Origin: an uncultured Verrucomicrobiae bacterium | GTDB taxonomy: Bacteria; Verrucomicrobiota; Verrucomicrobiia; Chthoniobacterales; UBA10450 | Length of the DNA stretch: 64,000 bases | Reading direction: 5' to 3' | NCBI GenBank assembly: GCA_963726745.1 | Contig: CAVSDR010000002.1 | Span: 160,001-224,000 of the forward strand | Shown: positions 1-64,000 of the stretch, in pieces | Layout of the letters: each line of letters begins with the position of its first letter | How positions within the stretch are numbered: position 1 is the stretch's first letter | Translations under genes and position numbers: made by a program | Notes under the pieces: model-generated | Told to the model about the DNA's origin: nothing | Seen by the model: only the letters and a program-made list of their open reading frames with translations | Databases searched by the model: none

Positions 1-2
1 TG

Positions 3-1397
3 GATTCGCTGAAGAATCGGGCGCTCCGCGAGCGCATCATGCAGACCTCGCTCACGCGCAACAGCAAGGGCGGCGAGTGGGATAACCGCGAAGTCGTGAG
101 CCGGATCGCCAAGCTGCGCGCAGAACGTGCGACGCTTTTAGGTTACCCGAATCACGCCGCTTACCAGCTCGAGGACCAGACCGCCGGAAGCGTGCCGACG
201 GTGAACAAAATGCTGGCTGGGATCACGCCGCCAGCTGTGCGCAATGCGAAAAAGGAAATCGCCGACATGCAAAAAGTGATCGACGAGCAGGGGGGCGGCT
301 TCCAGCTGCAGCCGTGGGATTGGGACTTTTATGCCGAGCAAGTGCGGCAGGCGCGCTACAAGTTCGACGAGGGCCAAATCCGCCCTTACCTCGAGTTGAA
401 CCACGTCCTGATCGACGGCGTTTTCTTCGCCGCGACCAAGGAATACGGGATCACTTTCAAGGAACGCAAAGACCTCCCGGTTTACCTGCCAGACGTGCGC
501 GTCTTCGAGGTCTTCAACGCCGACGGCTCGCCCCTGGCGATCTTCATCGCCGATTACTACGCGCGGCCATCGAAGCGCGGCGGCGCCTGGGCCACGGCTT
601 ACGTGGGGCAGTCAAAACTGCTCGGGACGCGGCCGGTGATCGCGAACCACCTCAACATCCCGAAGCCGCCGGAGGGCCAGCCGACGCTCCTGACCTGGGA
701 CGAAACCAAGACCGCTTTCCATGAATTTGGTCACGCGCTGCACGGGATGTTTTCAGATGTGAAATATCCGCGCTTCAGCGGCTCGAGCGTGCCGCGCGAC
801 TTCGTCGAGTTCCCATCGCAAGTGAACGAGATGTGGCAGGCCTGGCCGGAAATCTTGAAGAACTACGCGAAACATTATCAGACCGGCGAGCCGATGCCGC
901 AGGAGTTGCTGGATAAAGTTTTCGCGGCGGAAAAGTTCAATCAAGGGTTCAAGACCACGGAATATCTCGAAGCAACCTTGATCGACCAGGCCTGGCACCA
1001 GCTCGCCCCGGCCGATGTGCCTAACGACACCATGGCCTTTGAGGCGGAAGCCTTGAAGAAAGCCGGGATCGACCTCCCGGTGGTCCCGCCGCGTTATCGC
1101 AGCCCGTATTTCTCGCACAGTTTCGCGGGCGGTTATTCGGCCGGTTACTATAGCTACATCTGGAGCGAGGTGCTCGATGCCGACACCGTGAAGTGGTTCA
1201 AGGAAAACGGCGGCCTTACGCGCGAAAACGGCGACCGCTTTCGCAAGACGCTACTCTCGCAAGGCGGGAGCAAGGAAGCGATGGAGCTCTTCCGCGACAT
1301 GGTCGGGCACGATCCGCAGATCGAGCCGCTGCTGGCGCGCCGTGGCCTCGAAGCTGACCTCGTTCCGGAAGCGGCGCCGCCGCCAAACGCGAAATAG
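3..1397 (+). CDS. dcp: M3 family metallopeptidase (peptidyl-dipeptidase Dcp-like), 5'-truncated by window edge
   Basis: HEFGHALH zinc motif, VPRDFVEFPSQ, GGYSAGYYSYIWSEVLDAD; the frame is open to the window start. Confidence 0.9.
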   Translation, partial: DSLKNRALRERIMQTSLTRNSKGGEWDNREVVSRIAKLRAERATLLGYPNHAAYQLEDQTAGSVPTVNKMLAGITPPAVRNAKKEIADMQKVIDEQGGGFQLQPWDWDFYAEQVRQARYKFDEGQIRPYLELNHVLIDGVFFAATKEYGITFKERKDLPVYLPDVRVFEVFNADGSPLAIFIADYYARPSKRGGAWATAYVGQSKLLGTRPVIANHLNIPKPPEGQPTLLTWDETKTAFHEFGHALHGMFSDVKYPRFSGSSVPRDFVEFPSQVNEMWQAWPEILKNYAKHYQTGEPMPQELLDKVFAAEKFNQGFKTTEYLEATLIDQAWHQLAPADVPNDTMAFEAEALKKAGIDLPVVPPRYRSPYFSHSFAGGYSAGYYSYIWSEVLDADTVKWFKENGGLTRENGDRFRKTLLSQGGSKEAMELFRDMVGHDPQIEPLLARRGLEADLVPEAAPPPNAK

Positions 1398-1401
1398 CCG
1401 G

Positions 1402-2991
1402 CTACTTCTTCGCCTCGAAACGCGCGCGGCCTTCGTCGATGTAGGTGCGGCCGCCCGCGTGTGAGAGCTCGAGGGTTTGCTCCCAGGTTCCGCCGGGAAA
1501 TTCCCGCTCGGTGCGCACGGTTTCGCGACGTTCCGTCGGCGCGGCTGCGGCGGAAGGAACCAGCGCCTCGTGCAGCACGCGGCCGTCGAGCGGCTCCGGC
1601 GGCTGCAGCTGGAGGAGATGCATGATCGTGGCGGCGACGTCCAGGTTCGAGCTGGGAAGATCGCTCGCAAGGCCGGGGCGAAAATCCGGCCCGGCGGCGA
1701 TGCAAGTGTTGTGGAGATCGAAGGGGCTGAGCGAGCCGTGCGTGGCCAGGTTGTTGTCTGTGCCGGCGCTCGATTCGACCAGCCCGGCGACGCCGTGCCG
1801 GTTGCGCTCTCGCGTCCAGCGGAAGGGGACGATCACATCGGGACCATTGGCTGCGTCGAGATGAAGCTCCGCCAGGGTGAAAGTGCCGGCTATTTTTTCG
1901 CGGGCAAAAATCGGCCCGGCGACGTCCGATTGCTGCAAGGCCTCGACCAAACGCGCGATCGTTTTCGTTTCGTGCTCGCCCACATACAGGAAGCTCACCC
2001 CGCCGTTGCCTACGACCTTGATCTCGCCGGGCGCGAGGCGGTTCGCCTCCTTGCCAGCGAGATGGAAGTCCCGCGCACCGAGAAATTCCTTGAGATCCAC
2101 CCGGCGCGCGATCGTGGAGAAGCCGTGATCGGATGCCACCAGCACGTCGGTCGCGGCGCGCACGCCCTTCTCCTCGAGCGCCGCGAGGACGCGCCCGAGA
2201 TTGTGGTCGACCGAGCGAAGCGCGGCCAGGGCCTCGGGGCTGCCGGGCATGGTCGCATGCTGGGCGTGGTCCGGGTCGCTCATCCAGAGAACGGAGAATC
2301 GCGGCACGCCCTCGGCCCAGAACACCTCGGTGAGCGCACGCGTGGTCCACTCATCCTCGACGCCATTCGCGGCCGCGCCTTCGGCCGGGAATTGACCCAG
2401 CAACTTGACGAACCGGTCGAGCGCCGACGGGGGCTCGCTCTCGCCCTTGAAAATTGTGACCGCACCGGGGCCGCGCGGCCGGCGATCGTGCAAGAGCCCG
2501 GCGGACTTGGTGCCCGCGACTGCGACTTGCCCGCCCGCCGCGCGGACGAGCTCAGCGATCGTGGGCGCGCCGAGGTAATGGCCCTCGGTGAGCGCGTCGC
2601 CTTTGCGGATGGTCTCGGCGTCGTCCATGCGCGCTGGTTTTTCGCCGGCGAGATCGGGGCGAAAGGCCCAGTTCGCGATCACCCCGCTTCGCTGCGGGAA
2701 GACGCCGGTGGCGAGGGCGGTGGCGTTGACACTCGTTAGGCTGGGATAGACGGAGTGATGCCGGCGGAAGGTCACGCCCGCCTGGGCGAGCTGCCAGAGC
2801 TGCGGCGTGTTCTCGGCGCTGACGAAATCCGGCCGCATGCCATCCCAGACGATGAGGACCACGTGCCGCGCCCGCGGCGCCGTCTCGCTGTCTGTTTTCG
2901 CGAGAGCGGCAAACGGGAGTGCGGCCAGCAGGGCAATACGGCAACAACAGCGCAGGCGCATGAGCGGGAGCTTCGCACGAAGGGCGCGCAT
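1402..2991 (-). CDS. Alkaline phosphatase superfamily nucleotide pyrophosphatase/phosphodiesterase, exported
   Basis: Signal peptide; VVLIVWDGMRPD, PSLTSVN nucleophile region, DPDHAQH, SDHGF, THGSLS motifs; start codon uncertain (2991 or 2961). Confidence 0.85.
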   Translation of the reverse strand: MRALRAKLPLMRLRCCCRIALLAALPFAALAKTDSETAPRARHVVLIVWDGMRPDFVSAENTPQLWQLAQAGVTFRRHHSVYPSLTSVNATALATGVFPQRSGVIANWAFRPDLAGEKPARMDDAETIRKGDALTEGHYLGAPTIAELVRAAGGQVAVAGTKSAGLLHDRRPRGPGAVTIFKGESEPPSALDRFVKLLGQFPAEGAAANGVEDEWTTRALTEVFWAEGVPRFSVLWMSDPDHAQHATMPGSPEALAALRSVDHNLGRVLAALEEKGVRAATDVLVASDHGFSTIARRVDLKEFLGARDFHLAGKEANRLAPGEIKVVGNGGVSFLYVGEHETKTIARLVEALQQSDVAGPIFAREKIAGTFTLAELHLDAANGPDVIVPFRWTRERNRHGVAGLVESSAGTDNNLATHGSLSPFDLHNTCIAAGPDFRPGLASDLPSSNLDVAATIMHLLQLQPPEPLDGRVLHEALVPSAAAAPTERRETVRTEREFPGGTWEQTLELSHAGGRTYIDEGRARFEAKK

Positions 2992-2999
2992 CTGCGCGG

Positions 3000-4376
3000 C
3001 TACTTCGCCGCCTTCGGCAGCTTCCCGGCGACGGCGGCGGTCAGATCGGGAATGTCATGCACATTGAGGACCACCGGCGTCATGCTCGTGGTTCGGCCGC
3101 TGGTGTCGAGGACGGCGTTGAAGCTGCCGGCGCGCGCGACTTCGCCCACAACGGCGATGATTTCCTGGATGATCGGCTGGCGCTTGTGCTGGAGGAGATT
3201 CGAGATTTGCGCCTGCTTCTCGCCCCGTTCCAACGGGCTCAGCGCGGCCATTTCCGCGACCGCGTTTTTCGTGGTCTCCTGGATTTCCGCCTCGGCCTTT
3301 TTGCCGTTAGCCGACTCTTTGTAGAGCCGCTCGATGTCGACCAATCCGAAGCGCAGTTCGCTCGAGAGCACGCCGGTGGTGGCCGTTCCTTTCGTGGCCG
3401 TTTCGCCGTTGACCGCCGCCACCAGGTCGCTGGTAAAATCCGGCAGTCCCTGCGAAAAAACGAGGAAGGGGACGGTCGACATGCCCTGGCCGGTGCGGTC
3501 GAAGAGCAAGGAAACGCGGTCGCCCGCGATCTTCTCGAGCGTGCGCGCCATCTCCTGGACGATCGGCTGGCGCGCCTCGAGCATGGCCTGGCCGATTTCC
3601 TTCTCCTTCGCGGTGCGGAATTGTGCGAGCTCTTCCTCCAGCTTCTGTGCTTTCGCTTCCTGGGCGGCCCGCGCGGTCTCGGCCAGGTCGGCGATCCTGG
3701 CGCGCTCCGCTTTCAAGGCGCTGGTTAATTTCTCGTTCTCCGTGCGGGCGCTTTCCTGGGCGTTCTTCAGTTTCTCCTCGGCCGTCTTGGTTTGCCGGAG
3801 CTGGGTGAAGACACCGTTGAGATCGATCGTGCCGACGCGCAGGCCGCGCACGGAATTGACGTTTCCGGCGTCCTTGCCCTCGAGCGCGCTCGCGAGCCGC
3901 GTGGTGATCTCCGCCTCGGAAGGATGGAGGACAACGAAAGGCACGCCGCTGACGCTCAAGCCGCTGAAGTCGAAAACGAGGCCGATGTTTTGCGCGAGGC
4001 GGTTCACTGCGCCGTTGACGTCGCGCAGGATGGTCTCGCGCAGGGCGGTGCCTTGTTGCTGGATCTCGGCGGCGCGGGCCTGCTGCCAGAGGAGAATCTC
4101 GGCCTGCTTTTCCGCGACCGCCGTCTTGTCGGTTAATTTCTTCAGCTCGGCCTGGCGGCTTTCGTATTCCTTGAGCGCGGCCTTGCTCGCTTCCTCGACT
4201 TTGGCGGAGGCTTCCTTGGTTTGCGGGAGGCCCTTGAAGAGCGCGTCCAGGCTCACGAAGGCGAAGCTGGGATCGCGCCCCGATTTCTCGGTGGCCGGCG
4301 CCGGCGAAGGCGATGCGGCGGGGAGGGGCAGGGCGCTAAGGAGCACCAGGCCGGTGCAGACGAGAACGGTTTTCAT
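3000..4376 (-). CDS. OmpH/Skp family chaperone with three tandem Skp domains
   Basis: Signal peptide, then three repeats of (F/V)xx(V/I)(S/D)L..coiled coil..(L/A)(V/L)(F/L)DxSG...P(F/V)V....D(I/F/L)T. Confidence 0.7.
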   Translation of the reverse strand: MKTVLVCTGLVLLSALPLPAASPSPAPATEKSGRDPSFAFVSLDALFKGLPQTKEASAKVEEASKAALKEYESRQAELKKLTDKTAVAEKQAEILLWQQARAAEIQQQGTALRETILRDVNGAVNRLAQNIGLVFDFSGLSVSGVPFVVLHPSEAEITTRLASALEGKDAGNVNSVRGLRVGTIDLNGVFTQLRQTKTAEEKLKNAQESARTENEKLTSALKAERARIADLAETARAAQEAKAQKLEEELAQFRTAKEKEIGQAMLEARQPIVQEMARTLEKIAGDRVSLLFDRTGQGMSTVPFLVFSQGLPDFTSDLVAAVNGETATKGTATTGVLSSELRFGLVDIERLYKESANGKKAEAEIQETTKNAVAEMAALSPLERGEKQAQISNLLQHKRQPIIQEIIAVVGEVARAGSFNAVLDTSGRTTSMTPVVLNVHDIPDLTAAVAGKLPKAAK

Positions 4377-4385
4377 GCAGTGAAT

Positions 4386-4988
4386 CTAGCTCCAGACCGG
4401 GCGGATGGCAGTGGCAGGTCGCTGGCAAAATGCCTCGAAGTCTTCCCGCGACCAGAGCACCCGGCAGATGCCGCCATCGAGTCCCGCGAGCTGAGCCCGC
4501 TGCCATTGCTCTGCCCGAACGGTGAAAGGCCCCACGCGGCCTAACGAGTCCGCGCAATCGGCGTTGTCGGAATCGGAAGCCACGTAGGCGCCCTCCGGAA
4601 GCGCGCACAACAGATCGCGGGTCAGCCGGGCGTGCACCACCGTGCCCCAGGTGATCGGTGCATCCTCGATGTCGCGGATGCGCGCGGCCGGCTGTTCATC
4701 GAGGTAGGAAAGCGTGGCGCCAAGCTCGATCGCCTTCGCCTGCAGCGGCTGCACGAGCGCGCAAAGATTTTCGCTTTCGCCATTCTGCAGCCAAACGCGC
4801 AGGCCGCCATCGGTCCATTGCGCCAGCGCCTTCCAGCCTCGCCGCCGCGCCTGGTCGCAAATGGAAACCGCGAAGTCCTCCACGTCGCGGCGCGTCTCGA
4901 CCTCGCCGGGGCAGGTGAGCAGGAAAACGATCTGGCGGGTGCGGTTATCGGGAGGAGCGAGAGTGGCCACGAAAGCGCAGGCTAACAA
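4386..4988 (-). CDS. Hypothetical protein
   Basis: 200-aa ORF filling the gap between nuoI and the Skp gene on the same strand; no recognisable motif; start uncertain. Confidence 0.45.
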   Translation of the reverse strand: MLACAFVATLAPPDNRTRQIVFLLTCPGEVETRRDVEDFAVSICDQARRRGWKALAQWTDGGLRVWLQNGESENLCALVQPLQAKAIELGATLSYLDEQPAARIRDIEDAPITWGTVVHARLTRDLLCALPEGAYVASDSDNADCADSLGRVGPFTVRAEQWQRAQLAGLDGGICRVLWSREDFEAFCQRPATAIRPVWS

Positions 4989-5025
4989 AGGCTGCGCGCG
5001 CGTGGCAAGGCCCGGGCAACGCAGG

Positions 5026-5565
5026 CTAAGCGGGTTTCTTTTTCGCAGCGGCGGCAGCCGCGAGGCGTCCGTCGACCTCGGCGGCCTCCACCGGGTGGAT
5101 CGCGTGATAGTATTCGTTAGACTTCGCCAGCTCCGGCTTCTCCAGGAGGAAGGCGTCGAAGCGTTCCCGCCGGCTTAGCTCGAAAACCTTGTCCATCTTG
5201 ATCGCCTCAAACGGGCATACTTCGACGCAAATCTGGCAGCTCATGCAGACCGAGATATCGATGTCGAAAGTGGCTGGATAAAACTGCGGCTTCTCCAGGT
5301 AGTCCGGTTTTTTGTCCGTGCTCTTGACGATGTAGATGCACTGCGGCGGGCATTCTTTTTCGCAGATCTTGCAGGCGACGCAACGCAGCCCGGCCTCGGC
5401 GTTGTCGCCATCGAAGACGAGAAAAGGGAAGTTGCGGTAGTTCTCCGGCAGGGGCGCGCGCTCCTCGGGATACTGCACGGTCGTTAGGCGGTCCTCCTCG
5501 AAATAGCTTCCGACAAAGTTCCGCAGGGTCACGCCCATGCCCTTGAGAATCCCGGTGCCGATCAT
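5026..5565 (-). CDS. nuoI: NADH-quinone oxidoreductase subunit I (2x[4Fe-4S])
   Basis: TVQYPEE, CVACKICEKECP and CMSCQICVEVCP ferredoxin motifs. Confidence 0.9.
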   Translation of the reverse strand: MIGTGILKGMGVTLRNFVGSYFEEDRLTTVQYPEERAPLPENYRNFPFLVFDGDNAEAGLRCVACKICEKECPPQCIYIVKSTDKKPDYLEKPQFYPATFDIDISVCMSCQICVEVCPFEAIKMDKVFELSRRERFDAFLLEKPELAKSNEYYHAIHPVEAAEVDGRLAAAAAAKKKPA

Positions 5566-5643
5566 GTTCGCCCTCAGGAGTAGCGAATGCGCGCGCCGCT
5601 GGCAAACATCCGCTGACCGCGGCGGCGGCGTATTTTCTTAACC

Positions 5644-6043
5644 ATGAGCTACATCAAACAAATGTTCGAAACGCATCCGGTGAACCCCTCGTCGGACCAC
5701 GCGGTCGCGATCGAGTGCATCACCGCCTGCTATTCCTGCGCGGAAGCGTGCAACGCCTGCGCCGATGCCTGCCTGGGAGAGAAGGATGTCAGCGCGATGG
5801 TGCAATGCATCCGCAATTGCACCGATTGCGCGGACGTTTGCCTGGCGACGGCGCGGTTGATCTCGCGCTTCACGCGGACCGACAAGACGATCGCCGGCGC
5901 GCTTGCTCCGGGCTTGCATCACCGCCTGCCACGAGTGCCACCGCACTTGTGCAGAACATGGCGAGATGATGGAGCATTGCCGCGTTTGCGCGGAAGCATG
6001 CGCCCGCTGCGAGAAGGCGTGCGAGGCGCTGCTCGCGGAGTAA
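5644..6043 (+). CDS. Cys-rich four-helix-bundle copper storage protein (Csp3/DUF326-like), one frameshift near 5902
   Basis: Repeated CxxxCxxCxxxC (CITACYSCAEACNACADAC, CIRNCTDCADVC); continues in another frame as ACITACHECHRTCAEH..EHCRVCAEACARCEKAC to TAA at 6041-6043; no signal peptide. Confidence 0.8.
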
Positions 6044-6059
6044 GCGCTCGTTAGCCGGC

Positions 6060-7217
6060 TCAGCGATCGACTTCGCCCATGACGATGTCGATCGAGCCGA
6101 GGATGACCATGACGTCGGCGACGGTGTGGCCGAGGCACATGTCCTCGAGAATCGTCAGGTTAATGAAGCTCGGCGGGCGCACGCGGTAGCGGTAGGGATT
6201 CGCGCTGCCGTCGCTGATCAGGTAGAAGCCGAGCTCGCCCTTCGGGCTTTCGATCCGACCGTAAGCTTCGCCGACCGGCGGCTTGAAGGCGCGCACTTTG
6301 ACCTTCGGATTCATCACCGGACCGGCGGAGATTTGCGCGAAGGCCTGGTCGAGGATGGCGAGGCTCTCGCGGCATTCGAGCACGCGCATCATCAGGCGAT
6401 CGTAGCAATCGCCGTGGTCGCCCAGCGGGATGCGAAATTTGAAGCGCGAATAGATGCCGTAGCCATCCACTTTGCGCAGGTCGTAGTTCACTCCGCAGGC
6501 GCGCAGGATCGGACCGGTGAGGCCGGCATTGACCGCCAGCTCGCTGCTTATTTTGCCGACCTCCTGCGTGCGCATGAGCAGGATTTCGTTCGTCGTAATC
6601 AGCTGCTCGAACTCGTCGAGGAAACGCGGGAACGCGGCGGCGACGCGGCGCGCGTGCTCCATCCAGACATCGCTCGGGTCGACCCGGCAGCCGCCGAAAC
6701 GCATGTAATCGCACATCATGCGCGAGCCGCTGAGCGACTCGAAAAGGTCGAGGATTTTCTCGCGTTCGCGAAAGGCATACATCAACGGCGTGCCCCACGC
6801 GCCCATGTCGCTGAGGAGAAAACCAAGCAGCGAGATGTGATTTTGCAGGCGGGTGAGTTCCGCGAGGATGACGCGCAGATACTCGGCGCGCTCGGGCACT
6901 TCGATGCCGGCGAGCTTCTCCACGCTGAGCGCGTAGGCCCAGTTATTGGACATGGAGCAGAAGTAATCGAGCCGGTCGGTATACGGCATCGAGCCGAGGT
7001 AGCTCGTGCCTTCGCCGATCTTTTCGTGGTTGCGATGGAGGTAACCAAAGACCGGCTTGAGCTTGCGCACGATCTCGCCCTCGAGCGCGACGTTCATCCG
7101 GAAGACGCCGTGGGTCGACGGGTGCTGCGGGCCCATCGAGATCTCGAGCAACTCGCCCTCCAATCGCGAACTCATCCGCGGAGGAGCTTCGTGCAATTCC
7201 TGGAAGCCGGGAGTCAT
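6060..7217 (-). CDS. nuoD: NADH-quinone oxidoreductase subunit D
   Basis: [38 protein letters not shown]-terminus; no NiFe CxxC motifs. Confidence 0.95.
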
Positions 7218-7871
7218 TCGTTAGGCGTCAGGGCCTGGTCGGCTGGTCTGGCGCTCTGGTGCGCCTTGGATTTAGCCAGCACTTCGTCGTGCGCGGTCGG
7301 CTCGTATTCGTAGTCATCCGGCTCGACGTAATCTTTCCGCATCGGGAAGTCGGTAAATTCGTCCCACATGAGGATGCGGCGCAGGTCGGGATGGCCGTCG
7401 AATTGGATCCCGTAAAGGTCGAAGATCTCGCGCTCCTGGAATTCCGCGCTCCGCCAAACCGGCGTAAGCGAAGGGAGATGCACCCGCTGCCGCGCGATCG
7501 CCAGTGCGCAGGCGAAGGATCACCGGGCCGTGCTTAAAGGCGATGGAGTAAAGATGGTAAACCGCCTCGAGGTGGCCAGGGATCGTCTCCTCCGTCACTT
7601 GCTCGACTTCCTTCTCCTCGCCTTCGACGACCTGCTTCACTTTTGCCGTCCGCTTCACCTTGCGCTCCGGCCAGTCGACCCCGGTCGCGTTCGAGCAGAA
7701 GTCGAGGCGCAAGGCGGGATCGTCGTGCAGGAAACGCGCGACCCGCAGCGCGTGCTCCGAGTTCAGCAAAAGCGAAGGCTGATTGGCCGGGCCAGGATTC
7801 GCGATGACTTCGATCTGCGCACCGGGCACCGCCGCTTCCACGCGCGCCTTGATTTCCTCGAGCGACTCCAT
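7214..7871 (-). CDS. nuoC: NADH-quinone oxidoreductase subunit C (frameshift near 7485)
   Basis: N-part [18 protein letters not shown] in ORF 7314..7871; C-part [40 protein letters not shown] in ORF 7214..7483. Confidence 0.9.
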
Positions 7872-7874
7872 TCG

Positions 7875-8499
7875 TTAGGCACGCTCGACCACCGGCGGAT
7901 GGAAGACCTCCGGATTCAACGGCGGCTCGAGGTCGTGCGCACCGAAGGCCGGCACCGGAAACTCGCTGGGCTGCGTCGCGGTCGAGGTGCGCCGCTTTCA
8001 TCTCGCCGGTTAATTTTTGCCCGTCGATCTTGCGCTGTAGTTCCATGAAAGCATGGAGCAACGCCTCCGGCCGCGGCGGACAGCCGGGAATGTAAACGTC
8101 CACCGGAATGTAGCGGTCGATTCCTTTGAGCACGTTGTAACCTTGCTTGAACGGTCCGCCGGAAATCGCGCACGCGCCCATCGCGATGACGTATTTCGGA
8201 TCGGGCATCTGGTTGTAGAGCCGGACGATTTGCGGCGCCATTTTCTTGGTCACGGTGCCGGCCACGATCATGAGATCGGCCTGGCGCGGCGAGGGCCGAA
8301 AAACTTCGCCGCCGAAGCGCGCGAGATCATACTTCGAGGCGGCGGTCGCGATCATCTCGATCGCGCAACAGGCGAGCCCGAACTGCAGCGGCCAGATGGA
8401 ATTCTTGCGGCCCCAATTATAGAGCTCCTGCATCGAGGTGACCCAGATGCCTTGCTTCTGGAGTTCGCTTTGCAGGTTGCTGTCTATTTCTGTGCTCAT
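7875..8499 (-). CDS. nuoB: NADH-quinone oxidoreductase subunit B (frameshift near 7972)
   Basis: [35 protein letters not shown]; the shifted tail PSEFPVP..VERA ends at TAA 7875-7877. Confidence 0.93.
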
Positions 8500-8520
8500 T
8501 GAAGAATTCGGAGAGGAATG

Positions 8521-8585
8521 AATTTGGAAACCAGGAAACCAGAAAGAGGAGCTTTGTCTTTTTCTGGCTTTCTCCTTTCTAAATT
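8521..8585. repeat. AT-rich imperfect inverted-repeat element, copy 1 (between nuoA and nuoB)
   Basis: Left arm AATTTGGAAACCAGGAAACCAGAAA (8521-8545), right arm TTTCTGGCTTTCTCCTTTCTAAATT (8561-8585); related copy at 59516-59585. Confidence 0.75.
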
Positions 8586-8592
8586 CCTCCCC

Positions 8593-8973
8593 CTATCGCG
8601 ACCAGTCGAGACAACCTTTGCCCCAGGCCCAGACCAAGCCTTCAAGCAGCAGAAGCACGAAAACAAGCAGCGCGATGAAAGCGCCCACCGGCAGGCCGGT
8701 GAAGGCGACCGCAAAGGGGACCAGGAAAATCGCCTCGACGTCGAAGATCAGGAAAATGATCGCGTAGAGGAAATACTGCGAGCGGAACTGCACCTGCGCT
8801 TCGCCTAACGACTCGATGCCGCATTCGTAGGTGGCGTTTTTGCGCGCGCCCGGCCGGGGTGGTTGAAAAAAGCGCCGCCAGAGCCAGGCGAGCGCGAGCG
8901 GGAGCAACGGGAAAACCAAGGCCACGCCGGCAAAAAGGACGATGAAGAAGTAAGGATCGGGCGCAGTTCCCAT
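8593..8973 (-). CDS. nuoA: NADH-quinone oxidoreductase subunit A
   Basis: KNATYECG, FLIFDVEAIFLVP, KGCLDW; three TM helices. Confidence 0.93.
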   Translation of the reverse strand: MGTAPDPYFFIVLFAGVALVFPLLPLALAWLWRRFFQPPRPGARKNATYECGIESLGEAQVQFRSQYFLYAIIFLIFDVEAIFLVPFAVAFTGLPVGAFIALLVFVLLLLEGLVWAWGKGCLDWSR

Positions 8974-9047
8974 CGGGCCTCGCAGTTCTACTCAAAGCCC
9001 TCTCGGCGCGGCCAGTCTTTTCCTTTCACTCGCGCGGCAATCGCCGT

Positions 9048-10325
9048 ATGGAAGCGCCCTGGATGGTCGATGAAGAATTAACGCGGGCCGAGGAGGCGGT
9101 GCGCAAAAGCGAGGAGCGCTACCGCGAGCTGCTCGCCTCGATCACCGACTATATCTACAGCGTGCGCTTCCAGAATGGCGTGGTCGTGGACACGCAGCAC
9201 GGTCCCGGTTGTCTCAACGTCACCGGTTACCGCCCGCAGGAATACAGCGAGGATCCGGATCTCTGGCACCGCATGGTCCACCCCGACGACCGCGCCGCCG
9301 TGACCGAAAATGTGATGGCGATGACGCAGGGAAAAGTCCCGCCGACGATCGAGCACCGCATTTTTCACCGCGACGGCTCGATCCGCTGGGTGCGGAATCA
9401 GCGCGTGCCGCATTACGATGCGACCGGCGCATTCTCCGGCTACGACGGTTTGGTCACGGACGTCACCTCGCGCAAGGAAGCGGAGGAACAGCTCACCGCG
9501 GCCAATGCGCAGCTGCGCGAAGTGCTCGCGAGCCTCACGAAAAGCCACGAGGAGCTGAAGAAGACGCAGCTGCAATTGATCGAAGCCGAGAAGCTCCAGA
9601 CCGTGGGCCAGCTCGCGGCGGGCGTGGCCCACGAGGTCAAGAATCCGCTGGCTGTTTTGCAGATGGGGCTCGGCTACGTGAGCGCGCACCTGCCGGCGGA
9701 TGACGCGCAAATCGTCGGCGTGATCCGCGAAATGAATGATGCGATCAAGCGCGCCGACGCGGTCGTGGGTGGCTTGCTGAAGTTCGCCGCGCCCAAGGAA
9801 CTCGACCTGCGGCTGATGGAGATCGAGCCGCTCATCCGCCGCGCGCTCACGCTCGTGCGGCACGAGATCAAGGCGGCCAAGATCCAGGTCGTGACGGGCT
9901 TTACTCCGCAGCTGCCGCGGGCCGCGCTCGATGCCGGCAAGATGCAGCAGGTCTTCGTAAATCTTTTCACGAACGCCTGCCACGCAATGTCCGCCGGCGG
10001 ACTTCTCTCCGTGACCACCCAGTCACGCACCCTCTGCGACCAGGAGGCGGACATGCTCGGCGGGAACCGCGCGGGCACGCGCCTGCGCAACGGCGACCGC
10101 GTGCTCGTGGTGCAGATCGCGGATAACGGCAGCGGCATTCCGCCGGAACATCTCGCGCGCGTCTTCGATCCCTATTTCACGACCAAGCCGACAGGCAAGG
10201 GGACGGGACTGGGCTTGACGGTGACCAAGACCATCATCGATATGCACGGCGGCCGGATCCATCTGCACAATCGCGAGGAAGGCGGCGCGGTCGCAACCTT
10301 GTTGCTCCCCACTAATGAGAAATAA
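9048..10325 (+). CDS. Cytoplasmic PAS-domain sensor histidine kinase
   Basis: VHPDDR PAS_3 motif, AAGVAHEVKNPL H-box, NLFTNA, DNGSGI, FTTKPTGKGTGLGL. Confidence 0.93.
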   Translation: MEAPWMVDEELTRAEEAVRKSEERYRELLASITDYIYSVRFQNGVVVDTQHGPGCLNVTGYRPQEYSEDPDLWHRMVHPDDRAAVTENVMAMTQGKVPPTIEHRIFHRDGSIRWVRNQRVPHYDATGAFSGYDGLVTDVTSRKEAEEQLTAANAQLREVLASLTKSHEELKKTQLQLIEAEKLQTVGQLAAGVAHEVKNPLAVLQMGLGYVSAHLPADDAQIVGVIREMNDAIKRADAVVGGLLKFAAPKELDLRLMEIEPLIRRALTLVRHEIKAAKIQVVTGFTPQLPRAALDAGKMQQVFVNLFTNACHAMSAGGLLSVTTQSRTLCDQEADMLGGNRAGTRLRNGDRVLVVQIADNGSGIPPEHLARVFDPYFTTKPTGKGTGLGLTVTKTIIDMHGGRIHLHNREEGGAVATLLLPTNEK

Positions 10326-10686
10326 CAAAGCCAAGATCCTGATCGTGGATGACGAGCGCAGCTTCACCAAGTTGACTCGCCTGGCGCTCACGCAATACGA
10401 GATCCGCGAGGAGAACGACCCGTCGCAGGCCGTCGGAGTGGCGCGCGAGTTCCAGCCCGACCTGATCCTGCTCGATGTGGTCATGCCGGAGTTCGACGGC
10501 GGCGACGTGGCGGCGCAACTGCGGGCCGATAGCTCCCTGGCGAAGATTCCAGTGGTCTTCCTGACCGCGATCGTGACCGAGCAGGAAACCGAGAAACACG
10601 GACTTTTCGGCGGTTACCCGTTCATCTCGAAGCCGGTTAGCGCCGAGCGGCTGGCGGAGGCGATCGAGCGCCATCTCGCTGCCTAA
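10315..10686 (+). CDS. Single-domain response regulator (CheY-like)
   Basis: ILIVDDE, PDLILLDVVMP, FLTA, ISKP. Confidence 0.93.
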   Translation: MRNNKAKILIVDDERSFTKLTRLALTQYEIREENDPSQAVGVAREFQPDLILLDVVMPEFDGGDVAAQLRADSSLAKIPVVFLTAIVTEQETEKHGLFGGYPFISKPVSAERLAEAIERHLAA

Positions 10687-10694
10687 CGAGACGG

Positions 10695-12056
10695 CTAGAC
10701 CACGCCCTGGTCCATCATCGCGTTCGCGACCTTGAGGAAGCCGGCGATGTTCGCGCCGTTCACGTAGTTCCCCGGCGTGCCATACTTCTCCGCGGTCCGA
10801 TGGCAGACTTCGTGGATCGTGCGCATGATGTTGAAAAGCCGGGTGTCGACTTCTTCGCGCGTCCAGGAGAGGCGCATGCTGTTCTGCGCCATCTCCAGCC
10901 CGCTCGTGGCCACGCCGCCGGCGTTCGCGGCCTTGCCGGGGCCGTAGAGAATCCCGGCTGCGAGGAACTGATTCACGCCCTCGATCGTCGTCGGCATGTT
11001 GGCTCCTTCGGAGACGGCAAAGATGCCGTTGCGCAAGAGGTTCGCCGCGTCGCGGCCGTTGATCTCGTTCTGCGTCGCGCTCGGGAAAGCGCAGTCGGCC
11101 TTGTGGTCCCAGAGCGGGTTGTGATCGAGCGCCGGATCGACCGGCGTGAAGACGGCGCCCTGGAAGCGCTCCGCGTATTCGGCGATGCGGCCACGACGCG
11201 CGTTCTTCAGGTCCATCACGAAGGCGAGCTTTTCGCGGTCGATCCCCGCTTCGTCGAAGATGTAGCCGCCGGAATCGGAAAGCGTGACCGGCTTTGCGCC
11301 TAACGAGATCAGCTTGTCCACGGTGTATTGCGCGACGTTCCCGCTCCCGGAGACGAGGCAGACCTTGCCAGCAAGTTCTTCCTTTCGCGTCTTCAGCATT
11401 TCGGCGGCGAAATAAACCGCGCCGTAGCCGGTCGCTTCCGGCCGGATGACCGAGCCGCCCCAGGTGAGTCCCTTCCCGGTCATGACGCCGGTAAACTCGT
11501 TCTTGAGCCGCTTATACATCCCGAAGAGGTAACCGATCTCGCGCGCGCCGACGCCGATGTCGCCCGCGGGCACATCCGTGTCCGGCCCGATGTGGCGTGC
11601 GAGTTCGCACATGAACGCCTGGCAAAAGCGCATCACCTCGCTGTCGCTCCGGCCGTGCGGATCGAAGTCGGAGCCGCCCTTGCCGCCGCCCATCGGCAAA
11701 GTAGTGAGCGCATTTTTGAAGACCTGCTCGAAGGCGAGGAACTTGAGGATGCCGAGATTGACCGATTGGTGGAAACGGAGCCCGCCTTTGTAGGGCCCGA
11801 TCGCGCTGTTCATCTGCACGCGGAAACCGCGGTTCACGTGCAGCTCGCCGGCATCGTCCTGCCAGGGGACGCGAAAGATGATCACGCGCTCCGGTTCGAT
11901 GATCCGCTCGATGATCTTCGCCTTCCGGTATTCCGGATGCCGCTCCAGCACGAGGGCGAGCGACTCAACCACCTCCTGCACGGCCTGGTGGAATTCCGGC
12001 TCGGCGGGATTCCGCCGCTTCGTCTCCTCGATCAGCTGGGACGCGTAGTCGTTCAC
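10695..12056 (-). CDS. gdhA: NADP-specific glutamate dehydrogenase
   Basis: GPYKGGLRFH, MGGGKGGSDFDP, DVPAGDIGVG, RPEATGYG, GKAANAGGVATS. Confidence 0.96.
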   Translation of the reverse strand: MNDYASQLIEETKRRNPAEPEFHQAVQEVVESLALVLERHPEYRKAKIIERIIEPERVIIFRVPWQDDAGELHVNRGFRVQMNSAIGPYKGGLRFHQSVNLGILKFLAFEQVFKNALTTLPMGGGKGGSDFDPHGRSDSEVMRFCQAFMCELARHIGPDTDVPAGDIGVGAREIGYLFGMYKRLKNEFTGVMTGKGLTWGGSVIRPEATGYGAVYFAAEMLKTRKEELAGKVCLVSGSGNVAQYTVDKLISLGAKPVTLSDSGGYIFDEAGIDREKLAFVMDLKNARRGRIAEYAERFQGAVFTPVDPALDHNPLWDHKADCAFPSATQNEINGRDAANLLRNGIFAVSEGANMPTTIEGVNQFLAAGILYGPGKAANAGGVATSGLEMAQNSMRLSWTREEVDTRLFNIMRTIHEVCHRTAEKYGTPGNYVNGANIAGFLKVANAMMDQGVV

Positions 12057-12181
12057 AGGCCTTGAGGCTGCGAGGTATCGCGGAAAGGGGAAGGAAAGAG
12101 AAGGACGAAGTAGCGCAGCCGATCACGGGGCCGGGGCTGTCGCGGCTTGATCTTTCGCGCGGTGGTCTACCGTTGCGCTCA

Positions 12182-13020
12182 ATGATCGTCCACCTGATTG
12201 ACGGCACCTACGAGCTCTTCCGCCACTTTTACGGCTTGCGCCGATTCAACAAGGGGGTGGACAAGCCTTACGGCGCGGTCGTCGGCGTCTTGCAGACAGT
12301 CCTGCAGATGCTCGAGAACGGAGACAGCTACCTCGGGGTCGCGACCGATCATGTGATCGAGTCTTTCCGGAACAAGCTTTGGGCCGGTTACAAAACCGGG
12401 GCCGGGATCGAGCGGGCGTTGCGCGCGCAGTTCGAGCCGCTGGAGGAAGCGCTCGTGGCGATGGGCGTGGTCGTCTGGCCGATGGTGGAGCTCGAGGCGG
12501 ACGATGCCCTTGCTTCCGCCGCGCGGCTGGCCGCGAAGGACCGGAAGGTGGAAAAGGTCGCAATCTGGACGCCCGACAAGGACCTGGCGCAATGCGTCCG
12601 CGGGGAGCGGGTGGTGCAGATCGATGGCCGGCGTAAGACGATCCGCGACGCGGCCGGCATTCGCGAAAAGTTCGGCGTTGAGCCGCCGCTGATTCCCGAT
12701 CTGCTCGCGCTCGTCGGCGACGCGGCCGATGGCTACCCGGGCATTACCGGGATCGGCGCGAAGGGCGCGGCCACGCTGCTAAATTGCCACGGCCCGATCG
12801 AGGACTTCCCGCCGAACGTTCTCGGCCAGGACCGCGAGCTGGCATTGCTCTTCAAACAGCTCGCGACCCTGCGGACCGACGCGCCGCTCTTCAAGAAAGT
12901 GGCGTCGCTTCGCTGGCGCGGCGCGACGCCTGCCTTTGCGGGTTGGGCCGAACGAATGGAAGCGCCGCGGCTGCTCGAGCGCTGCGAAAAACGGCACGTC
13001 GACGGTTGGCGGCGCTTGAG
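12182..13020 (+). CDS. Stand-alone 5'-3' exonuclease/flap endonuclease (Pol I N-terminal-like); 3' end uncertain (probable frameshift near 12990)
   Basis: HLIDGTYELFR, EADDALA, DKDLAQ, ALVGDAADGYPGITGIGAKGA (H3TH); the computed ORF runs on out of frame into nuoH. Confidence 0.85.
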
Positions 13021-13073
13021 CGGCCGATTCGGCGCTTGCTTAAAAAATCGCCGGTCGCTTTTCTTGCGCACGG

Positions 13074-14243
13074 ATGCCCGGCGAATTCCTCGACCAGATC
13101 TTCGTGCGCACGAAGGGCTGGCTGCTTTCGTTCCTCGACGGCGCGCCGCCGTGGCTCCAGCAAGTCGCTTCCAGCTTGCTGACTATTTTGCTGCTCCTGC
13201 ACGTCTTCCTCGCGCTCTTCGCGCTGATGTCGCTGCTCGAGCGGAAAATTCTCGGCCGGATGCAGAATCGCTACGGACCGAATCGCGTCGGCCCTTTTGG
13301 CCTGCTGCAACCGGTGGCCGACGGGATCAAGATGCTGATCAAGGAAGACGTGGTCCCGCTGCGCGCGGACAAGGTGCTGCACTTCCTCGCGCCCATCCTG
13401 GTTGCGGCCCCCGCGATCCTCGCGCTCGGCGTGATTCCTTACGGGCGAAACATGACGCCCTTCGCGATCGATGGCGGGATTCTCTTTTTCTTCGCGGTCG
13501 GCTCGATGACGGAGCTGGCCGTTTTCATGGCGGGGTGGGGGAGCAACAACAAGTTCAGCATGCTCGGCGCGATGCGCGCGATCGCGCAGATGGTGAGCTA
13601 TGAGCTACCGCTGATTTTGACCGTGCTGCCGGTGGTGATGATCGTCGGCTCGCTCTCGGCTGATCAGATTGTGGCGGCGCAGTCGCGTTACTGGTTCGTG
13701 CTCACGCCGTGGGGCGCGGCGGCATTCCTCCTGTTCTTCGTTTCGGGTTTAGTGGAGTCGAATCGAACGCCCTTCGACGTCCCCGAAGGCGAATCGGAAA
13801 TCGTCGCCGGCCACATGACCGAGTATTCCGGCTTCAAATACGCCATCTTTTTCCTCGCGGAATACTTTGGGATGTTTGCCATCGCTGGGCTCGCGGTCAC
13901 GCTCTTCCTCGGCGGCTGGCACGCGCCGCTGCGTTTCCTCGAGTTTATCCCGTCGTGGATTTGGTTTGCCGGCAAGCTGGCGGTGTTGCTCTTCGTCTTT
14001 GTCTGGATTCGCGGGACCCTCCCGCGCACCCGGGTGGACCAGGTGATGAACTTCGCCTGGAAGTTCATGCTTCCGATGGCGTTTGCCTGCATTCTCTCGG
14101 CCGCGGCCTGGCACTACGGCGCGCACGGCCTGCGCGGCTGGCTGTGGTCGTTAGGCCCGCTCGTGCTCGCTTTCTTCGCGCTCACGCGGCTGCTCGACAC
14201 CGGGAAGAAATTTGCCCCGCGCACTTATCGTTTCGCCGAATGA
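13074..14243 (+). CDS. nuoH: NADH-quinone oxidoreductase subunit H
   Basis: LERKILGRMQNRYGPNRVGPFGLLQPVADGIK, ESNRTPFDVPEGESEIVAG, TEYSG. Confidence 0.96.
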   Translation: MPGEFLDQIFVRTKGWLLSFLDGAPPWLQQVASSLLTILLLLHVFLALFALMSLLERKILGRMQNRYGPNRVGPFGLLQPVADGIKMLIKEDVVPLRADKVLHFLAPILVAAPAILALGVIPYGRNMTPFAIDGGILFFFAVGSMTELAVFMAGWGSNNKFSMLGAMRAIAQMVSYELPLILTVLPVVMIVGSLSADQIVAAQSRYWFVLTPWGAAAFLLFFVSGLVESNRTPFDVPEGESEIVAGHMTEYSGFKYAIFFLAEYFGMFAIAGLAVTLFLGGWHAPLRFLEFIPSWIWFAGKLAVLLFVFVWIRGTLPRTRVDQVMNFAWKFMLPMAFACILSAAAWHYGAHGLRGWLWSLGPLVLAFFALTRLLDTGKKFAPRTYRFAE

Positions 14244-14725
14244 GCAACGTAGCCTTCCTTCTCATCGCGGTCGGCACGCTCGCGGCGGCGCTGGCCGCGG
14301 CGACCTTGCGGAAGTTGATCCACGCCGCCTTCGCGCTCGCGCTCGCCTTCGTCGGCGTGGCCGCGTTCTACTTCTGGTTAGGCGCGGAGTTCGTGGGGCT
14401 GGTGCAGGTCTTTGTCTACGTGGGTGCGGTCGCGATCTTGCTCGTCTTTACCATCCTGCTCACGCCGCGGGCTGCGACCGCCACCGACAGCCGGTGGCCT
14501 TGGGGCGGTATCGTGATCTCGCTGCTTGTTTTCGCCGCCCTCGCCTGGTCGGTCTGGCATACGCCGCTTGCCGGCAGCGCGCCGGTGCAGGCACCGCTGA
14601 GTGTCCGCCAGATCGGCGAAGTGCTCATGACCGCTTACGTCTGGCCGCTGCTCTGCGTAGGCGTGCTCCTGACCGTGGCGTTGATCGGCGCGCTCGTGCT
14701 TGTGCTGGAGGAGAAACGTCCATGA
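14240..14725 (+). CDS. nuoJ: NADH-quinone oxidoreductase subunit J
   Basis: AEFVGLVQVFVYVGAVAILLVF; ATGA overlap with nuoH. Confidence 0.92.
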   Translation: MSNVAFLLIAVGTLAAALAAATLRKLIHAAFALALAFVGVAAFYFWLGAEFVGLVQVFVYVGAVAILLVFTILLTPRAATATDSRWPWGGIVISLLVFAALAWSVWHTPLAGSAPVQAPLSVRQIGEVLMTAYVWPLLCVGVLLTVALIGALVLVLEEKRP

Positions 14726-15036
14726 CGCCGACGCTCCAACACGTGCTCCTGGTCTCCTCGGCGCTCTTCGGCATCGGCTTGCTCGCGGCGCTTAGCCGGC
14801 GGCATGCGATCTTCATCCTCATCGGGATCGAGCTCATGCTCGCGGCCGCGAACGTGAACTTCATCGCCTTTTGGCGCTTCGCGCCGGAACCGCATCCGCC
14901 CACCGGCGTCATGGTCGCGATCTTCAGCATCGCCATTGCCGCCGCCGAAGCCGCGGTCGGGCTGGCCCTGGTGATCGCGGTTTACCGGCACTACCGCACC
15001 ACGCAGGTCGAGCAGCTCGACCAGCTCAAGGGATGA
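14722..15036 (+). CDS. nuoK: NADH-quinone oxidoreductase subunit K
   Basis: IELMLAAANVNF, IAAAEAAVGLAL. Confidence 0.94.
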   Translation: MTPTLQHVLLVSSALFGIGLLAALSRRHAIFILIGIELMLAAANVNFIAFWRFAPEPHPPTGVMVAIFSIAIAAAEAAVGLALVIAVYRHYRTTQVEQLDQLKG

Positions 15037-16955
15037 ACCACGCGATGGTCGACTTCCTTTGGGCGATCCCGCTGGTGCCGCTGGCGGTCTCGCTGCTCGT
15101 GCTGGCCTCTTCGCGCAAGCTCGCGGCCGCGCTCGCGATCGCGGGGCAGACAATCGCGCTGCTGCTTTCGATCGCCGCCTTCCACTCAACCATGGTCGCG
15201 CCCGGCCATCTCGCGGTGCGCAATTTCACCTGGTTCCATTTTGGCGACCAGACGCTCCGGCTCGGCCTGCTGCTCGATCCGCTGACCGCGGTGATGCTGG
15301 TCATGATCACTTTCGTGGCGCTCTGCATCTTCGTTTTCAGCGTCGGCTACATGGCGGCGGATAAAAATTTCGGCCGCTTCTTCGCTTACCTTTCGTTCTT
15401 CACCGCGGCCATGCTCGGCGTGGTCGTGGCGAACAGCTTGCTGCTTGTTTTCATCTGCTGGGAGTTGGTCGGGCTTGCGTCGTATTTGCTGATTGGTTTC
15501 TGGATCGAGAAGCCGAGCGCCGCCGCAGCCGCGAAGAAGGCTTTCATCACCACGCGCATCGGCGACCTCGGATTTTTCCTCGGACTGCTCTGGCTCTACC
15601 GGACCACGGGGACCACGCTCTTTTACGGTGAAGGCGGGGGCGCGTTCGCGTTGCTCCCGGGCGGCAGCACCGCGATCGCGCTGCTTATTTTCTGCGGAGC
15701 GGTCGGGAAGTCGGGGCAATTTCCGCTGCACGTCTGGCTGCCCGACGCGATGGAAGGGCCCACGCCGGTGAGCGCATTGATTCATGCGGCCACGATGGTG
15801 GCGGCGGGGGTTTTCCTGGTCGCGCGGAGCTATCCGCTCTTCACCGCCGAGGCGCTCCAGGTGGTCGTGTGGGTCGGGGTACTGACTGCTTTCATCGCCG
15901 CGCTCATCGGGCTGGCGCAGTTCGATCTCAAGCGCATCCTGGCTTACTCGACCGTCTCGCAGCTCGGCCTGATGATGGTCTCGTTAGGCGTGGGCGGAGT
16001 GAGCGCGGGGATCCTGCACCTGCTGGCACACGGCTTCTTCAAGGCGCTGCTTTTCCTCGGCGCCGGCTCGGTCATCCACGGGACGCACCACGAGCAGGAC
16101 ATCCGGAAAATGGGCGGCCTGCGCGGGGCCATGCCGCTGACTTTTTTCACTTACGCCATCGGCATGATGGCGCTGAGCGGCGTGCCGCTGTTCTTTGCCG
16201 GCGCCTGGACGAAAGAGGAAATCCTCCACGCGACCGCGGCCTGGCCGGTCTCGCGCCTGCCTTACTATTTCACCATGGCCGGCGTGGTCCTGACCTCGCT
16301 CTACATGACCCGGCAAATGATCTTCGTTTTCTTCGGACAACGGCGGGGCGGCGAGGCGCATGAGAGTCCGCGGGTGATGACCGGGCCGTTGATCTTGCTG
16401 GCTGTTTGCACGGTGGCGCTGAGCGCGCTGCTCACGCCGGCCTGGCCGTGGCTGCATGCGTTTCTCCTCGGCGAACCGGCGTCTTTCCGGCCGGGCGAAT
16501 TCATCCAGCCCGCGCTCTTCGTCTCGCTCCTGCTGGTCGCGCTCGGGATCGGAAGCGGTCTGCTTTTCTATCGTGGCGCGGGCGAGCGGGACCCGTTGCA
16601 AACCCGCTTTCCGGCGCTCTTCCGCTTCCTCGAAAACCGAATGTGGCTCGACGAACTTTACGCGCTCACCGTGATCGCGCTGGCCCGCGCGGCGGCAGCG
16701 ATTTCGTCCTGGATGGATCGCTTTGTCTGGGATGGCGCGGTGCGGGCCGTTGCCGGTTGCGGGAAATTAGCCGGCACTTTGAGCAAGGGAGCCGATGAGC
16801 ACGGCTTCAATGCCGCGGGCGATCTTTCGGCCGCGAGCACCGGCGCGCTCGGCCGGCTTTTTTCGCGCCTACATTCCGGGCAGGTGCAGGGATATCTCGG
16901 GGCGCTCGCCGTGGGCATGCTCGCGCTGCTTTTGCTCTTCGCCTGGCTGGCATGA
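15033..16955 (+). CDS. nuoL: NADH-quinone oxidoreductase subunit L with lengthened amphipathic helix
   Basis: WELVGLASYLLIGFW, GKSGQFPLHVWLPDAMEGPTPVSALIHAATMV, HGFFKALLFL. Confidence 0.95.
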   Translation: MNHAMVDFLWAIPLVPLAVSLLVLASSRKLAAALAIAGQTIALLLSIAAFHSTMVAPGHLAVRNFTWFHFGDQTLRLGLLLDPLTAVMLVMITFVALCIFVFSVGYMAADKNFGRFFAYLSFFTAAMLGVVVANSLLLVFICWELVGLASYLLIGFWIEKPSAAAAAKKAFITTRIGDLGFFLGLLWLYRTTGTTLFYGEGGGAFALLPGGSTAIALLIFCGAVGKSGQFPLHVWLPDAMEGPTPVSALIHAATMVAAGVFLVARSYPLFTAEALQVVVWVGVLTAFIAALIGLAQFDLKRILAYSTVSQLGLMMVSLGVGGVSAGILHLLAHGFFKALLFLGAGSVIHGTHHEQDIRKMGGLRGAMPLTFFTYAIGMMALSGVPLFFAGAWTKEEILHATAAWPVSRLPYYFTMAGVVLTSLYMTRQMIFVFFGQRRGGEAHESPRVMTGPLILLAVCTVALSALLTPAWPWLHAFLLGEPASFRPGEFIQPALFVSLLLVALGIGSGLLFYRGAGERDPLQTRFPALFRFLENRMWLDELYALTVIALARAAAAISSWMDRFVWDGAVRAVAGCGKLAGTLSKGADEHGFNAAGDLSAASTGALGRLFSRLHSGQVQGYLGALAVGMLALLLLFAWLA

Positions 16956-18406
16956 TCACCGCGCTCCTGCTCCTGCCACTGATCGGCGCACTGTTCGTTA
17001 GCCTAATGCCGGCGACGCGGGCGCGCGGGACGGCGCTCGGATTCAATTTACTCAGCGCGATCGTGGTCTTCGCAATCTGGCGGCGTTTCGACCCGCAGCT
17101 GGTCGGCCTGCAGTTGGTCGAGCGGCACGACTGGATTCCTGCGATCGGCGCAGAGTATCTCCTCGGGGTCGACGGCCTGAGCTTGCTGCTGGTTTTGCTG
17201 ACCACCATCGTGATTCCGTTCGCGCTCCTGGCGCAACGGATGGAGCGCGGCTTCTGCTCGTTAGTCCTGGTAACGCAGGCGGCGCTTTACGGCACTTTCA
17301 CCGCGCAGAATTTTGTCCTTTGGTTCCTCTTTTACGAGATGAGCCTGCTGCCGGCTTTTCTCCTGATCAAGCTCTGGGGTGGGGAAGGCCGGGACCGTGC
17401 GGCGACGAAGTTTTTCGTCTACACCTTCCTCGGGAGCGCGGCCATGTTGCTGGCTTTTCTCGGGATCTTTTTCGTGCGCCACACCTTTGATTTCGCGGCG
17501 CTGGCGCAAATCGGGAAGAGCGGGGTGCTGAGCGGGAAGCTCGCGTGGTTTTGTTTTGCCGGCATTTTCCTGGGGCTGGCGGTGAAGGTGCCGCTCTGGC
17601 CGTTTCACACCTGGCTGCCGGACGCTTACGCGAGCGCGCCGACCGGCGGGTCGATGATCCTGACCGGTCTGCTCTCGAAGATGGGGCTGTATGGATTTCT
17701 CCGGCTGCTCCTGCCGCTCTTCCCTAACGAGTTGAAGCTCGCGGGCCCGTGGCTGCTTGGCTTGGCGGTGGCCTCGATTGTTCTTTCCGCGTTGGCCGCG
17801 TGGGCCCAGCGCGACCTCAAACGCATGGCTGGTTATCTCTCGATCAATCACCTCGGTTATTGCCTGCTCGCGCTCTTCGCCGTCACCGCGACCGCAGCCC
17901 GCCCAGGCGCCGATGTGCAGGCAGCACTTGGCGGCGTTTTCCTGCAGATTTTCAATCACGGCCTGACCGCGGCCGCGCTTTTCTACTTCATCGGCCTGCT
18001 CGAGCAACGCCGCGGGACCCGCGGTCTGGAGGACTTCGGCGGGCTGATGCAACGCGCCCCGCTCTTCTGCGGCTGGATGAGCGTGACCATGTTCTCCTCG
18101 TTAGGCTTGCCGGGGTTGAATGGCTTTGTCGGCGAGTTCCTGATCTTCAAGGGTGTCTTCGCGCTCGCGCCCGTCTTCGCGGCGGTGGCCACGCTCGGCC
18201 TCCTTTTCACTGCCGTTGTTCTCCTGGGAGCGATGCAGAAGATTTTCAGCGGCCCAGCGCGCGGGGAATTCGCGGACTTGCACCGCGGCGAGTTGCTCGT
18301 GGTCGTGCCGGTGACCTTGCTCCTGATCGCGCTCGGACTTTTCCCGCAGCTCCTGCTGCACTTTCTCAACGCCACCGTCGCCCAGATGGCGCGACTTTTC
18401 GCATGA
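16952..18406 (+). CDS. nuoM: NADH-quinone oxidoreductase subunit M (copy 1)
   Basis: LGVDGLS, FYEMSLLP, VKVPLWPFHTWLPDAY, LGLPGLNGFVGE. Confidence 0.9.
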   Translation: MITALLLLPLIGALFVSLMPATRARGTALGFNLLSAIVVFAIWRRFDPQLVGLQLVERHDWIPAIGAEYLLGVDGLSLLLVLLTTIVIPFALLAQRMERGFCSLVLVTQAALYGTFTAQNFVLWFLFYEMSLLPAFLLIKLWGGEGRDRAATKFFVYTFLGSAAMLLAFLGIFFVRHTFDFAALAQIGKSGVLSGKLAWFCFAGIFLGLAVKVPLWPFHTWLPDAYASAPTGGSMILTGLLSKMGLYGFLRLLLPLFPNELKLAGPWLLGLAVASIVLSALAAWAQRDLKRMAGYLSINHLGYCLLALFAVTATAARPGADVQAALGGVFLQIFNHGLTAAALFYFIGLLEQRRGTRGLEDFGGLMQRAPLFCGWMSVTMFSSLGLPGLNGFVGEFLIFKGVFALAPVFAAVATLGLLFTAVVLLGAMQKIFSGPARGEFADLHRGELLVVVPVTLLLIALGLFPQLLLHFLNATVAQMARLFA

Positions 18407-19848
18407 GCTCCCTCGCTGCCTGGAGCATTCCCCTGACCTTTGGCGGAGCGCTGCTTGCGCTTTTCCTCCCGCAGGTGTGCGCGCGTTGGATCGCACTCAC
18501 GACCACCACGGCCGGCTTCGCGGTCAGTGCGCTGGCTCTCTTCGCGGAGAAAGTGCCGGCTGCCTTTACCACGATCGTGCGCATACCCTGGGTGCCCGCG
18601 CTCGGGATGGAATACCACCTCGCGGCCGATGGCATCAGCCTCACGCTGACCCTCGTGACCGGGCTCACCGCGGTCTGCGCGGTCTTGTTCTCGTGGGATG
18701 AAACGCGTCGGCCAAATGAGTTCTTCTTCTGGCTCCTGCTCGTGGTGGGCGGGTCTTACGGCGTCTTCCTGAGCGCGGACCTCTTCCTCTTCTTTGTCTT
18801 CTACGAGCTCGTGATCGTGCCGAAGTATTTCCTGATCGCGACCTGGGGATCGACCCGCAAGGAATACGGCGCGATGAAGCTGACGCTCTATTCCTTCGCG
18901 GGGGGCGCGCTGGTTTTCGTGGGAATCCTCGCGGCCTATGTGAGCAGCGGCACGCTGGACCTGCAGCGGCTGGCGACGTTTGCCTTCCCGCCGCAACTCC
19001 AGGCCTGGGCCTTTCCGGTGCTCTTTCTCGGCTTCGCCATCCTCGCCGGCCTCTGGCCGCTGCACACTTGGGCGCCGACCGGCCACGTGGCCGCGCCGAC
19101 GGCTGGCTCGATGCTGCTTGCCGGCATCGTGATGAAGCTGGGCGCTTACGGCGCGCTGCGGGTGGCGGTGAATCTTTTTCCGGAAGGTTTCGCGTTTTGG
19201 AGAAAGTGGATCGCGGTCCTGGCGGTTATCGGCATTCTCTACGCCGCGGCGGTCGCCCTGCGGCAGCGCGACCTGAAATTCGTCATCGGTTATTCGAGCG
19301 TGAGCCACATGGGCTTCATCCTCCTCGGGCTGGCCGCGGCCAACTCGTTAGGCGTGGCTGGCGCGGTCCTGCAAATGTTCTCGCACGGCGTGATCGGGGC
19401 ACTGCTTTTCGCGGTCGCGGGCCGGATGATTTACCCGCGCACGCACACGCGCGACCTGCACGAGCTCGCCCGGATGAACCTCGGCCGCGCGCTGCCGTTT
19501 GCGGCCGCTGTCTTCGTGCTCGCCTCCGCGGCTTCGATGGGGCTTCCCGGCTTTAGCGGCTTCGCCGCCGAGATCACGATCCTGCTCGGCGTTTGGCAGC
19601 ATTTTCCCGCGGCGGTCTGGTTGACCGGCGTGGGCATGGTGCTGGTGGCGGCGTTTTCGCTGCGCGCGCTCAAGCTGACCTTCTTTGCCGACAACCCGTC
19701 GCCGCCAGCCGCGCTCGAGCCGATCACCCTCCCGGAAAAGCTGGGCGCCGCGCTTCTCCTGGCCGCGACCGTGGGCGTGGGAATTTACCCGACCAGCTTG
19801 CTCGACCGCATCCTGCCGGCAGTCCAGGCGATGAGGTTCCTCCAATGA
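18403..19848 (+). CDS. nuoM: NADH-quinone oxidoreductase subunit M (copy 2)
   Basis: LAADGIS, FYELVIVP, WPLHTWAPTGH, YSSVSHMG, MGLPGFSGFAAE. Confidence 0.9.
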   Translation: MSSLAAWSIPLTFGGALLALFLPQVCARWIALTTTTAGFAVSALALFAEKVPAAFTTIVRIPWVPALGMEYHLAADGISLTLTLVTGLTAVCAVLFSWDETRRPNEFFFWLLLVVGGSYGVFLSADLFLFFVFYELVIVPKYFLIATWGSTRKEYGAMKLTLYSFAGGALVFVGILAAYVSSGTLDLQRLATFAFPPQLQAWAFPVLFLGFAILAGLWPLHTWAPTGHVAAPTAGSMLLAGIVMKLGAYGALRVAVNLFPEGFAFWRKWIAVLAVIGILYAAAVALRQRDLKFVIGYSSVSHMGFILLGLAAANSLGVAGAVLQMFSHGVIGALLFAVAGRMIYPRTHTRDLHELARMNLGRALPFAAAVFVLASAASMGLPGFSGFAAEITILLGVWQHFPAAVWLTGVGMVLVAAFSLRALKLTFFADNPSPPAALEPITLPEKLGAALLLAATVGVGIYPTSLLDRILPAVQAMRFLQ

Positions 19849-21291
19849 GCTACCTCGAGCTGCTGCGCTTGACCGCGCCCGAGGGCACGCTGCTGGTGAG
19901 CGCGCTGGCTATTTTGGCCGTTGGCCTAACGAGTCCAGGACGGAGCGGCTTGATCGCGCTGCTGGCAGCGGCGGGGGTTGCGCTGGCTCTTGGGGCCGTT
20001 TGGACGCTGCCCGCGCAGGCGACGCTCCTCGGCGGGATGCTGGTCGTTTCGCCGCTCAGCTCACTCCTGAAGATGGTCTGCCTGGTGCTCGCGCTGGGCG
20101 CGATTTTGCTGGGTGCGCCGGGGCGGCAGCACGCGGAATTCGTAGGGCTGACTTTGCTCGCGACGATCGGCCTGCTCCTGCTCGTGGGGAGCGAAGAACT
20201 GCTGATGATCTTCATCGGGCTCGAGCTCACCGGGCTCTCGCTTTATGTCCTCACCGCGTGGGACCGCGAGCGCGCGGCCTCGGCGGAGGCGGGGCTGAAG
20301 TATTTCCTTTTTGGGAGCACTGCCAGCGCTTTCACGCTCTTCGGCTTGAGCCTGGTCTATGGAATGTGCGGGAGCACCAGCCTCGCCGGGATCTCCTCGA
20401 GCCTGGCGGCGCAAACCCTTTCGCCGCTCCTGGCCGCGGGCCTGGTCATGACCACGGTCGGTTTTGCCTTCAAGATCGCGGCTGCGCCCTTCCATCTCTG
20501 GGCGCCGGACGCGTATGAAGCAGCGCCCGTCGCAGGCGCCGCTTTCATCGCCTCGGCCTCGAAGGTCGCGGCTTTCGCGGTTCTGGGAAAGCTGCTCCTG
20601 GCCGGCTTCGCCCCAATGCGCGGAAGCGCGGATTGGCAGGCGTTTGCCGCCGGATGGGCGCCGCTGCTCGCAGTGCTGGCGGCGTTCTCGATCCTGCTCG
20701 GGAGCCTGGTGGCGCTGGCGCAAAAAAATCTCCGCCGCCTGTTGGCTTACTCGGCGGTGGCGCATGCGGGCTACACTTTGATCGGACTGGTGGCGGGTGG
20801 CCGCGAGGGCTTTCGCGGCCACGCTTTTCTACACCACGAGCTACGCGCTTACCTTGCTGGGAGCGTTTGGCGTGGTGGGGATCGTGCAGCGCGCGACCGG
20901 CGGCGACGACTTCGCGCAATTCGCCGGCTTGCGCACGCGCTCCCCGCTGCTCGCGGGCTGCCTCGCGATCTCGTTGCTCTCGTTAGCCGGGCTCCCGCCA
21001 CTGGCCGGTTTTTTCGGGAAGTTTTATCTTTTCGCGGCCGCACTGCGCGCCGGGGAAAATCACGGCCTGCTCTGGCTGGTGGCGGTAGCGCTGCTGGGAA
21101 GCCTGGTCTCGCTCTATTATTACCTGATGGTCTTGAAGGCCATCCTGGTCGACCCCGCGCCGCCGGAGGCGCCACTCGTTCGGGCGAATCCCGCGCAAGC
21201 CATCTTGCTGGCTATCCTGGCGGGCTTGACGGTGTTCCTGGGCGTCTTCCCGGGGCCGTGGCTGCGCGCGCTTTTACAGGCGCTGCCGTAG
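19845..21291 (+). CDS. nuoN: NADH-quinone oxidoreductase subunit N (frameshift near 20810)
   Basis: EAGLKYF, FKIAAAPFHLWAPDAYE, LLAYSAVAHAGY; continues in ORF 20797..21291 with SLAGLPPLAGFFGKF. Confidence 0.92.
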
Positions 21292-21316
21292 CGGTTCCGT
21301 GTATGGTGCAGCTCCG

Positions 21317-23098
21317 ATGAATGCGCCGGATTCCCTCACTGCAAACGGCTCGCCGCGGCGCTTTTGCCTGCTGCTGGTGAAGCCGGCGCATTACGACGAC
21401 GACGGCTACGTGATCCAGTGGCTGCGTTCCGCGATCCCTTCGAACTCGCTCGCGGCGCTCTACGGCCTGGCGCGCGATTGCGCCGAACGCAAAACCCTCG
21501 GGCCGGATGTGACCCTCGAGATTCACGCCTTTGACGAGACGAACACGCGCATCCGCCCGGAGCGTCTCGCGCGCATGATTGAGGAGGCGGGCGCCGGGAT
21601 GGTGATGCTCGTCGGCGTGCAGTCGAATCAATTTCCGCGCGCGCTCGACCTGGCCAAGCCGCTCCTCGAGCGCGGCGTGCAGGTGGGCATCGGCGGGTTC
21701 CATGTCTCCGGCGTGCTCAGCATGCTCGACGGGAACGATCCCGATCTCCATCGCGCCAAGGCCATGGGCGTATCGCTCTTTGCCGGCGAAGCCGAAGGCC
21801 GCCTCGAGCAGGTGCTGAGCGACGCCTACGCGCGGAAGCTGAAGCCGCTGTATAATTTCATGGCCGACCTTCCGGGAATCGAAGGCGCGCCGATTCCGCT
21901 GATCAGCGCCACGCGCGCGGCCCGCACGCTCGGGCGCGTGACCAGCTTCGACGCCGGGCGCGGTTGCCCGTTCCAGTGCTCCTTTTGCACGATCATCAAT
22001 GTGCAGGGCCGGAAATCGCGACGCCGTTCGCCGGACGACATCGAGCAGATCATCCGGGAAAATTTTGCGCAGGGACTGCGCAGTTTTTTCATCACCGACG
22101 ACAACTTCGCGCGTAATCAAGACTGGGAAAAAATCCTCGATCGACTGATCCAGATGCGGAAGGGCGAGCGGATGAATTTCTCCTTCATCATCCAGGTCGA
22201 CACGCTTTGTCACAAGATCCCAAAGTTCATCAAGAAGTGTAAAAGCGCAGGCGTGAAGCGGGTCTTCATCGGGCTGGAAAACATCAACCCCGAGAGCCTT
22301 GCGGGCGCGAAGAAGCGGCAGAATAAAATCACCGAATACCGCAAGATGCTGCAGGCCTGGAAAGAGGCGCGCATCATCACCTACGCGGGATACATCACCG
22401 GCTTCCCGAACGACACCGTGGAGTCGATCCGGCACGATATCGAGATCATCAAGAAGGAGCTGCCGGTCGATTTGCTGGAGTTCTTCTTCCTCACGCCGCT
22501 GCCGGGCTCGGCCGATCACCAAGGGCTGCACCGCGCCGGCTCGCCGATGGATGCGGACCTGAACCGCTACGACTTGAATCACGCCTGTGCGCCGCACCCG
22601 AAGATGTCGCGCGCCGAATGGGAGCAGGCTTACCACCTCGCGTGGGACACGTATTACACGTGGGACCATGTGGAGACGATCCTGCGCCGCTCGGCCGCGA
22701 AGCAGACGAACATCAGCAACCTGATCGCGCTGATCGCGTGGTTCAAAGGCTCGCTCAAGATCGAGAAGATCCATCCGCTCGAGAGCGGCGTTTTCCGGAT
22801 GAAATTCCGGCGCGACCGGCGGCCGGGTTTTCCGATTCTCCCGCGCTGGAAGTTTTACCCGGCTTACCTCGCGGAAACAGCCAGCAAGCTCACGCAATGG
22901 GGCCTGCTGCTCCTGCGCCTGCGCCGCATCCAGCTGCGGGTGAAGAATGATCCGCGGAAGCTCGAGTATATGGACCTGGCGCTGACCCCGGTGAACGAGC
23001 ACGACACCGAGGAGCTGGAGATGTTTCACAATCCCGCGGCGGAAGCGTTCGTCGCGCGGGAGCAGCGGCGGCAGGCGCCGGCCGCGGTCGGCGTCTAG
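21317..23098 (+). CDS. Radical SAM protein, probably of the B12-binding class
   Basis: GRGCPFQCSFC CxxxCxxC, FITDDNF, FIGLE; N-terminal Rossmann-like domain with IGGFHVS. Confidence 0.85.
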   Translation: MNAPDSLTANGSPRRFCLLLVKPAHYDDDGYVIQWLRSAIPSNSLAALYGLARDCAERKTLGPDVTLEIHAFDETNTRIRPERLARMIEEAGAGMVMLVGVQSNQFPRALDLAKPLLERGVQVGIGGFHVSGVLSMLDGNDPDLHRAKAMGVSLFAGEAEGRLEQVLSDAYARKLKPLYNFMADLPGIEGAPIPLISATRAARTLGRVTSFDAGRGCPFQCSFCTIINVQGRKSRRRSPDDIEQIIRENFAQGLRSFFITDDNFARNQDWEKILDRLIQMRKGERMNFSFIIQVDTLCHKIPKFIKKCKSAGVKRVFIGLENINPESLAGAKKRQNKITEYRKMLQAWKEARIITYAGYITGFPNDTVESIRHDIEIIKKELPVDLLEFFFLTPLPGSADHQGLHRAGSPMDADLNRYDLNHACAPHPKMSRAEWEQAYHLAWDTYYTWDHVETILRRSAAKQTNISNLIALIAWFKGSLKIEKIHPLESGVFRMKFRRDRRPGFPILPRWKFYPAYLAETASKLTQWGLLLLRLRRIQLRVKNDPRKLEYMDLALTPVNEHDTEELEMFHNPAAEAFVAREQRRQAPAAVGV

Positions 23099-23152
23099 GC
23101 TCGACCACTCGGCATCGAGGGCGGTAATCTCCTGTTCGGGGAGGCGACCGCA

Positions 23153-24226
23153 ATGAACCCAGCAGACCTGACGATTAATGAAGAAAAGCTGAACGCTTTC
23201 ATGGGCCGCGCGCTCAACGACATGGGCGGCGCAATCAACACCAGCCTGATCCTGATCGGTGACCGGCTGGGCCTTTACAAAGCGATGGCGGGCGCCGGCC
23301 CGCTGACCGCCGCAGAAGTTGCCGGCAAAACCGGCACGAATGAGCGCTACGTGCGCGAATGGCTCTCCGCGCAGGCGGCCGGCGGTTATGTGGAATACGA
23401 CGCGGCGGCGGAGAAATTTACCCTTCCGGATGAACAGGCGATGGCCCTCGCAGTCGACAACAGCCCGGCGTTTATTCCGGGCGCTTATCAAATCGTCGCC
23501 TCGACGGTGATCGACGAGCCGAAGCTGCGCGCGGCTTTCCAAAGCGGCGAGGGCGTTGGCTGGCATGAGCACAACTGCAATCTCTTCGAGGGAACGGAGC
23601 GCTTTTTCCGGCCGGGCTACTCCGCGCGTTTAGTAAGCGAGTGGCTCCCGGCGCTCGAGGGCGTGCAGGCGAAACTCGAGCGCGGCGCGCGCGTGGCCGA
23701 TGTCGGCTGCGGCTACGGCGTGTCGACTATTTTGATGGCGCAGGCTTACCCAAACTCGAAGTTTTTCGGCTTCGATTATCATGAGCCGTCGATTGCATGG
23801 GCGCGCCGCTCGGCGGAAAAAGCCGGTGTGAGCGATCGGGTGACCTTCGAGGTCGCAGCGTCGAAAACTTTTCCCGGCCAAGGCTACGACCTGGTCGCTT
23901 TCTTCGATTGCCTGCACGACATGGGCGATCCGGTAGGCGCGGCCGCGCACGTGCGGCAAACGCTCAAGCCGGACGGCACCTGGATGATCGTGGAACCGTT
24001 TGCGAACGATCGGCTGGAAGACAATCTCAACCCGGTCGGCCGCGTCTTTTACTCGGCCTCGACCTTGATCTGCACGCCGGCCTCGCGGGCGCAGGAAGTC
24101 GGGCTGGCGCTGGGCGCGCAGGCGGGCGAGAAACGGCTGCGCGCAGTCGTGACCGAAGGCGGCTTCACCCGCTTCCGCCGCGCCGCAGAAACGCCGTTCA
24201 ACCTTATTTTGGAAGCTCGACCATGA
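23153..24226 (+). CDS. Class I SAM-dependent methyltransferase with N-terminal winged-helix domain
   Basis: ERYVREWL, VADVGCGYG, FDCLHDMGDP. Confidence 0.9.
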   Translation: MNPADLTINEEKLNAFMGRALNDMGGAINTSLILIGDRLGLYKAMAGAGPLTAAEVAGKTGTNERYVREWLSAQAAGGYVEYDAAAEKFTLPDEQAMALAVDNSPAFIPGAYQIVASTVIDEPKLRAAFQSGEGVGWHEHNCNLFEGTERFFRPGYSARLVSEWLPALEGVQAKLERGARVADVGCGYGVSTILMAQAYPNSKFFGFDYHEPSIAWARRSAEKAGVSDRVTFEVAASKTFPGQGYDLVAFFDCLHDMGDPVGAAAHVRQTLKPDGTWMIVEPFANDRLEDNLNPVGRVFYSASTLICTPASRAQEVGLALGAQAGEKRLRAVVTEGGFTRFRRAAETPFNLILEARP

Positions 24227-25341
24227 ACCCACCCGATCACACCATCTCCCGGCGTGCCTTTGCCCGTTTGTTAGGCGCAGGCGCGGCCCTGGCCGTCACT
24301 GGCCCGAAATTTTCTTTGGCGCGGGAGGCAACGCCGGCCGCGGCTAGTGGCGTGGTGCGCCTTAGCTCGAACGAGAATCCGTATGGTCCGTCGCCGCGGG
24401 CGCTCGAGGCGATGCGCGAGGCCTTTGCCATCGCCAACCGTTATCCCTTCGCGGATGAAGAGAAATTAGCCGACGCCTTGGCAAAACTTTACGCCGTGGA
24501 GCGCGCGCAGGTGTTGCTGGGCGATGGCTCGGGCGAGATTTTGAAGCTGGCGGCGGTCGCCTTTACCGGACCGAATGATCGCCCGTTAGTCGCCGCTGAT
24601 CCGACTTTCGAGGCGATCCTGAAACATGCCGCCGTGAGCGGCGCGGAGGTGGTAAAGATTCCCCTAACGAGCGGTTACGCGCACGACCTGGAGAAAATGT
24701 CCTCCGCGGCGAAGAGCGGCCTGGTTTATCTCTGTAATCCAAACAATCCGACTGCGAGCATTACGCCGAAGGCGGCCGTGCGGCAGTTCCTCGCCAAGTT
24801 GCCGGCAACTACCACCGTGCTGGTGGACGAAGCCTACGCGCACTACGCGGAAAGCCCGGAGTTCGAGAGCGTCGTGCCGCTGATTGCGGATCATCCCAAC
24901 CTGATCGTCACGCGGACATTTTCGAAAATCTATGGAATGGCGGGATTGCGTTGCGGTTTTGCCCTGGGGCAGAAGGAGATGATCGGAAAAATGGCGCGGC
25001 ACCAGCCCTCAAACAGCGTCAACTGCATGGCCCTGGCGGCGGCGGTCGCAAGCCTGGCGGATGGCGCGCAGGTGACCGAGGGAAAGCGCCGCAACACGGA
25101 AGTGCGGCGGTTCGTGAGCGCTGAGCTGGCGGGTCTGGGCTACGAGCTGATTCCATCGGAAGCGAACTTCATCATGTTCGACCTCAAGCGGCCGGTGGTG
25201 CCGGTGATCGCGGCGTTAAAAGAACGCAAGGTCCAGGTAGGCCGCCTTTTCCCGACGCTGCCCAATCACCTGCGCTTGACCATTGGCACGCGTCCGGAGA
25301 TGGAGGCTTTCCTGGCCGCCTTCCGCGTGGTGATGGCTTGA
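24223..25341 (+). CDS. HisC-like PLP aminotransferase with a Tat signal peptide
   Basis: SRRAFARLLG twin-arginine leader; RLSSNENPYG, CNPNNPT, VDEAY, RTFSKIYGMAGLRCG. Confidence 0.88.
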   Translation: MNPPDHTISRRAFARLLGAGAALAVTGPKFSLAREATPAAASGVVRLSSNENPYGPSPRALEAMREAFAIANRYPFADEEKLADALAKLYAVERAQVLLGDGSGEILKLAAVAFTGPNDRPLVAADPTFEAILKHAAVSGAEVVKIPLTSGYAHDLEKMSSAAKSGLVYLCNPNNPTASITPKAAVRQFLAKLPATTTVLVDEAYAHYAESPEFESVVPLIADHPNLIVTRTFSKIYGMAGLRCGFALGQKEMIGKMARHQPSNSVNCMALAAAVASLADGAQVTEGKRRNTEVRRFVSAELAGLGYELIPSEANFIMFDLKRPVVPVIAALKERKVQVGRLFPTLPNHLRLTIGTRPEMEAFLAAFRVVMA

Positions 25342-25373
25342 TCTTTGGCCGGCGGGGCCCAAGAATCGGCGGC

Positions 25374-26051
25374 ATGAAAACCCCCGCGACACATCTTGTC
25401 TGCGCGGCCTTGTGCGCCGCCTGGTTGACCGCTCCTGCCTCTGCGCAGGAGAAAACGAAATCTCCCGCAGTGGCGGCTTCGCCGGCGGCCGCCGCCTCGG
25501 CGACGGGTGCGCCCGACGATGCCGAGATGATGAAGCAAATGATGGAGCTCTCGAAATTAAACGAGAACCACAAACTGCTCGCGCAAATGGCCGGCGACTG
25601 GACCTACACGATGAAGATGTGGATGGCGCCGGATGCTCCGCCGACGGAATCGAAAGGCACTGCGACGCGCAAGGCGATCATGGACGGCCGCTACTTTACG
25701 GCCCACTTCGACGGCAAAGCGATGATGCCGGGGGCCGATGGAAAACCACAGGAGTGGGACTTTCACGGCATGGCGATCGAAGGCTACGACAATGTGCACC
25801 AGAAATTCGTCTCCACCTGGATCGACAACATGTCGACTGGCATTTTCATGTCGCAAGGGACTTACGATCCGGCGACCAAAACTTTCACCTACCAGTCGGA
25901 GATGGAAATGCTTCCAGGGATGAAGACCAAAGTGCGCGAGACCGTGAAGCTGGTCGATGCCGACCACCACACCTTTGAGTTCTTCGAGGATCGCGAGGGG
26001 AATGGGAAGGAAATGAAGACGATGGAGATGAACTACACGCGCAAGAAGTAG
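25374..26051 (+). CDS. Exported DUF1579-like protein
   Basis: Signal peptide; HKLLAQMAGDW, GYDNVHQKFVSTWIDNMSTG. Confidence 0.75.
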   Translation: MKTPATHLVCAALCAAWLTAPASAQEKTKSPAVAASPAAAASATGAPDDAEMMKQMMELSKLNENHKLLAQMAGDWTYTMKMWMAPDAPPTESKGTATRKAIMDGRYFTAHFDGKAMMPGADGKPQEWDFHGMAIEGYDNVHQKFVSTWIDNMSTGIFMSQGTYDPATKTFTYQSEMEMLPGMKTKVRETVKLVDADHHTFEFFEDREGNGKEMKTMEMNYTRKK

Positions 26052-26134
26052 CGGCGACCGGGAAAGCTTGGAGCGAATTGAAGCGAGCGCGAAGAAGTCG
26101 CGAGCTTTTTCGCAAATCTCTGTTACAGTGCGCG

Positions 26135-26500
26135 ATGCCCAAACCTACTGGCGCGTCGTTCACGCGTCGCGCTCCCGACAATATCACTGAAGAGTTGGTC
26201 GCCGTTCTTTCCTCGAAATCCTCTTTCGAATTCAAGGCGCTTTTCGAAATCATTTTTTCCAATCTGCGGGAGCGGAATGCAGCCAGTGGGGGCGAGGAAA
26301 TGCTGCGCCTGCGCGCCTATGAGAAACTGCAAAGTCTCGTTAGCCAGGGAGCGGTCAACCGCACGGTCAACGGCGCGGTGAAGAAATACAAAGGCGTGAG
26401 TGCCCGTCTTTCCGTCCTCGCGGCCGAGCAGAAAGTGCTGCGTGCGGAGTGGGATCAGCGCGCGCTGGCCAAGGCTTCGGCCGCAGCCGCGGCCAAGTAA
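26135..26500 (+). CDS. Hypothetical protein (possible winged-helix)
   Basis: Compact ORF between same-strand genes; EEMLRLRAYEKLQSLVSQGAV. Confidence 0.6.
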   Translation: MPKPTGASFTRRAPDNITEELVAVLSSKSSFEFKALFEIIFSNLRERNAASGGEEMLRLRAYEKLQSLVSQGAVNRTVNGAVKKYKGVSARLSVLAAEQKVLRAEWDQRALAKASAAAAAK

Positions 26501-26518
26501 CGCCCGCAGTCAGGAGCG

Positions 26519-27718
26519 GTGAAAACGCTCTTCCTCACGAACGAGTATCCGCCAAACGTCTACGGCGGGGCTGGCGTCCACGTCGACTATTTGTCGCGCG
26601 AACTCGCGCAGCTGATGTCGGTGGAAGTGCGCGCATTTGGGACGCAGGATGCGCAGAGGGGGAACCTGCGTGTGCGCGGCTTTTCGGTCGATCCGGCGCG
26701 GTATCGCTGCCCTGAGCAACTGCGTTCGGTCTTTGGCGCCATCGAGCGGTGCACGGACTTCAATGCCGCCGGGATCGATGCCGATGTGGTGCATTGCCAC
26801 ACTTGGTACAGCCATTTTGGCGGCATCCTGGCGAAGCTGAATTATGGACTTCCGCTCGTCATCACGGTGCATTCGCTCGAGCCGCTGCGGCCATGGAAGC
26901 GCGAGCAACTTGGCGGCGGTTACGATTTTTCCGTGTGGCTGGAAAAGACCGCGCTCGAGATGGCCGATGCGGTCATCGCGGTCTCCGGCGAGACGAAGCG
27001 TGACCTCGAACGCTTGTTCTCCATCCGCCCGGAGCGTCTCCATGTGATCCATAACGGGATCGACCTGGACGAGTATCGTCCCGTGAAAACAACCGACGCG
27101 CTCACGCGTTACGGGATTGATCCGGCGCGGCCGTTCGTGCTCTTTGTCGGCCGGATTACCCGGCAAAAAGGAATTGTCCACCTGGTGCGCGCGATTGCCT
27201 CGATGGATCCCGGCTTCCAGGTGGTGCTCTGCGCCGGCGCGCCGGACACGCCGGCGATTGCCGCCGAGATGGACGCAGCAGTGGCGGAGGCGAGCGCGAA
27301 AAGAGACGGCGTCATCTGGATTCGCGAGATGGTCGACAAGCCGACCGTGATCGAGCTTTACTCGCAGGCGGCGGTCTTCTGCTGTCCCTCGGTCTACGAA
27401 CCGTTCGGCATCATCAATCTCGAGGCGATGGCCTGCGAGACCGCGGTGGTGGCAAGCGCGATCGGCGGCATTCCCGAAGTGGTGGTCGATGGCGAGACCG
27501 GCTTCCTGGTTCCGCTGGAACTAAAGGAGGGCACGTTCGAACCGCGCGACCCGGAGCGTTTCGCGCGCGACCTGGCGGCGCGAATCAACCAGTTGATGTC
27601 GAATCCGGCGCAGCGCGCAGAGTTCGGCCGGGCCGGCCGGAAACGGGCGGTGGAGCACTTCAGCTGGCGCGCGATCGCGGCCGAGACGGCCAAACTTTAC
27701 GCAACTTTAACTCGTTAG
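26519..27718 (+). CDS. glgA: GT4 glycogen synthase / maltose-1-phosphate synthase (GlgA/GlgM-type)
   Basis: EYPPNVYGGAGVHV, HCHTWY, HSLEPLRPWKREQLGGGY, YEPFGIINLEAMAC. Confidence 0.9.
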   Translation: MKTLFLTNEYPPNVYGGAGVHVDYLSRELAQLMSVEVRAFGTQDAQRGNLRVRGFSVDPARYRCPEQLRSVFGAIERCTDFNAAGIDADVVHCHTWYSHFGGILAKLNYGLPLVITVHSLEPLRPWKREQLGGGYDFSVWLEKTALEMADAVIAVSGETKRDLERLFSIRPERLHVIHNGIDLDEYRPVKTTDALTRYGIDPARPFVLFVGRITRQKGIVHLVRAIASMDPGFQVVLCAGAPDTPAIAAEMDAAVAEASAKRDGVIWIREMVDKPTVIELYSQAAVFCCPSVYEPFGIINLEAMACETAVVASAIGGIPEVVVDGETGFLVPLELKEGTFEPRDPERFARDLAARINQLMSNPAQRAEFGRAGRKRAVEHFSWRAIAAETAKLYATLTR

Positions 27719-27773
27719 GCGGCGACTTCGGCGCTGAAAAGTGTAGGGTGCTGACGCCGGAACGGCCCACCTC

Positions 27774-28877
27774 ATGTTTGTCGATCGAATCAAAGTTTTC
27801 GCCCAGGCGGGCAATGGCGGGCGCGGCTGCGTCAGTTTTCGGCGGGAGAAATTCGTTCCGCGCGGCGGTCCCGATGGCGGGGACGGGGGGCAGGGGGGCG
27901 ACATTATCCTGCAGGCCGACGTGCACACGGATAACCTGGCGAACCTTTTCTACGAGCCGATTATTAAGGCCAAGCCCGGCGGCCATGGCATGGGCAAGAA
28001 GATGCACGGCCGCGGCGCGCCCTCGAAGATCGTGAAAGTGCCGGTGGGCACCGTGGTTTACCGCGCGCCTGCGCCGCCAGCCCCGCTGGAAGAAGTGCGG
28101 GACGAGAACGTGACTTTCGTTCCGGAAGTGGAGGCACCTTTCGAGCCGGAGCAGCTCGCCGACCTGACCGATGATGGCCAGCAATTTGTCCTCTGCGCCG
28201 GCGGTCGTGGCGGCAAGGGGAACGTGCATTTCAAGAGTTCGCGTAACCGCGCACCGATCCAATACACCGAGGGCGAGGAAGGCGAGCAGGGGCATTTCCT
28301 GCTCGAACTGCGCACGATCGCGGATGCCGCACTGGTGGGTTATCCGAACGCCGGCAAATCGACACTGCTCGGCAAACTTTCCGCGGCTCATCCGAAGGTG
28401 GCCGCCTATCCTTTCACCACCTTGCGGCCGAGCGTGGGCGTGGTGGAACTCGACGACTATCGCCGCGCGACCGTGGCCGACATTCCCGGCTTGATCGAGG
28501 GCGCGCATCGCAACGTGGGCTTGGGGCACGATTTTCTGCGCCATATCACGCGCTGCCGTTACCTGCTTTTCGTCCTCGATATTGCGGGAAGCGAAGGGCG
28601 GCATCCGATCGAGGATCTGCAGAGCCTTCGCCGCGAGATCGATCTTTACGATGAGCGCCTCTCGCAGCGGCCGTGGGCGATCTTGGCGAACAAGATCGAC
28701 TTGCCCGGAAGCGAGGAAAATCTCGAGCAACTGCGGCAGCGTTTTCCGGCGGTGAAAGTGCTGTCTATTTCTGCACGTGAAGAGCGGGGCATCGCCGATT
28801 TAAAAGAACACCTGGCCCAGTGGCTGACGACCGCCGAAGCCTCGGAAGCGGCGACGGGTTTGGCCACCGCTGGGTAA
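27774..28877 (+). CDS. obgE: GTPase ObgE/CgtA
   Basis: FRREKFVPRGGPDGGDGG, GYPNAGKSTL, YPFTTL, DIPGLIEGA, NKID. Confidence 0.96.
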   Translation: MFVDRIKVFAQAGNGGRGCVSFRREKFVPRGGPDGGDGGQGGDIILQADVHTDNLANLFYEPIIKAKPGGHGMGKKMHGRGAPSKIVKVPVGTVVYRAPAPPAPLEEVRDENVTFVPEVEAPFEPEQLADLTDDGQQFVLCAGGRGGKGNVHFKSSRNRAPIQYTEGEEGEQGHFLLELRTIADAALVGYPNAGKSTLLGKLSAAHPKVAAYPFTTLRPSVGVVELDDYRRATVADIPGLIEGAHRNVGLGHDFLRHITRCRYLLFVLDIAGSEGRHPIEDLQSLRREIDLYDERLSQRPWAILANKIDLPGSEENLEQLRQRFPAVKVLSISAREERGIADLKEHLAQWLTTAEASEAATGLATAG

Positions 28878-28881
28878 ATCG

Positions 28882-30138
28882 ATGAGGGATTCGGGACACA
28901 ACGGCGATCATTCCGGCGAGCGGGTCGTGGCCAGCTACTGCACCACTTTCCTCAAGCGCGAGATGCTGCACATCTATCGCCAGGTCACGGCGCTGGAGAG
29001 CTACCGCACTTTTGTGATGACGAAGTCGCTCCAGAACACGGAGCTTTTCCCTTTTAGCGACATCGAGCTAATCCCGAAACCACGGCGCAACCCGGTCCGG
29101 CACGGCTGGCTCAAGTTCATCCGGCGGAAGCCGCCGATCGTCTACCGCGGTGAATACCAAATGCTCACCCGCCTGCTTGAACGCCGGGGAGCGGACTTGA
29201 TGCACATTTATTTCGGGCACACCGGGGTGCATCTCTTGCCGTTCATTGAGCGCTGGGACAAGCCTTGCGTGGTTTCCTTTCACGGCGCGGACGTCGCGCG
29301 CAAGGCGGACATCCGCGATTACGCGCTGAAATTAAAAACGCTCTGTCACGCGGTCCCGCTGGTGCTGGCGCGGTGCCAGTCGTTAGCCGACCGTTTGATC
29401 GAGCTCGGCTGCCCGCCGGAACGCCTGCGCATTAGCCGCACAGGCGTCCCGCTGGCGCAATTCCCGCATGTCCGCCGGGAGGCGCCGGCCGATGGGCGCT
29501 GGCGGCTTCTGCAAGCTTGCCGGCTAATTCCCAAGAAAGGCGTCGCGACCACGCTTTGCGCCTTTGCGATTTTCCAGAAAGAATTCCCGCAGGCGGAATT
29601 GATCATCGCCGGGAAAGGCCCGTTGCAGGCGCACCTCGAAGAGCTGGCCGAGGAACTCGGGATCGCAGCGAAGGTGCAATTTCCCGGGTTTTTGTCGCAG
29701 AGCGAATTGCGCGAGCTTTACGCGAGCGCACATCTGTTCATTCACCCGAGCGAAACCCCGCCCGATCAAAATCAGGAAGGCATTCCGAACTCCGTCCTCG
29801 AGGCGATGGCTACGGGGCTGCCGGTGCTGGGCACGCGGCATGGCGGCATCCCGGAGGCAGTCGAGCATGGGCGGGCCGGCTTTCTCGTGGAAGAGCGCGA
29901 TTTCGAGGCGCTGGCGCACGCGATGAAAGGGATTGCGCGCTCTGCCACTGGCTTCCGGGAGATGGGTTTGCTCGGGAGTGAATTCGTTCATGCGCACTTC
30001 GAGCAGCGCGCGCAGATCCGGCAACTCGAGAGCTACTATGATGAGGCGGTGACGCTCGCAGCGGAGGCGCGTGGCCATTCTGCCCGGTCCGCAACGGTCC
30101 CGCCGGCGGCGTTTCCGGCGCACGCCTCGGCAAAGTAA
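28882..30138 (+). CDS. GT4 glycosyltransferase (WcaL-like)
   Basis: FHGADV, EGIPNSVLEAMATGLPVLGTRHGGIPE. Confidence 0.88.
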   Translation: MRDSGHNGDHSGERVVASYCTTFLKREMLHIYRQVTALESYRTFVMTKSLQNTELFPFSDIELIPKPRRNPVRHGWLKFIRRKPPIVYRGEYQMLTRLLERRGADLMHIYFGHTGVHLLPFIERWDKPCVVSFHGADVARKADIRDYALKLKTLCHAVPLVLARCQSLADRLIELGCPPERLRISRTGVPLAQFPHVRREAPADGRWRLLQACRLIPKKGVATTLCAFAIFQKEFPQAELIIAGKGPLQAHLEELAEELGIAAKVQFPGFLSQSELRELYASAHLFIHPSETPPDQNQEGIPNSVLEAMATGLPVLGTRHGGIPEAVEHGRAGFLVEERDFEALAHAMKGIARSATGFREMGLLGSEFVHAHFEQRAQIRQLESYYDEAVTLAAEARGHSARSATVPPAAFPAHASAK

Positions 30139-30300
30139 GCCGCGGCTAACGACCAGTTCTGTTTGTCGCAAATAGTCTCTTGTCATTGCGGCAAAACACG
30201 CTTTGGTAACGCGCTTGCCGCCCCTGCGGGGTGCGCGATCTTCGCGATCGCTGCGCTTCGGGAATTGAATCGGGGCCGCGGCATTTTACGCCACCAACCG

Positions 30301-31242
30301 ATGTCGTCTCGCTTTTCATTTTTGCCGCTGCTCGCGCTGGTCCTCTTCGGGCTGGGTAGTTTTGCCGACCACACGTTTGCCGCGGAACCGGCGCACGCCG
30401 AAGCGGCGGCGCATCACGGCGGGGAAGAGCACCACACCCTGCCCTTGCGGCCACCGGAACTTTTCCATTTCGGGAAATTCATCGTGACCAACTCGATGGC
30501 GGTGACTTGGTTTGTCGCCGCCGGGATCATCCTCCTGGCCCAGTTGGCCACACGAAAAATCAAACCCGTGCCGACGGGTTTGCAGAATTTCTGGGAATGG
30601 ATGGTCGAGAGCCTCTACAACTTCCTCGAGGGGATGATCGGGCCGGACTTGGTGAAGAAGACCTTTTGGTTCTTCGCCACGATCTTCATTTTCATTCTTT
30701 TCCTTAACTGGTTCGCGCTTATCCCGGGCGTCGGCACGGTGGGCTGGGGACACCCGACCGGTAACGGCGGATTCATCGTCTCGACGCCGCTGCTCCGCGG
30801 CGCGAACGCCGATTTGAACCTGACCTTTGCGATGGCCTGCACGTTCTTCGTGCTTTGGATGGTCTGGGCGGTGCAGTCGAATGGCGTCGGCGGCGTGATC
30901 ATGCATCTCTTTGCGCCAAAGGGCGACACCAAGGGCGTCTTGAAGATCCTGATGATCTTCATTTTCTTCATCGTCGGCTGGCTGGAAATCGTCTCGATCC
31001 TCTTCCGCCCCATTTCGCTCAGCTTCCGACTTTTCGGCAACGTCTACGCGGGTGAGATTATGCTCGAGTCGATGGCGGTGGCTGGTGGGCAATTCTTCGC
31101 CTGGCTGATCTCGATCCCGTTCTACTTCCTCGAAGTGCTCGTCGGCTTCGTCCAGGCGCTGGTCTTTATGCTTCTGACGGCGGTCTTCACTCTCTTGATT
31201 GCGGCGCACCACGACACCGGAGGCGAAGCGGCGCATCACTAA
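30301..31242 (+). CDS. atpB: F0F1 ATP synthase subunit a
   Basis: QNFWE, RPISLSFRLFGNVYAGE, VQALVFMLLT. Confidence 0.95.
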   Translation: MSSRFSFLPLLALVLFGLGSFADHTFAAEPAHAEAAAHHGGEEHHTLPLRPPELFHFGKFIVTNSMAVTWFVAAGIILLAQLATRKIKPVPTGLQNFWEWMVESLYNFLEGMIGPDLVKKTFWFFATIFIFILFLNWFALIPGVGTVGWGHPTGNGGFIVSTPLLRGANADLNLTFAMACTFFVLWMVWAVQSNGVGGVIMHLFAPKGDTKGVLKILMIFIFFIVGWLEIVSILFRPISLSFRLFGNVYAGEIMLESMAVAGGQFFAWLISIPFYFLEVLVGFVQALVFMLLTAVFTLLIAAHHDTGGEAAHH

Positions 31243-31311
31243 AACTTTCGGCCATATGACCGTGGTTTCCGCGGAGTGGCTGAGAACAACCAACCAACCA
31301 AAAAACACACT

Positions 31312-31525
31312 ATGATACTTCCAATCCTCGCAGAACTTGACCGGCAGCCTTCACGTCGGTCTCGCAGCTCTCGGCGCCGCCATTGGCGTCGGTTTGATCG
31401 GTATGGGCGCCGCCTCCGCGGTCGGCCGCAACCCTGGCGCCGCCACCCCGATTCTGGTGCAGGCGATTCTCGCGATCGCGCTCGCAGAAGCGATCGTGTT
31501 CTACGCCTTGTTCCTCGTTAAGTAA
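31312..31525 (+). CDS. atpE: F0F1 ATP synthase subunit c (frameshift near 31336)
   Basis: GLAALGAAIGVG, GRNPGA, LAEAIVFY; ATG at 31312 is one base out of frame. Confidence 0.93.
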
Positions 31526-31564
31526 GCGACGGTCGCACCTTTCGTTGCGCCGGTTTCATTACCC

Positions 31565-32107
31565 ATGAACCTATTCCTCGCTCAAGCAGGTGGCCTCACG
31601 GACATCGCCCGTTCCACGGGCGAGACCTTCGGCTTCAACCTGTGGATGTTCCTCTCGCAGGTGGTCAGCTTCGTCATTGTGGCGCTGCTCCTGCGGCAAT
31701 TCGCCTACAAGCCGATCCTCGGGATTCTCGAGGAACGCCGCCAGCGGATCGCTGAAGGATTGCTGAACGCGGAGAAAATTAAGCAGCAACTTGCGGAAGC
31801 CGAGCAGCGCTACGCCGAAATTCTCGCGAAGGCGAACACCGCCGCGCAGAAGATGATCGACGACGCGCGCGAGAGCGCCGGGCACGTGGCCGAGCGCAAG
31901 GAGCAGGAAGCCATCGCCGCGGCCGAGCAGATCGTGGCCAAGGCACGCGAGGCCAGCGCGATCGAGCACGAGCGCACGATGTCGGAATTGAAGCGCGAAC
32001 TCGGACGCCTGGTGATCGACACCACCTCGAAGGTCACGGGCAAAATCCTGACGCCGGACGATCAGCGCCGGTTGCAGGAAGAAGCCTCCCGGCAAATCGC
32101 TGCCTAA
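31565..32107 (+). CDS. atpF: F0F1 ATP synthase subunit b
   Basis: One TM helix, YKPILGILEERRQRI, long coiled coil; operon position. Confidence 0.93.
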   Translation: MNLFLAQAGGLTDIARSTGETFGFNLWMFLSQVVSFVIVALLLRQFAYKPILGILEERRQRIAEGLLNAEKIKQQLAEAEQRYAEILAKANTAAQKMIDDARESAGHVAERKEQEAIAAAEQIVAKAREASAIEHERTMSELKRELGRLVIDTTSKVTGKILTPDDQRRLQEEASRQIAA

Positions 32108-32110
32108 CGA

Positions 32111-32504
32111 ATGAAGAGCAAGAAGGAGATTCGCCAGGCTTCGAAAGAGCTCCTGCGCGCCAGCTTCACCGATGGCCAGCTCGACAAGGGCCGAATCAGC
32201 CACTTGGTGAAGTCGCTCCTGGAGAAGCAGCCGCGCAATTACCTGGCGGTCCTGGAGGCCTACAAGCGCCTCGTGCGCCTGGAGGTGGAGAAGCGCAGCG
32301 CCACGATCGAGACCGCCAGCGAGCTTTCGCCCGACGCCGGCAAGCAGATCGTGGAGAATCTCAAGAGCGCGCTACGGCAGTGATCTCGACGCCACCTTTG
32401 TGGTCAACCCCGAGCTCCTGGGCGGCATGCGCATTCGCGTAGGCAGCGACGTCTGGGACAGCAGCGTGCGCAATCGCCTGCAGCGTCTCGCACAGCAACT
32501 TTAA
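32111..32504 (+). CDS. atpH: F0F1 ATP synthase subunit delta, short form (frameshift near 32367)
   Basis: Second frame reads VNPELLGGMRIRVGSDVWDSSVRNRL to TAA at 32502-32504. Confidence 0.88.
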
Positions 32505-32516
32505 CCAAACCTAATT

Positions 32517-34052
32517 ATGAGCAGTATTCTGGAAGACATCGAAACACAGATCGCGGGGCTGAAAACCTCGACGACCAAGAGCAACGTCGGCATCGTCCGC
32601 GACACCGGCGACGGCGTCGCCCGCATCGAAGGCCTGAGCGACGTCATGCTCAATGAGATGATCGAGTTCTCGAGCGGCGTCTATGGTCTGGCGCTCAACC
32701 TCGAGGAAACCGAGGTCGGCGCGATCCTGCTCGGCGACAACATTTCGGTGAAGGAGGGCGACGAAGCCCGCACCACCGGCAAACTGCTCCAGGTCCCCGT
32801 GGGCAAAGGCCTGCTCGGCCGCGTGGTCAATACCCTTGGCCAGCCAGTCGATGGCAAGGGCCCGATCAAGTCCGACGTCTCTTACCCGGTCGAGAAAATT
32901 GCTCCCGGCGTGATCAAGCGTAAAGCCGTGAACCAGCCGGTGCAGACCGGCATCATGGCCATCGACGCGATGATCCCGATCGGTCGTGGCCAGCGCGAGT
33001 TGATCATCGGCGATCGCGCCACCGGCAAAACAGCCGTCGCCTTGGACGCGATCATCAGCCAGGCGCGTTTGAACAAAGCCGCCGAAGAAGGCCGCCTGGC
33101 GGATCATCGCCCGCTGTATTGCATCTACGTGGCCATCGGCCAGAAGAACTCAAACGTGGCCCGTGCTCTCGCGGTGCTCGAGCGCGAAGGCGCGATGCCT
33201 TACACCACGATCATCTCGGCACCGGCCTCCGATACTGCGACCAACCAATATCTCGCGCCGTTCGCCGGTGCGGCCATGGGCGAGTGGTTCATGGATAACG
33301 GCATGGATGCGCTCATCATCTATGACGATCTTTCCAAGCATGCCGTGGCTTATCGCCAAGTCTCGTTAGTCTTGAAGCGTCCTTCCGGCCGCGAAGCTTA
33401 TCCGGGCGACGTTTTCTATCTCCACTCGCGGTTGCTCGAGCGCAGCGCGCGCGTGACCGAAGAGGCAGGCGGCGGTTCGTTGACGGCGCTGCCGATTATC
33501 GAGACCCAGGCGGGCGACGTCTCGGCTTACATTCCGACGAACGTGATCTCGATCACGGACGGTCAGATTTATCTCGAGACTGATTTGTTTTACCAAGGGG
33601 TGCGTCCCGCCATCTCGGTGGGTCTCTCGGTTAGCCGCGTCGGTTCGGCCGCGCAGATCAAGGCGATCAAACAAGTTGCCGGCAAAATTAAGCTCGATCT
33701 TGCGCAGTTCCGCGAGCTCGCGGCGTTCGCGCAGTTCGGTTCCGATCTCGATGCCGGCACGAAGGCGCGGCTCGATCGCGGTGCGCGCATCGTGGAGCTC
33801 TTCAAGCAGGGCCAATACAATCCGATCCCGGTGGAAGACCAGGTCGCGATTCTCTGGGCCATGCAGAATGGTTATCTCGACAGCGTCCCGGTGGAGAAGG
33901 TGAAAGCCTTCCAGCTGAAGCTGCAGGATTACCTCCGCACGCGGAAGGAAAGCATTCTCACTTCCATTGTGAGCAAGAAGGCGATCGACAAGGATCTCGA
34001 AGGCCAACTGGCCGCTGCGCTCGAAGAATTCAAGAGCACCAATCCGGTCTAA
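32517..34052 (+). CDS. atpA: F0F1 ATP synthase subunit alpha
   Basis: [36 protein letters not shown]. Confidence 0.97.
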
Positions 34053-34055
34053 CCA

Positions 34056-34934
34056 GTGGCGAATACGCAAGACATCCGGCGCCGGATCAAGTCGATCCGG
34101 AACACCGCGCAGATCACCAAGGCCATGCAGATGGTCGCGGCCTCGAAGATGCGCAAGGCGCAGCAGCACGCCCTCGCGGGCCGCTCCTATGCGAGCCTGA
34201 TGAATCGTGTGCTCGTCTCGCTGCAAAAGCGGACCGATCCGAAGCTGCATCCGCTGCTTCAGGTCCGGGAAGTGAAGCGCGAGCTCGTGATCGTAGTCAG
34301 CACGGATAAAGGCCTGGCCGGTGCGCTGAACACCAACCTGCTGCGCGAAGCGGCCAACTTCGACGCGGCGAAGACCTCTTACATCGTCGTCGGTCGCAAG
34401 GCGCGGCAGTTCCTCGCGCGGACCAAGCGCGAGATTTTGGCCGACTTCGAGCTGAAGGACGCGCCTTCGTTTCCCGAGACCAAACAGGTCGCGCAGTTTG
34501 CGACCGAGAAATTTCTCAGCGGCGAGGTCGATCGGGTTTCGGTGCTCTACACGCACTTCATCAATACGATCAACCAGAAGCCGATCGTGCAGACGATCTT
34601 CCCGATCTCGGACTTCGACGTCATGGGCGCCGAGGGCCAGCCGACCGCTGAGACTTCAGCGAGCGACCCGATGGGCGGCTACGTTTTCGAGCCTTCGCCG
34701 GAAGCGGTCCTTGACGTCATCCTGCCGTATTACGTGCAGTATGAAGTCTTCCAAATGATCCTCGACGCGCGGGCTTCGGAGCACAGCGCGCGCATGGTCG
34801 CGATGAAGAACGCGACCGATAACGCGAAGCAATTCATCAAGGACCTGACCCTTGAATACAACAAGATGCGCCAGGCCAGCATCACCACCGAGCTCCTCGA
34901 AATCGCGACCGCGCAGATGGCGCTCGGGAGTTAA
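34056..34934 (+). CDS. atpG: F0F1 ATP synthase subunit gamma
   Basis: ITKAMQMVAASK, SEHSARMVAMKNATDNA, RQASITTE. Confidence 0.97.
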   Translation: MANTQDIRRRIKSIRNTAQITKAMQMVAASKMRKAQQHALAGRSYASLMNRVLVSLQKRTDPKLHPLLQVREVKRELVIVVSTDKGLAGALNTNLLREAANFDAAKTSYIVVGRKARQFLARTKREILADFELKDAPSFPETKQVAQFATEKFLSGEVDRVSVLYTHFINTINQKPIVQTIFPISDFDVMGAEGQPTAETSASDPMGGYVFEPSPEAVLDVILPYYVQYEVFQMILDARASEHSARMVAMKNATDNAKQFIKDLTLEYNKMRQASITTELLEIATAQMALGS

Positions 34935-36373
<1,439 letters not shown>

Positions 36374-36374
<1 letters not shown>

Positions 36375-36784
36375 TGGCCCACACGCTTCGACTCGAGATC
36401 GTCACTCCGGAGGCCACGGCCTACTCGGAAGACGTGGAGATGGTCACCCTCACCGGTGCGGAAGGTGAACTCGGTGTCTATCCGAATCACGTCCCTTTGC
36501 TGACCACTTTGCAGCCGGGCGAATTGCGCGTGCTCAAGGGTGGCAAGGAGACCTTTCTCGCAGTCGGCGAAGGCTTCGTCGAGATCAAGGCGGATGCGGT
36601 TTCGGTTTTAACCGACGTCGCACTGGAAGCTTCGAAGATCGACTTGGGTGCGGCGGAGGCGGCCGTGGCCCGGGCACAGGCGGCAATGAAGGAAGACCAC
36701 ACCGCCGAGGAAGTGGCCTCGATCCAGGCGAGCCTGCAAAAAGCGCTGGCGCAGCTCCACGTCAAGCGTCGCCGGCATTCCTAG
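36374..36784 (+). CDS. atpC: F0F1 ATP synthase subunit epsilon
   Basis: LEIVTPE, GELGVYPNHVP; last gene of the operon. Confidence 0.95.
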
Positions 36785-36799
36785 GCCGCGTTCCTTCCC

Positions 36800-37621
36800 G
36801 TGCATGCGCCGCCGGTTCTCGGCCTGATTGCCGGGAGTGGCGTTTATCCAAAACTGCTCGCGGAAGCGGCGCGCCGCGCCGGGGTGGCGCGGATCTTTGC
36901 TGCGGCCTTTGAGGGTGAAACCGATCCCGCGCTGGCAGAATTAGTCGACGAGATCGAATGGATGCGGGTGGGCCAGCTTGGCCGGCTCTTGAAGTTTTTC
37001 CAGCGCGCGCAGGTGGCGCAAGCGATCATGGCCGGCCAGATCGCGCCGAAGAATCTCTTCGATTTTCGGCCGGACATGAAAGCGCTGGTTGTGCTCGCGC
37101 GCCTGCCGCAGCGCAACGCGGAATCGCTCTTTGGCGCGATCGCCAACGAACTCGCCGCGGTCGGGGTAGAGTTGCTCCCGGCGACAACCTACATGGATGA
37201 ATTCCTGGCCGTGGAAGGTTTGATCGCCGGTCGCGCATTGAGCCGGCGCGAGGGCGCGGATGTGGCTTATGGATTTCGCATTGCGAAGGAAATTAGCCGA
37301 CTGGATGTGGGACAGACGGTGGTGGTCAAAGGAGGGACAGTGCTGGCGGTGGAAGCTTTTGAAGGAACAAACGAAGCGCTGCGGCGCGGCGCCGCGCTCG
37401 GCCGAGAAGGAGCGGTCTTGGTGAAAGTCTCGAAGCCGGATCAAGACATGCGTTTTGACGTGCCGGTGATCGGGCTCGAAACGGTGCGGACCGCGGCCGA
37501 GGCCAAACTGCGGGTCTTGGCGGTGGAAGCAGGCAAGACCTTGCTGCTCGAGAAAGCCGCGCTGCAGGAAGCGGCGACGCGCGCTGGGCTGACGATTTTT
37601 GGTTGTCAGGCTACTGCGTAG
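36800..37621 (+). CDS. lpxI: UDP-2,3-diacylglucosamine diphosphatase LpxI family
   Basis: GLIAGSG, LDVGQTVVV, AVEAFEGT, KPDQDMRFDVPVIG. Confidence 0.9.
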   Translation: MHAPPVLGLIAGSGVYPKLLAEAARRAGVARIFAAAFEGETDPALAELVDEIEWMRVGQLGRLLKFFQRAQVAQAIMAGQIAPKNLFDFRPDMKALVVLARLPQRNAESLFGAIANELAAVGVELLPATTYMDEFLAVEGLIAGRALSRREGADVAYGFRIAKEISRLDVGQTVVVKGGTVLAVEAFEGTNEALRRGAALGREGAVLVKVSKPDQDMRFDVPVIGLETVRTAAEAKLRVLAVEAGKTLLLEKAALQEAATRAGLTIFGCQATA

Positions 37622-38492
37622 GCGGCGGCTCCGGCACTTGGTAGACTTCAAGCAGAGCCGTGCCGGAAGTGGCATTGAGGCCGCGGGCGACGGCGGTATA
37701 TGTGCCGGGCAAGAGGCTGGTGAGGATGGCCGCCTCCAAGGTATTCGGCGGAGCCAGGCCAGTCTGCTGAATCTGGAACTGCTGGTCGTCCTGCCAATTG
37801 TTGTTTTGTCCAATGAGCTGGCCGTTGGCGTTGAAGACTTCGACCATCGGATCTTGCAGCGCATCCGTGATCCCGACCTGACTGAGCGACGGCCCCAGGA
37901 GTCGCACCAGCAGCCGAAGCTCGCCGCTACCACCCCCAACGATGAAGCCGCTGATGACAAGGTTATCGCCGGTGCCGACATAGCCGCGCGTGCTTAGGTT
38001 CCTCAAGGCGGCGGTGCTACCGGCATTGAGATCGTAGAGTTCGATCACACCGATGCCCTGAGTGGAATTATTCCCGCGGAGGATGGTGGTGTAGCTGCCG
38101 GCGGCGAAGGTGTGCACGATCGCGGATTCGAGGTCGTTCGAAGGAGCGGCGCCGGTGGCTTCGATCTGAGTTTGCTGGCTATCCTTCCAGTTGTTATTCG
38201 AGGCGAGGGTGGTGCCGCCGGAAAAGAGCTGGAGCGTCGGATCGGCCAGGCGGCCGGCGAGCGGAACGCCATTGATCTGCAACGAGGGGCCGATGCCGCG
38301 GACCAGGATGTCTTTGCCATCTCCCTGGATGATGAAGCCGGCAATGGCAACGCGGTTGCCCGTGCCGACGTTCGCCCGGGAGGAGATGTTCAGGAGCTTG
38401 CTGGGCGTGTCGACCGCGAGGGCGAGCGGCGCGAGGAGGAAACCAGCCAGCAAGATGGCGGGCAGAAGAAGCAGGAGGCGGGGAGTTTTCAT
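37611..38492 (-). CDS. Secreted protein made of two repeats of a Verrucomicrobia-type extracellular domain
   Basis: Signal peptide MKTPRLLLLL..ALA; repeats LLNISSRANVGTGNRVAIAGFII and LRNLSTRGYVGTGDNLVISGFIV, each with GPSL..DP.L/V..NNNW...ESAI/EAAI..G.YT. Confidence 0.8.
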   Translation of the reverse strand: MKTPRLLLLLPAILLAGFLLAPLALAVDTPSKLLNISSRANVGTGNRVAIAGFIIQGDGKDILVRGIGPSLQINGVPLAGRLADPTLQLFSGGTTLASNNNWKDSQQTQIEATGAAPSNDLESAIVHTFAAGSYTTILRGNNSTQGIGVIELYDLNAGSTAALRNLSTRGYVGTGDNLVISGFIVGGGSGELRLLVRLLGPSLSQVGITDALQDPMVEVFNANGQLIGQNNNWQDDQQFQIQQTGLAPPNTLEAAILTSLLPGTYTAVARGLNATSGTALLEVYQVPEPPPTQ

Positions 38493-38589
38493 GTTGGGGG
38501 AAGAGCAGCCCGGGTGCAGTGGCGGGAGGCTCCAGAAAAGAATCGAATCTCCGGCGGGGAATGGTGGCAGCGAGCCTGCCAGAAAACGG

Positions 38590-38615
38590 AAAAGGGCGCC
38601 GCCCGTGCGGCGCCC
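38590..38615 (-). terminator. Probable intrinsic terminator after the large secreted-protein gene
   Basis: AAAA-GGGCGCCGC-CCGT-GCGGCGCCC hairpin with a U-tract on the minus strand. Confidence 0.6.
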
Positions 38616-38643
38616 CTCCGGGGGAATCAAGTCGCGGAATCGT

Positions 38644-41600
38644 TTATGGCCCGGTCACGAGAATGCCGGCGGTGCGCGCATTTGTCGGTCCGGTCGCGGT
38701 GATGGTGACCACACTGCCGAAGCCCGCGGGGGCCAGGGTGACGGTAAACGAAGGCGAGACCGACTGGCCGGCAGCGATAGTGGCGCTGGCCGGCAAGGTG
38801 GTATTGGGCGCATCGCTGCTGCTGAGTGCCGCGGTAATCCCACCCGCGGGAGCAGGAATCTGGCTGGTGATGACGCCGCTGTATTGGCCAGGCTGACCGG
38901 AAACAGGAGTGAGGACGAGCCGGGCCAGCTCGACCGAACGCGAGGTGACAGCGGCGACCACCAGGTTATCGAAGGCCACGCCGGAGGTCGCGAGGGTCGG
39001 ATCGCTCAGGTTCTGCGGACGAACGTCGAAGGCGGTGCCGCCGCTATCCTGGGTGTATTCGAAACGCAACTGAACGACCGAGCCGGCAAGGCTCTCGCCC
39101 GAGGCAACCGCGGATAAGTTTGTCCCGGGCAGTTTCACGCGGACATGCTTGAAGCCGCCGGAATATCCAGCCCAAGCCGAGAGATCCTGCAGGTAAGCCG
39201 AGCTGTTATTGCGCGGCATATGCTTCGGGTAATGCTGCAGGGCGCCAGTGGCAAATTCCTCCGCGAAGGCTTCGAGCAAGACCGAGCGCAGGACGCGGGT
39301 GCCGCCAGATTGATCGGTCACGCGGAGGAGGAAGCCGTCGTAGCAAAGGATGTTGTAGCTCGGATCGTCCTCGGTGTTGTAAGCCACATCCATGTCGAGG
39401 GTGACGTATTCCGCGTTCGTGGGGATGGTGATGAGCGGGCTGAAGAGGCGCTCGAAACGCGTGGGATTGGTCGCGTCGTTCGCGTTCACATGGAAGGCCG
39501 CATTATTCGGCGAGCCGGATGGGCGAAACGCGGTATTGCTGGTGGTCCACGGGACGGTATTGGTTCCACCTCCGTGCGAGGTGGTCCAGCCGACGGGGAG
39601 GGCGCCGGGAGCAACGCCGTCGAAATTCTCCGAGAGAAGAAGCGTCGTCACCGGGCTGCCGGTTGGCTGCTGATAGGTAAAGGTGCGCGTGCCTTGGTTT
39701 GTAGTCACCGTGAGCGTGAGCGGCAGGCGGGTGCCAGGAGTGAATCCCGGTCCGACCTTGAAGACGAAGGTGTCGGTGTTGCTGGTCGTGGCATCGGGAG
39801 CCGCATTCGGGTAAGAGGAGGTGGCACGGAGGAAGGTCACGTTCGGATCCGAGCTGGAGAGGGTGGCGCTGATGCCGGTAATGGTCACGGGCGTCGAGAC
39901 CGGATTGGTGACATAGTTCCGCAAAGGAATGGTCATTTTCACCTGGTCGCCAGCGTCGACGATGCCGTTTCCACCGCTTTCGGTGAAGGAAACTGCTTCC
40001 AGTCCGCGACTTGCGGGGAAGGCGAAGTAGGTGAGCTGCAAGGACGGCACCGGGGGCGCAGAAGTGCGGCGGAAGAAGTCGTCGGGTGTGGTCATGCTCC
40101 CTGCGTTGGCGTTACCTGCGGGAATCTGGCCATCACCGTAAGGCTTCAGTTCTGTGATCGCGTGAATGGAGAAGAGTTCGCCATTTTGGGCCACAGTTTG
40201 ATTGTAATCGCCGAGGTTCGGCTGGCCGGTGTCATTGCCCCAGCCGGCCTTGAAGGGAGCGAAGCTCAACGGTTGCGGCTTGCTGAAGGTGACGCCGCCG
40301 TCATTGGAAGTAACCACGGTGATTTCGGTAAGGTCGCCGCTGGTGGCGATACCTTGATCGAAGTAGGTGATGAAAATGCGACCAGTGCTTTGGTCGACGG
40401 CAACGGTCGGGAACCACTGGCAACGGTCGTTGCCTGGCCGGCTATTGACCAGGACGGGCGCGGAGAAGCTGACGCCGCCGTTTAGGCTGCGCTGGAAGGC
40501 GATGTCGCCGCCATCGAGGTTGGCATTCGTGGAGTAGACGACGTAGATCGGCTTGGGAGTCACCACGAGGCCGCCCGGCGACCGGCGAACACCATCGCGA
40601 CTGCGGACACCAGTGGCAGGAGCACTCGAGGGACCGACAGCGATGAAGGGAAAGGAGTGCACCCGGTCATTTCCGAGGACTTGGTCGAGCATCCGGAAAG
40701 GCGCAGCCAGCAAGTTGGTGGGTGTGCCCCAGGTAGCGCCGTTGTCGGTCGAGGAGTTAAAGCCCTCGTTGTTCTGAGTGTAGCCACTCGGGTCTAACGG
40801 AGTGGCGTTGCGGGCGTTGGTCACCGCATAAAGCGCAGAGCCATCCGGGGCGAAACGCGGCTGAATGCCTTGGGGGAAGCCGCCGTTGAAAGTGGACGGA
40901 AAGACCACTGCGGCCGCGGACCATGTAGGCGTGGCGCTGGTGGGATTATCGCAATAGGTCGACACGTTTTCGGCGCCGCCGCTGCCGATAAAGTTAGTCC
41001 AGGCTACAACCAGGCGGCCGGTGACGGGATGGATGTCGAAGAATTCCTTGTCGGCCGAATCCGTGGTCGTGCGGGGCCGGGTGGCGCCGGTGATCTCAAA
41101 CGGTCCCTGCCAGGTGTGGCCAAAGTCGGTCGAACGATGCAGGCTGAGCGTCTGGGAGGTCGCGGGCAAGCCCGTCGCCCCCATGTTGTTCTTCACCATG
41201 ATGGAGGTGTAATAGAAAGTGCTTCCGCCGGCGTAGCGGATGTCCGGGTCGCCGAAGATCTGCGGGTAGAGCGTGCCGCTGAGCGACGTCGTCGGTCCAG
41301 GCGGAAGGCTGCCGCCATCGACGAAGGTCGCACCGCCGTCATCCGAATAGTAGTAGCCGGAAAGCTGGAAGGGGCTCTTGTTGAACCCGCGGGTGTCGTT
41401 GAAGCCGATGACGATGTGCTGGCCGGTGCTGTCGACCGCGATGGAATATTCCGCCTGTCCGCCGGGAATGGCGAGGGCCCAATCCGGGTCGCCATCGCCC
41501 GCGCGATCGAGGTCCGGGCCGGTGGGTGCATAGGGGCTGGGCACGAAGACAAGCTGGTTGCCTTCCACCCGACCACTGCCGCCGCGTTCAACCCATTGCG

Positions 41601-42417
41601 AGTAAATTTTTGCGATCCGGCCCATGTCGCTCATATGCATCGTCGGGTCTTGCGCGACCTGGCCCTTGGCCAACGTCTCGATGCGGGCGCGGATCCCGGC
41701 GCGCACATCGCCTTGCGCATTCGCGGCCGGAGACAAAAAGATCGGCGCAATGGCCGCAACCCCCACGGTGGCGAGAGCAGCGCTCCGTGTTCGGAACCGT
41801 CCAAAGAAGCGAGCAAAGCCCGCCACGGCCGCCAGGCCGAGAGCCAGCAGGATGAGGCCCGAGGAGGATTCTGGGACTGCAGACGGCGCGTTGGTGGTTC
41901 CGAAGTTAAATCGGATAGTCTGCTCCTTGGCCGAACCGCCAGTGGTGCTATCGAGGTTGAGGGTCAGATTGACCACCCCCGAGGTGATCGGGGTGGGATT
42001 AAGAAAGCTAAGCGAGAAATTCGACGCATTGGTTGAAAACGGGACGTTGTTGAAGTTGCTCCAGCTCAGGGTCCCGTTAACAAACCCCGGACTCGTAAAC
42101 AACCCCGTCAGATTCATTGAAAAGGCGTTGATGATCTGCCCAGCCATCGCGGTCACTGGGATGCTGACGCTGAAGGTGCCGACAGGATCGAAGGCGGCGG
42201 TGCTGTAATTAGGCAGCGTGATCGTCCAGGAAGTGGGGGTGGTGACGACACTTTGGCCGGTCAAAAATGCGGGATTGGACGCCGATTGAGTGGCTGGTCC
42301 ATACGTGACCTGAGCTTGCGCCGCCGGCGCGCTCCAGAGGAATACTGCGAGACAAGGCAGGAGGATGGAAAAGGCGAACTTGGTGCGCCGGGTCGGGCAT
42401 GGGGTGAGGGAAGACAT
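38644..42417 (-). CDS. Large secreted protein: N-terminal domain + internal PEP-CTERM + Asp-box (BNR/sialidase-like) beta-propeller + C-terminal beta-sandwich domains
   Basis: Signal peptide ending AAQAQ; VPESSSGLILLALGLAAVAGFARFFGRFRTR at about residue 180; Asp-boxes SDDGGATF, STDFGHTW, STDNGATW, SLNGGVSF, SNDGGVTF. Confidence 0.8.
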   Translation of the reverse strand: MSSLTPCPTRRTKFAFSILLPCLAVFLWSAPAAQAQVTYGPATQSASNPAFLTGQSVVTTPTSWTITLPNYSTAAFDPVGTFSVSIPVTAMAGQIINAFSMNLTGLFTSPGFVNGTLSWSNFNNVPFSTNASNFSLSFLNPTPITSGVVNLTLNLDSTTGGSAKEQTIRFNFGTTNAPSAVPESSSGLILLALGLAAVAGFARFFGRFRTRSAALATVGVAAIAPIFLSPAANAQGDVRAGIRARIETLAKGQVAQDPTMHMSDMGRIAKIYSQWVERGGSGRVEGNQLVFVPSPYAPTGPDLDRAGDGDPDWALAIPGGQAEYSIAVDSTGQHIVIGFNDTRGFNKSPFQLSGYYYSDDGGATFVDGGSLPPGPTTSLSGTLYPQIFGDPDIRYAGGSTFYYTSIMVKNNMGATGLPATSQTLSLHRSTDFGHTWQGPFEITGATRPRTTTDSADKEFFDIHPVTGRLVVAWTNFIGSGGAENVSTYCDNPTSATPTWSAAAVVFPSTFNGGFPQGIQPRFAPDGSALYAVTNARNATPLDPSGYTQNNEGFNSSTDNGATWGTPTNLLAAPFRMLDQVLGNDRVHSFPFIAVGPSSAPATGVRSRDGVRRSPGGLVVTPKPIYVVYSTNANLDGGDIAFQRSLNGGVSFSAPVLVNSRPGNDRCQWFPTVAVDQSTGRIFITYFDQGIATSGDLTEITVVTSNDGGVTFSKPQPLSFAPFKAGWGNDTGQPNLGDYNQTVAQNGELFSIHAITELKPYGDGQIPAGNANAGSMTTPDDFFRRTSAPPVPSLQLTYFAFPASRGLEAVSFTESGGNGIVDAGDQVKMTIPLRNYVTNPVSTPVTITGISATLSSSDPNVTFLRATSSYPNAAPDATTSNTDTFVFKVGPGFTPGTRLPLTLTVTTNQGTRTFTYQQPTGSPVTTLLLSENFDGVAPGALPVGWTTSHGGGTNTVPWTTSNTAFRPSGSPNNAAFHVNANDATNPTRFERLFSPLITIPTNAEYVTLDMDVAYNTEDDPSYNILCYDGFLLRVTDQSGGTRVLRSVLLEAFAEEFATGALQHYPKHMPRNNSSAYLQDLSAWAGYSGGFKHVRVKLPGTNLSAVASGESLAGSVVQLRFEYTQDSGGTAFDVRPQNLSDPTLATSGVAFDNLVVAAVTSRSVELARLVLTPVSGQPGQYSGVITSQIPAPAGGITAALSSSDAPNTTLPASATIAAGQSVSPSFTVTLAPAGFGSVVTITATGPTNARTAGILVTGP

Positions 42418-42651
42418 AAGAGCTGCAGGTCCTTTCGTTGATGGGAGGCGTGCCCTAGCCTCAGGAATCCGGAAATCGCATAAGCCTATCCCGTGCCTAA
42501 GTTTATCTGCTAAACGTGTCCAAATAGTCCTTAACCGACGGGAGGGCAGATTGTTACGGCCCATTCCCGTAGACGGAAATTAGCGGTTTAGCATTTCTCG
42601 CTTTGCGACAAAACGTAAGCTATGCCGACAATGCCCTCGCAGGTATTTGCA

Positions 42652-43650
42652 CTACTGAAGGTCGATCGTGCGGAAGAACAGCCGCGACGGACGCGGCTCA
42701 CTGACCCGATAGTATGGGATCACCGTTGGGTCGACCGAAAGCCACGTCTTCAGGTCGAACGATTGCTGCAACTGCCCCACGAAGTTCACCACGATGGCGC
42801 CGTTGGCATCTCTCCCGACCGCGGCGAAGGGCGCCGCTGGCGGCAGCATCGCCCCGGTGGCGACCGGCCGCGGGGTGTTCGAGGCACCGGTGAGTTCCTG
42901 CCAGTCGTAATCGACGAAACGAGTAAGCCGGTTGCCGGACGCATCGAAGACCTCCTCGTTCCAGAGCTCGGCCCAGCCGCTCCCGACCGCGGTGAAATTA
43001 GGCCCGGATGAAGCTGTGGCCGCGGCACTGAGCGTCCAGTCGAGCGTGAAAGCGCTGCCAAAAGTGATCGGGAGCTGGACCGTGCTCCAATCCGCCATGC
43101 CCGCGTCACTCGCGAGATTCCCGGTTCCGTGCAGCGTCCGGGAAAAGGCGTCGCCGCCGCCGGCGCCGTCGTCCATGAGCAAGCCCATGTCGAGCGAGGC
43201 GCTGTCAAAACCGCGCACCCGCTGCGCCCAGTGATAGCGAAAGGTGAAACGGATGCTGCCTTCCGCACCATCGAGCCCGGCGCGCAGCGGCTGCACCACG
43301 AACGTCCCGGTGCGATGCAGCGCGCTCACCGCCGTGGCCGCCGCCGGGCTGCTCGCGGCGGGCTGGTCCGCCTCCGACCGGACGTAGGACTTCTCGGTGA
43401 TCACGAAGTCTCCCGCCGTGGGAAACTGCGGCAGCCCGCCGAGCGAGATGCCGCTGGTAAAAACCTGGCCGGAAACAAACTGCTCCGGCGACAGAATCAT
43501 CGCTTCATCCGTCAAGAGTCCCGCGCCGGCGGATTTCGTGTGGATAAATCGCTGGCCCGCATAGAGGTCGAGCCGCGAACTGGTGGAACTGGCGAGAGAG
43601 GCGGAGGTGAGCAGGCCAAGACAAAGGAGGGAAGGAAGGGAAATGTTCAT
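42652..43650 (-). CDS. Hypothetical secreted protein
   Basis: Signal-like N-terminus MNISLPSLLCLGLL; C-terminal LQQSFDLKTW..LFFR resembles Verrucomicrobia terminal motifs. Confidence 0.6.
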   Translation of the reverse strand: MNISLPSLLCLGLLTSASLASSTSSRLDLYAGQRFIHTKSAGAGLLTDEAMILSPEQFVSGQVFTSGISLGGLPQFPTAGDFVITEKSYVRSEADQPAASSPAAATAVSALHRTGTFVVQPLRAGLDGAEGSIRFTFRYHWAQRVRGFDSASLDMGLLMDDGAGGGDAFSRTLHGTGNLASDAGMADWSTVQLPITFGSAFTLDWTLSAAATASSGPNFTAVGSGWAELWNEEVFDASGNRLTRFVDYDWQELTGASNTPRPVATGAMLPPAAPFAAVGRDANGAIVVNFVGQLQQSFDLKTWLSVDPTVIPYYRVSEPRPSRLFFRTIDLQ

Positions 43651-43708
43651 GGGACAGGGACATGACGCGACGCTGTCGCTGCGCGAAAAAGGAGAGTAAC
43701 GTAAACCC

Positions 43709-44029
43709 ATGAACGCGTGCACGCACTACTGGCAATTCGCCAGGAGCGTTTCCCGAAAGATTAGCCGGCCACTTCATCTGCCGGTCGCTTCGATGGCTTT
43801 ACTTGTTTTCTGCGGGCTGGCCCAATCAAACGCTGCTCCCGAGAAAGCCACCCCCGAGACCGAGCGCGGCATCACGCCCTCGCCGGCGCCTTCTCTCACG
43901 CCCACCGCCACGCCCGCGCGACCCTCGTCCGACGAGGAAGCTTTCGAAGCCGCCCGGCGCCGGCGGGCGCTCGAACGAGGCCGCGAAAGGGGCGGCAGCG
44001 AGCCCGCGTCGCCCTCGCCGAAGCCGTAG
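43709..44029 (+). CDS. Small Pro-rich hypothetical exported protein
   Basis: Hydrophobic segment followed by TPSPAPSLTPTATP; start uncertain. Confidence 0.4.
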   Translation: MNACTHYWQFARSVSRKISRPLHLPVASMALLVFCGLAQSNAAPEKATPETERGITPSPAPSLTPTATPARPSSDEEAFEAARRRRALERGRERGGSEPASPSPKP

Positions 44030-44040
44030 CGCGCGCCGAG

Positions 44041-44068
44041 TTGCAAACCGCATTTCCATATCTACAGT
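44041..44068 (+). promoter_or_regulatory. Possible sigma70-type promoter of tRNA-Ala
   Basis: TTGCAA-16 nt-TACAGT ending 12 nt upstream of the tRNA. Confidence 0.35.
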
Positions 44069-44080
44069 CAGCGGTTCCGC

Positions 44081-44153
44081 GGGGTCTTAGCTCAGTTGGT
44101 AGAGCGCCTCAATGGCATTGAGGAGGTCAGGGGTTCGATTCCCCTAGGCTCCA
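44081..44153 (+). tRNA. tRNA-Ala (anticodon GGC), CCA not encoded
   Basis: GGGGTCT/AGGCTCC acceptor stem with G3:U70, AGCTCAGTTGGTAGAGC D-arm, CCTCA-ATGGCAT-TGAGG anticodon arm, AGGGGTTCGATTCCCCT T-arm. Confidence 0.95.
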
Positions 44154-44231
44154 TTTCTCAGTCCGTTCAAGCGACGGGCGGCGCAGCCAGCAATAGGTTG
44201 CCTTGCCCGGCAATCTGCGGATAGGTGCGGC

Positions 44232-45068
44232 ATGCTTTCTCGCTTTGTTCTTGCCCTGGCTGCTACGGCCACCTTCGTCGCTGCCCCTCGTGCTTTAGCT
44301 CAATCGGTCGTCGCCGATTATCGCGTGCAAGACACCTTCAACTCTTCCGTCGGCACGATCGGGCCGCTCGTACCTGTCGGCGCCGGGATGGTGACCTTCA
44401 ACGACGCCACGGTGGACGGACAAATGCAGCGCGTGCTCACGATTACGACTAATTCGACCGCTCCTGGCTCCGACTCCGGCGTGCAGACGCAGGCGGTGGG
44501 CGTGCTCAACCCGGCAAACTACTCGGTCGTGCTCCTCTCGGACTTCGTGATTAATCCCGCCAACGTCGTTGCCACCAAGATCTTTGACTTCAAGAATCTC
44601 AGCACCGATGCCGGGCTCTACGTCAATGCCGCGGACGGCACGCTCGCGTTCATCGACGGCATGGGAGTGGTCCAGGGAACCGGTGGGGCGGCCATTTCCA
44701 GTCTCGAGTTCGTGCAGGTGGTGCTCACCCGGGCGGCCGCGACTGGCCTAACGAGTATCTACTTGAATGGAATGCCGGCCTTTTCGTTTGTCGACACCAC
44801 CGGGCTGGCAATCCTGGGTGACGCGACCGCGACGGGTAACGCCTTCCTCACGCTCTATAAGGACGACGGCATGGGGCTGGGAGGAAGTGTCCTGGGCGAG
44901 GGGACTCAAGGCGACATCGCACGACTGCGGTTATACGACGGCGTGCTCTCGGCGGGGCAGGTGGCTGGCCTCGACCGCGCCATCCCGGAGCCCTCGACCT
45001 ACGCGCTGCTGGTCACGGGCGTTCTGCTCGTGGGCGCCTGGCGCCGTCGGCGTCAAAGCGCTGGCTAA
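44232..45068 (+). CDS. PEP-CTERM surface protein with LamG-like domain
   Basis: Signal peptide; GDIARLRLYDGVLSAGQV; C-terminal IPEPSTYALLVTGVLLVGAWRRRR. Confidence 0.88.
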   Translation: MLSRFVLALAATATFVAAPRALAQSVVADYRVQDTFNSSVGTIGPLVPVGAGMVTFNDATVDGQMQRVLTITTNSTAPGSDSGVQTQAVGVLNPANYSVVLLSDFVINPANVVATKIFDFKNLSTDAGLYVNAADGTLAFIDGMGVVQGTGGAAISSLEFVQVVLTRAAATGLTSIYLNGMPAFSFVDTTGLAILGDATATGNAFLTLYKDDGMGLGGSVLGEGTQGDIARLRLYDGVLSAGQVAGLDRAIPEPSTYALLVTGVLLVGAWRRRRQSAG

Positions 45069-45742
45069 TTGAGGGAGCGCCGTTCGGCGACGATGGCTTG
45101 CGAGATCTGCTCCGCGAGCTGCTGGCGATAGTTCGGGCTTCGGGCCAGGGCGACGTCCTGCGGATTCGTGAGGAAGCCACACTCAGCGAGGACTGCGCGG
45201 ATTTTAGTCGAGCGAAGCACCCGGAAGCCGGCGCGCTTTACTCCGCGGTTGGTCCCCGTAGTTGTCGCCGCGAGATTGCGCTGGATGCGCATCGCGAGGG
45301 GCGCCTCCGAAGGCGCGGTGTAGTAGGTTTCAATGCCGCGCGCGCCCGGACGGGTCGCGGAGTTAAAGTGGATGCACATGAAAATGGCGTCGCGGAATTG
45401 ATTGGCGATCGCGACACGTTGATCGAGCGGAATGAAGCGGTCGTCCGAGCGCGTCATGACCGTGCGAAAGCCGGAGCGTTGCAGGGATTTTTGCAAGCGG
45501 CGCGCCACATCCAGGGCGACGTCTTTTTCCGGGATGAGATTCTGCCGGATGCCGCCAAAGTCGCCACCGCCATGGCCGGCATCGATGATCACGGTGGAGA
45601 ATTGATTTGCCGAAACCGACTTCGCAGGCAGGCGATGCTTCTTCCCGGCATGCCGCCGCGCTCGGGCATCGGCCTGGTGCAAACCAAGGAGGAGGCAAAA
45701 ACCAACGGCAAGGAGCGTGCGGAGAGGAAATGGGCCGGGCAT
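45065..45742 (-). CDS. N-acetylmuramoyl-L-alanine amidase (Amidase_3)
   Basis: IIDAGHGG, EKDVAL, CIHFNS, VLAECGFLTN. Confidence 0.92.
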   Translation of the reverse strand: MPGPFPLRTLLAVGFCLLLGLHQADARARRHAGKKHRLPAKSVSANQFSTVIIDAGHGGGDFGGIRQNLIPEKDVALDVARRLQKSLQRSGFRTVMTRSDDRFIPLDQRVAIANQFRDAIFMCIHFNSATRPGARGIETYYTAPSEAPLAMRIQRNLAATTTGTNRGVKRAGFRVLRSTKIRAVLAECGFLTNPQDVALARSPNYRQQLAEQISQAIVAERRSLN

Positions 45743-45863
45743 GCGATCTTTCCAAGCAAGTTTCGCTCCGGCGGGCGCCTTTGGACGCGCCGCAAAAGGA
45801 TTGGCGCCCGCGACCTCCCCGCGTAACTTCCGCCCCTGCGCCTCCCATGGCCGCGTTTTTCTC

Positions 45864-47402
45864 ATGATCAATCTCCTCCGCAAGAACCAAAAAGGGCTCT
45901 GGATCGTCATCGCACTGCTCTGCATTCCATTCGTCTTTTACTTCAGCAATTCGAAGGTCGGGCCGATCGGTGCGAACCAATTCGGCCGCATTTATGGGCG
46001 GGCGATTCCGATCGCGGAATTCCAGCGCAGCGTGCGCCTGTTCAATCTCGCGCGTGAGCTCGGGATGTTTACTCTCCTGCAGGAGATGGTCGCGGGGGCG
46101 CAATCGGAGACGGAAGCCTATTCCGAGTTCACTTGGAATCGCCTCATTCTCCAGCACGAAGCTGAGCGGCTGGGAATCCAGCCAAGCGCCGGGGAAATCG
46201 CCGAGGTCGTTAAGGGGCTTTATCCTTTCCGCGGTCAGGCCGGGTTCGACTTGAACAAGTACACCGAATTCACCCAGAACGTTCTTCCCTCGTTAGGCTT
46301 CACCGAGTCGCAGGTGGAGGAACTCGCCGCCAGCCAGCTCATTCTCCAGCGGATCAAGAACATCGTCGGCGTGGGCGTGCACCTGCCCGAAAGCGAGAGC
46401 CGGGAGAACTTCGAGCGCGCTTACGGCAAAATGAACGTCGCCGTGGTCCGCTTGAACGCCGAGGACCTGGCGAAAGACGTGCAGGTGAGCGACGAGGAAA
46501 TCGCGAAGTATTACGAGGCTCATCAAGCCGAGCTCAAAAGCCCCGAGAAGCGCAAGGTTACCCTGGTGAATTTTCGCCTCGCGGATGAGCAAAAGAAACT
46601 TACCGGCAAGGAGCATATCGAAGCGCTGCAAAAATTAGCCGACCAGGCGAACGAGTTCACCCAAGCCCTGCACGATAAAGGCGCCGATTTCGCGCAGCTC
46701 GCAGCCAAGTTCAATCTCCCGGTGCAAACTACCGGCGACTTCACTCGCAGCGCGCCGGATCCGCTCCTCCAGGGCGACCCGAAGCTCGTCGCCGCCGCCT
46801 TCCAGCTCACGGCCGAGGAGCCGAACAGCGAAGCCACCCAGGCCGCCGACGGCTTCTCGATCATGCATCTCGCCGGCGTCGAAGCGGCACAACCGCTCGC
46901 CCTCGAGGCGGCGAAGCCGCAAATCGTGAACGCGCTCAAAAACCAGCGCGTGCAGGAACTCGTCGCCACCAAGGCCGCCGCCGCCGCCGCCACTTTGCGC
47001 GATGCGCTCAAGGCCGGCCAGCCGCTCGACGCGGCCCTTGCAAAAACCGGTCTGCCGCACGAGAAGCTCTCGCCTTTCGCGCTGGCCGATCAAGCGCCAG
47101 CTCCGGCCGCCCCGGGCCAAACCCCCGCGCCCGAGACGCCCGATTTGCAGACGATCAAGGGCACGGTCTCGGAGTTGAGCCCGGGAGAAGTGAGCGAGTT
47201 CGTGCCGACCGCGAAGGGCGGCCTCGTGGCCGTGCTGGAGAAGCGTGAGCAACCCGAAGCCGCGACCTACGAAGCCGGGAAGCAGACCTTCAACAATCGC
47301 TACCTCGACAGCAAACGCGAGGTCGCCTTCTTCGAGTGGCTGCGCGAACGCCGCCGCGAAGCCGGCGCGCAAATGCAGAGCGGCGTGCTCGACGCCGGCT
47401 AA
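45864..47402 (+). CDS. SurA N-terminal domain / PpiD-like periplasmic folding chaperone
   Basis: N-terminal TM anchor, LILQHEAERLGI, VSDEEIAKYYEAHQAELKSPEKR, GADFAQLA. Confidence 0.8.
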   Translation: MINLLRKNQKGLWIVIALLCIPFVFYFSNSKVGPIGANQFGRIYGRAIPIAEFQRSVRLFNLARELGMFTLLQEMVAGAQSETEAYSEFTWNRLILQHEAERLGIQPSAGEIAEVVKGLYPFRGQAGFDLNKYTEFTQNVLPSLGFTESQVEELAASQLILQRIKNIVGVGVHLPESESRENFERAYGKMNVAVVRLNAEDLAKDVQVSDEEIAKYYEAHQAELKSPEKRKVTLVNFRLADEQKKLTGKEHIEALQKLADQANEFTQALHDKGADFAQLAAKFNLPVQTTGDFTRSAPDPLLQGDPKLVAAAFQLTAEEPNSEATQAADGFSIMHLAGVEAAQPLALEAAKPQIVNALKNQRVQELVATKAAAAAATLRDALKAGQPLDAALAKTGLPHEKLSPFALADQAPAPAAPGQTPAPETPDLQTIKGTVSELSPGEVSEFVPTAKGGLVAVLEKREQPEAATYEAGKQTFNNRYLDSKREVAFFEWLRERRREAGAQMQSGVLDAG

Positions 47403-47429
47403 CGGGTGGTCGGCTAATTTTCCCCCGCG

Positions 47430-47762
47430 ATGGCCGAGCTCGAGGATCTCTTCGACGACGCCACCGGCGATCTCGCGGTCGGCGAGCTGGAGAGCGCGGT
47501 CGGGAAATATCGGGCGTGCGTGGAACTTGACCCGGAGTTCTTCGATGGCTGGCACGCGCTCGGGATGGCCTTGATGAAACTCGGCCGCTTCCCGGAAGCG
47601 ATCGAGGCCGGGCTGCGCGCGACCGCGCTTCGGCCTAACGACCAGATCGGCTGGACCAGCCTCTCCCTCTTCTACAATCGCAACGGCCAGATCCCGGAAG
47701 CCGAGGCCGCCGGGACGAAGGCGAAGATCCTTTCCTGGGGCGGCAAAATCGCCAAAGAGTGA
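47430..47762 (+). CDS. Small TPR protein
   Basis: ELDPEFFDGWHALGMALMKLGRFPEAI TPR pattern. Confidence 0.8.
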   Translation: MAELEDLFDDATGDLAVGELESAVGKYRACVELDPEFFDGWHALGMALMKLGRFPEAIEAGLRATALRPNDQIGWTSLSLFYNRNGQIPEAEAAGTKAKILSWGGKIAKE

Positions 47763-49027
47763 GCGTGCGAAGTTGCTGGCTGTTTCTTGCTCTCCTGGCC
47801 TGCGCGGCGCGGGCGCAAGAGCCGGACGATTGGGAGGCTGAGCACCGAAAAACCGCCGCCGAGTTACTCGAGCAATGGAGGAACGCCGCGACCCCGGAAG
47901 CCCGGCAAAAATTAGCCGACCCTCTGCTCACGGCCGCGGTTTACTCCGGCCAGCCGGAAGTCGTGACCGAGGTCGTCACCGGCGGCAAATTTGCTGAGCG
48001 GGAGATTGCTTTCCCGGCAACCACGGAACGGGTCGCGCTCCAGCCATTGCAGACCTTTCCTTACGACCAGCGCCCTTACTCAAACGGCCCGAGCTGGGTG
48101 GTCCGCCGCCTAACGAGGAATCGCTTCGAGCTCTGGATTCCATCCCACGGCTGGCTCTTCGATCGCGCCGGCCGTTTACTCAACGAAGCGCGGCCGCCGC
48201 GGCGCGATGGCACGGGCCGCGAATGGTATGGCGCCTTCCTGCCCGACGGCCGCTGGGTCACGACCGATCTCTGGGAAATGGACAAGACGCTGCATTTCTT
48301 CTCGTCCGCGGGGAAGTGGGTCCGCGACGTGAAAGCGCTCGACCTCGTGCCGCTGGGCCATCCGGACGGGATGAGCACACTTTCGCTCATTGGCTGGTGC
48401 CGCAGCGACCGGGAGGGCCAAGGATTTGTCGTCAGCGTGGGCGATAATGGCGGCCGCGGCCTTGCCTGGGTCGACGGAAAGGGAAACCACCGCCTGCTCG
48501 CGCCTAACGAGTCGCCGTGGGCGCTCTGCTATCCGCGCGATCTCGAGCCGAAAGGGATGTATCTCCACCTCACACGGCCGAGCGACGACGGCGCTGCCTG
48601 GGCCACGCGCGACGAGCCGGGGCACGGGATGTTTGTCGGTTATCCACGTTACGAGTGGGGGCCGCCGGCGCTCACGGTTCCGCAAGGGCAAACCTTTGGC
48701 TTTTGGCCCGGAACGCACGAGGTCTATGTCGTGACGGAAAATTACGTTGAGCCGAGAGCCGCGCGGACCTGGTTCTTCAGCGCGGCGGGGGAGTTCCAGG
48801 GATGGGTGGAGGCCCGAAGATTAGCCGACGACTCGGCAACCAGCGGCATGCTCTTCGCCGCCGCGGATGGGCCCGTGGTCACTTTGTCGAACCAGCGCCA
48901 GGTCGAGCGCGTGCGGACCTTCACCTGGGAGAACGGCGAGGTTGCCGTGCCCTTTTCCATCTTCCCGGATCTCCACCGCGGATTCTTCACCCGCGGGAAG
49001 GAGCTCGTGCTGGCGCGCTGGAAATGA
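47759..49027 (+). CDS. Hypothetical exported protein (Trp/Gly-rich, beta-rich)
   Basis: Signal peptide; coupled to both neighbours by 4-nt overlaps. Confidence 0.6.
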   Translation: MSVRSCWLFLALLACAARAQEPDDWEAEHRKTAAELLEQWRNAATPEARQKLADPLLTAAVYSGQPEVVTEVVTGGKFAEREIAFPATTERVALQPLQTFPYDQRPYSNGPSWVVRRLTRNRFELWIPSHGWLFDRAGRLLNEARPPRRDGTGREWYGAFLPDGRWVTTDLWEMDKTLHFFSSAGKWVRDVKALDLVPLGHPDGMSTLSLIGWCRSDREGQGFVVSVGDNGGRGLAWVDGKGNHRLLAPNESPWALCYPRDLEPKGMYLHLTRPSDDGAAWATRDEPGHGMFVGYPRYEWGPPALTVPQGQTFGFWPGTHEVYVVTENYVEPRAARTWFFSAAGEFQGWVEARRLADDSATSGMLFAAADGPVVTLSNQRQVERVRTFTWENGEVAVPFSIFPDLHRGFFTRGKELVLARWK

Positions 49028-50076
49028 AAATGACGCTTACTTTTCGCCGTTACGATTTGCAGTTAACCCACAACTGGATGGTCGCGAGCAGTCAGGCCAG
49101 CGGCGGGAAAACGATTTATCCCGCCGTCTTCGTCGAGCTGCGCGATGCCGACGGCGTGCTCGGCCGCGGCGAGGCGGCGCCGTCCAATCGCTACCTGGAA
49201 ACGGCCGACACCTGCCTCGCGTTTCTCGAGAAAGTGGACGCCGGCCGGCTGAGCTTTGACGATCTCGCCGGGAGCATGGCTTATCTCGAAAACCTGACGC
49301 CGGGCGACTTCTCGCCCAAGGGCGCGGTCAACATCGCCCTGCTCGACGGCGCGGCGAAAAGAGCCGGCCAGACGTTGCACGCTTTCCTCGGGCTGCCTTT
49401 CCACGAAGGCGCGCACCTCACTTCCTTCACCATCGGCATCGACACCCCGGAAATGATGCGCCGGAAGACCGAGGAAGCCGCGACCTTCCCGGCTTTGAAG
49501 CTCAAGGTCGGCTCGCCTAACGACTCGATCAATCTCGCCGCCTTGCGCGCGGTCGCGCCGCAGAAGCGCCTGCGGGTGGATGCGAACGAAGCCTGGCTCA
49601 CGAAAGAGGATGCGCTCCGGCGGATCGAAGAACTGGCGCGCGATCCGCAGATCGAATTCATCGAGCAACCGCTGCCGGCCGCGAACCCGCCGGAGGATTT
49701 CATCTGGCTAAAGGAGCGCTCGCCGCTGCCGATCGTGGGCGACGAATCTTTTCATCGTGCGAGCGACGTCCCGCGCTGCGCGGAGTGCTTTCATGGGGTG
49801 AACATGAAGCTGGCTAAAACCGGCGGCGTCCTTCGCGGGCTCGAGGCGCTGCAGGCCGCGCGCGCTGCCGGCTTGAAAACGATGATCGGCAGCATGGTGG
49901 AGTCGAGCATCCTCACTTCCGCGGGCGCGCATCTGGCCGCGCTGGCGGATTGGCTCGATCTCGACGGCATGCTCCTGATCCGGAACGATCCGTTCCGCGG
50001 CGTGACGGCCGAGAGTGGGATAATGTCCTTCGCGCAAGCCGCGGAGCCGTGCGGTCTGCAGGTCGAGCCGCGCTGA
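49024..50076 (+). CDS. Dipeptide epimerase (L-Ala-D/L-Glu epimerase, enolase superfamily)
   Basis: GEAAP, LKLKVG, RVDANEAW, FIEQP, GDES, NMKLAKTGG, DLDG. Confidence 0.9.
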   Translation: MKMTLTFRRYDLQLTHNWMVASSQASGGKTIYPAVFVELRDADGVLGRGEAAPSNRYLETADTCLAFLEKVDAGRLSFDDLAGSMAYLENLTPGDFSPKGAVNIALLDGAAKRAGQTLHAFLGLPFHEGAHLTSFTIGIDTPEMMRRKTEEAATFPALKLKVGSPNDSINLAALRAVAPQKRLRVDANEAWLTKEDALRRIEELARDPQIEFIEQPLPAANPPEDFIWLKERSPLPIVGDESFHRASDVPRCAECFHGVNMKLAKTGGVLRGLEALQAARAAGLKTMIGSMVESSILTSAGAHLAALADWLDLDGMLLIRNDPFRGVTAESGIMSFAQAAEPCGLQVEPR

Positions 50077-50084
50077 CTGGCGGA

Positions 50085-50397
50085 TTAAACGCGCTCGTCG
50101 CGCGGCGCCGGCTCTTCCATCGGCGCAGCCGCGGGCGCAGGTGCGGCGCGCGGCCGGCGGGAGCGAGTGCGGCACGCGATCATTCGCCGGCACGGGCGCA
50201 TTCGTCGGCGTGTGCGCGGTTTGCAATTCCGTGGTGAAGTCGTCCTTCGCCTTGTGGAATTCGCGCATCGCCTGGCCCATCCCCTTGGCCAGTTCCGGGA
50301 GGCGCTTGGCCCCGAAGAGCACGAGCACAATCAGCAGGATGACGATCAGGTCGGGTCCGCCGAGATTCGTTAGGCTGGCAAGAAGTTCGAGGTTCAT
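50085..50397 (-). CDS. tatA: Twin-arginine translocase subunit TatA/E (frameshift in the tail near 50160)
   Basis: LGGPDLIVILLIVLVLFGAKRLPELAKGMGQAMREFHK. Confidence 0.88.
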
Positions 50398-50499
50398 AGG
50401 AGCATCCTGGTTGCGAAACTAAGCGCCGGTTTTGGCCTTCGCGCAATCCTCTTCGTGCCGCCGCTGCATCCAAGGGGTGGAAGACACCGTATTCCCCCC

Positions 50500-51817
50500 G
50501 TGCGCCGTCTTCCGTATTTTTTCCTTCTCGCCATCGTGGTCGTGGTCGGCGGGTGGATTTTTTCGCGCGGGCTCGCCGTCGCTCCAACGCCTCGCGCAGT
50601 CGTGAACGATCCGCTGGCGGTCGTCCTGACTCCCTTGGTGGGCGACGGCGAGCTCGATCGCGAGATTGCGAACTTGCAGGGGCGGATTAAGACCAGCCCT
50701 GACCGCAAAAGCCTGCTCGAACGGCTCGGCTGGGCCTTTGTCGCGAAGGCGCGCCTAACGAGCGATCCTGGTTTCTACAAGCTAGCCGAGCAAGCGGCTC
50801 AGGCGATCACCGACGAGACACCGGAAGATCCGGCGGCGGCTTTGCTCCTCGGCCATGTTTATCACGCCGAGCATCGCTTTGCCGACGCGGAAAAAATTGC
50901 GCGCACTTTGATCGCGCGGCGGGAATTTGCCTTCGACTACGCGCTCCTGGGCGATGCGCTCATGGAGCAGGGGAAGCTGGCGGAGGCGGTGCCGGCTTAC
51001 CAAAAAATGGTCGACCTGAAGCCCGGCCTCCAGACTTACAGCCGGGTGGCCAATATGCGCTGGCTCAAAGGCGACCTGGCGGGCGCGATCGCGGCCAGCC
51101 GGCGCGCCGTCAGCGCCGGTTCGCCGCGGGAACCGGAGCCGACCGCTTGGGCTTACACGCAACTGGCCCACTACCAAACCGCGGCTGGCGAACTCGAAGA
51201 GCGCCGCGACCAACGTCTCGTTAGGTCTGCAGCTGGCGCCGGACTACGCGCCCGCTTTGTTGCAACAAGGTAAGATTTTCTTGGCGCAGGGTCGCGGTGC
51301 GGAGGCGATTGCCGCGCTCGAGCGTGCAGCCGAAATCAGCCCACTGCCGGATTACCTTTGGTCGTTAGCCGACGCTTTGCGCGCGCAAGGCCGGGAGGGG
51401 GAAGCTGGCCAGGTCGAGCGCCGCCTCGTGGCCACGGGGGCGCAGTCCGATCCGCGCACCTTCTCGCTGTTCCTAAGCTCCCGCCGGCAGAATCCCACGC
51501 TCGCGCTGCGCCTGGCGCAGGAGGAACTCGAGAATCGCCACGACATTTTCACTTACGACGCGGTCGCCTGGGCGCAATTAGCCAGCGACATGGTCGGGCC
51601 CGCGCGCGAAAACATCGCGCTCGCTCTCGCTGCCGGCACGCAGGACGCGCGTCTTTTCCAGCACGCGGCCGAGATCGCTGCCGCCGCGGGGGACCAGGCC
51701 CAGGCGCTCGAATTTTCCCTCAAGGCCCGCGCGCTTGAGCAGAGCTTGCTCCCTTCCGAACGCCAGGCCCTTGCCCGCCGGTTCCCCGCCGACGCGCGCA
51801 CTGCTGCCTCTGACTAA
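50500..51817 (+). CDS. Membrane-anchored TPR protein (frameshift near 51200)
   Basis: N-terminal TM helix; TPRs ALLGDALMEQGKLAEAVPAYQKMVDLKPG; continues in ORF 51257..51817 with DIFTYDAVAWA. Confidence 0.8.
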
Positions 51818-51848
51818 CCAAACCAAACCAAAGAAAAACCGACCCATA

Positions 51849-53759
51849 ATGAAACCGCTCCCAATTCCCGGCACCGGCAAGTTGCTGGCTGCGCTCTGCG
51901 CCGCCACCTTCGCCGCCGCTGTGCCACTGCACGCCTCCAGTCACATGGATGCACCGCTCATCACCCTGGACCCGGCCGCGAACACGACCGACGTCTACGC
52001 CTTCGTGGCCATGCGTGGCACCGATAACGCCAAAGTGCTGGCTACTTCCCTCGCGGTTTATCCGTTCGAGGAGCCCGGCATCGGGCCGAACAAGTATAAC
52101 TTCGACGACAACGTCCTTTACCAGATCCACGTCTCGTTAGGTAACGACCTGGCCGCGGGCGTGCCCACGATCTCCTACCAGTTCCGTTTCACCACGAGCT
52201 ACAAGAACACCGGCACCATCCTGCAGTCTTATCTCGGCGTGGTGAATGACGTCGACGATGCGAATCAAAACCTGACCCAGAACTACACCCTGACCAAGGT
52301 TGACCGCCGCACGAACACCACCACGGTGCTCGGCACGGGGGTTGTCCCGCCGAACAACCAGGGCATCGCGACGCCCTTCTATAACACCGGCGACAGCGGC
52401 GAGGCCGTGGCCAAGCCGGGTGTCGGGCCTGGAGGCACGCTGGATAAATACACGCGCCAGGCCATTGCCAGCTTCACCGCCGGGAGCGCGACTTATCGCA
52501 GTTTCGCCGGTCAGCGTGAGGACGGTTTCTACGCCGACATCCAGTCGATCTTCGACCTGCTGCAGTTGCGCAGCGGCAAGGCGACCTTCGATAGCCAGGC
52601 CGGCTTCAACGTCCACGAAATGGGCCTGGAAATTCCCATCTCGGAACTGGGTAACGACCAGCAGATCGTAGGCGTTTACGCGACCACTTCCCGTCAGTCG
52701 ATGCGCGTTCTGACCGATGGCACCGCCTCCACTGACCCCGCGAACACCGGCGCGTTTGTGCAGGTCGGCCGGCAGGGCAATCCGCTCTTCAACGAAGCGC
52801 TCGTCGCCATTACGGACAAGGATCTCTACAGCCGCACGCAGCCCGAGCGCAGATGCCAGCTTGTTCAAGAAATACGCCGAGACTCCTGAGCTCGCGAAGT
52901 TGATCAACGCGATCGTCTTCAAGGGCATGGGACCGGCGCCGGAAACCAATCGCACGCGATCTCGTCGGCATCTTCATTCCCGACTTGATCAAGGTCGACC
53001 TTTCGACGGCTCCGGCGCGGCTGGCCGGTGGTGGCCCGACCTTCGCCGCGAACCCTGATGACGCTGGCTACAGCCGCCTGGGCATCTTCGGTGGCGACAC
53101 CCTCACGAGCACGGTGCAGGCCGGCTTTGGCAGCGGCACGGTCCCCGGTGGCTGGCCCAACGGCCGCCGCTTCGGCGACGACGTGGTCGACATCGCGGTG
53201 ACCGCGATCATCAGCGACCTGCGCACCAGCCCGCCGACGATCCGGTCGGCTGATGGGATCGATAACGTGAGCAAGAACGACAGCGTTTACAGCCGCGTTT
53301 TCCCTTACGCCGCGACGCCGCATAACGGCCGCAATCACGACCATCACAACACCGGACGCCGCAGGCGGCGCCGCGAGCTCGAATCGCTTCCGCAACCTGG
53401 CCACGCGCGGTCTCGTGCAGTCGGGCGACAATGTCCTTATCGGCGGCATCATTGTCGGCGACGGCGGAAACAAGAGAGTGCTCATCCGTGGCGTTGGACC
53501 TTCGCTCTCGACCAAGGGCATCTCCAATCCGCTGGCTAATCCTGTGCTGCAGATCTTCCAAGGCGGCACCAAGATCGCCGAGAACGACGACTGGAAGAGC
53601 ACCCAGCAGGCGGACATCCAAGCCACTGGCCTCGCGCCGACGGACGATAAAGAAGCTGCAATCCTGATCGACCTCGCTCCGGGGAGCTACACCATGATCG
53701 TGCGAAGCAAGGACACGACTACCGGCATTGGCCTGGTCGAAGCCTACGAAGCGAACTAA
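51849..53759 (+). CDS. DUF4331 family secreted protein with an extra C-terminal extracellular domain (several frameshifts near 52845, 52960, 53355)
   Basis: ASSHMDAP, TDVYAF, FAGQREDGFY, QVGRQGNPLFNE, GWPNGRRFGDDVVDI, FPY; tail NLATRGLVQSGDNVLIGGII..RGVGPSL. Confidence 0.8.
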
Positions 53760-53779
53760 GCCCAAACTAGAACAACGCG

Positions 53780-53823
53780 CGGGCCGGTCTGGCGAAAGCT
53801 GGACCGGCCCGTTGCCTTTCTTT
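53780..53823 (+). terminator. Intrinsic terminator-like hairpin after the DUF4331 gene
   Basis: CGGGCCGGTCTGGC-GAAA-GCTGGACCGGCCCG followed by TTGCCTTTCTTT. Confidence 0.6.
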
Positions 53824-53830
53824 AGCTAAC

Positions 53831-54905
53831 GTGGAGTTTTCCTTTGCCTTGAATGCCGGCCGACGACCCCTTGCCTTTCTCGGCTTCTTTTTTGCCCTGG
53901 TTTTTCCGGTCTGGGCTCACGATCCCGGACTGAGTTCGGCAAACTTATCCCGCACGCGAGATGGCTTTGAGCTGGTCCTGACCTTTAACCAACAGGAGGT
54001 GGCCCAGCTCCTCGAAGTGAAGCCGGAAAATCTGGACGGCAGACTCGAGCCCCTGGCCCGGCGCGGGGCCACGCTGGAAGTAGGCGGCGAGATCGTGGCG
54101 CCGGACAAAGTCGAGGCGCGCGTCGATGACAACCGCAACGTCGAGTTCCGTTATCGTTATCCCGATCCCGCAGGCCTGAACGACGTCCGTTTCACCTCGC
54201 GGCTGCTCCCGGAGCTGGCTTTCGGCCATCGACAGGCCTTCGCCGCGCATGGAGAGCGCGGGGAGGAAATTGTGCGCTCCATCTTGAGTGCGCGCGACAG
54301 CGGTGTGGCGGTGATCTTCGATGCCCCGGCGCCGGCGACTTCATCGCGCTTCCTCGACTTCTTTTTGCTCGGCGTTCGCCACATTGTGACCGGTTACGAT
54401 CACCTGCTTTTTCTCTTCGGTCTGCTCTTGGTCTGCCGCACGCCGCGGGCGGCGCTTCTGCTGGTGACTTGTTTCACCGTTGCGCATTCGCTTACGCTTG
54501 CGCTGGCGACCTTTGGCTTGGTGGAACTGCCGAGCCGCTGGGTGGAGGCGGCGATCGCGGCCTCGATCGTCTATGTGGGCGTGGAAAATCTCTTTCGCCA
54601 CGAGGCGCTGCTGCGCGGACGTGGATTGCTTACTTTTGCTTTCGGCCTGGTGCATGGCCTGGGTTTTGCCAGCGTGTTGCGCGAGATGGGCATCGCGCAA
54701 ACCGGCTGGAACGCCGCGGTGCCGCTGGTGGCATTCAACGCCGGGGTCGAGACCGGGCAGCTCGCGATCGCCGCCGATCTTGCTGCCTCTTCTTTGGCGG
54801 CTGCGCGCGCGCCCGGCGTTCCTGCGGGTGGGCGTGCCCGCCGGTTCCCTGGTGGTCGCGCTGGCTGGGGCTTACTGGCTCCTCCAGCGCACCCTTTTTT
54901 CCTAG
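53831..54905 (+). CDS. HupE/UreJ family membrane protein (frameshift near 54780)
   Basis: Mature N-terminus AHD; GVRHIVTGYDHLLFL, FTVAHSLTL, FGLVHGLGFA, FNAGVETGQ. Confidence 0.88.
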
Positions 54906-54909
54906 GAAA

Positions 54910-54948
54910 GAAAAACGCCGCCCGCCCGCGCTTGCGGACGGACGGCGT
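54910..54948 (-). terminator. Probable terminator of the M13 peptidase gene
   Basis: AAAAACGCCGCCCGCCCGC-GCTT-GCGGACGGACGGCGT imperfect hairpin with a U-tract on the minus strand. Confidence 0.5.
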
Positions 54949-54979
54949 CATGCCTAACGAGTGATGTAGCTGGCTAAAA

Positions 54980-57166
54980 CTACCAGATGCTCACGATCTG
55001 GTCCGCCGGACGCACCATCGGGCAGTTATCCGGCAAGCCGAAGGCTTGCTTGAATGCCGGAGTGTTCGAGAGCGGGCCATTTGCGCGATACTTACCCGGC
55101 GAGTGCGGGTCGGTATTCAGGCGCAGCTTGAGCGCTTCGTCGCGCATGTTTGCCCGCCAGACTTGCGCCCAGCCGAGAAAGAAACGCTGCTCTGGCGTAA
55201 AGCCGTCGATCTTTTCCTGCGGCTTATCCTTCAGCGCCTTTTGCAGCGCGGCGAAGGCCAGCTTGACGCCGCCATCATCTGCGATGTTCTCGCCCTGGGT
55301 CAGCTCGCCGTTAATGTGCATCCCGGGGAGCGGCTCGTAGGCGGCATATTGTTTCACGATCTTATCGGCGCGTTCCTTGTATTTCTCGGCCGATTCCTTG
55401 GTCCACCAATCGCGCAGATTACCTTCCGCATCGTATTGCCGGCCCTGGTCGTCGAAGCCATGGCTGATCTCATGGGCGATGACCGCGCCGATGCCGCCGT
55501 AGTTGATCGCGTCGTCTGCGTTCGCATTAAAGAACGGCGGCTGGAGGATGCCGGCCGGGAAGACGATTTCGTTCATGTTCGGGTTGTAGTAGGCGTTCAC
55601 CGTTGGCGGCGTCATGCCCCACTCATTACGATCAACCGGCTGGCCGATTTTTTTGAGCTCGCGATTGGTTTCGAACTTGGCCGCGCGCATTGCATTCAAG
55701 ACAAACGGGCCGCGATCGATCTCCAGCGCGGAGTAATCGCGCCACTTGTCCGGGTAACCGATCTTGACCGTGAAAGCCGCGAGTTTCTTGAGCGCCTCGG
55801 CCTTGGTCTTCTCGTCCATCCAGTCGCGCGACTTGATGCTATCGGCCATGGCGGATTGCACGTTCTTGACCAACTCGATCATGCGCGCCTTGGATTCCGG
55901 CGGGAAGTTATCGGCCACATAGATTTTGCCGAGGGCTTCGCCGAGCGCCTGGTCGGTCGAGGTGACGACGCGTTTCCAGCGCGGCTTGAGTTCCTTCGTG
56001 CCGGTGAGGGTCTTGCCGAAGAACTCGAAGTTCTCGTTCACGAAGTTGCTGGCTAATTCCGGCGCGGTCGCGTGGACCAGGTGCCAGCGGAGATAAGTCT
56101 TCCAGTCTTCCAGCGGAGTCTTGGCGAAGACGGTATTCGCCGCCTTGAAGAAGTCCGGCTGGCCGACGTTGATGTCGGCCGGTTCGGCCAGGTCGATCGC
56201 CTTGAAGTAAGACTTCCAGTTCCAGTCCGGGGTTAGCTTTTGCAAGCCGGCCACGTCGACTTTGTTGTAGTTCTTCTGCGGGTCGCGCAGCTCCACGCGG
56301 GTGCGGGCCGGCTTCGCCAGCGAAGTCTCCAGGGCCATGACCTTCTTCGCGTCCGCGCCGGCTTTGTCCGCCGGTTCGCCGAGAAGCGTGAGCATCTTGG
56401 TCATGTGGGCGACGTATTGCTCGCGCAGTTTCTTCGAGGCTTCGTCTTCCTTGGTGTAGTAATCGCGATCCGGCAGGCCGAGCCCGCCCTGGTAAGCCTG
56501 GGCGATGACCATCTTGCTATTCTTATCGTCCTGCCCGGAGGTGAAGCCGAAGAAGGCACTTACGCCGAGGGAATGCAGATGCGCGATCTCCTGGAGGAGG
56601 TCTTCCTTCGTCTTGATCGCCTCGATCTTTGCCAATTCGTCGGCTAACGGCTTCGCGCCTGCTTCATCGATCGCTTTTTCGTCCATCCCGCTGGCGTAGT
56701 AGTCGCCTACCTTCTTCACGTCGGGCTCGGACGCGGCCTGACCGGCAGCGGCTTTCTCCGCGGCGACTTTGAGCGCGGCGTTATTTTTCTCGATCAACTC
56801 ATTGAAGCTGCCCCAGCGCGATTCTTCCGGCGGGATGGGGTTGTTCTTCAGCCAGGTGCCGTTGGCGTAGGTGTAGAAATCCTCGGAAGGCTTCACCGAG
56901 GTATCCATGTTCTTGAGGTCGAAGGCGGGCGCGTTCTTGCTCGGGGTCGCGGCCGCGGCAGCAGCGTCATTCCCCGCGGTGACTTTCTCGGGAATGGTCG
57001 CGGGCGGGGGGATTTGATCGCCGCTCGGCGGTTGCGAAGGCTTGTGGACTTGCGGCGGCGGGGTGGCGCTGCCGATGGGCTGGGCGTTTTTCTGTGGCTC
57101 GCTCTGCGCCTGCACCGAGCAGGTGAGAGCAACGCTCGCCAGAAGAAGCGAGGTGGTTTTGAACAT
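54980..57166 (-). CDS. M13 family metallopeptidase (neprilysin/PepO-like), exported
   Basis: DFYTYANGTW, VNAYYNP, IAHEISHGFDDQG, GENIAD, DPHSP. Confidence 0.95.
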   Translation of the reverse strand: MFKTTSLLLASVALTCSVQAQSEPQKNAQPIGSATPPPQVHKPSQPPSGDQIPPPATIPEKVTAGNDAAAAAATPSKNAPAFDLKNMDTSVKPSEDFYTYANGTWLKNNPIPPEESRWGSFNELIEKNNAALKVAAEKAAAGQAASEPDVKKVGDYYASGMDEKAIDEAGAKPLADELAKIEAIKTKEDLLQEIAHLHSLGVSAFFGFTSGQDDKNSKMVIAQAYQGGLGLPDRDYYTKEDEASKKLREQYVAHMTKMLTLLGEPADKAGADAKKVMALETSLAKPARTRVELRDPQKNYNKVDVAGLQKLTPDWNWKSYFKAIDLAEPADINVGQPDFFKAANTVFAKTPLEDWKTYLRWHLVHATAPELASNFVNENFEFFGKTLTGTKELKPRWKRVVTSTDQALGEALGKIYVADNFPPESKARMIELVKNVQSAMADSIKSRDWMDEKTKAEALKKLAAFTVKIGYPDKWRDYSALEIDRGPFVLNAMRAAKFETNRELKKIGQPVDRNEWGMTPPTVNAYYNPNMNEIVFPAGILQPPFFNANADDAINYGGIGAVIAHEISHGFDDQGRQYDAEGNLRDWWTKESAEKYKERADKIVKQYAAYEPLPGMHINGELTQGENIADDGGVKLAFAALQKALKDKPQEKIDGFTPEQRFFLGWAQVWRANMRDEALKLRLNTDPHSPGKYRANGPLSNTPAFKQAFGLPDNCPMVRPADQIVSIW

Positions 57167-57268
57167 CGCCTAACAAACCGTGGACGCGGGACCTTGTCCA
57201 ATCGCCCCGCGACCGGGCCTGATGCAATCCGTTGTCAGCTTGGTCCGCGTGTTGCATAATACGCGTTC

Positions 57269-58717
57269 ATGCATTGGGCCCGGCAGATCATTTTCCTCCT
57301 CCTTCTGGGCGCGTGCTCCGTCGTCGGGTCGGCTTTCGGCGCGGCTGACTGGAAGGTGGTCAAGGTTTCCGGCTGGGATTACCTCTCGGTCGAGAACGTG
57401 GCCCGCTTCTACGGCTTTGCCGGGAGCGTCGAGCCGATCAATCGCACCGTGCGCCTCGATAACGGCGCCAACCAGCTCGAGGTCACGCTCGACAGCCGCG
57501 AAGCGATCGTGAACGGCGTGCGCAATTGGCTTTGCTTCCCGGTGATCGAGCGCGAGGGGAAATATCTCATCTCCCGGATCGACCTCGCGAAAACGATCGA
57601 GCCGCAATTCCGCCCGCACATGATCCGGAATCTCGGGCGCCTGAAGACGGTGGTGATCGACCCCGGCCATGGCGGCCCGGAGAACGGCGCCGGCAGCAGC
57701 TTCGGCCGCGAAAAAGATTTCACCCTCGACGTCGCGAAGAAGCTCAAGCCGCTCCTGGAAGCGCGCGGCCTGCGCGTGGTCATGACCCGCGATCGCGATG
57801 AGCTCGTGCCACTGCCGGAGCGCGCCAGAATAGCCAACAACACGCGCGACAGCGTCTTCGTGAGCATTCATTTCAACGCCACCGATTACAACTCCAGCGC
57901 CACCGGCTTTGAGATCTACTCGCTCACCCCGCGCGGCGCTCCCTCCACGCAGGATAACGCGATGCTCTCGCACTTCGTGAACATGCAGGCCGGGAGCGCA
58001 GTCGATGCGAACAGCCTGGTCCTTTCCACTTCCGTCTACCACGCGATGCTCGGCTACCTCCCGGAGTTCGACCGCGGGATCAAGCGCGCCCGCTTCGCCG
58101 TGCTCCGGCTCACCAACATCCCGGCGATCTTGGTGGAGGGCGGATTCCTCACGGAACGCGACGAGAGCAAGGAGATCGCCGATGCGCAGTGGCGCACCAA
58201 GCTCGCGGAAGCGATCGCCACCGGGATCGATGGCTACCGCAACTTGCTCGAGAAGAAACAGCGTCCGCTGCTCCTGGCGGATTATCGCCGGCAATTCGAG
58301 GGCGTCCTGGTGGCGCGCGATGCCACCGCGCCGCTGCCCGGGTCGACACCGCCGGTCTTCCCCGCGAGCAACCCCGCCGTGGGCGCGCAGGTGACGCAGC
58401 CGCTGCACCGCCAGCCTTCGCCGCAGATCACGGTCACGCCCGAGATGGCGGCTGCGCTCGAGTCCGCGCCCAGCCACGAAGGGGACGAGGGCGTCGAGTC
58501 CGCGGAGGTCGCGGCTAATGCGGCCACGCCAGCCCCGGTGGAAATAGCCGACGAGATGCCTACGGCGGCCGCCGCGCCGGAGACTCCGGCGGCCACGGCG
58601 CCGACCCCGGAGATCCCGATCGTCTGGAAGGACGAGGCCGCGCCGGCGGCAGCGGCGCCAATGGTGCGTCGCTCCTGGGTGCTGAAATTCGATCCGCCGC
58701 CGAAGTTCCGGGAATAG
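57269..58717 (+). CDS. N-acetylmuramoyl-L-alanine amidase with N-terminal accessory domain and Pro/Ala-rich tail
   Basis: VIDPGHGG, EKDFTL, SIHFNA, ILVEGGFLT. Confidence 0.9.
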   Translation: MHWARQIIFLLLLGACSVVGSAFGAADWKVVKVSGWDYLSVENVARFYGFAGSVEPINRTVRLDNGANQLEVTLDSREAIVNGVRNWLCFPVIEREGKYLISRIDLAKTIEPQFRPHMIRNLGRLKTVVIDPGHGGPENGAGSSFGREKDFTLDVAKKLKPLLEARGLRVVMTRDRDELVPLPERARIANNTRDSVFVSIHFNATDYNSSATGFEIYSLTPRGAPSTQDNAMLSHFVNMQAGSAVDANSLVLSTSVYHAMLGYLPEFDRGIKRARFAVLRLTNIPAILVEGGFLTERDESKEIADAQWRTKLAEAIATGIDGYRNLLEKKQRPLLLADYRRQFEGVLVARDATAPLPGSTPPVFPASNPAVGAQVTQPLHRQPSPQITVTPEMAAALESAPSHEGDEGVESAEVAANAATPAPVEIADEMPTAAAAPETPAATAPTPEIPIVWKDEAAPAAAAPMVRRSWVLKFDPPPKFRE

Positions 58718-58817
58718 CCGGCATTCTCTCCGGCCATGCTCGGCCGGATTCTCCAGCGTTGACGCTGCGGGTCGGCGTTCGTTAGGCTGAGCGCTCAGAC
58801 TCAACCAAAGGAGAACC

Positions 58818-59255
58818 ATGAAAAAACTGATCTCTGTCGCAGCGCTTCTGCTGCTTACTGCCATCCCGGCCGCCTTGGCCGCGCCCGACGCCGCCGCCAT
58901 TGAAGCCAAGGAGAAGGCTGCCTGGGAAGCCTTCAAGGACAAGAAAGCCGACGACTTTAAGAAGGTCGTCGATCACGACCTGGTCGCGGTTTACTCCGAC
59001 GGCATCGCCGACATGGCGAAGGAACTGTCCGACATGCAGAAGTGGGACATGAAATCGTGCGCCATCAGCGATTTCAAATCGCACTCGGACGAGAAGGACG
59101 TCGTCGTCACCTCCTACAAGGTGACCATCCAGGGAACGATGGATGGCAAGGATGCTTCCGGCGTCTACCACGCTGGCACGGTCTGGAAACAGGAGAACGG
59201 CCAGTGGCTGGCCATTTTCCACACCAATGTAAGAGCGGACGCGCCCGCGAAGTAG
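58818..59255 (+). CDS. Exported NTF2-like (DUF4440) protein
   Basis: AAGGAG RBS; signal peptide; EKAAWEAF..TVWKQENGQWLAIFH. Confidence 0.8.
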   Translation: MKKLISVAALLLLTAIPAALAAPDAAAIEAKEKAAWEAFKDKKADDFKKVVDHDLVAVYSDGIADMAKELSDMQKWDMKSCAISDFKSHSDEKDVVVTSYKVTIQGTMDGKDASGVYHAGTVWKQENGQWLAIFHTNVRADAPAK

Positions 59256-59282
59256 CGCCCCGCCCATCGACTCTCGATGCCG

Positions 59283-59313
59283 CCGCACGCAGCGTTTCTT
59301 GCGCTGCGTGCGG
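59283..59313. terminator. GC-rich hairpin downstream of the DUF4440 gene
   Basis: CCGCACGCAGCG-7 nt-CGCTGCGTGCGG; no U-tract. Confidence 0.4.
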
Positions 59314-59353
59314 GGCATTGACTTCCCCCGCGGTGTCCCGCATCGTGCGGGAA

Positions 59354-59447
59354 CAACTGCGGGGGAGCCAATGGCTGAGAGTTCGGCGAGCAATTCGCCG
59401 GAGACCCTTTAAACCTGAAGCGGGTAATGCCGCCGTAGGGAGCGAAG
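59354..59447 (+). ncRNA. TPP (THI-box) riboswitch
   Basis: GGGGAGCC..GGCTGAGA..GACCCTTTAAACCTGA..GGGTAATGCC.CCGTAGGGAG consensus directly upstream of thiC. Confidence 0.92.
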
Positions 59448-59463
59448 AGTTCGGATTTTTCAG

Positions 59464-59496
59464 GCCATGCGTTTCTCGCGCATGGCTTTTTGTTTT
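59464..59496 (+). terminator. Riboswitch expression-platform terminator
   Basis: GCCATGCG..CGCATGGC hairpin followed by TTTTTGTTTT. Confidence 0.8.
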
Positions 59497-59515
59497 GAAA
59501 TCGAAGGCAGAAACG

Positions 59516-59585
59516 AATTTGGAAACCACAAATCCAGAAAAGAGAATCTGCCTTCCTCCATTTCTGGTTTCCTGGCTTCCAAATT
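59516..59585. repeat. AT-rich imperfect inverted-repeat element, copy 2 (thiC leader)
   Basis: Left arm AATTTGGAAACCACAAATCCAGAAA; the reverse complement of the right arm matches the copy-1 left arm at 24/25. Confidence 0.75.
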
Positions 59586-59597
59586 AATCCTCCTCTT

Positions 59598-61609
<2,012 letters not shown>

Positions 61610-61618
61610 TCTGTCCGG

Positions 61619-61663
61619 GTAGCGGTCGCCGCGGCGACCTGGTGACGGCGCCCTCGCCGTCAC
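61619..61663. repeat. GTAG-led double hairpin (REP-like or terminator) after thiC
   Basis: GTAG-C-GGTCGCC-GC-GGCGACC then GTGACGGCG-CCCT-CGCCGTCAC. Confidence 0.5.
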
Positions 61664-61688
61664 GAACTCTTATCGATAGCCTGACGCA

Positions 61689-61991
61689 GTGACTGATTCA
61701 GCAATTTCAAAGAACGGATTGGCGATCCGCCTCACCGATGAGCGTTGGGTTCACATCACCGAAGAACATGCCGAACTTGCCGGTCATCGTCTCGAAGTTC
61801 TCGAAGCGATTGCCGAACCCGAGCGAATCGTCGCCGGGAACGAACGCGAACTGTTAGCGATCCGAACACAGCAGGATGGTAAGATAATGGTCGTCGTGTA
61901 TCGTGAGCTGTCGAACGACGGCTTTGTGATTACCGCATTTATGACGCGACGCGCAGCATCGCTGAACCGGAGGACGCAGATATGGCCATAA
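61689..61991 (+). CDS. Putative toxin, RelE/BrnT-like RNase fold
   Basis: IRLTDERWVHITEEH..VVVYRE..GFVITAF; overlaps the start of a DUF2283 gene. Confidence 0.7.
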   Translation: MTDSAISKNGLAIRLTDERWVHITEEHAELAGHRLEVLEAIAEPERIVAGNERELLAIRTQQDGKIMVVVYRELSNDGFVITAFMTRRAASLNRRTQIWP

Positions 61992-62209
61992 CGGAGATCA
62001 ACGAATTTCTAAAAATCGTGCCCGCGGTGATGCGGTCGCCTGGCAACTACCTTTGGTCGTCCTACGACGCAGAGGCCGACGTGCTCTACATCAACTTTAA
62101 AAAACCAAGTCACGCCACCGACAGCGATCTGACTGAGAACGATGTGATCGTTCGCTACGAAAACGAGGCTGTCGTTGGTCTGACCGTGCTGCACGCAAGC
62201 AAACGTTAA
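61982..62209 (+). CDS. DUF2283 protein (putative antitoxin)
   Basis: YDAEADVLYINF..DVIVRY..VVGLTVLHASK. Confidence 0.85.
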   Translation: MAITEINEFLKIVPAVMRSPGNYLWSSYDAEADVLYINFKKPSHATDSDLTENDVIVRYENEAVVGLTVLHASKR

Positions 62210-62214
62210 TCCAC

Positions 62215-62640
62215 TTGAGAGCCGTGAAGAACAAAGGCTCCGCGAAAGAAGCAAAAAGCGATGACTTCATCGTGGCGGCGGAGCGCGCCTTCGCTCGCGT
62301 TGCCCGCAACCTCCGCGCTGAAGATCGTGCGCTGAGCGGGAAGATTGGGAATCCGCTAAAAGTGCCGTTCGGCACCGCAAAGTTCTGCCGCCTGCGGAAT
62401 GCGCGCTACCTGACGTGGCGAGACGCGTTCGAAGTCGAGTTCGAGGACGGCATCGCGTTTCTGGAGACACACCAAGCGATCCGCAGGGCAAACAAAATCA
62501 AACGCAATGCATCGCCCGTTCAAGTGAAGCTAGAACGGCAGCTGCGCAGCGGCTTCTTTGTGCATTACGACAACGGCCAAACGGCCGAAGTCTCATGGTC
62601 CTTCATCCGCGAGCTGGCGCCGAAGGATCGGAACAAGTGA
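62215..62640 (+). CDS. Hypothetical protein
   Basis: ORF following the TA pair; may be two fused small ORFs; no motif recognised. Confidence 0.5.
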   Translation: MRAVKNKGSAKEAKSDDFIVAAERAFARVARNLRAEDRALSGKIGNPLKVPFGTAKFCRLRNARYLTWRDAFEVEFEDGIAFLETHQAIRRANKIKRNASPVQVKLERQLRSGFFVHYDNGQTAEVSWSFIRELAPKDRNK

Positions 62641-62660
62641 TGCCGTCTCTGTCCGCCAAC

Positions 62661-63584
62661 TCACGCGTTAGCCCTAATTTTGTTAAGCCGTCCCTGAACG
62701 AAAGGAAAATCACAGGGAGAAATGGATGATTGAAGTTTTGCAAACTCAATCGTGGTAATCATCTTAGCGATCATCGCCTCGTGGATGAGATTCACGCTGT
62801 CGGCTATTTGCTGCAGTGAACTAAAGATACCGCGCGCATCGATTTGCGAGCTCAGGAATGTGTCAATGTCCCGGTAGTTCGCCTTGATTCGCTTTCTATA
62901 GAGCAAGCTTAGGAGAGACGTCCGGCCGAGGCGCTCTGAAACCTGTAACCAATCGTGTTGATCGAACTCACGCTTCCGTTTTCCTCCTTTAGTAACAAGT
63001 TTCAAATCTTTCTTCTTTTCGCCCAGATTCTGCTTCCGCGTTCCACTAAGAAAGCAAGCAATCATCTTGTCGGCTGTTTCCAAGTTGTACGGTTTGGTAA
63101 GCGTCGAGAATCCCGAGTCATGCAGAACTCCGCTGAAAATGCATGGTCTTCCAGATGCGAAGAAAGAGACCGACTGAGGATATTTCCCCTGCGCGACAAG
63201 CGAACCAAATTTTCGAATAACAGATGTATGGGACGATTCTGTGTATCCAGCGACTTTGAAATAGCCCAAGGCGATCGAGTAAATTGAGTAGTACGCCATA
63301 GGAAAACCCCACTGGAGGCCACTCTGCAAAGCATCAGCCGTTAGATTGGTGGCAGTCATTCGCAGCATTCGCTCTGTGTTCCAGCCATTGATTAAGTAAT
63401 TCTTAATCTCGCCTACATCAGCAGGCTGGCGAGGCGACAGTGAAAGGAAATGAGGTAGCTGGCGCAGTTCGCTCAGAACAGCATCGGGTTGAATCTTAAT
63501 CGCAAGCGCAGCAAACTCGTTGTTGGTGGTAATTGCAGCGTGATCCCGCTCGTCATAGATAGACTGTCCGATGATAAGAGGCAC
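62661..63584 (-). CDS. Hypothetical protein with HEPN-like motifs
   Basis: AYYSIY, SHTSVI and LYRKRIKANY segments resemble HEPN helices; lower GC than the rest of the window. Confidence 0.55.
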   Translation of the reverse strand: MPLIIGQSIYDERDHAAITTNNEFAALAIKIQPDAVLSELRQLPHFLSLSPRQPADVGEIKNYLINGWNTERMLRMTATNLTADALQSGLQWGFPMAYYSIYSIALGYFKVAGYTESSHTSVIRKFGSLVAQGKYPQSVSFFASGRPCIFSGVLHDSGFSTLTKPYNLETADKMIACFLSGTRKQNLGEKKKDLKLVTKGGKRKREFDQHDWLQVSERLGRTSLLSLLYRKRIKANYRDIDTFLSSQIDARGIFSSLQQIADSVNLIHEAMIAKMITTIEFAKLQSSISPCDFPFVQGRLNKIRANA

Positions 63585-63657
63585 AATAACTTCGATCTTG
63601 GGCTAGGCGGCAACGCAACAGCGCGATTAGGGTTGGACCTATTGTAATGAATGATCG

Positions 63658-64000
63658 CTAGACCAATAATCCAACTAAAGTGGCGTTGACGTTCGTCTTA
63701 ACGATACTCGCCTGTTCAGGCACGAGGAGTTCAGAATTGGCCAATGCGAAGATTAAGTAGTCGAGAATAGCGACTACTTTTACATCGCCGGCGTGTTCCA
63801 AAAACTCGCGGTAGAACGGATGCTCACGATTATAGGTGACGGTGATCGTGCGACCCTCCTGCCTAACTAAATAGAACGGGCTTTGTTCTCCGTAATCCCC
63901 TTCGTCAAAAGCGACCTTCAGCCCCGAAACAGTTCGCAGATCCGTCACGTGTGCGGTGCGCGATTTATCGCCGGTTCCAGCCGAGTGCGTGCCTTTGCGT
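63658..64000 (-). CDS. C-terminal fragment of a larger protein, possibly a MORC/GHKL-type ATPase
   Basis: Frame open to the window end; ITVTYNREHPFYREF resembles the 'N..HPFY' C-terminal motif of prokaryotic MORC-like ATPases. Confidence 0.45.
   Translation of the reverse strand, partial: RKGTHSAGTGDKSRTAHVTDLRTVSGLKVAFDEGDYGEQSPFYLVRQEGRTITVTYNREHPFYREFLEHAGDVKVVAILDYLIFALANSELLVPEQASIVKTNVNATLVGLLV

What the first reader, a model, noticed from the sequence alone, without database searches (positions are those of the whole stretch)
1019..58787. Highly iterated non-palindromic motif CTCGTTAGGC/GCCTAACGAG: candidate DNA-uptake-like or genome self-signature system
Seen: by hand count the 7-mer TCGTTAG/CTAACGA occurs 40 times (23 as TCGTTAG, 17 as CTAACGA). 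The 10-mers start at 1019, 2732, 4539, 5113, 5480, 6047, 7217, 7871, 8803, 10681, 11298, 14147, 15980, 16994, 17257, 17722, 18097, 19344, 19924, 20979, 24662, 26336, 27711, 29379, 30144, 32102, 33362, 44746, 46289, 47633, 48108, 48502, 49515, 50366, 50753, 51217, 51361, 52133, 54952, 58778. Fifteen are the exact 10-mer. With an eyeballed GC of about 63%, base composition predicts roughly 5 copies of the 7-mer and under 1 of the 10-mer. Copies sit inside conserved genes (nuoI/A/H/L/M/N, gdhA, atpA, tatA) in different frames and strands (TCG TTA GGC = SLG, CCT AAC GAG = PNE, CTA ACG AG = LTS), using TTA/CTA codons that are otherwise rare here, so protein sequence or codon bias does not explain them. 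Established: dense, unpolarised, frame-independent ~10-mers are the hallmark of Neisseria DUS and Pasteurellaceae USS; cyanobacterial HIP1 is similar but palindromic; Chi and KOPS are strand-polarised. Inference: a sequence-specific uptake, methylation/repair-driven or nucleoid-protein binding signal. I know of none described for this lineage.
Basis: partly seen in the sequence, partly recalled or inferred. Interest (0 to 1): 0.9.

Follow-up and report, generated by a model that had tools for sequence, protein, structure and literature searches.

The report
Uptake-signal-like DNA word, soil Verrucomicrobia
A 9-10-base DNA word is written about two thousand times through the genes of this soil bacterium and of its whole family, in the way Neisseria and Haemophilus tag their own DNA for uptake, but whether it guides DNA uptake here has not been tested.

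Summary
TCGTTAG occurs 40 times in the window (3.1 expected) and CTCGTTAGGC 15 times (0.12 expected).

In the 3.41-Mb genome the 10-mer is the most frequent of all 10-mers: 820 copies, 106 times expectation. It survives synonymous-codon shuffles. It shows no strand polarity. Its flanking logo is the same inside and outside called ORFs. It is held at orthologous sites across species only about 72% identical. It has reshaped the proteome. The longest copy-free stretch is a low-GC polysaccharide cluster.

The word is enriched across a Verrucomicrobiota family (201 genomes, 36 genera). In all 109 genomes of the 15 other families of the order it lies below the control.

The best reading, at about 0.5, is a DNA-uptake-type self signal. 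Function is untested. No ComP homologue was found, and the ComEA-type domain is missing in this genome.

New here: a second, sporadic word, TTAGCCRRC. This scan reported the first word at least 8 times before on other DNA. I found no paper on it.

The parts
1021..1027 (-). word 1 core TCGTTAG
2733..2739 (+). word 1 core, within exact 10-mer CTCGTTAGGC
4541..4547 (-). word 1 core, within exact 10-mer
6048..6054 (+). word 1 core, overlapped by a word 2 copy at 6051
7218..7224 (+). word 1 core
7872..7878 (+). word 1 core
8805..8811 (-). word 1 core (in nuoA-type ORF)
10683..10689 (-). word 1 core, within exact 10-mer
11300..11306 (-). word 1 core, within exact 10-mer (in gdhA-type ORF)
14148..14154 (+). 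word 1 core (in nuoH-type ORF)
15981..15987 (+). word 1 core, within exact 10-mer (nuoL-type ORF). Site shared by 11 of 14 aligned species
16995..17001 (+). word 1 core (nuoM-type ORF)
17258..17264 (+). word 1 core (nuoM-type ORF). Gained in G000 alone, with an amino-acid change
17724..17730 (-). word 1 core (nuoM-type ORF). Site shared by 7 of 14 species
18098..18104 (+). word 1 core, within exact 10-mer. Site shared by 9 of 14 species
19345..19351 (+). word 1 core, within exact 10-mer
19926..19932 (-). word 1 core, within exact 10-mer
20980..20986 (+). word 1 core
24664..24670 (-). word 1 core
26337..26343 (+). word 1 core
27712..27718 (+). word 1 core, within exact 10-mer
29380..29386 (+). 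word 1 core, overlapped by a word 2 copy at 29383
30146..30152 (-). word 1 core
32104..32110 (-). word 1 core
33363..33369 (+). word 1 core (ATP synthase alpha ORF)
44748..44754 (-). word 1 core, within exact 10-mer
46290..46296 (+). word 1 core, within exact 10-mer
47635..47641 (-). word 1 core
48110..48116 (-). word 1 core, within exact 10-mer
48504..48510 (-). word 1 core, within exact 10-mer
49517..49523 (-). word 1 core
50367..50373 (+). word 1 core
50755..50761 (-). word 1 core, within exact 10-mer
51218..51224 (+). word 1 core
51362..51368 (+). word 1 core, overlapped by a word 2 copy at 51365
52134..52140 (+). word 1 core
54954..54960 (-). word 1 core, within exact 10-mer
58779..58785 (+). 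word 1 core
3307..3315 (.). word 2 copy (TTAGCCRRC or its complement)
6051..6059 (.). word 2 copy
7272..7280 (.). word 2 copy
14792..14800 (.). word 2 copy
16767..16775 (.). word 2 copy, made in G000 by synonymous and amino-acid-changing substitutions
24466..24474 (.). word 2 copy
29383..29391 (.). word 2 copy
29519..29527 (.). word 2 copy
37293..37301 (.). word 2 copy
43761..43769 (.). word 2 copy
45060..45068 (.). word 2 copy
46635..46643 (.). word 2 copy
47394..47402 (.). word 2 copy
47409..47417 (.). word 2 copy
47912..47920 (.). word 2 copy
48821..48829 (.). word 2 copy
49809..49817 (.). word 2 copy
51365..51373 (.). word 2 copy
51578..51586 (.). word 2 copy
53531..53539 (.). word 2 copy
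54969..54977 (.). word 2 copy
56048..56056 (.). word 2 copy
56639..56647 (.). word 2 copy

Best explanation
The word W-N-N-A-C-TCGTTAG-G-C is a family-wide 'self-DNA' signal of the DNA-uptake-sequence kind. The strict core is TCGTTAG. Inferred mechanism: a surface or periplasmic component of a type IV pilus / ComEC / DprA transformation pathway binds or imports DNA carrying the word better than other DNA. Fragments from relatives that carry the word therefore recombine into the chromosome more often. Over long times this drive, with or without selection for safe exchange among kin, writes the word into resident DNA by point substitution. It does so in any reading frame that tolerates it, and keeps the word there. 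Shown here: hyper-abundance, its DNA-level nature, lack of polarity, maintenance at orthologous sites, a proteome imprint, one annotated low-GC gene cluster with no copy, and restriction to one family. Inferred and not shown: that DNA uptake is the step that reads the word, and which protein reads it.
For: 1. Abundance. CTCGTTAGGC is the most frequent of all 10-mers in the genome: 820 copies, 106 times the zero-order expectation. There are 2025 copies of the 7-mer core.
2. It is a DNA-level word, not a coding effect. It survives synonymous shuffles. It uses all 4 stop-free frames and both strands. The same flank logo appears in 1598 copies inside and 427 outside called ORFs. 428 of 718 Ser-Leu-Gly tripeptides are spelled TCGTTAGGC.
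3. Proteome imprint. SLG is at 1.53 and PNE at 2.41 times the amino-acid expectation. In a word-poor relative they are at 0.80 and 0.35.
4. No polarity. Counts are 233/245 in bins of positive GC skew and 752/782 in bins of negative skew. Orientation order is random on every contig, permutation p 0.18-0.89.
5. Spacing is more even than random. Pairs closer than 100 bp are 2.2% against 5.8% under Poisson.
6. Maintenance. In a 14-species nuo alignment at about 72% nucleotide identity, single sites carry the word in 11, 9, 9, 8 and 7 species. The species without it carry synonymous alternatives. Some gains change amino acids.
7. Copy-free stretches. Those of 12 kb or more number 7 against 1.6 expected, and those of 15 kb or more 4 against 0.27. 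The longest (25 kb, GC 58%) is an O-antigen-type polysaccharide cluster.
8. Lineage range. All 201 genomes sampled from the family (36 genera) hold the 9-mer, and the excess over the control ranges from none to about 70-fold. One genus has 21 of 21 genomes with at least 1241 copies, and the maximum is 4633 in 4.3 Mb. All 109 genomes of the 15 other families of the order have 0-40 copies, each below its backwards control.
9. Hardware. ComEC, DprA, 3 secretins, at least 16 prepilin-type proteins and a T2SS/T4P-like cluster are encoded.
10. These are the features reported for DUS and USS. Treangen 2008 (PMC2397512, abstract and section 8) reports over-representation in the core genome, absence from recently acquired genes and high conservation. 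Frye 2013 (PMC3630211, passages) reports a stop codon in one frame.
Against: No uptake or transformation experiment exists, and I found no report of natural transformation in this lineage.

No ComP_DUS family member: the best match scores 21.9 bits against a cut-off of 27.3.

This genome lacks a ComEA-type domain. The relatives' SNase+HHH_3 protein ends before the helix-hairpin-helix part here, and only half a domain remains elsewhere.

Presence of the HHH_3 domain does not track word density across the family.

ComEC is found in 33 of 34 genus genomes whether word-rich or word-poor, so it does not discriminate. In the tools' control searches ComEC matched 10 and DprA 11 of 14 well-known genomes.

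Unlike Neisseria DUS, the copies do not form close inverted pairs.

In strictly non-coding DNA the density is lower: 0.24-0.49 per kb against 0.6, based on 7-31 copies.

The one candidate pilin-like gene I tested shows no link with word density.

Copy-free stretches and conservation would follow from any slow directional process, not only from uptake bias.
Confidence: 0.5

Rival explanations
1. The word is a genome watermark read by a sequence-specific DNA-modification, defence or DNA-binding system, not by the uptake machinery. Possible readers are an asymmetric-site methyltransferase with a cognate reader, or a self/non-self nuclease regulator. A hybrid is also possible: methylation-dependent enhancement of transformation, as recently proposed for cyanobacterial HIP1.
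For: A 7-bp asymmetric strict core is in the size range of Type IIG/III recognition sites (my own knowledge, not tested here). G000 encodes a C5 methyltransferase, an N6_N4 methyltransferase and N6_Mtase genes or fragments. The second word, TTAGCCRRC, is sporadic and crosses genus borders: G000, G011, G015 and G055. That pattern fits a mobile specificity determinant. HIP1 is recognised by two methylases and is proposed to be a methylation-dependent uptake sequence (PMC13756078, abstract and section 14). The only enriched core variant is TCG to TTG, 121 copies against a control of 33.
Against: C5 methyltransferases (PF00145) occur in only 10 of 34 genus genomes. They were not found in word-rich G044 (93% complete), G047, G048 and G010. 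The TTG variant is just as enriched in those genomes. The N6_N4 methyltransferase is conserved at 68-78% identity in word-poor G002 and in genomes without word 2. Restriction targets are usually avoided, not enriched (my knowledge). I know of no system that drives a non-palindromic word to about 100-fold excess by modification alone.
Confidence: 0.25
2. The word is a functionless by-product of a sequence-biased repair or gene-conversion process, a very-short-patch-like correction. That process turns near-matches into the word and restores mutated copies.
For: Singly mutated core variants do not pile up. The 20 core one-off variants total 357 (105 per Mb) in G000. Word-poor samples give 70 and 122 per Mb. 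So decayed copies are either restored or removed. Copies arise in place by point substitution.
Against: Known very-short-patch effects are modest and act in palindromic methylation contexts (my knowledge). No Vsr search was run. The word spans about 15 bp with graded flank preferences, which looks like a protein-DNA recognition surface. Word density differs more than 50-fold between genera that share the core genome, so the process would have to be lost and kept repeatedly. The even spacing is not predicted by this model.
Confidence: 0.15
3. The word is a Chi-like recombination hotspot or a KOPS/AIMS-like chromosome-organising signal.
For: It is a non-palindromic 7-10-mer, very frequent and mostly inside genes, as Chi is in E. 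coli (my knowledge).
Against: There is no orientation bias with GC skew, with gene strand or along any contig. The two contigs over 1 Mb each show monotonic GC skew, with 320/358 and 305/316 copies on the two strands.
Confidence: 0.03
4. The word is a remnant of a mobile or REP-type repeat, or an assembly or polishing artefact.
For: REP-like hairpins do exist in relatives.
Against: Only about 15 bp are conserved and the flanks are unrelated. Copies lie in frame within conserved genes. The same word is enriched in independent assemblies across much of the family, often at orthologous positions in the 14 species aligned.
Confidence: 0.02

Closest known systems
Uptake signal sequence (USS) of Pasteurellaceae
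   Same: A short non-palindromic word with graded flank preferences. It is present in thousands of copies, mostly inside genes in the tolerated frames. Both orientations occur and spacing is even. Copies are kept at orthologous sites, and the word leaves an imprint on peptide content. The predominantly intragenic location of USS and its peptide imprint are recalled from my own knowledge. The receptor is still not proven experimentally. The minor pilin ComN is only predicted (bioRxiv 10.1101/2025.06.16.659825, abstract).
   Different: The phylum is different (Verrucomicrobiota) and the sequence is unrelated. Uptake bias is not shown here. No ComEA-type domain was found in this genome. The family is known only from uncultured-type assemblies in the sets I saw.
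DNA uptake sequence (DUS) of Neisseriaceae with its ComP receptor
   Same: It is the most over-represented 10-mer of the genome. It has a strict core and looser outer positions. It holds a stop codon in one frame. It is over-represented in resident DNA, and here the one annotated low-GC gene cluster has no copy (Neisseria DUS are absent from recently acquired genes). It is highly conserved, and word density varies between lineages. A second related word co-resides in some genomes, as reported for Simonsiella (PMC3630211 passages; PMC2397512 abstract and section 8).
   Different: No ComP_DUS homologue reaches the cut-off. Copies do not form inverted pairs or terminators: close pairs are rarer than chance. 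About half of DUS/USS copies lie in predicted terminators (bioRxiv 10.1101/2025.10.24.684340, abstract). One word is shared by a whole family of at least 36 genera, not replaced by dialects. I saw no replacement word in two word-poor genomes.
HIP1 (GCGATCGC) of cyanobacteria
   Same: A hyper-abundant word over a broad lineage that is conserved as DNA. It is now proposed to mark DNA for transformation (PMC13756078, abstract and section 14).
   Different: HIP1 is a palindrome recognised by two known methylases. The word here is asymmetric, and no methyltransferase tracks it.
Chi and KOPS/AIMS
   Same: Frequent asymmetric oligomers inside genes.
   Different: Those signals are polarised with replication. 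This word is not.

Membership tests
DNA uptake enhancing sequences (DUS/USS) as a functional class | One short word is the most, or among the most, over-represented oligomers of the genome | tested here: met
   It is the top 10-mer of the genome: 820 copies, 106 times expectation. The 7-mer has 2025 copies.
DNA uptake enhancing sequences (DUS/USS) as a functional class | Both orientations are about equal, with no replication polarity | tested here: met
   991 forward and 1034 reverse copies. There is no link with GC skew or position.
DNA uptake enhancing sequences (DUS/USS) as a functional class | The word is maintained as DNA at orthologous positions beyond the conservation of its flanks | tested here: met
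   Sites are shared by up to 11 of 14 species at about 72% identity. Non-carriers have synonymous alternatives.
DNA uptake enhancing sequences (DUS/USS) as a functional class | The word is depleted in recently acquired or hypervariable DNA | tested here: met
   There is an excess of long copy-free stretches. The largest is a low-GC polysaccharide cluster. Density rises with GC. Only one such stretch was annotated.
DNA uptake enhancing sequences (DUS/USS) as a functional class | The word is restricted to one lineage, with variation between sub-lineages | tested here: met
   The 9-mer is enriched in much of the family (201 genomes, 36 genera sampled; excess from none to about 70-fold). In 109 of 109 genomes of the other 15 families of the order it lies below the control. 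A second word occurs in 3 of 201 family genomes plus G011.
DNA uptake enhancing sequences (DUS/USS) as a functional class | The organism is naturally transformable and takes up DNA carrying the word preferentially | not testable with these tools
   This needs uptake or transformation assays. I found no report for this lineage.
DNA uptake enhancing sequences (DUS/USS) as a functional class | A complete DNA-uptake apparatus is present (pilus, secretin, ComEA, ComEC, DprA) | tested here: inconclusive
   ComEC, DprA, secretins, prepilins and a T2SS/T4P-like cluster are present. The ComEA-type HHH_3 domain is absent from G000's SNase orthologue but intact in most relatives.
Neisseriaceae DUS | A ComP minor pilin (ComP_DUS family) is the receptor | tested here: not met
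   The best PF16732 match scores 21.9 bits, below the 27.3 cut-off.
Neisseriaceae DUS | Copies are frequent as inverted pairs in terminators | tested here: not met
   Pairs closer than 100 bp are 2.2% against 5.8% expected. About 79% of copies lie in called ORFs.
Chi / KOPS | Strand polarity relative to replication | tested here: not met
HIP1-type iterated palindromes | A palindromic word recognised by cognate methylases | tested here: not met
   The word is asymmetric. C5 methyltransferases occur in 10 of 34 genomes and do not track it. The N6_N4 methyltransferase is conserved regardless of the word. Base modification itself was not testable.
REP / MITE repeats | A longer repeat unit with hairpin potential, mostly intergenic | tested here: not met
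   Only positions -5 to +8 carry information. Most copies lie in frame in genes.

The most novel reading that the evidence does not exclude
A whole family of abundant, uncultured-type soil Verrucomicrobiota practises sequence-selective DNA uptake with a receptor unrelated to ComP. This would be an independent origin of uptake sequences outside the Proteobacteria. In addition, the specificity can be replaced or doubled. A second word, TTAGCCRRC, has arisen sporadically in a few genomes of two genera. It is strongest where the family's SNase-ComEA fusion gene is damaged. That pattern suggests a mobile or switchable specificity determinant.
Probability: 0.4. Interest if true: 0.9.

Novelty: new variant of a known kind. 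Interest (0 to 1): 0.8.

Why it matters
In the papers I could search, uptake sequences are described only for Neisseriaceae and Pasteurellaceae. An October 2025 preprint still treats these two families alone (abstract), and HIP1 is a recent proposal. A third, independent case in a family known here only from uncultured-type genome assemblies, which earlier notes of this scan describe as soil bacteria, would have three consequences.

- It would imply that natural transformation with kin discrimination operates in a major uncultured lineage.
- It would give a ready handle for genetics: adding the word to donor DNA.
- It would provide a natural experiment on how such words spread and decay. The excess ranges from none to about 70-fold among genera that share one word.

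Practically, the word is a strong compositional marker. It could help with binning and with spotting foreign DNA in these genomes.

Tried and rejected
- Raw-read check: no sequencing run was listed for the nuo stretch.
- Receptor hunt: the DUF7305 pilin-like protein beside topA-dprA shows no link with word density. It is absent from word-rich G013, G024, G047 and G049, and present in word-poor G002 and G003.
- ComP_DUS is below its cut-off.
- Methyltransferases as drivers: PF00145 is sporadic. The TTG variant does not depend on it. The N6_N4 methyltransferase is conserved everywhere I tested.
- A different word in word-poor relatives, as an earlier scan note claimed, was not seen. I sampled 386 kb of G002 and 188 kb of G166. 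The top k-mers there are a local heptad tandem repeat, GCGATCGC-type palindromes and a REP-like hairpin.
- Chi/KOPS polarity was rejected.
- The 11-kb copy-free stretch in the window (33.4-44.7 kb) holds atpG, atpD and a 1305-aa BNR-like ORF. It is not clearly an island, and about 2 stretches of that size are expected by chance.
- The comparison of intergenic with coding density rests on a crude GC3-based ORF set. A strict non-coding class covers only 0.4-3.8% of this GC-rich genome.
Each was rerun in corrected form.

Full report
**Observation.** TCGTTAG/CTAACGA occurs 40 times in the window (23 on +, 17 on -). Dinucleotide-preserving shuffles give 3.10 +/- 1.80, and 0 of 100 reach 40. The full 10-mer CTCGTTAGGC occurs 15 times against 0.12 expected. 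GC is near 63%. Copies lie in ORFs matching complex I subunits, glutamate dehydrogenase and ATP synthase alpha. I did not verify tatA.

**Whole genome.** The window is C2:160001-224000 of a 3.41-Mb, 7-contig assembly that is 94.7% complete.
- The 7-mer occurs 2025 times (991 forward, 1034 reverse), the 9-mer TCGTTAGGC 1312 times, and the 10-mer 820 times.
- The 10-mer is the single most frequent 10-mer of the genome, at 106 times the zero-order expectation.
- A logo over all 2025 cores gives W(-5) N N A(-2) C(-1) TCGTTAG G C.
- Core positions are 89-100% fixed among one-mismatch neighbours of the 10-mer. The outer positions are 62-85% fixed.

**DNA level or coding level?**
- I built a crude GC3-based ORF set covering 80.4% of the genome. 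In it, 1598 copies lie in ORFs and 427 outside: 0.584 against 0.638 per kb.
- One frame per strand contains a stop (TAG, TAA). The four other frames are all used, led by TCG TTA G with 627 copies.
- Within-gene synonymous shuffles (30 rounds) reduce the 7-mer from 933 to 57.3 +/- 6.6 and the 10-mer from 390 to 4.0. These shuffles keep the TTA codons that the word itself supplies.
- 633 of 2874 TTA codons sit in the in-frame word. 428 of 718 Ser-Leu-Gly tripeptides are spelled TCGTTAGGC.
- The proteome is shifted. SLG is at 1.53 and PNE at 2.41 times the amino-acid expectation. In a 386-kb sample of the word-poor relative G002 they are at 0.80 and 0.35.
- The flank logo is the same in copies inside and outside ORFs.
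- My 'intergenic' class surely contains some coding DNA. In DNA with no open frame of 150-300 nt or more (0.4-3.8% of the genome) the density is 0.24-0.49 per kb, against about 0.6 elsewhere. This rests on 7-31 copies. So the word is mainly intragenic but not confined to genes.

**Polarity and spacing.**
- Orientation is unrelated to GC skew (233/245 against 752/782) and to gene strand.
- The order of orientations along each contig cannot be told from a shuffle, p 0.18-0.89. This includes two contigs over 1 Mb with monotonic GC skew. That rejects Chi- or KOPS-like signals.
- Copies are spread evenly: 29.2 per 50 kb, variance 39.9. Close pairs are rarer than Poisson: 2.2% against 5.8% under 100 bp. 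So they are not terminator-type inverted pairs.

**Copy-free stretches.**
- Long copy-free stretches exceed the Poisson expectation: 7 against 1.6 at 12 kb or more, and 4 against 0.27 at 15 kb or more.
- Density rises with GC, from 2.7 to 7.7 copies per 10 kb.
- The longest stretch (C7:60030-85007, GC 58%) encodes DegT-type aminotransferase, glycosyltransferases, an ABC-2 exporter, a Wzy_C protein and epimerases. This is a surface-polysaccharide cluster, typically exchanged horizontally (the last point is my knowledge).
- Two other stretches hold pilin clusters.

**Relatives.**
- The genus has 34 species genomes, each only about 70-75% identical to G000 in the nuo region.
- The ratio of the 7-mer to its backwards control runs from 0.7 to 6.7.
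- In a 14-species nuo alignment, single sites carry the word in 11, 9, 9, 8 and 7 species. The others carry synonymous alternatives such as TCC TTG GGT or TCG CTC GGC, while neighbouring third positions vary.
- Other sites are gained in one or two lineages, some with Ala-to-Ser changes.
- On a single-locus tree of 21 species, word-rich genomes form one clade. G000 lies apart, as sister to a medium-density genome. This is one 2.2-kb locus with a midpoint root.
- Family-wide, 201 sampled genomes of 36 genera all hold the 9-mer, with large differences in number. One genus has 21 of 21 genomes with at least 1241 copies (maxima 4633 in 4.3 Mb and 4336 in 3.2 Mb). Another has 5 of 5 with 1808-2628. 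One genus of 22 genomes is at only 0.4-3.6 times the control.
- In 109 genomes of the 15 other families of the order the count is 0-40, and in all 109 it is below the control.
- Even the 'poor' family members are therefore above the outside baseline. That fits one old origin followed by uneven growth and decay. This last step is inference.
- The phylum is Verrucomicrobiota. The best named AtpD matches are Verrucomicrobiota MAGs, including a Chthoniobacter sp. at 85% and a Terrimicrobiaceae at 84%. Earlier notes of this scan say Chthoniobacterales.
- Rows for G001, G008, G042, G051, G055, G062, G174 and G205 come from unpublished genomes.

**Decay spectrum.** The 20 one-off variants of core positions total 357 (105 per Mb) in G000. 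That is the same as in word-poor samples, at 70 and 122 per Mb. Mutated copies therefore do not accumulate. The exceptions are TTGTTAGGC (121 against a control of 33) and variants at the two outer positions (645 against 125). The TTG variant tracks word density in all rich genomes, including those without any PF00145 methyltransferase. It is therefore either a tolerated variant or ordinary CpG decay, not a sign of a specific m5C enzyme.

**Machinery.**
- G000 encodes ComEC (an 849-aa frame), DprA next to topA, three secretins, at least 16 prepilin-type proteins and a T2SS/T4P-like cluster. It also has minor-pilin cassettes resembling the 'Verru_Chthon' cassette, though these score below the model cut-offs.
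- None of these is diagnostic. ComEC is in 33 of 34 genus genomes.
- No ComP_DUS member reaches the cut-off.
- Most relatives encode a protein of about 310 aa that joins a staphylococcal-nuclease-like domain to a ComEA-type HHH_3 domain.
- In G000 the orthologue stops just before the linker and the helix-hairpin-helix part. Only half a domain survives elsewhere.
- Presence of HHH_3 does not follow word density.

**A second word.**
- G000 also carries TTAGCCRRC 1139 times, against 190 for its control.
- Its longer logo is aaW TTAGCC RRC ra n W T.
- It has equal orientations. It lies 11- to 17-fold above synonymous shuffles for three of the four strand/variant forms tested and about 5-fold for the fourth (88 against 17.2).
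- It arises by substitution in place.
- It is sporadic. Among 201 family genomes only G000, G055 (another genus, unpublished) and G015 exceed the control. Typical genomes have 40-100 copies against controls of 250-350. G011 is also enriched.
- In G055 the SNase-HHH_3 gene lies in at least two frames. In G011 (71% complete) it was not found. In G015 it is intact.
- I cannot explain this coincidence, and the sample is tiny.

**Comparison with what is known.** The signature matches what is described for DUS and USS.
- Most over-represented 10-mer, a strict core, and a stop codon in one frame (PMC3630211, passages).
- Enrichment in the core genome, absence from recent acquisitions, and conservation above the flanks (PMC2397512, abstract and section 8).
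- It differs by phylum, by sequence, by the lack of ComP, by the lack of terminator pairing, and by one word shared across at least 36 genera.
- I found no paper with this word as a bacterial signal, nor any on uptake sequences or transformation in this lineage.
- This scan reported the same word at least 8 times on other genomes.

**Verdict.** The most likely reading, at about 0.5, is an uptake-type self-DNA signal maintained by biased uptake and recombination. A modification- or binding-based watermark (0.25) and a repair-driven by-product (0.15) remain open. Function is untested.

Noticed in passing
whole genome G000; 23 copies in the window (listed under parts): A second hyper-abundant word, TTAGCCRRC, with the longer logo aaW TTAGCC RRC ra n W T. 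It has 1139 copies against a control of 190 and survives synonymous shuffles. It is enriched in only 3 of 201 family genomes (G000, G015, and the unpublished G055 of another genus), plus G011.
   Followed up: partly
G000:C4:17161-17907 (L196:1231-2118:-), and L193:2563-3504:- in relative G013: Relatives encode a fusion of a staphylococcal-nuclease-like domain with a ComEA-type HHH_3 domain (about 310 aa). G000's copy ends before the HHH_3 part. In G055 the gene is split over frames.
   Followed up: partly
G000:C7:60030-85007: A 25-kb stretch at GC 58% has no copy of word 1 and 3 of word 2. It encodes an O-antigen-type polysaccharide cluster (DegT, GT2, ABC-2, Wzy_C, epimerase).
   Followed up: yes
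G000:C6:617266-626130 (L081): topA and dprA lie side by side. Diverging from them is a four-gene set of unknown and pilin-like ORFs that ends in a DUF7305 protein. An 11.6-kb stretch free of word 1 (C6:622688-634302) covers most of the pilin-like set.
   Followed up: partly
G000:C3:1032979-1034821 (L083): Three prepilin-type genes weakly resemble Verru_Chthon cassette proteins B, C and D (TIGR02596/8/9), below the cut-offs. They sit inside a 13.6-kb stretch free of word 1.
   Followed up: no
whole genome G000 (position not located): A hexamer tandem repeat GCCAAC gives 12-mers with about 145 copies.
   Followed up: no
L050-L069 (G002) and L087-L106 (G166): A REP-like hairpin element, GTCATCCCGAGC..CGAGGGATC, occurs in both word-poor relatives. 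Counts of the 9-mer CATCCCGAG, only part of which sit in the full hairpin, are 42 in 386 kb and 20 in 188 kb. G000 has 119 copies of that 9-mer. GCGATCGC-type palindromes are 6.5- to 10-fold enriched in the two relatives.
   Followed up: partly
L061 (G002:C9:20001-40000): There are dense local arrays of GCTGAAA-type heptad repeats.
   Followed up: no
window 36000-44000: GC skew is strongly positive here (0.085-0.138). The stretch includes a 1305-aa minus-strand ORF with a weak BNR_2 match and two ORFs with no family match.
   Followed up: no
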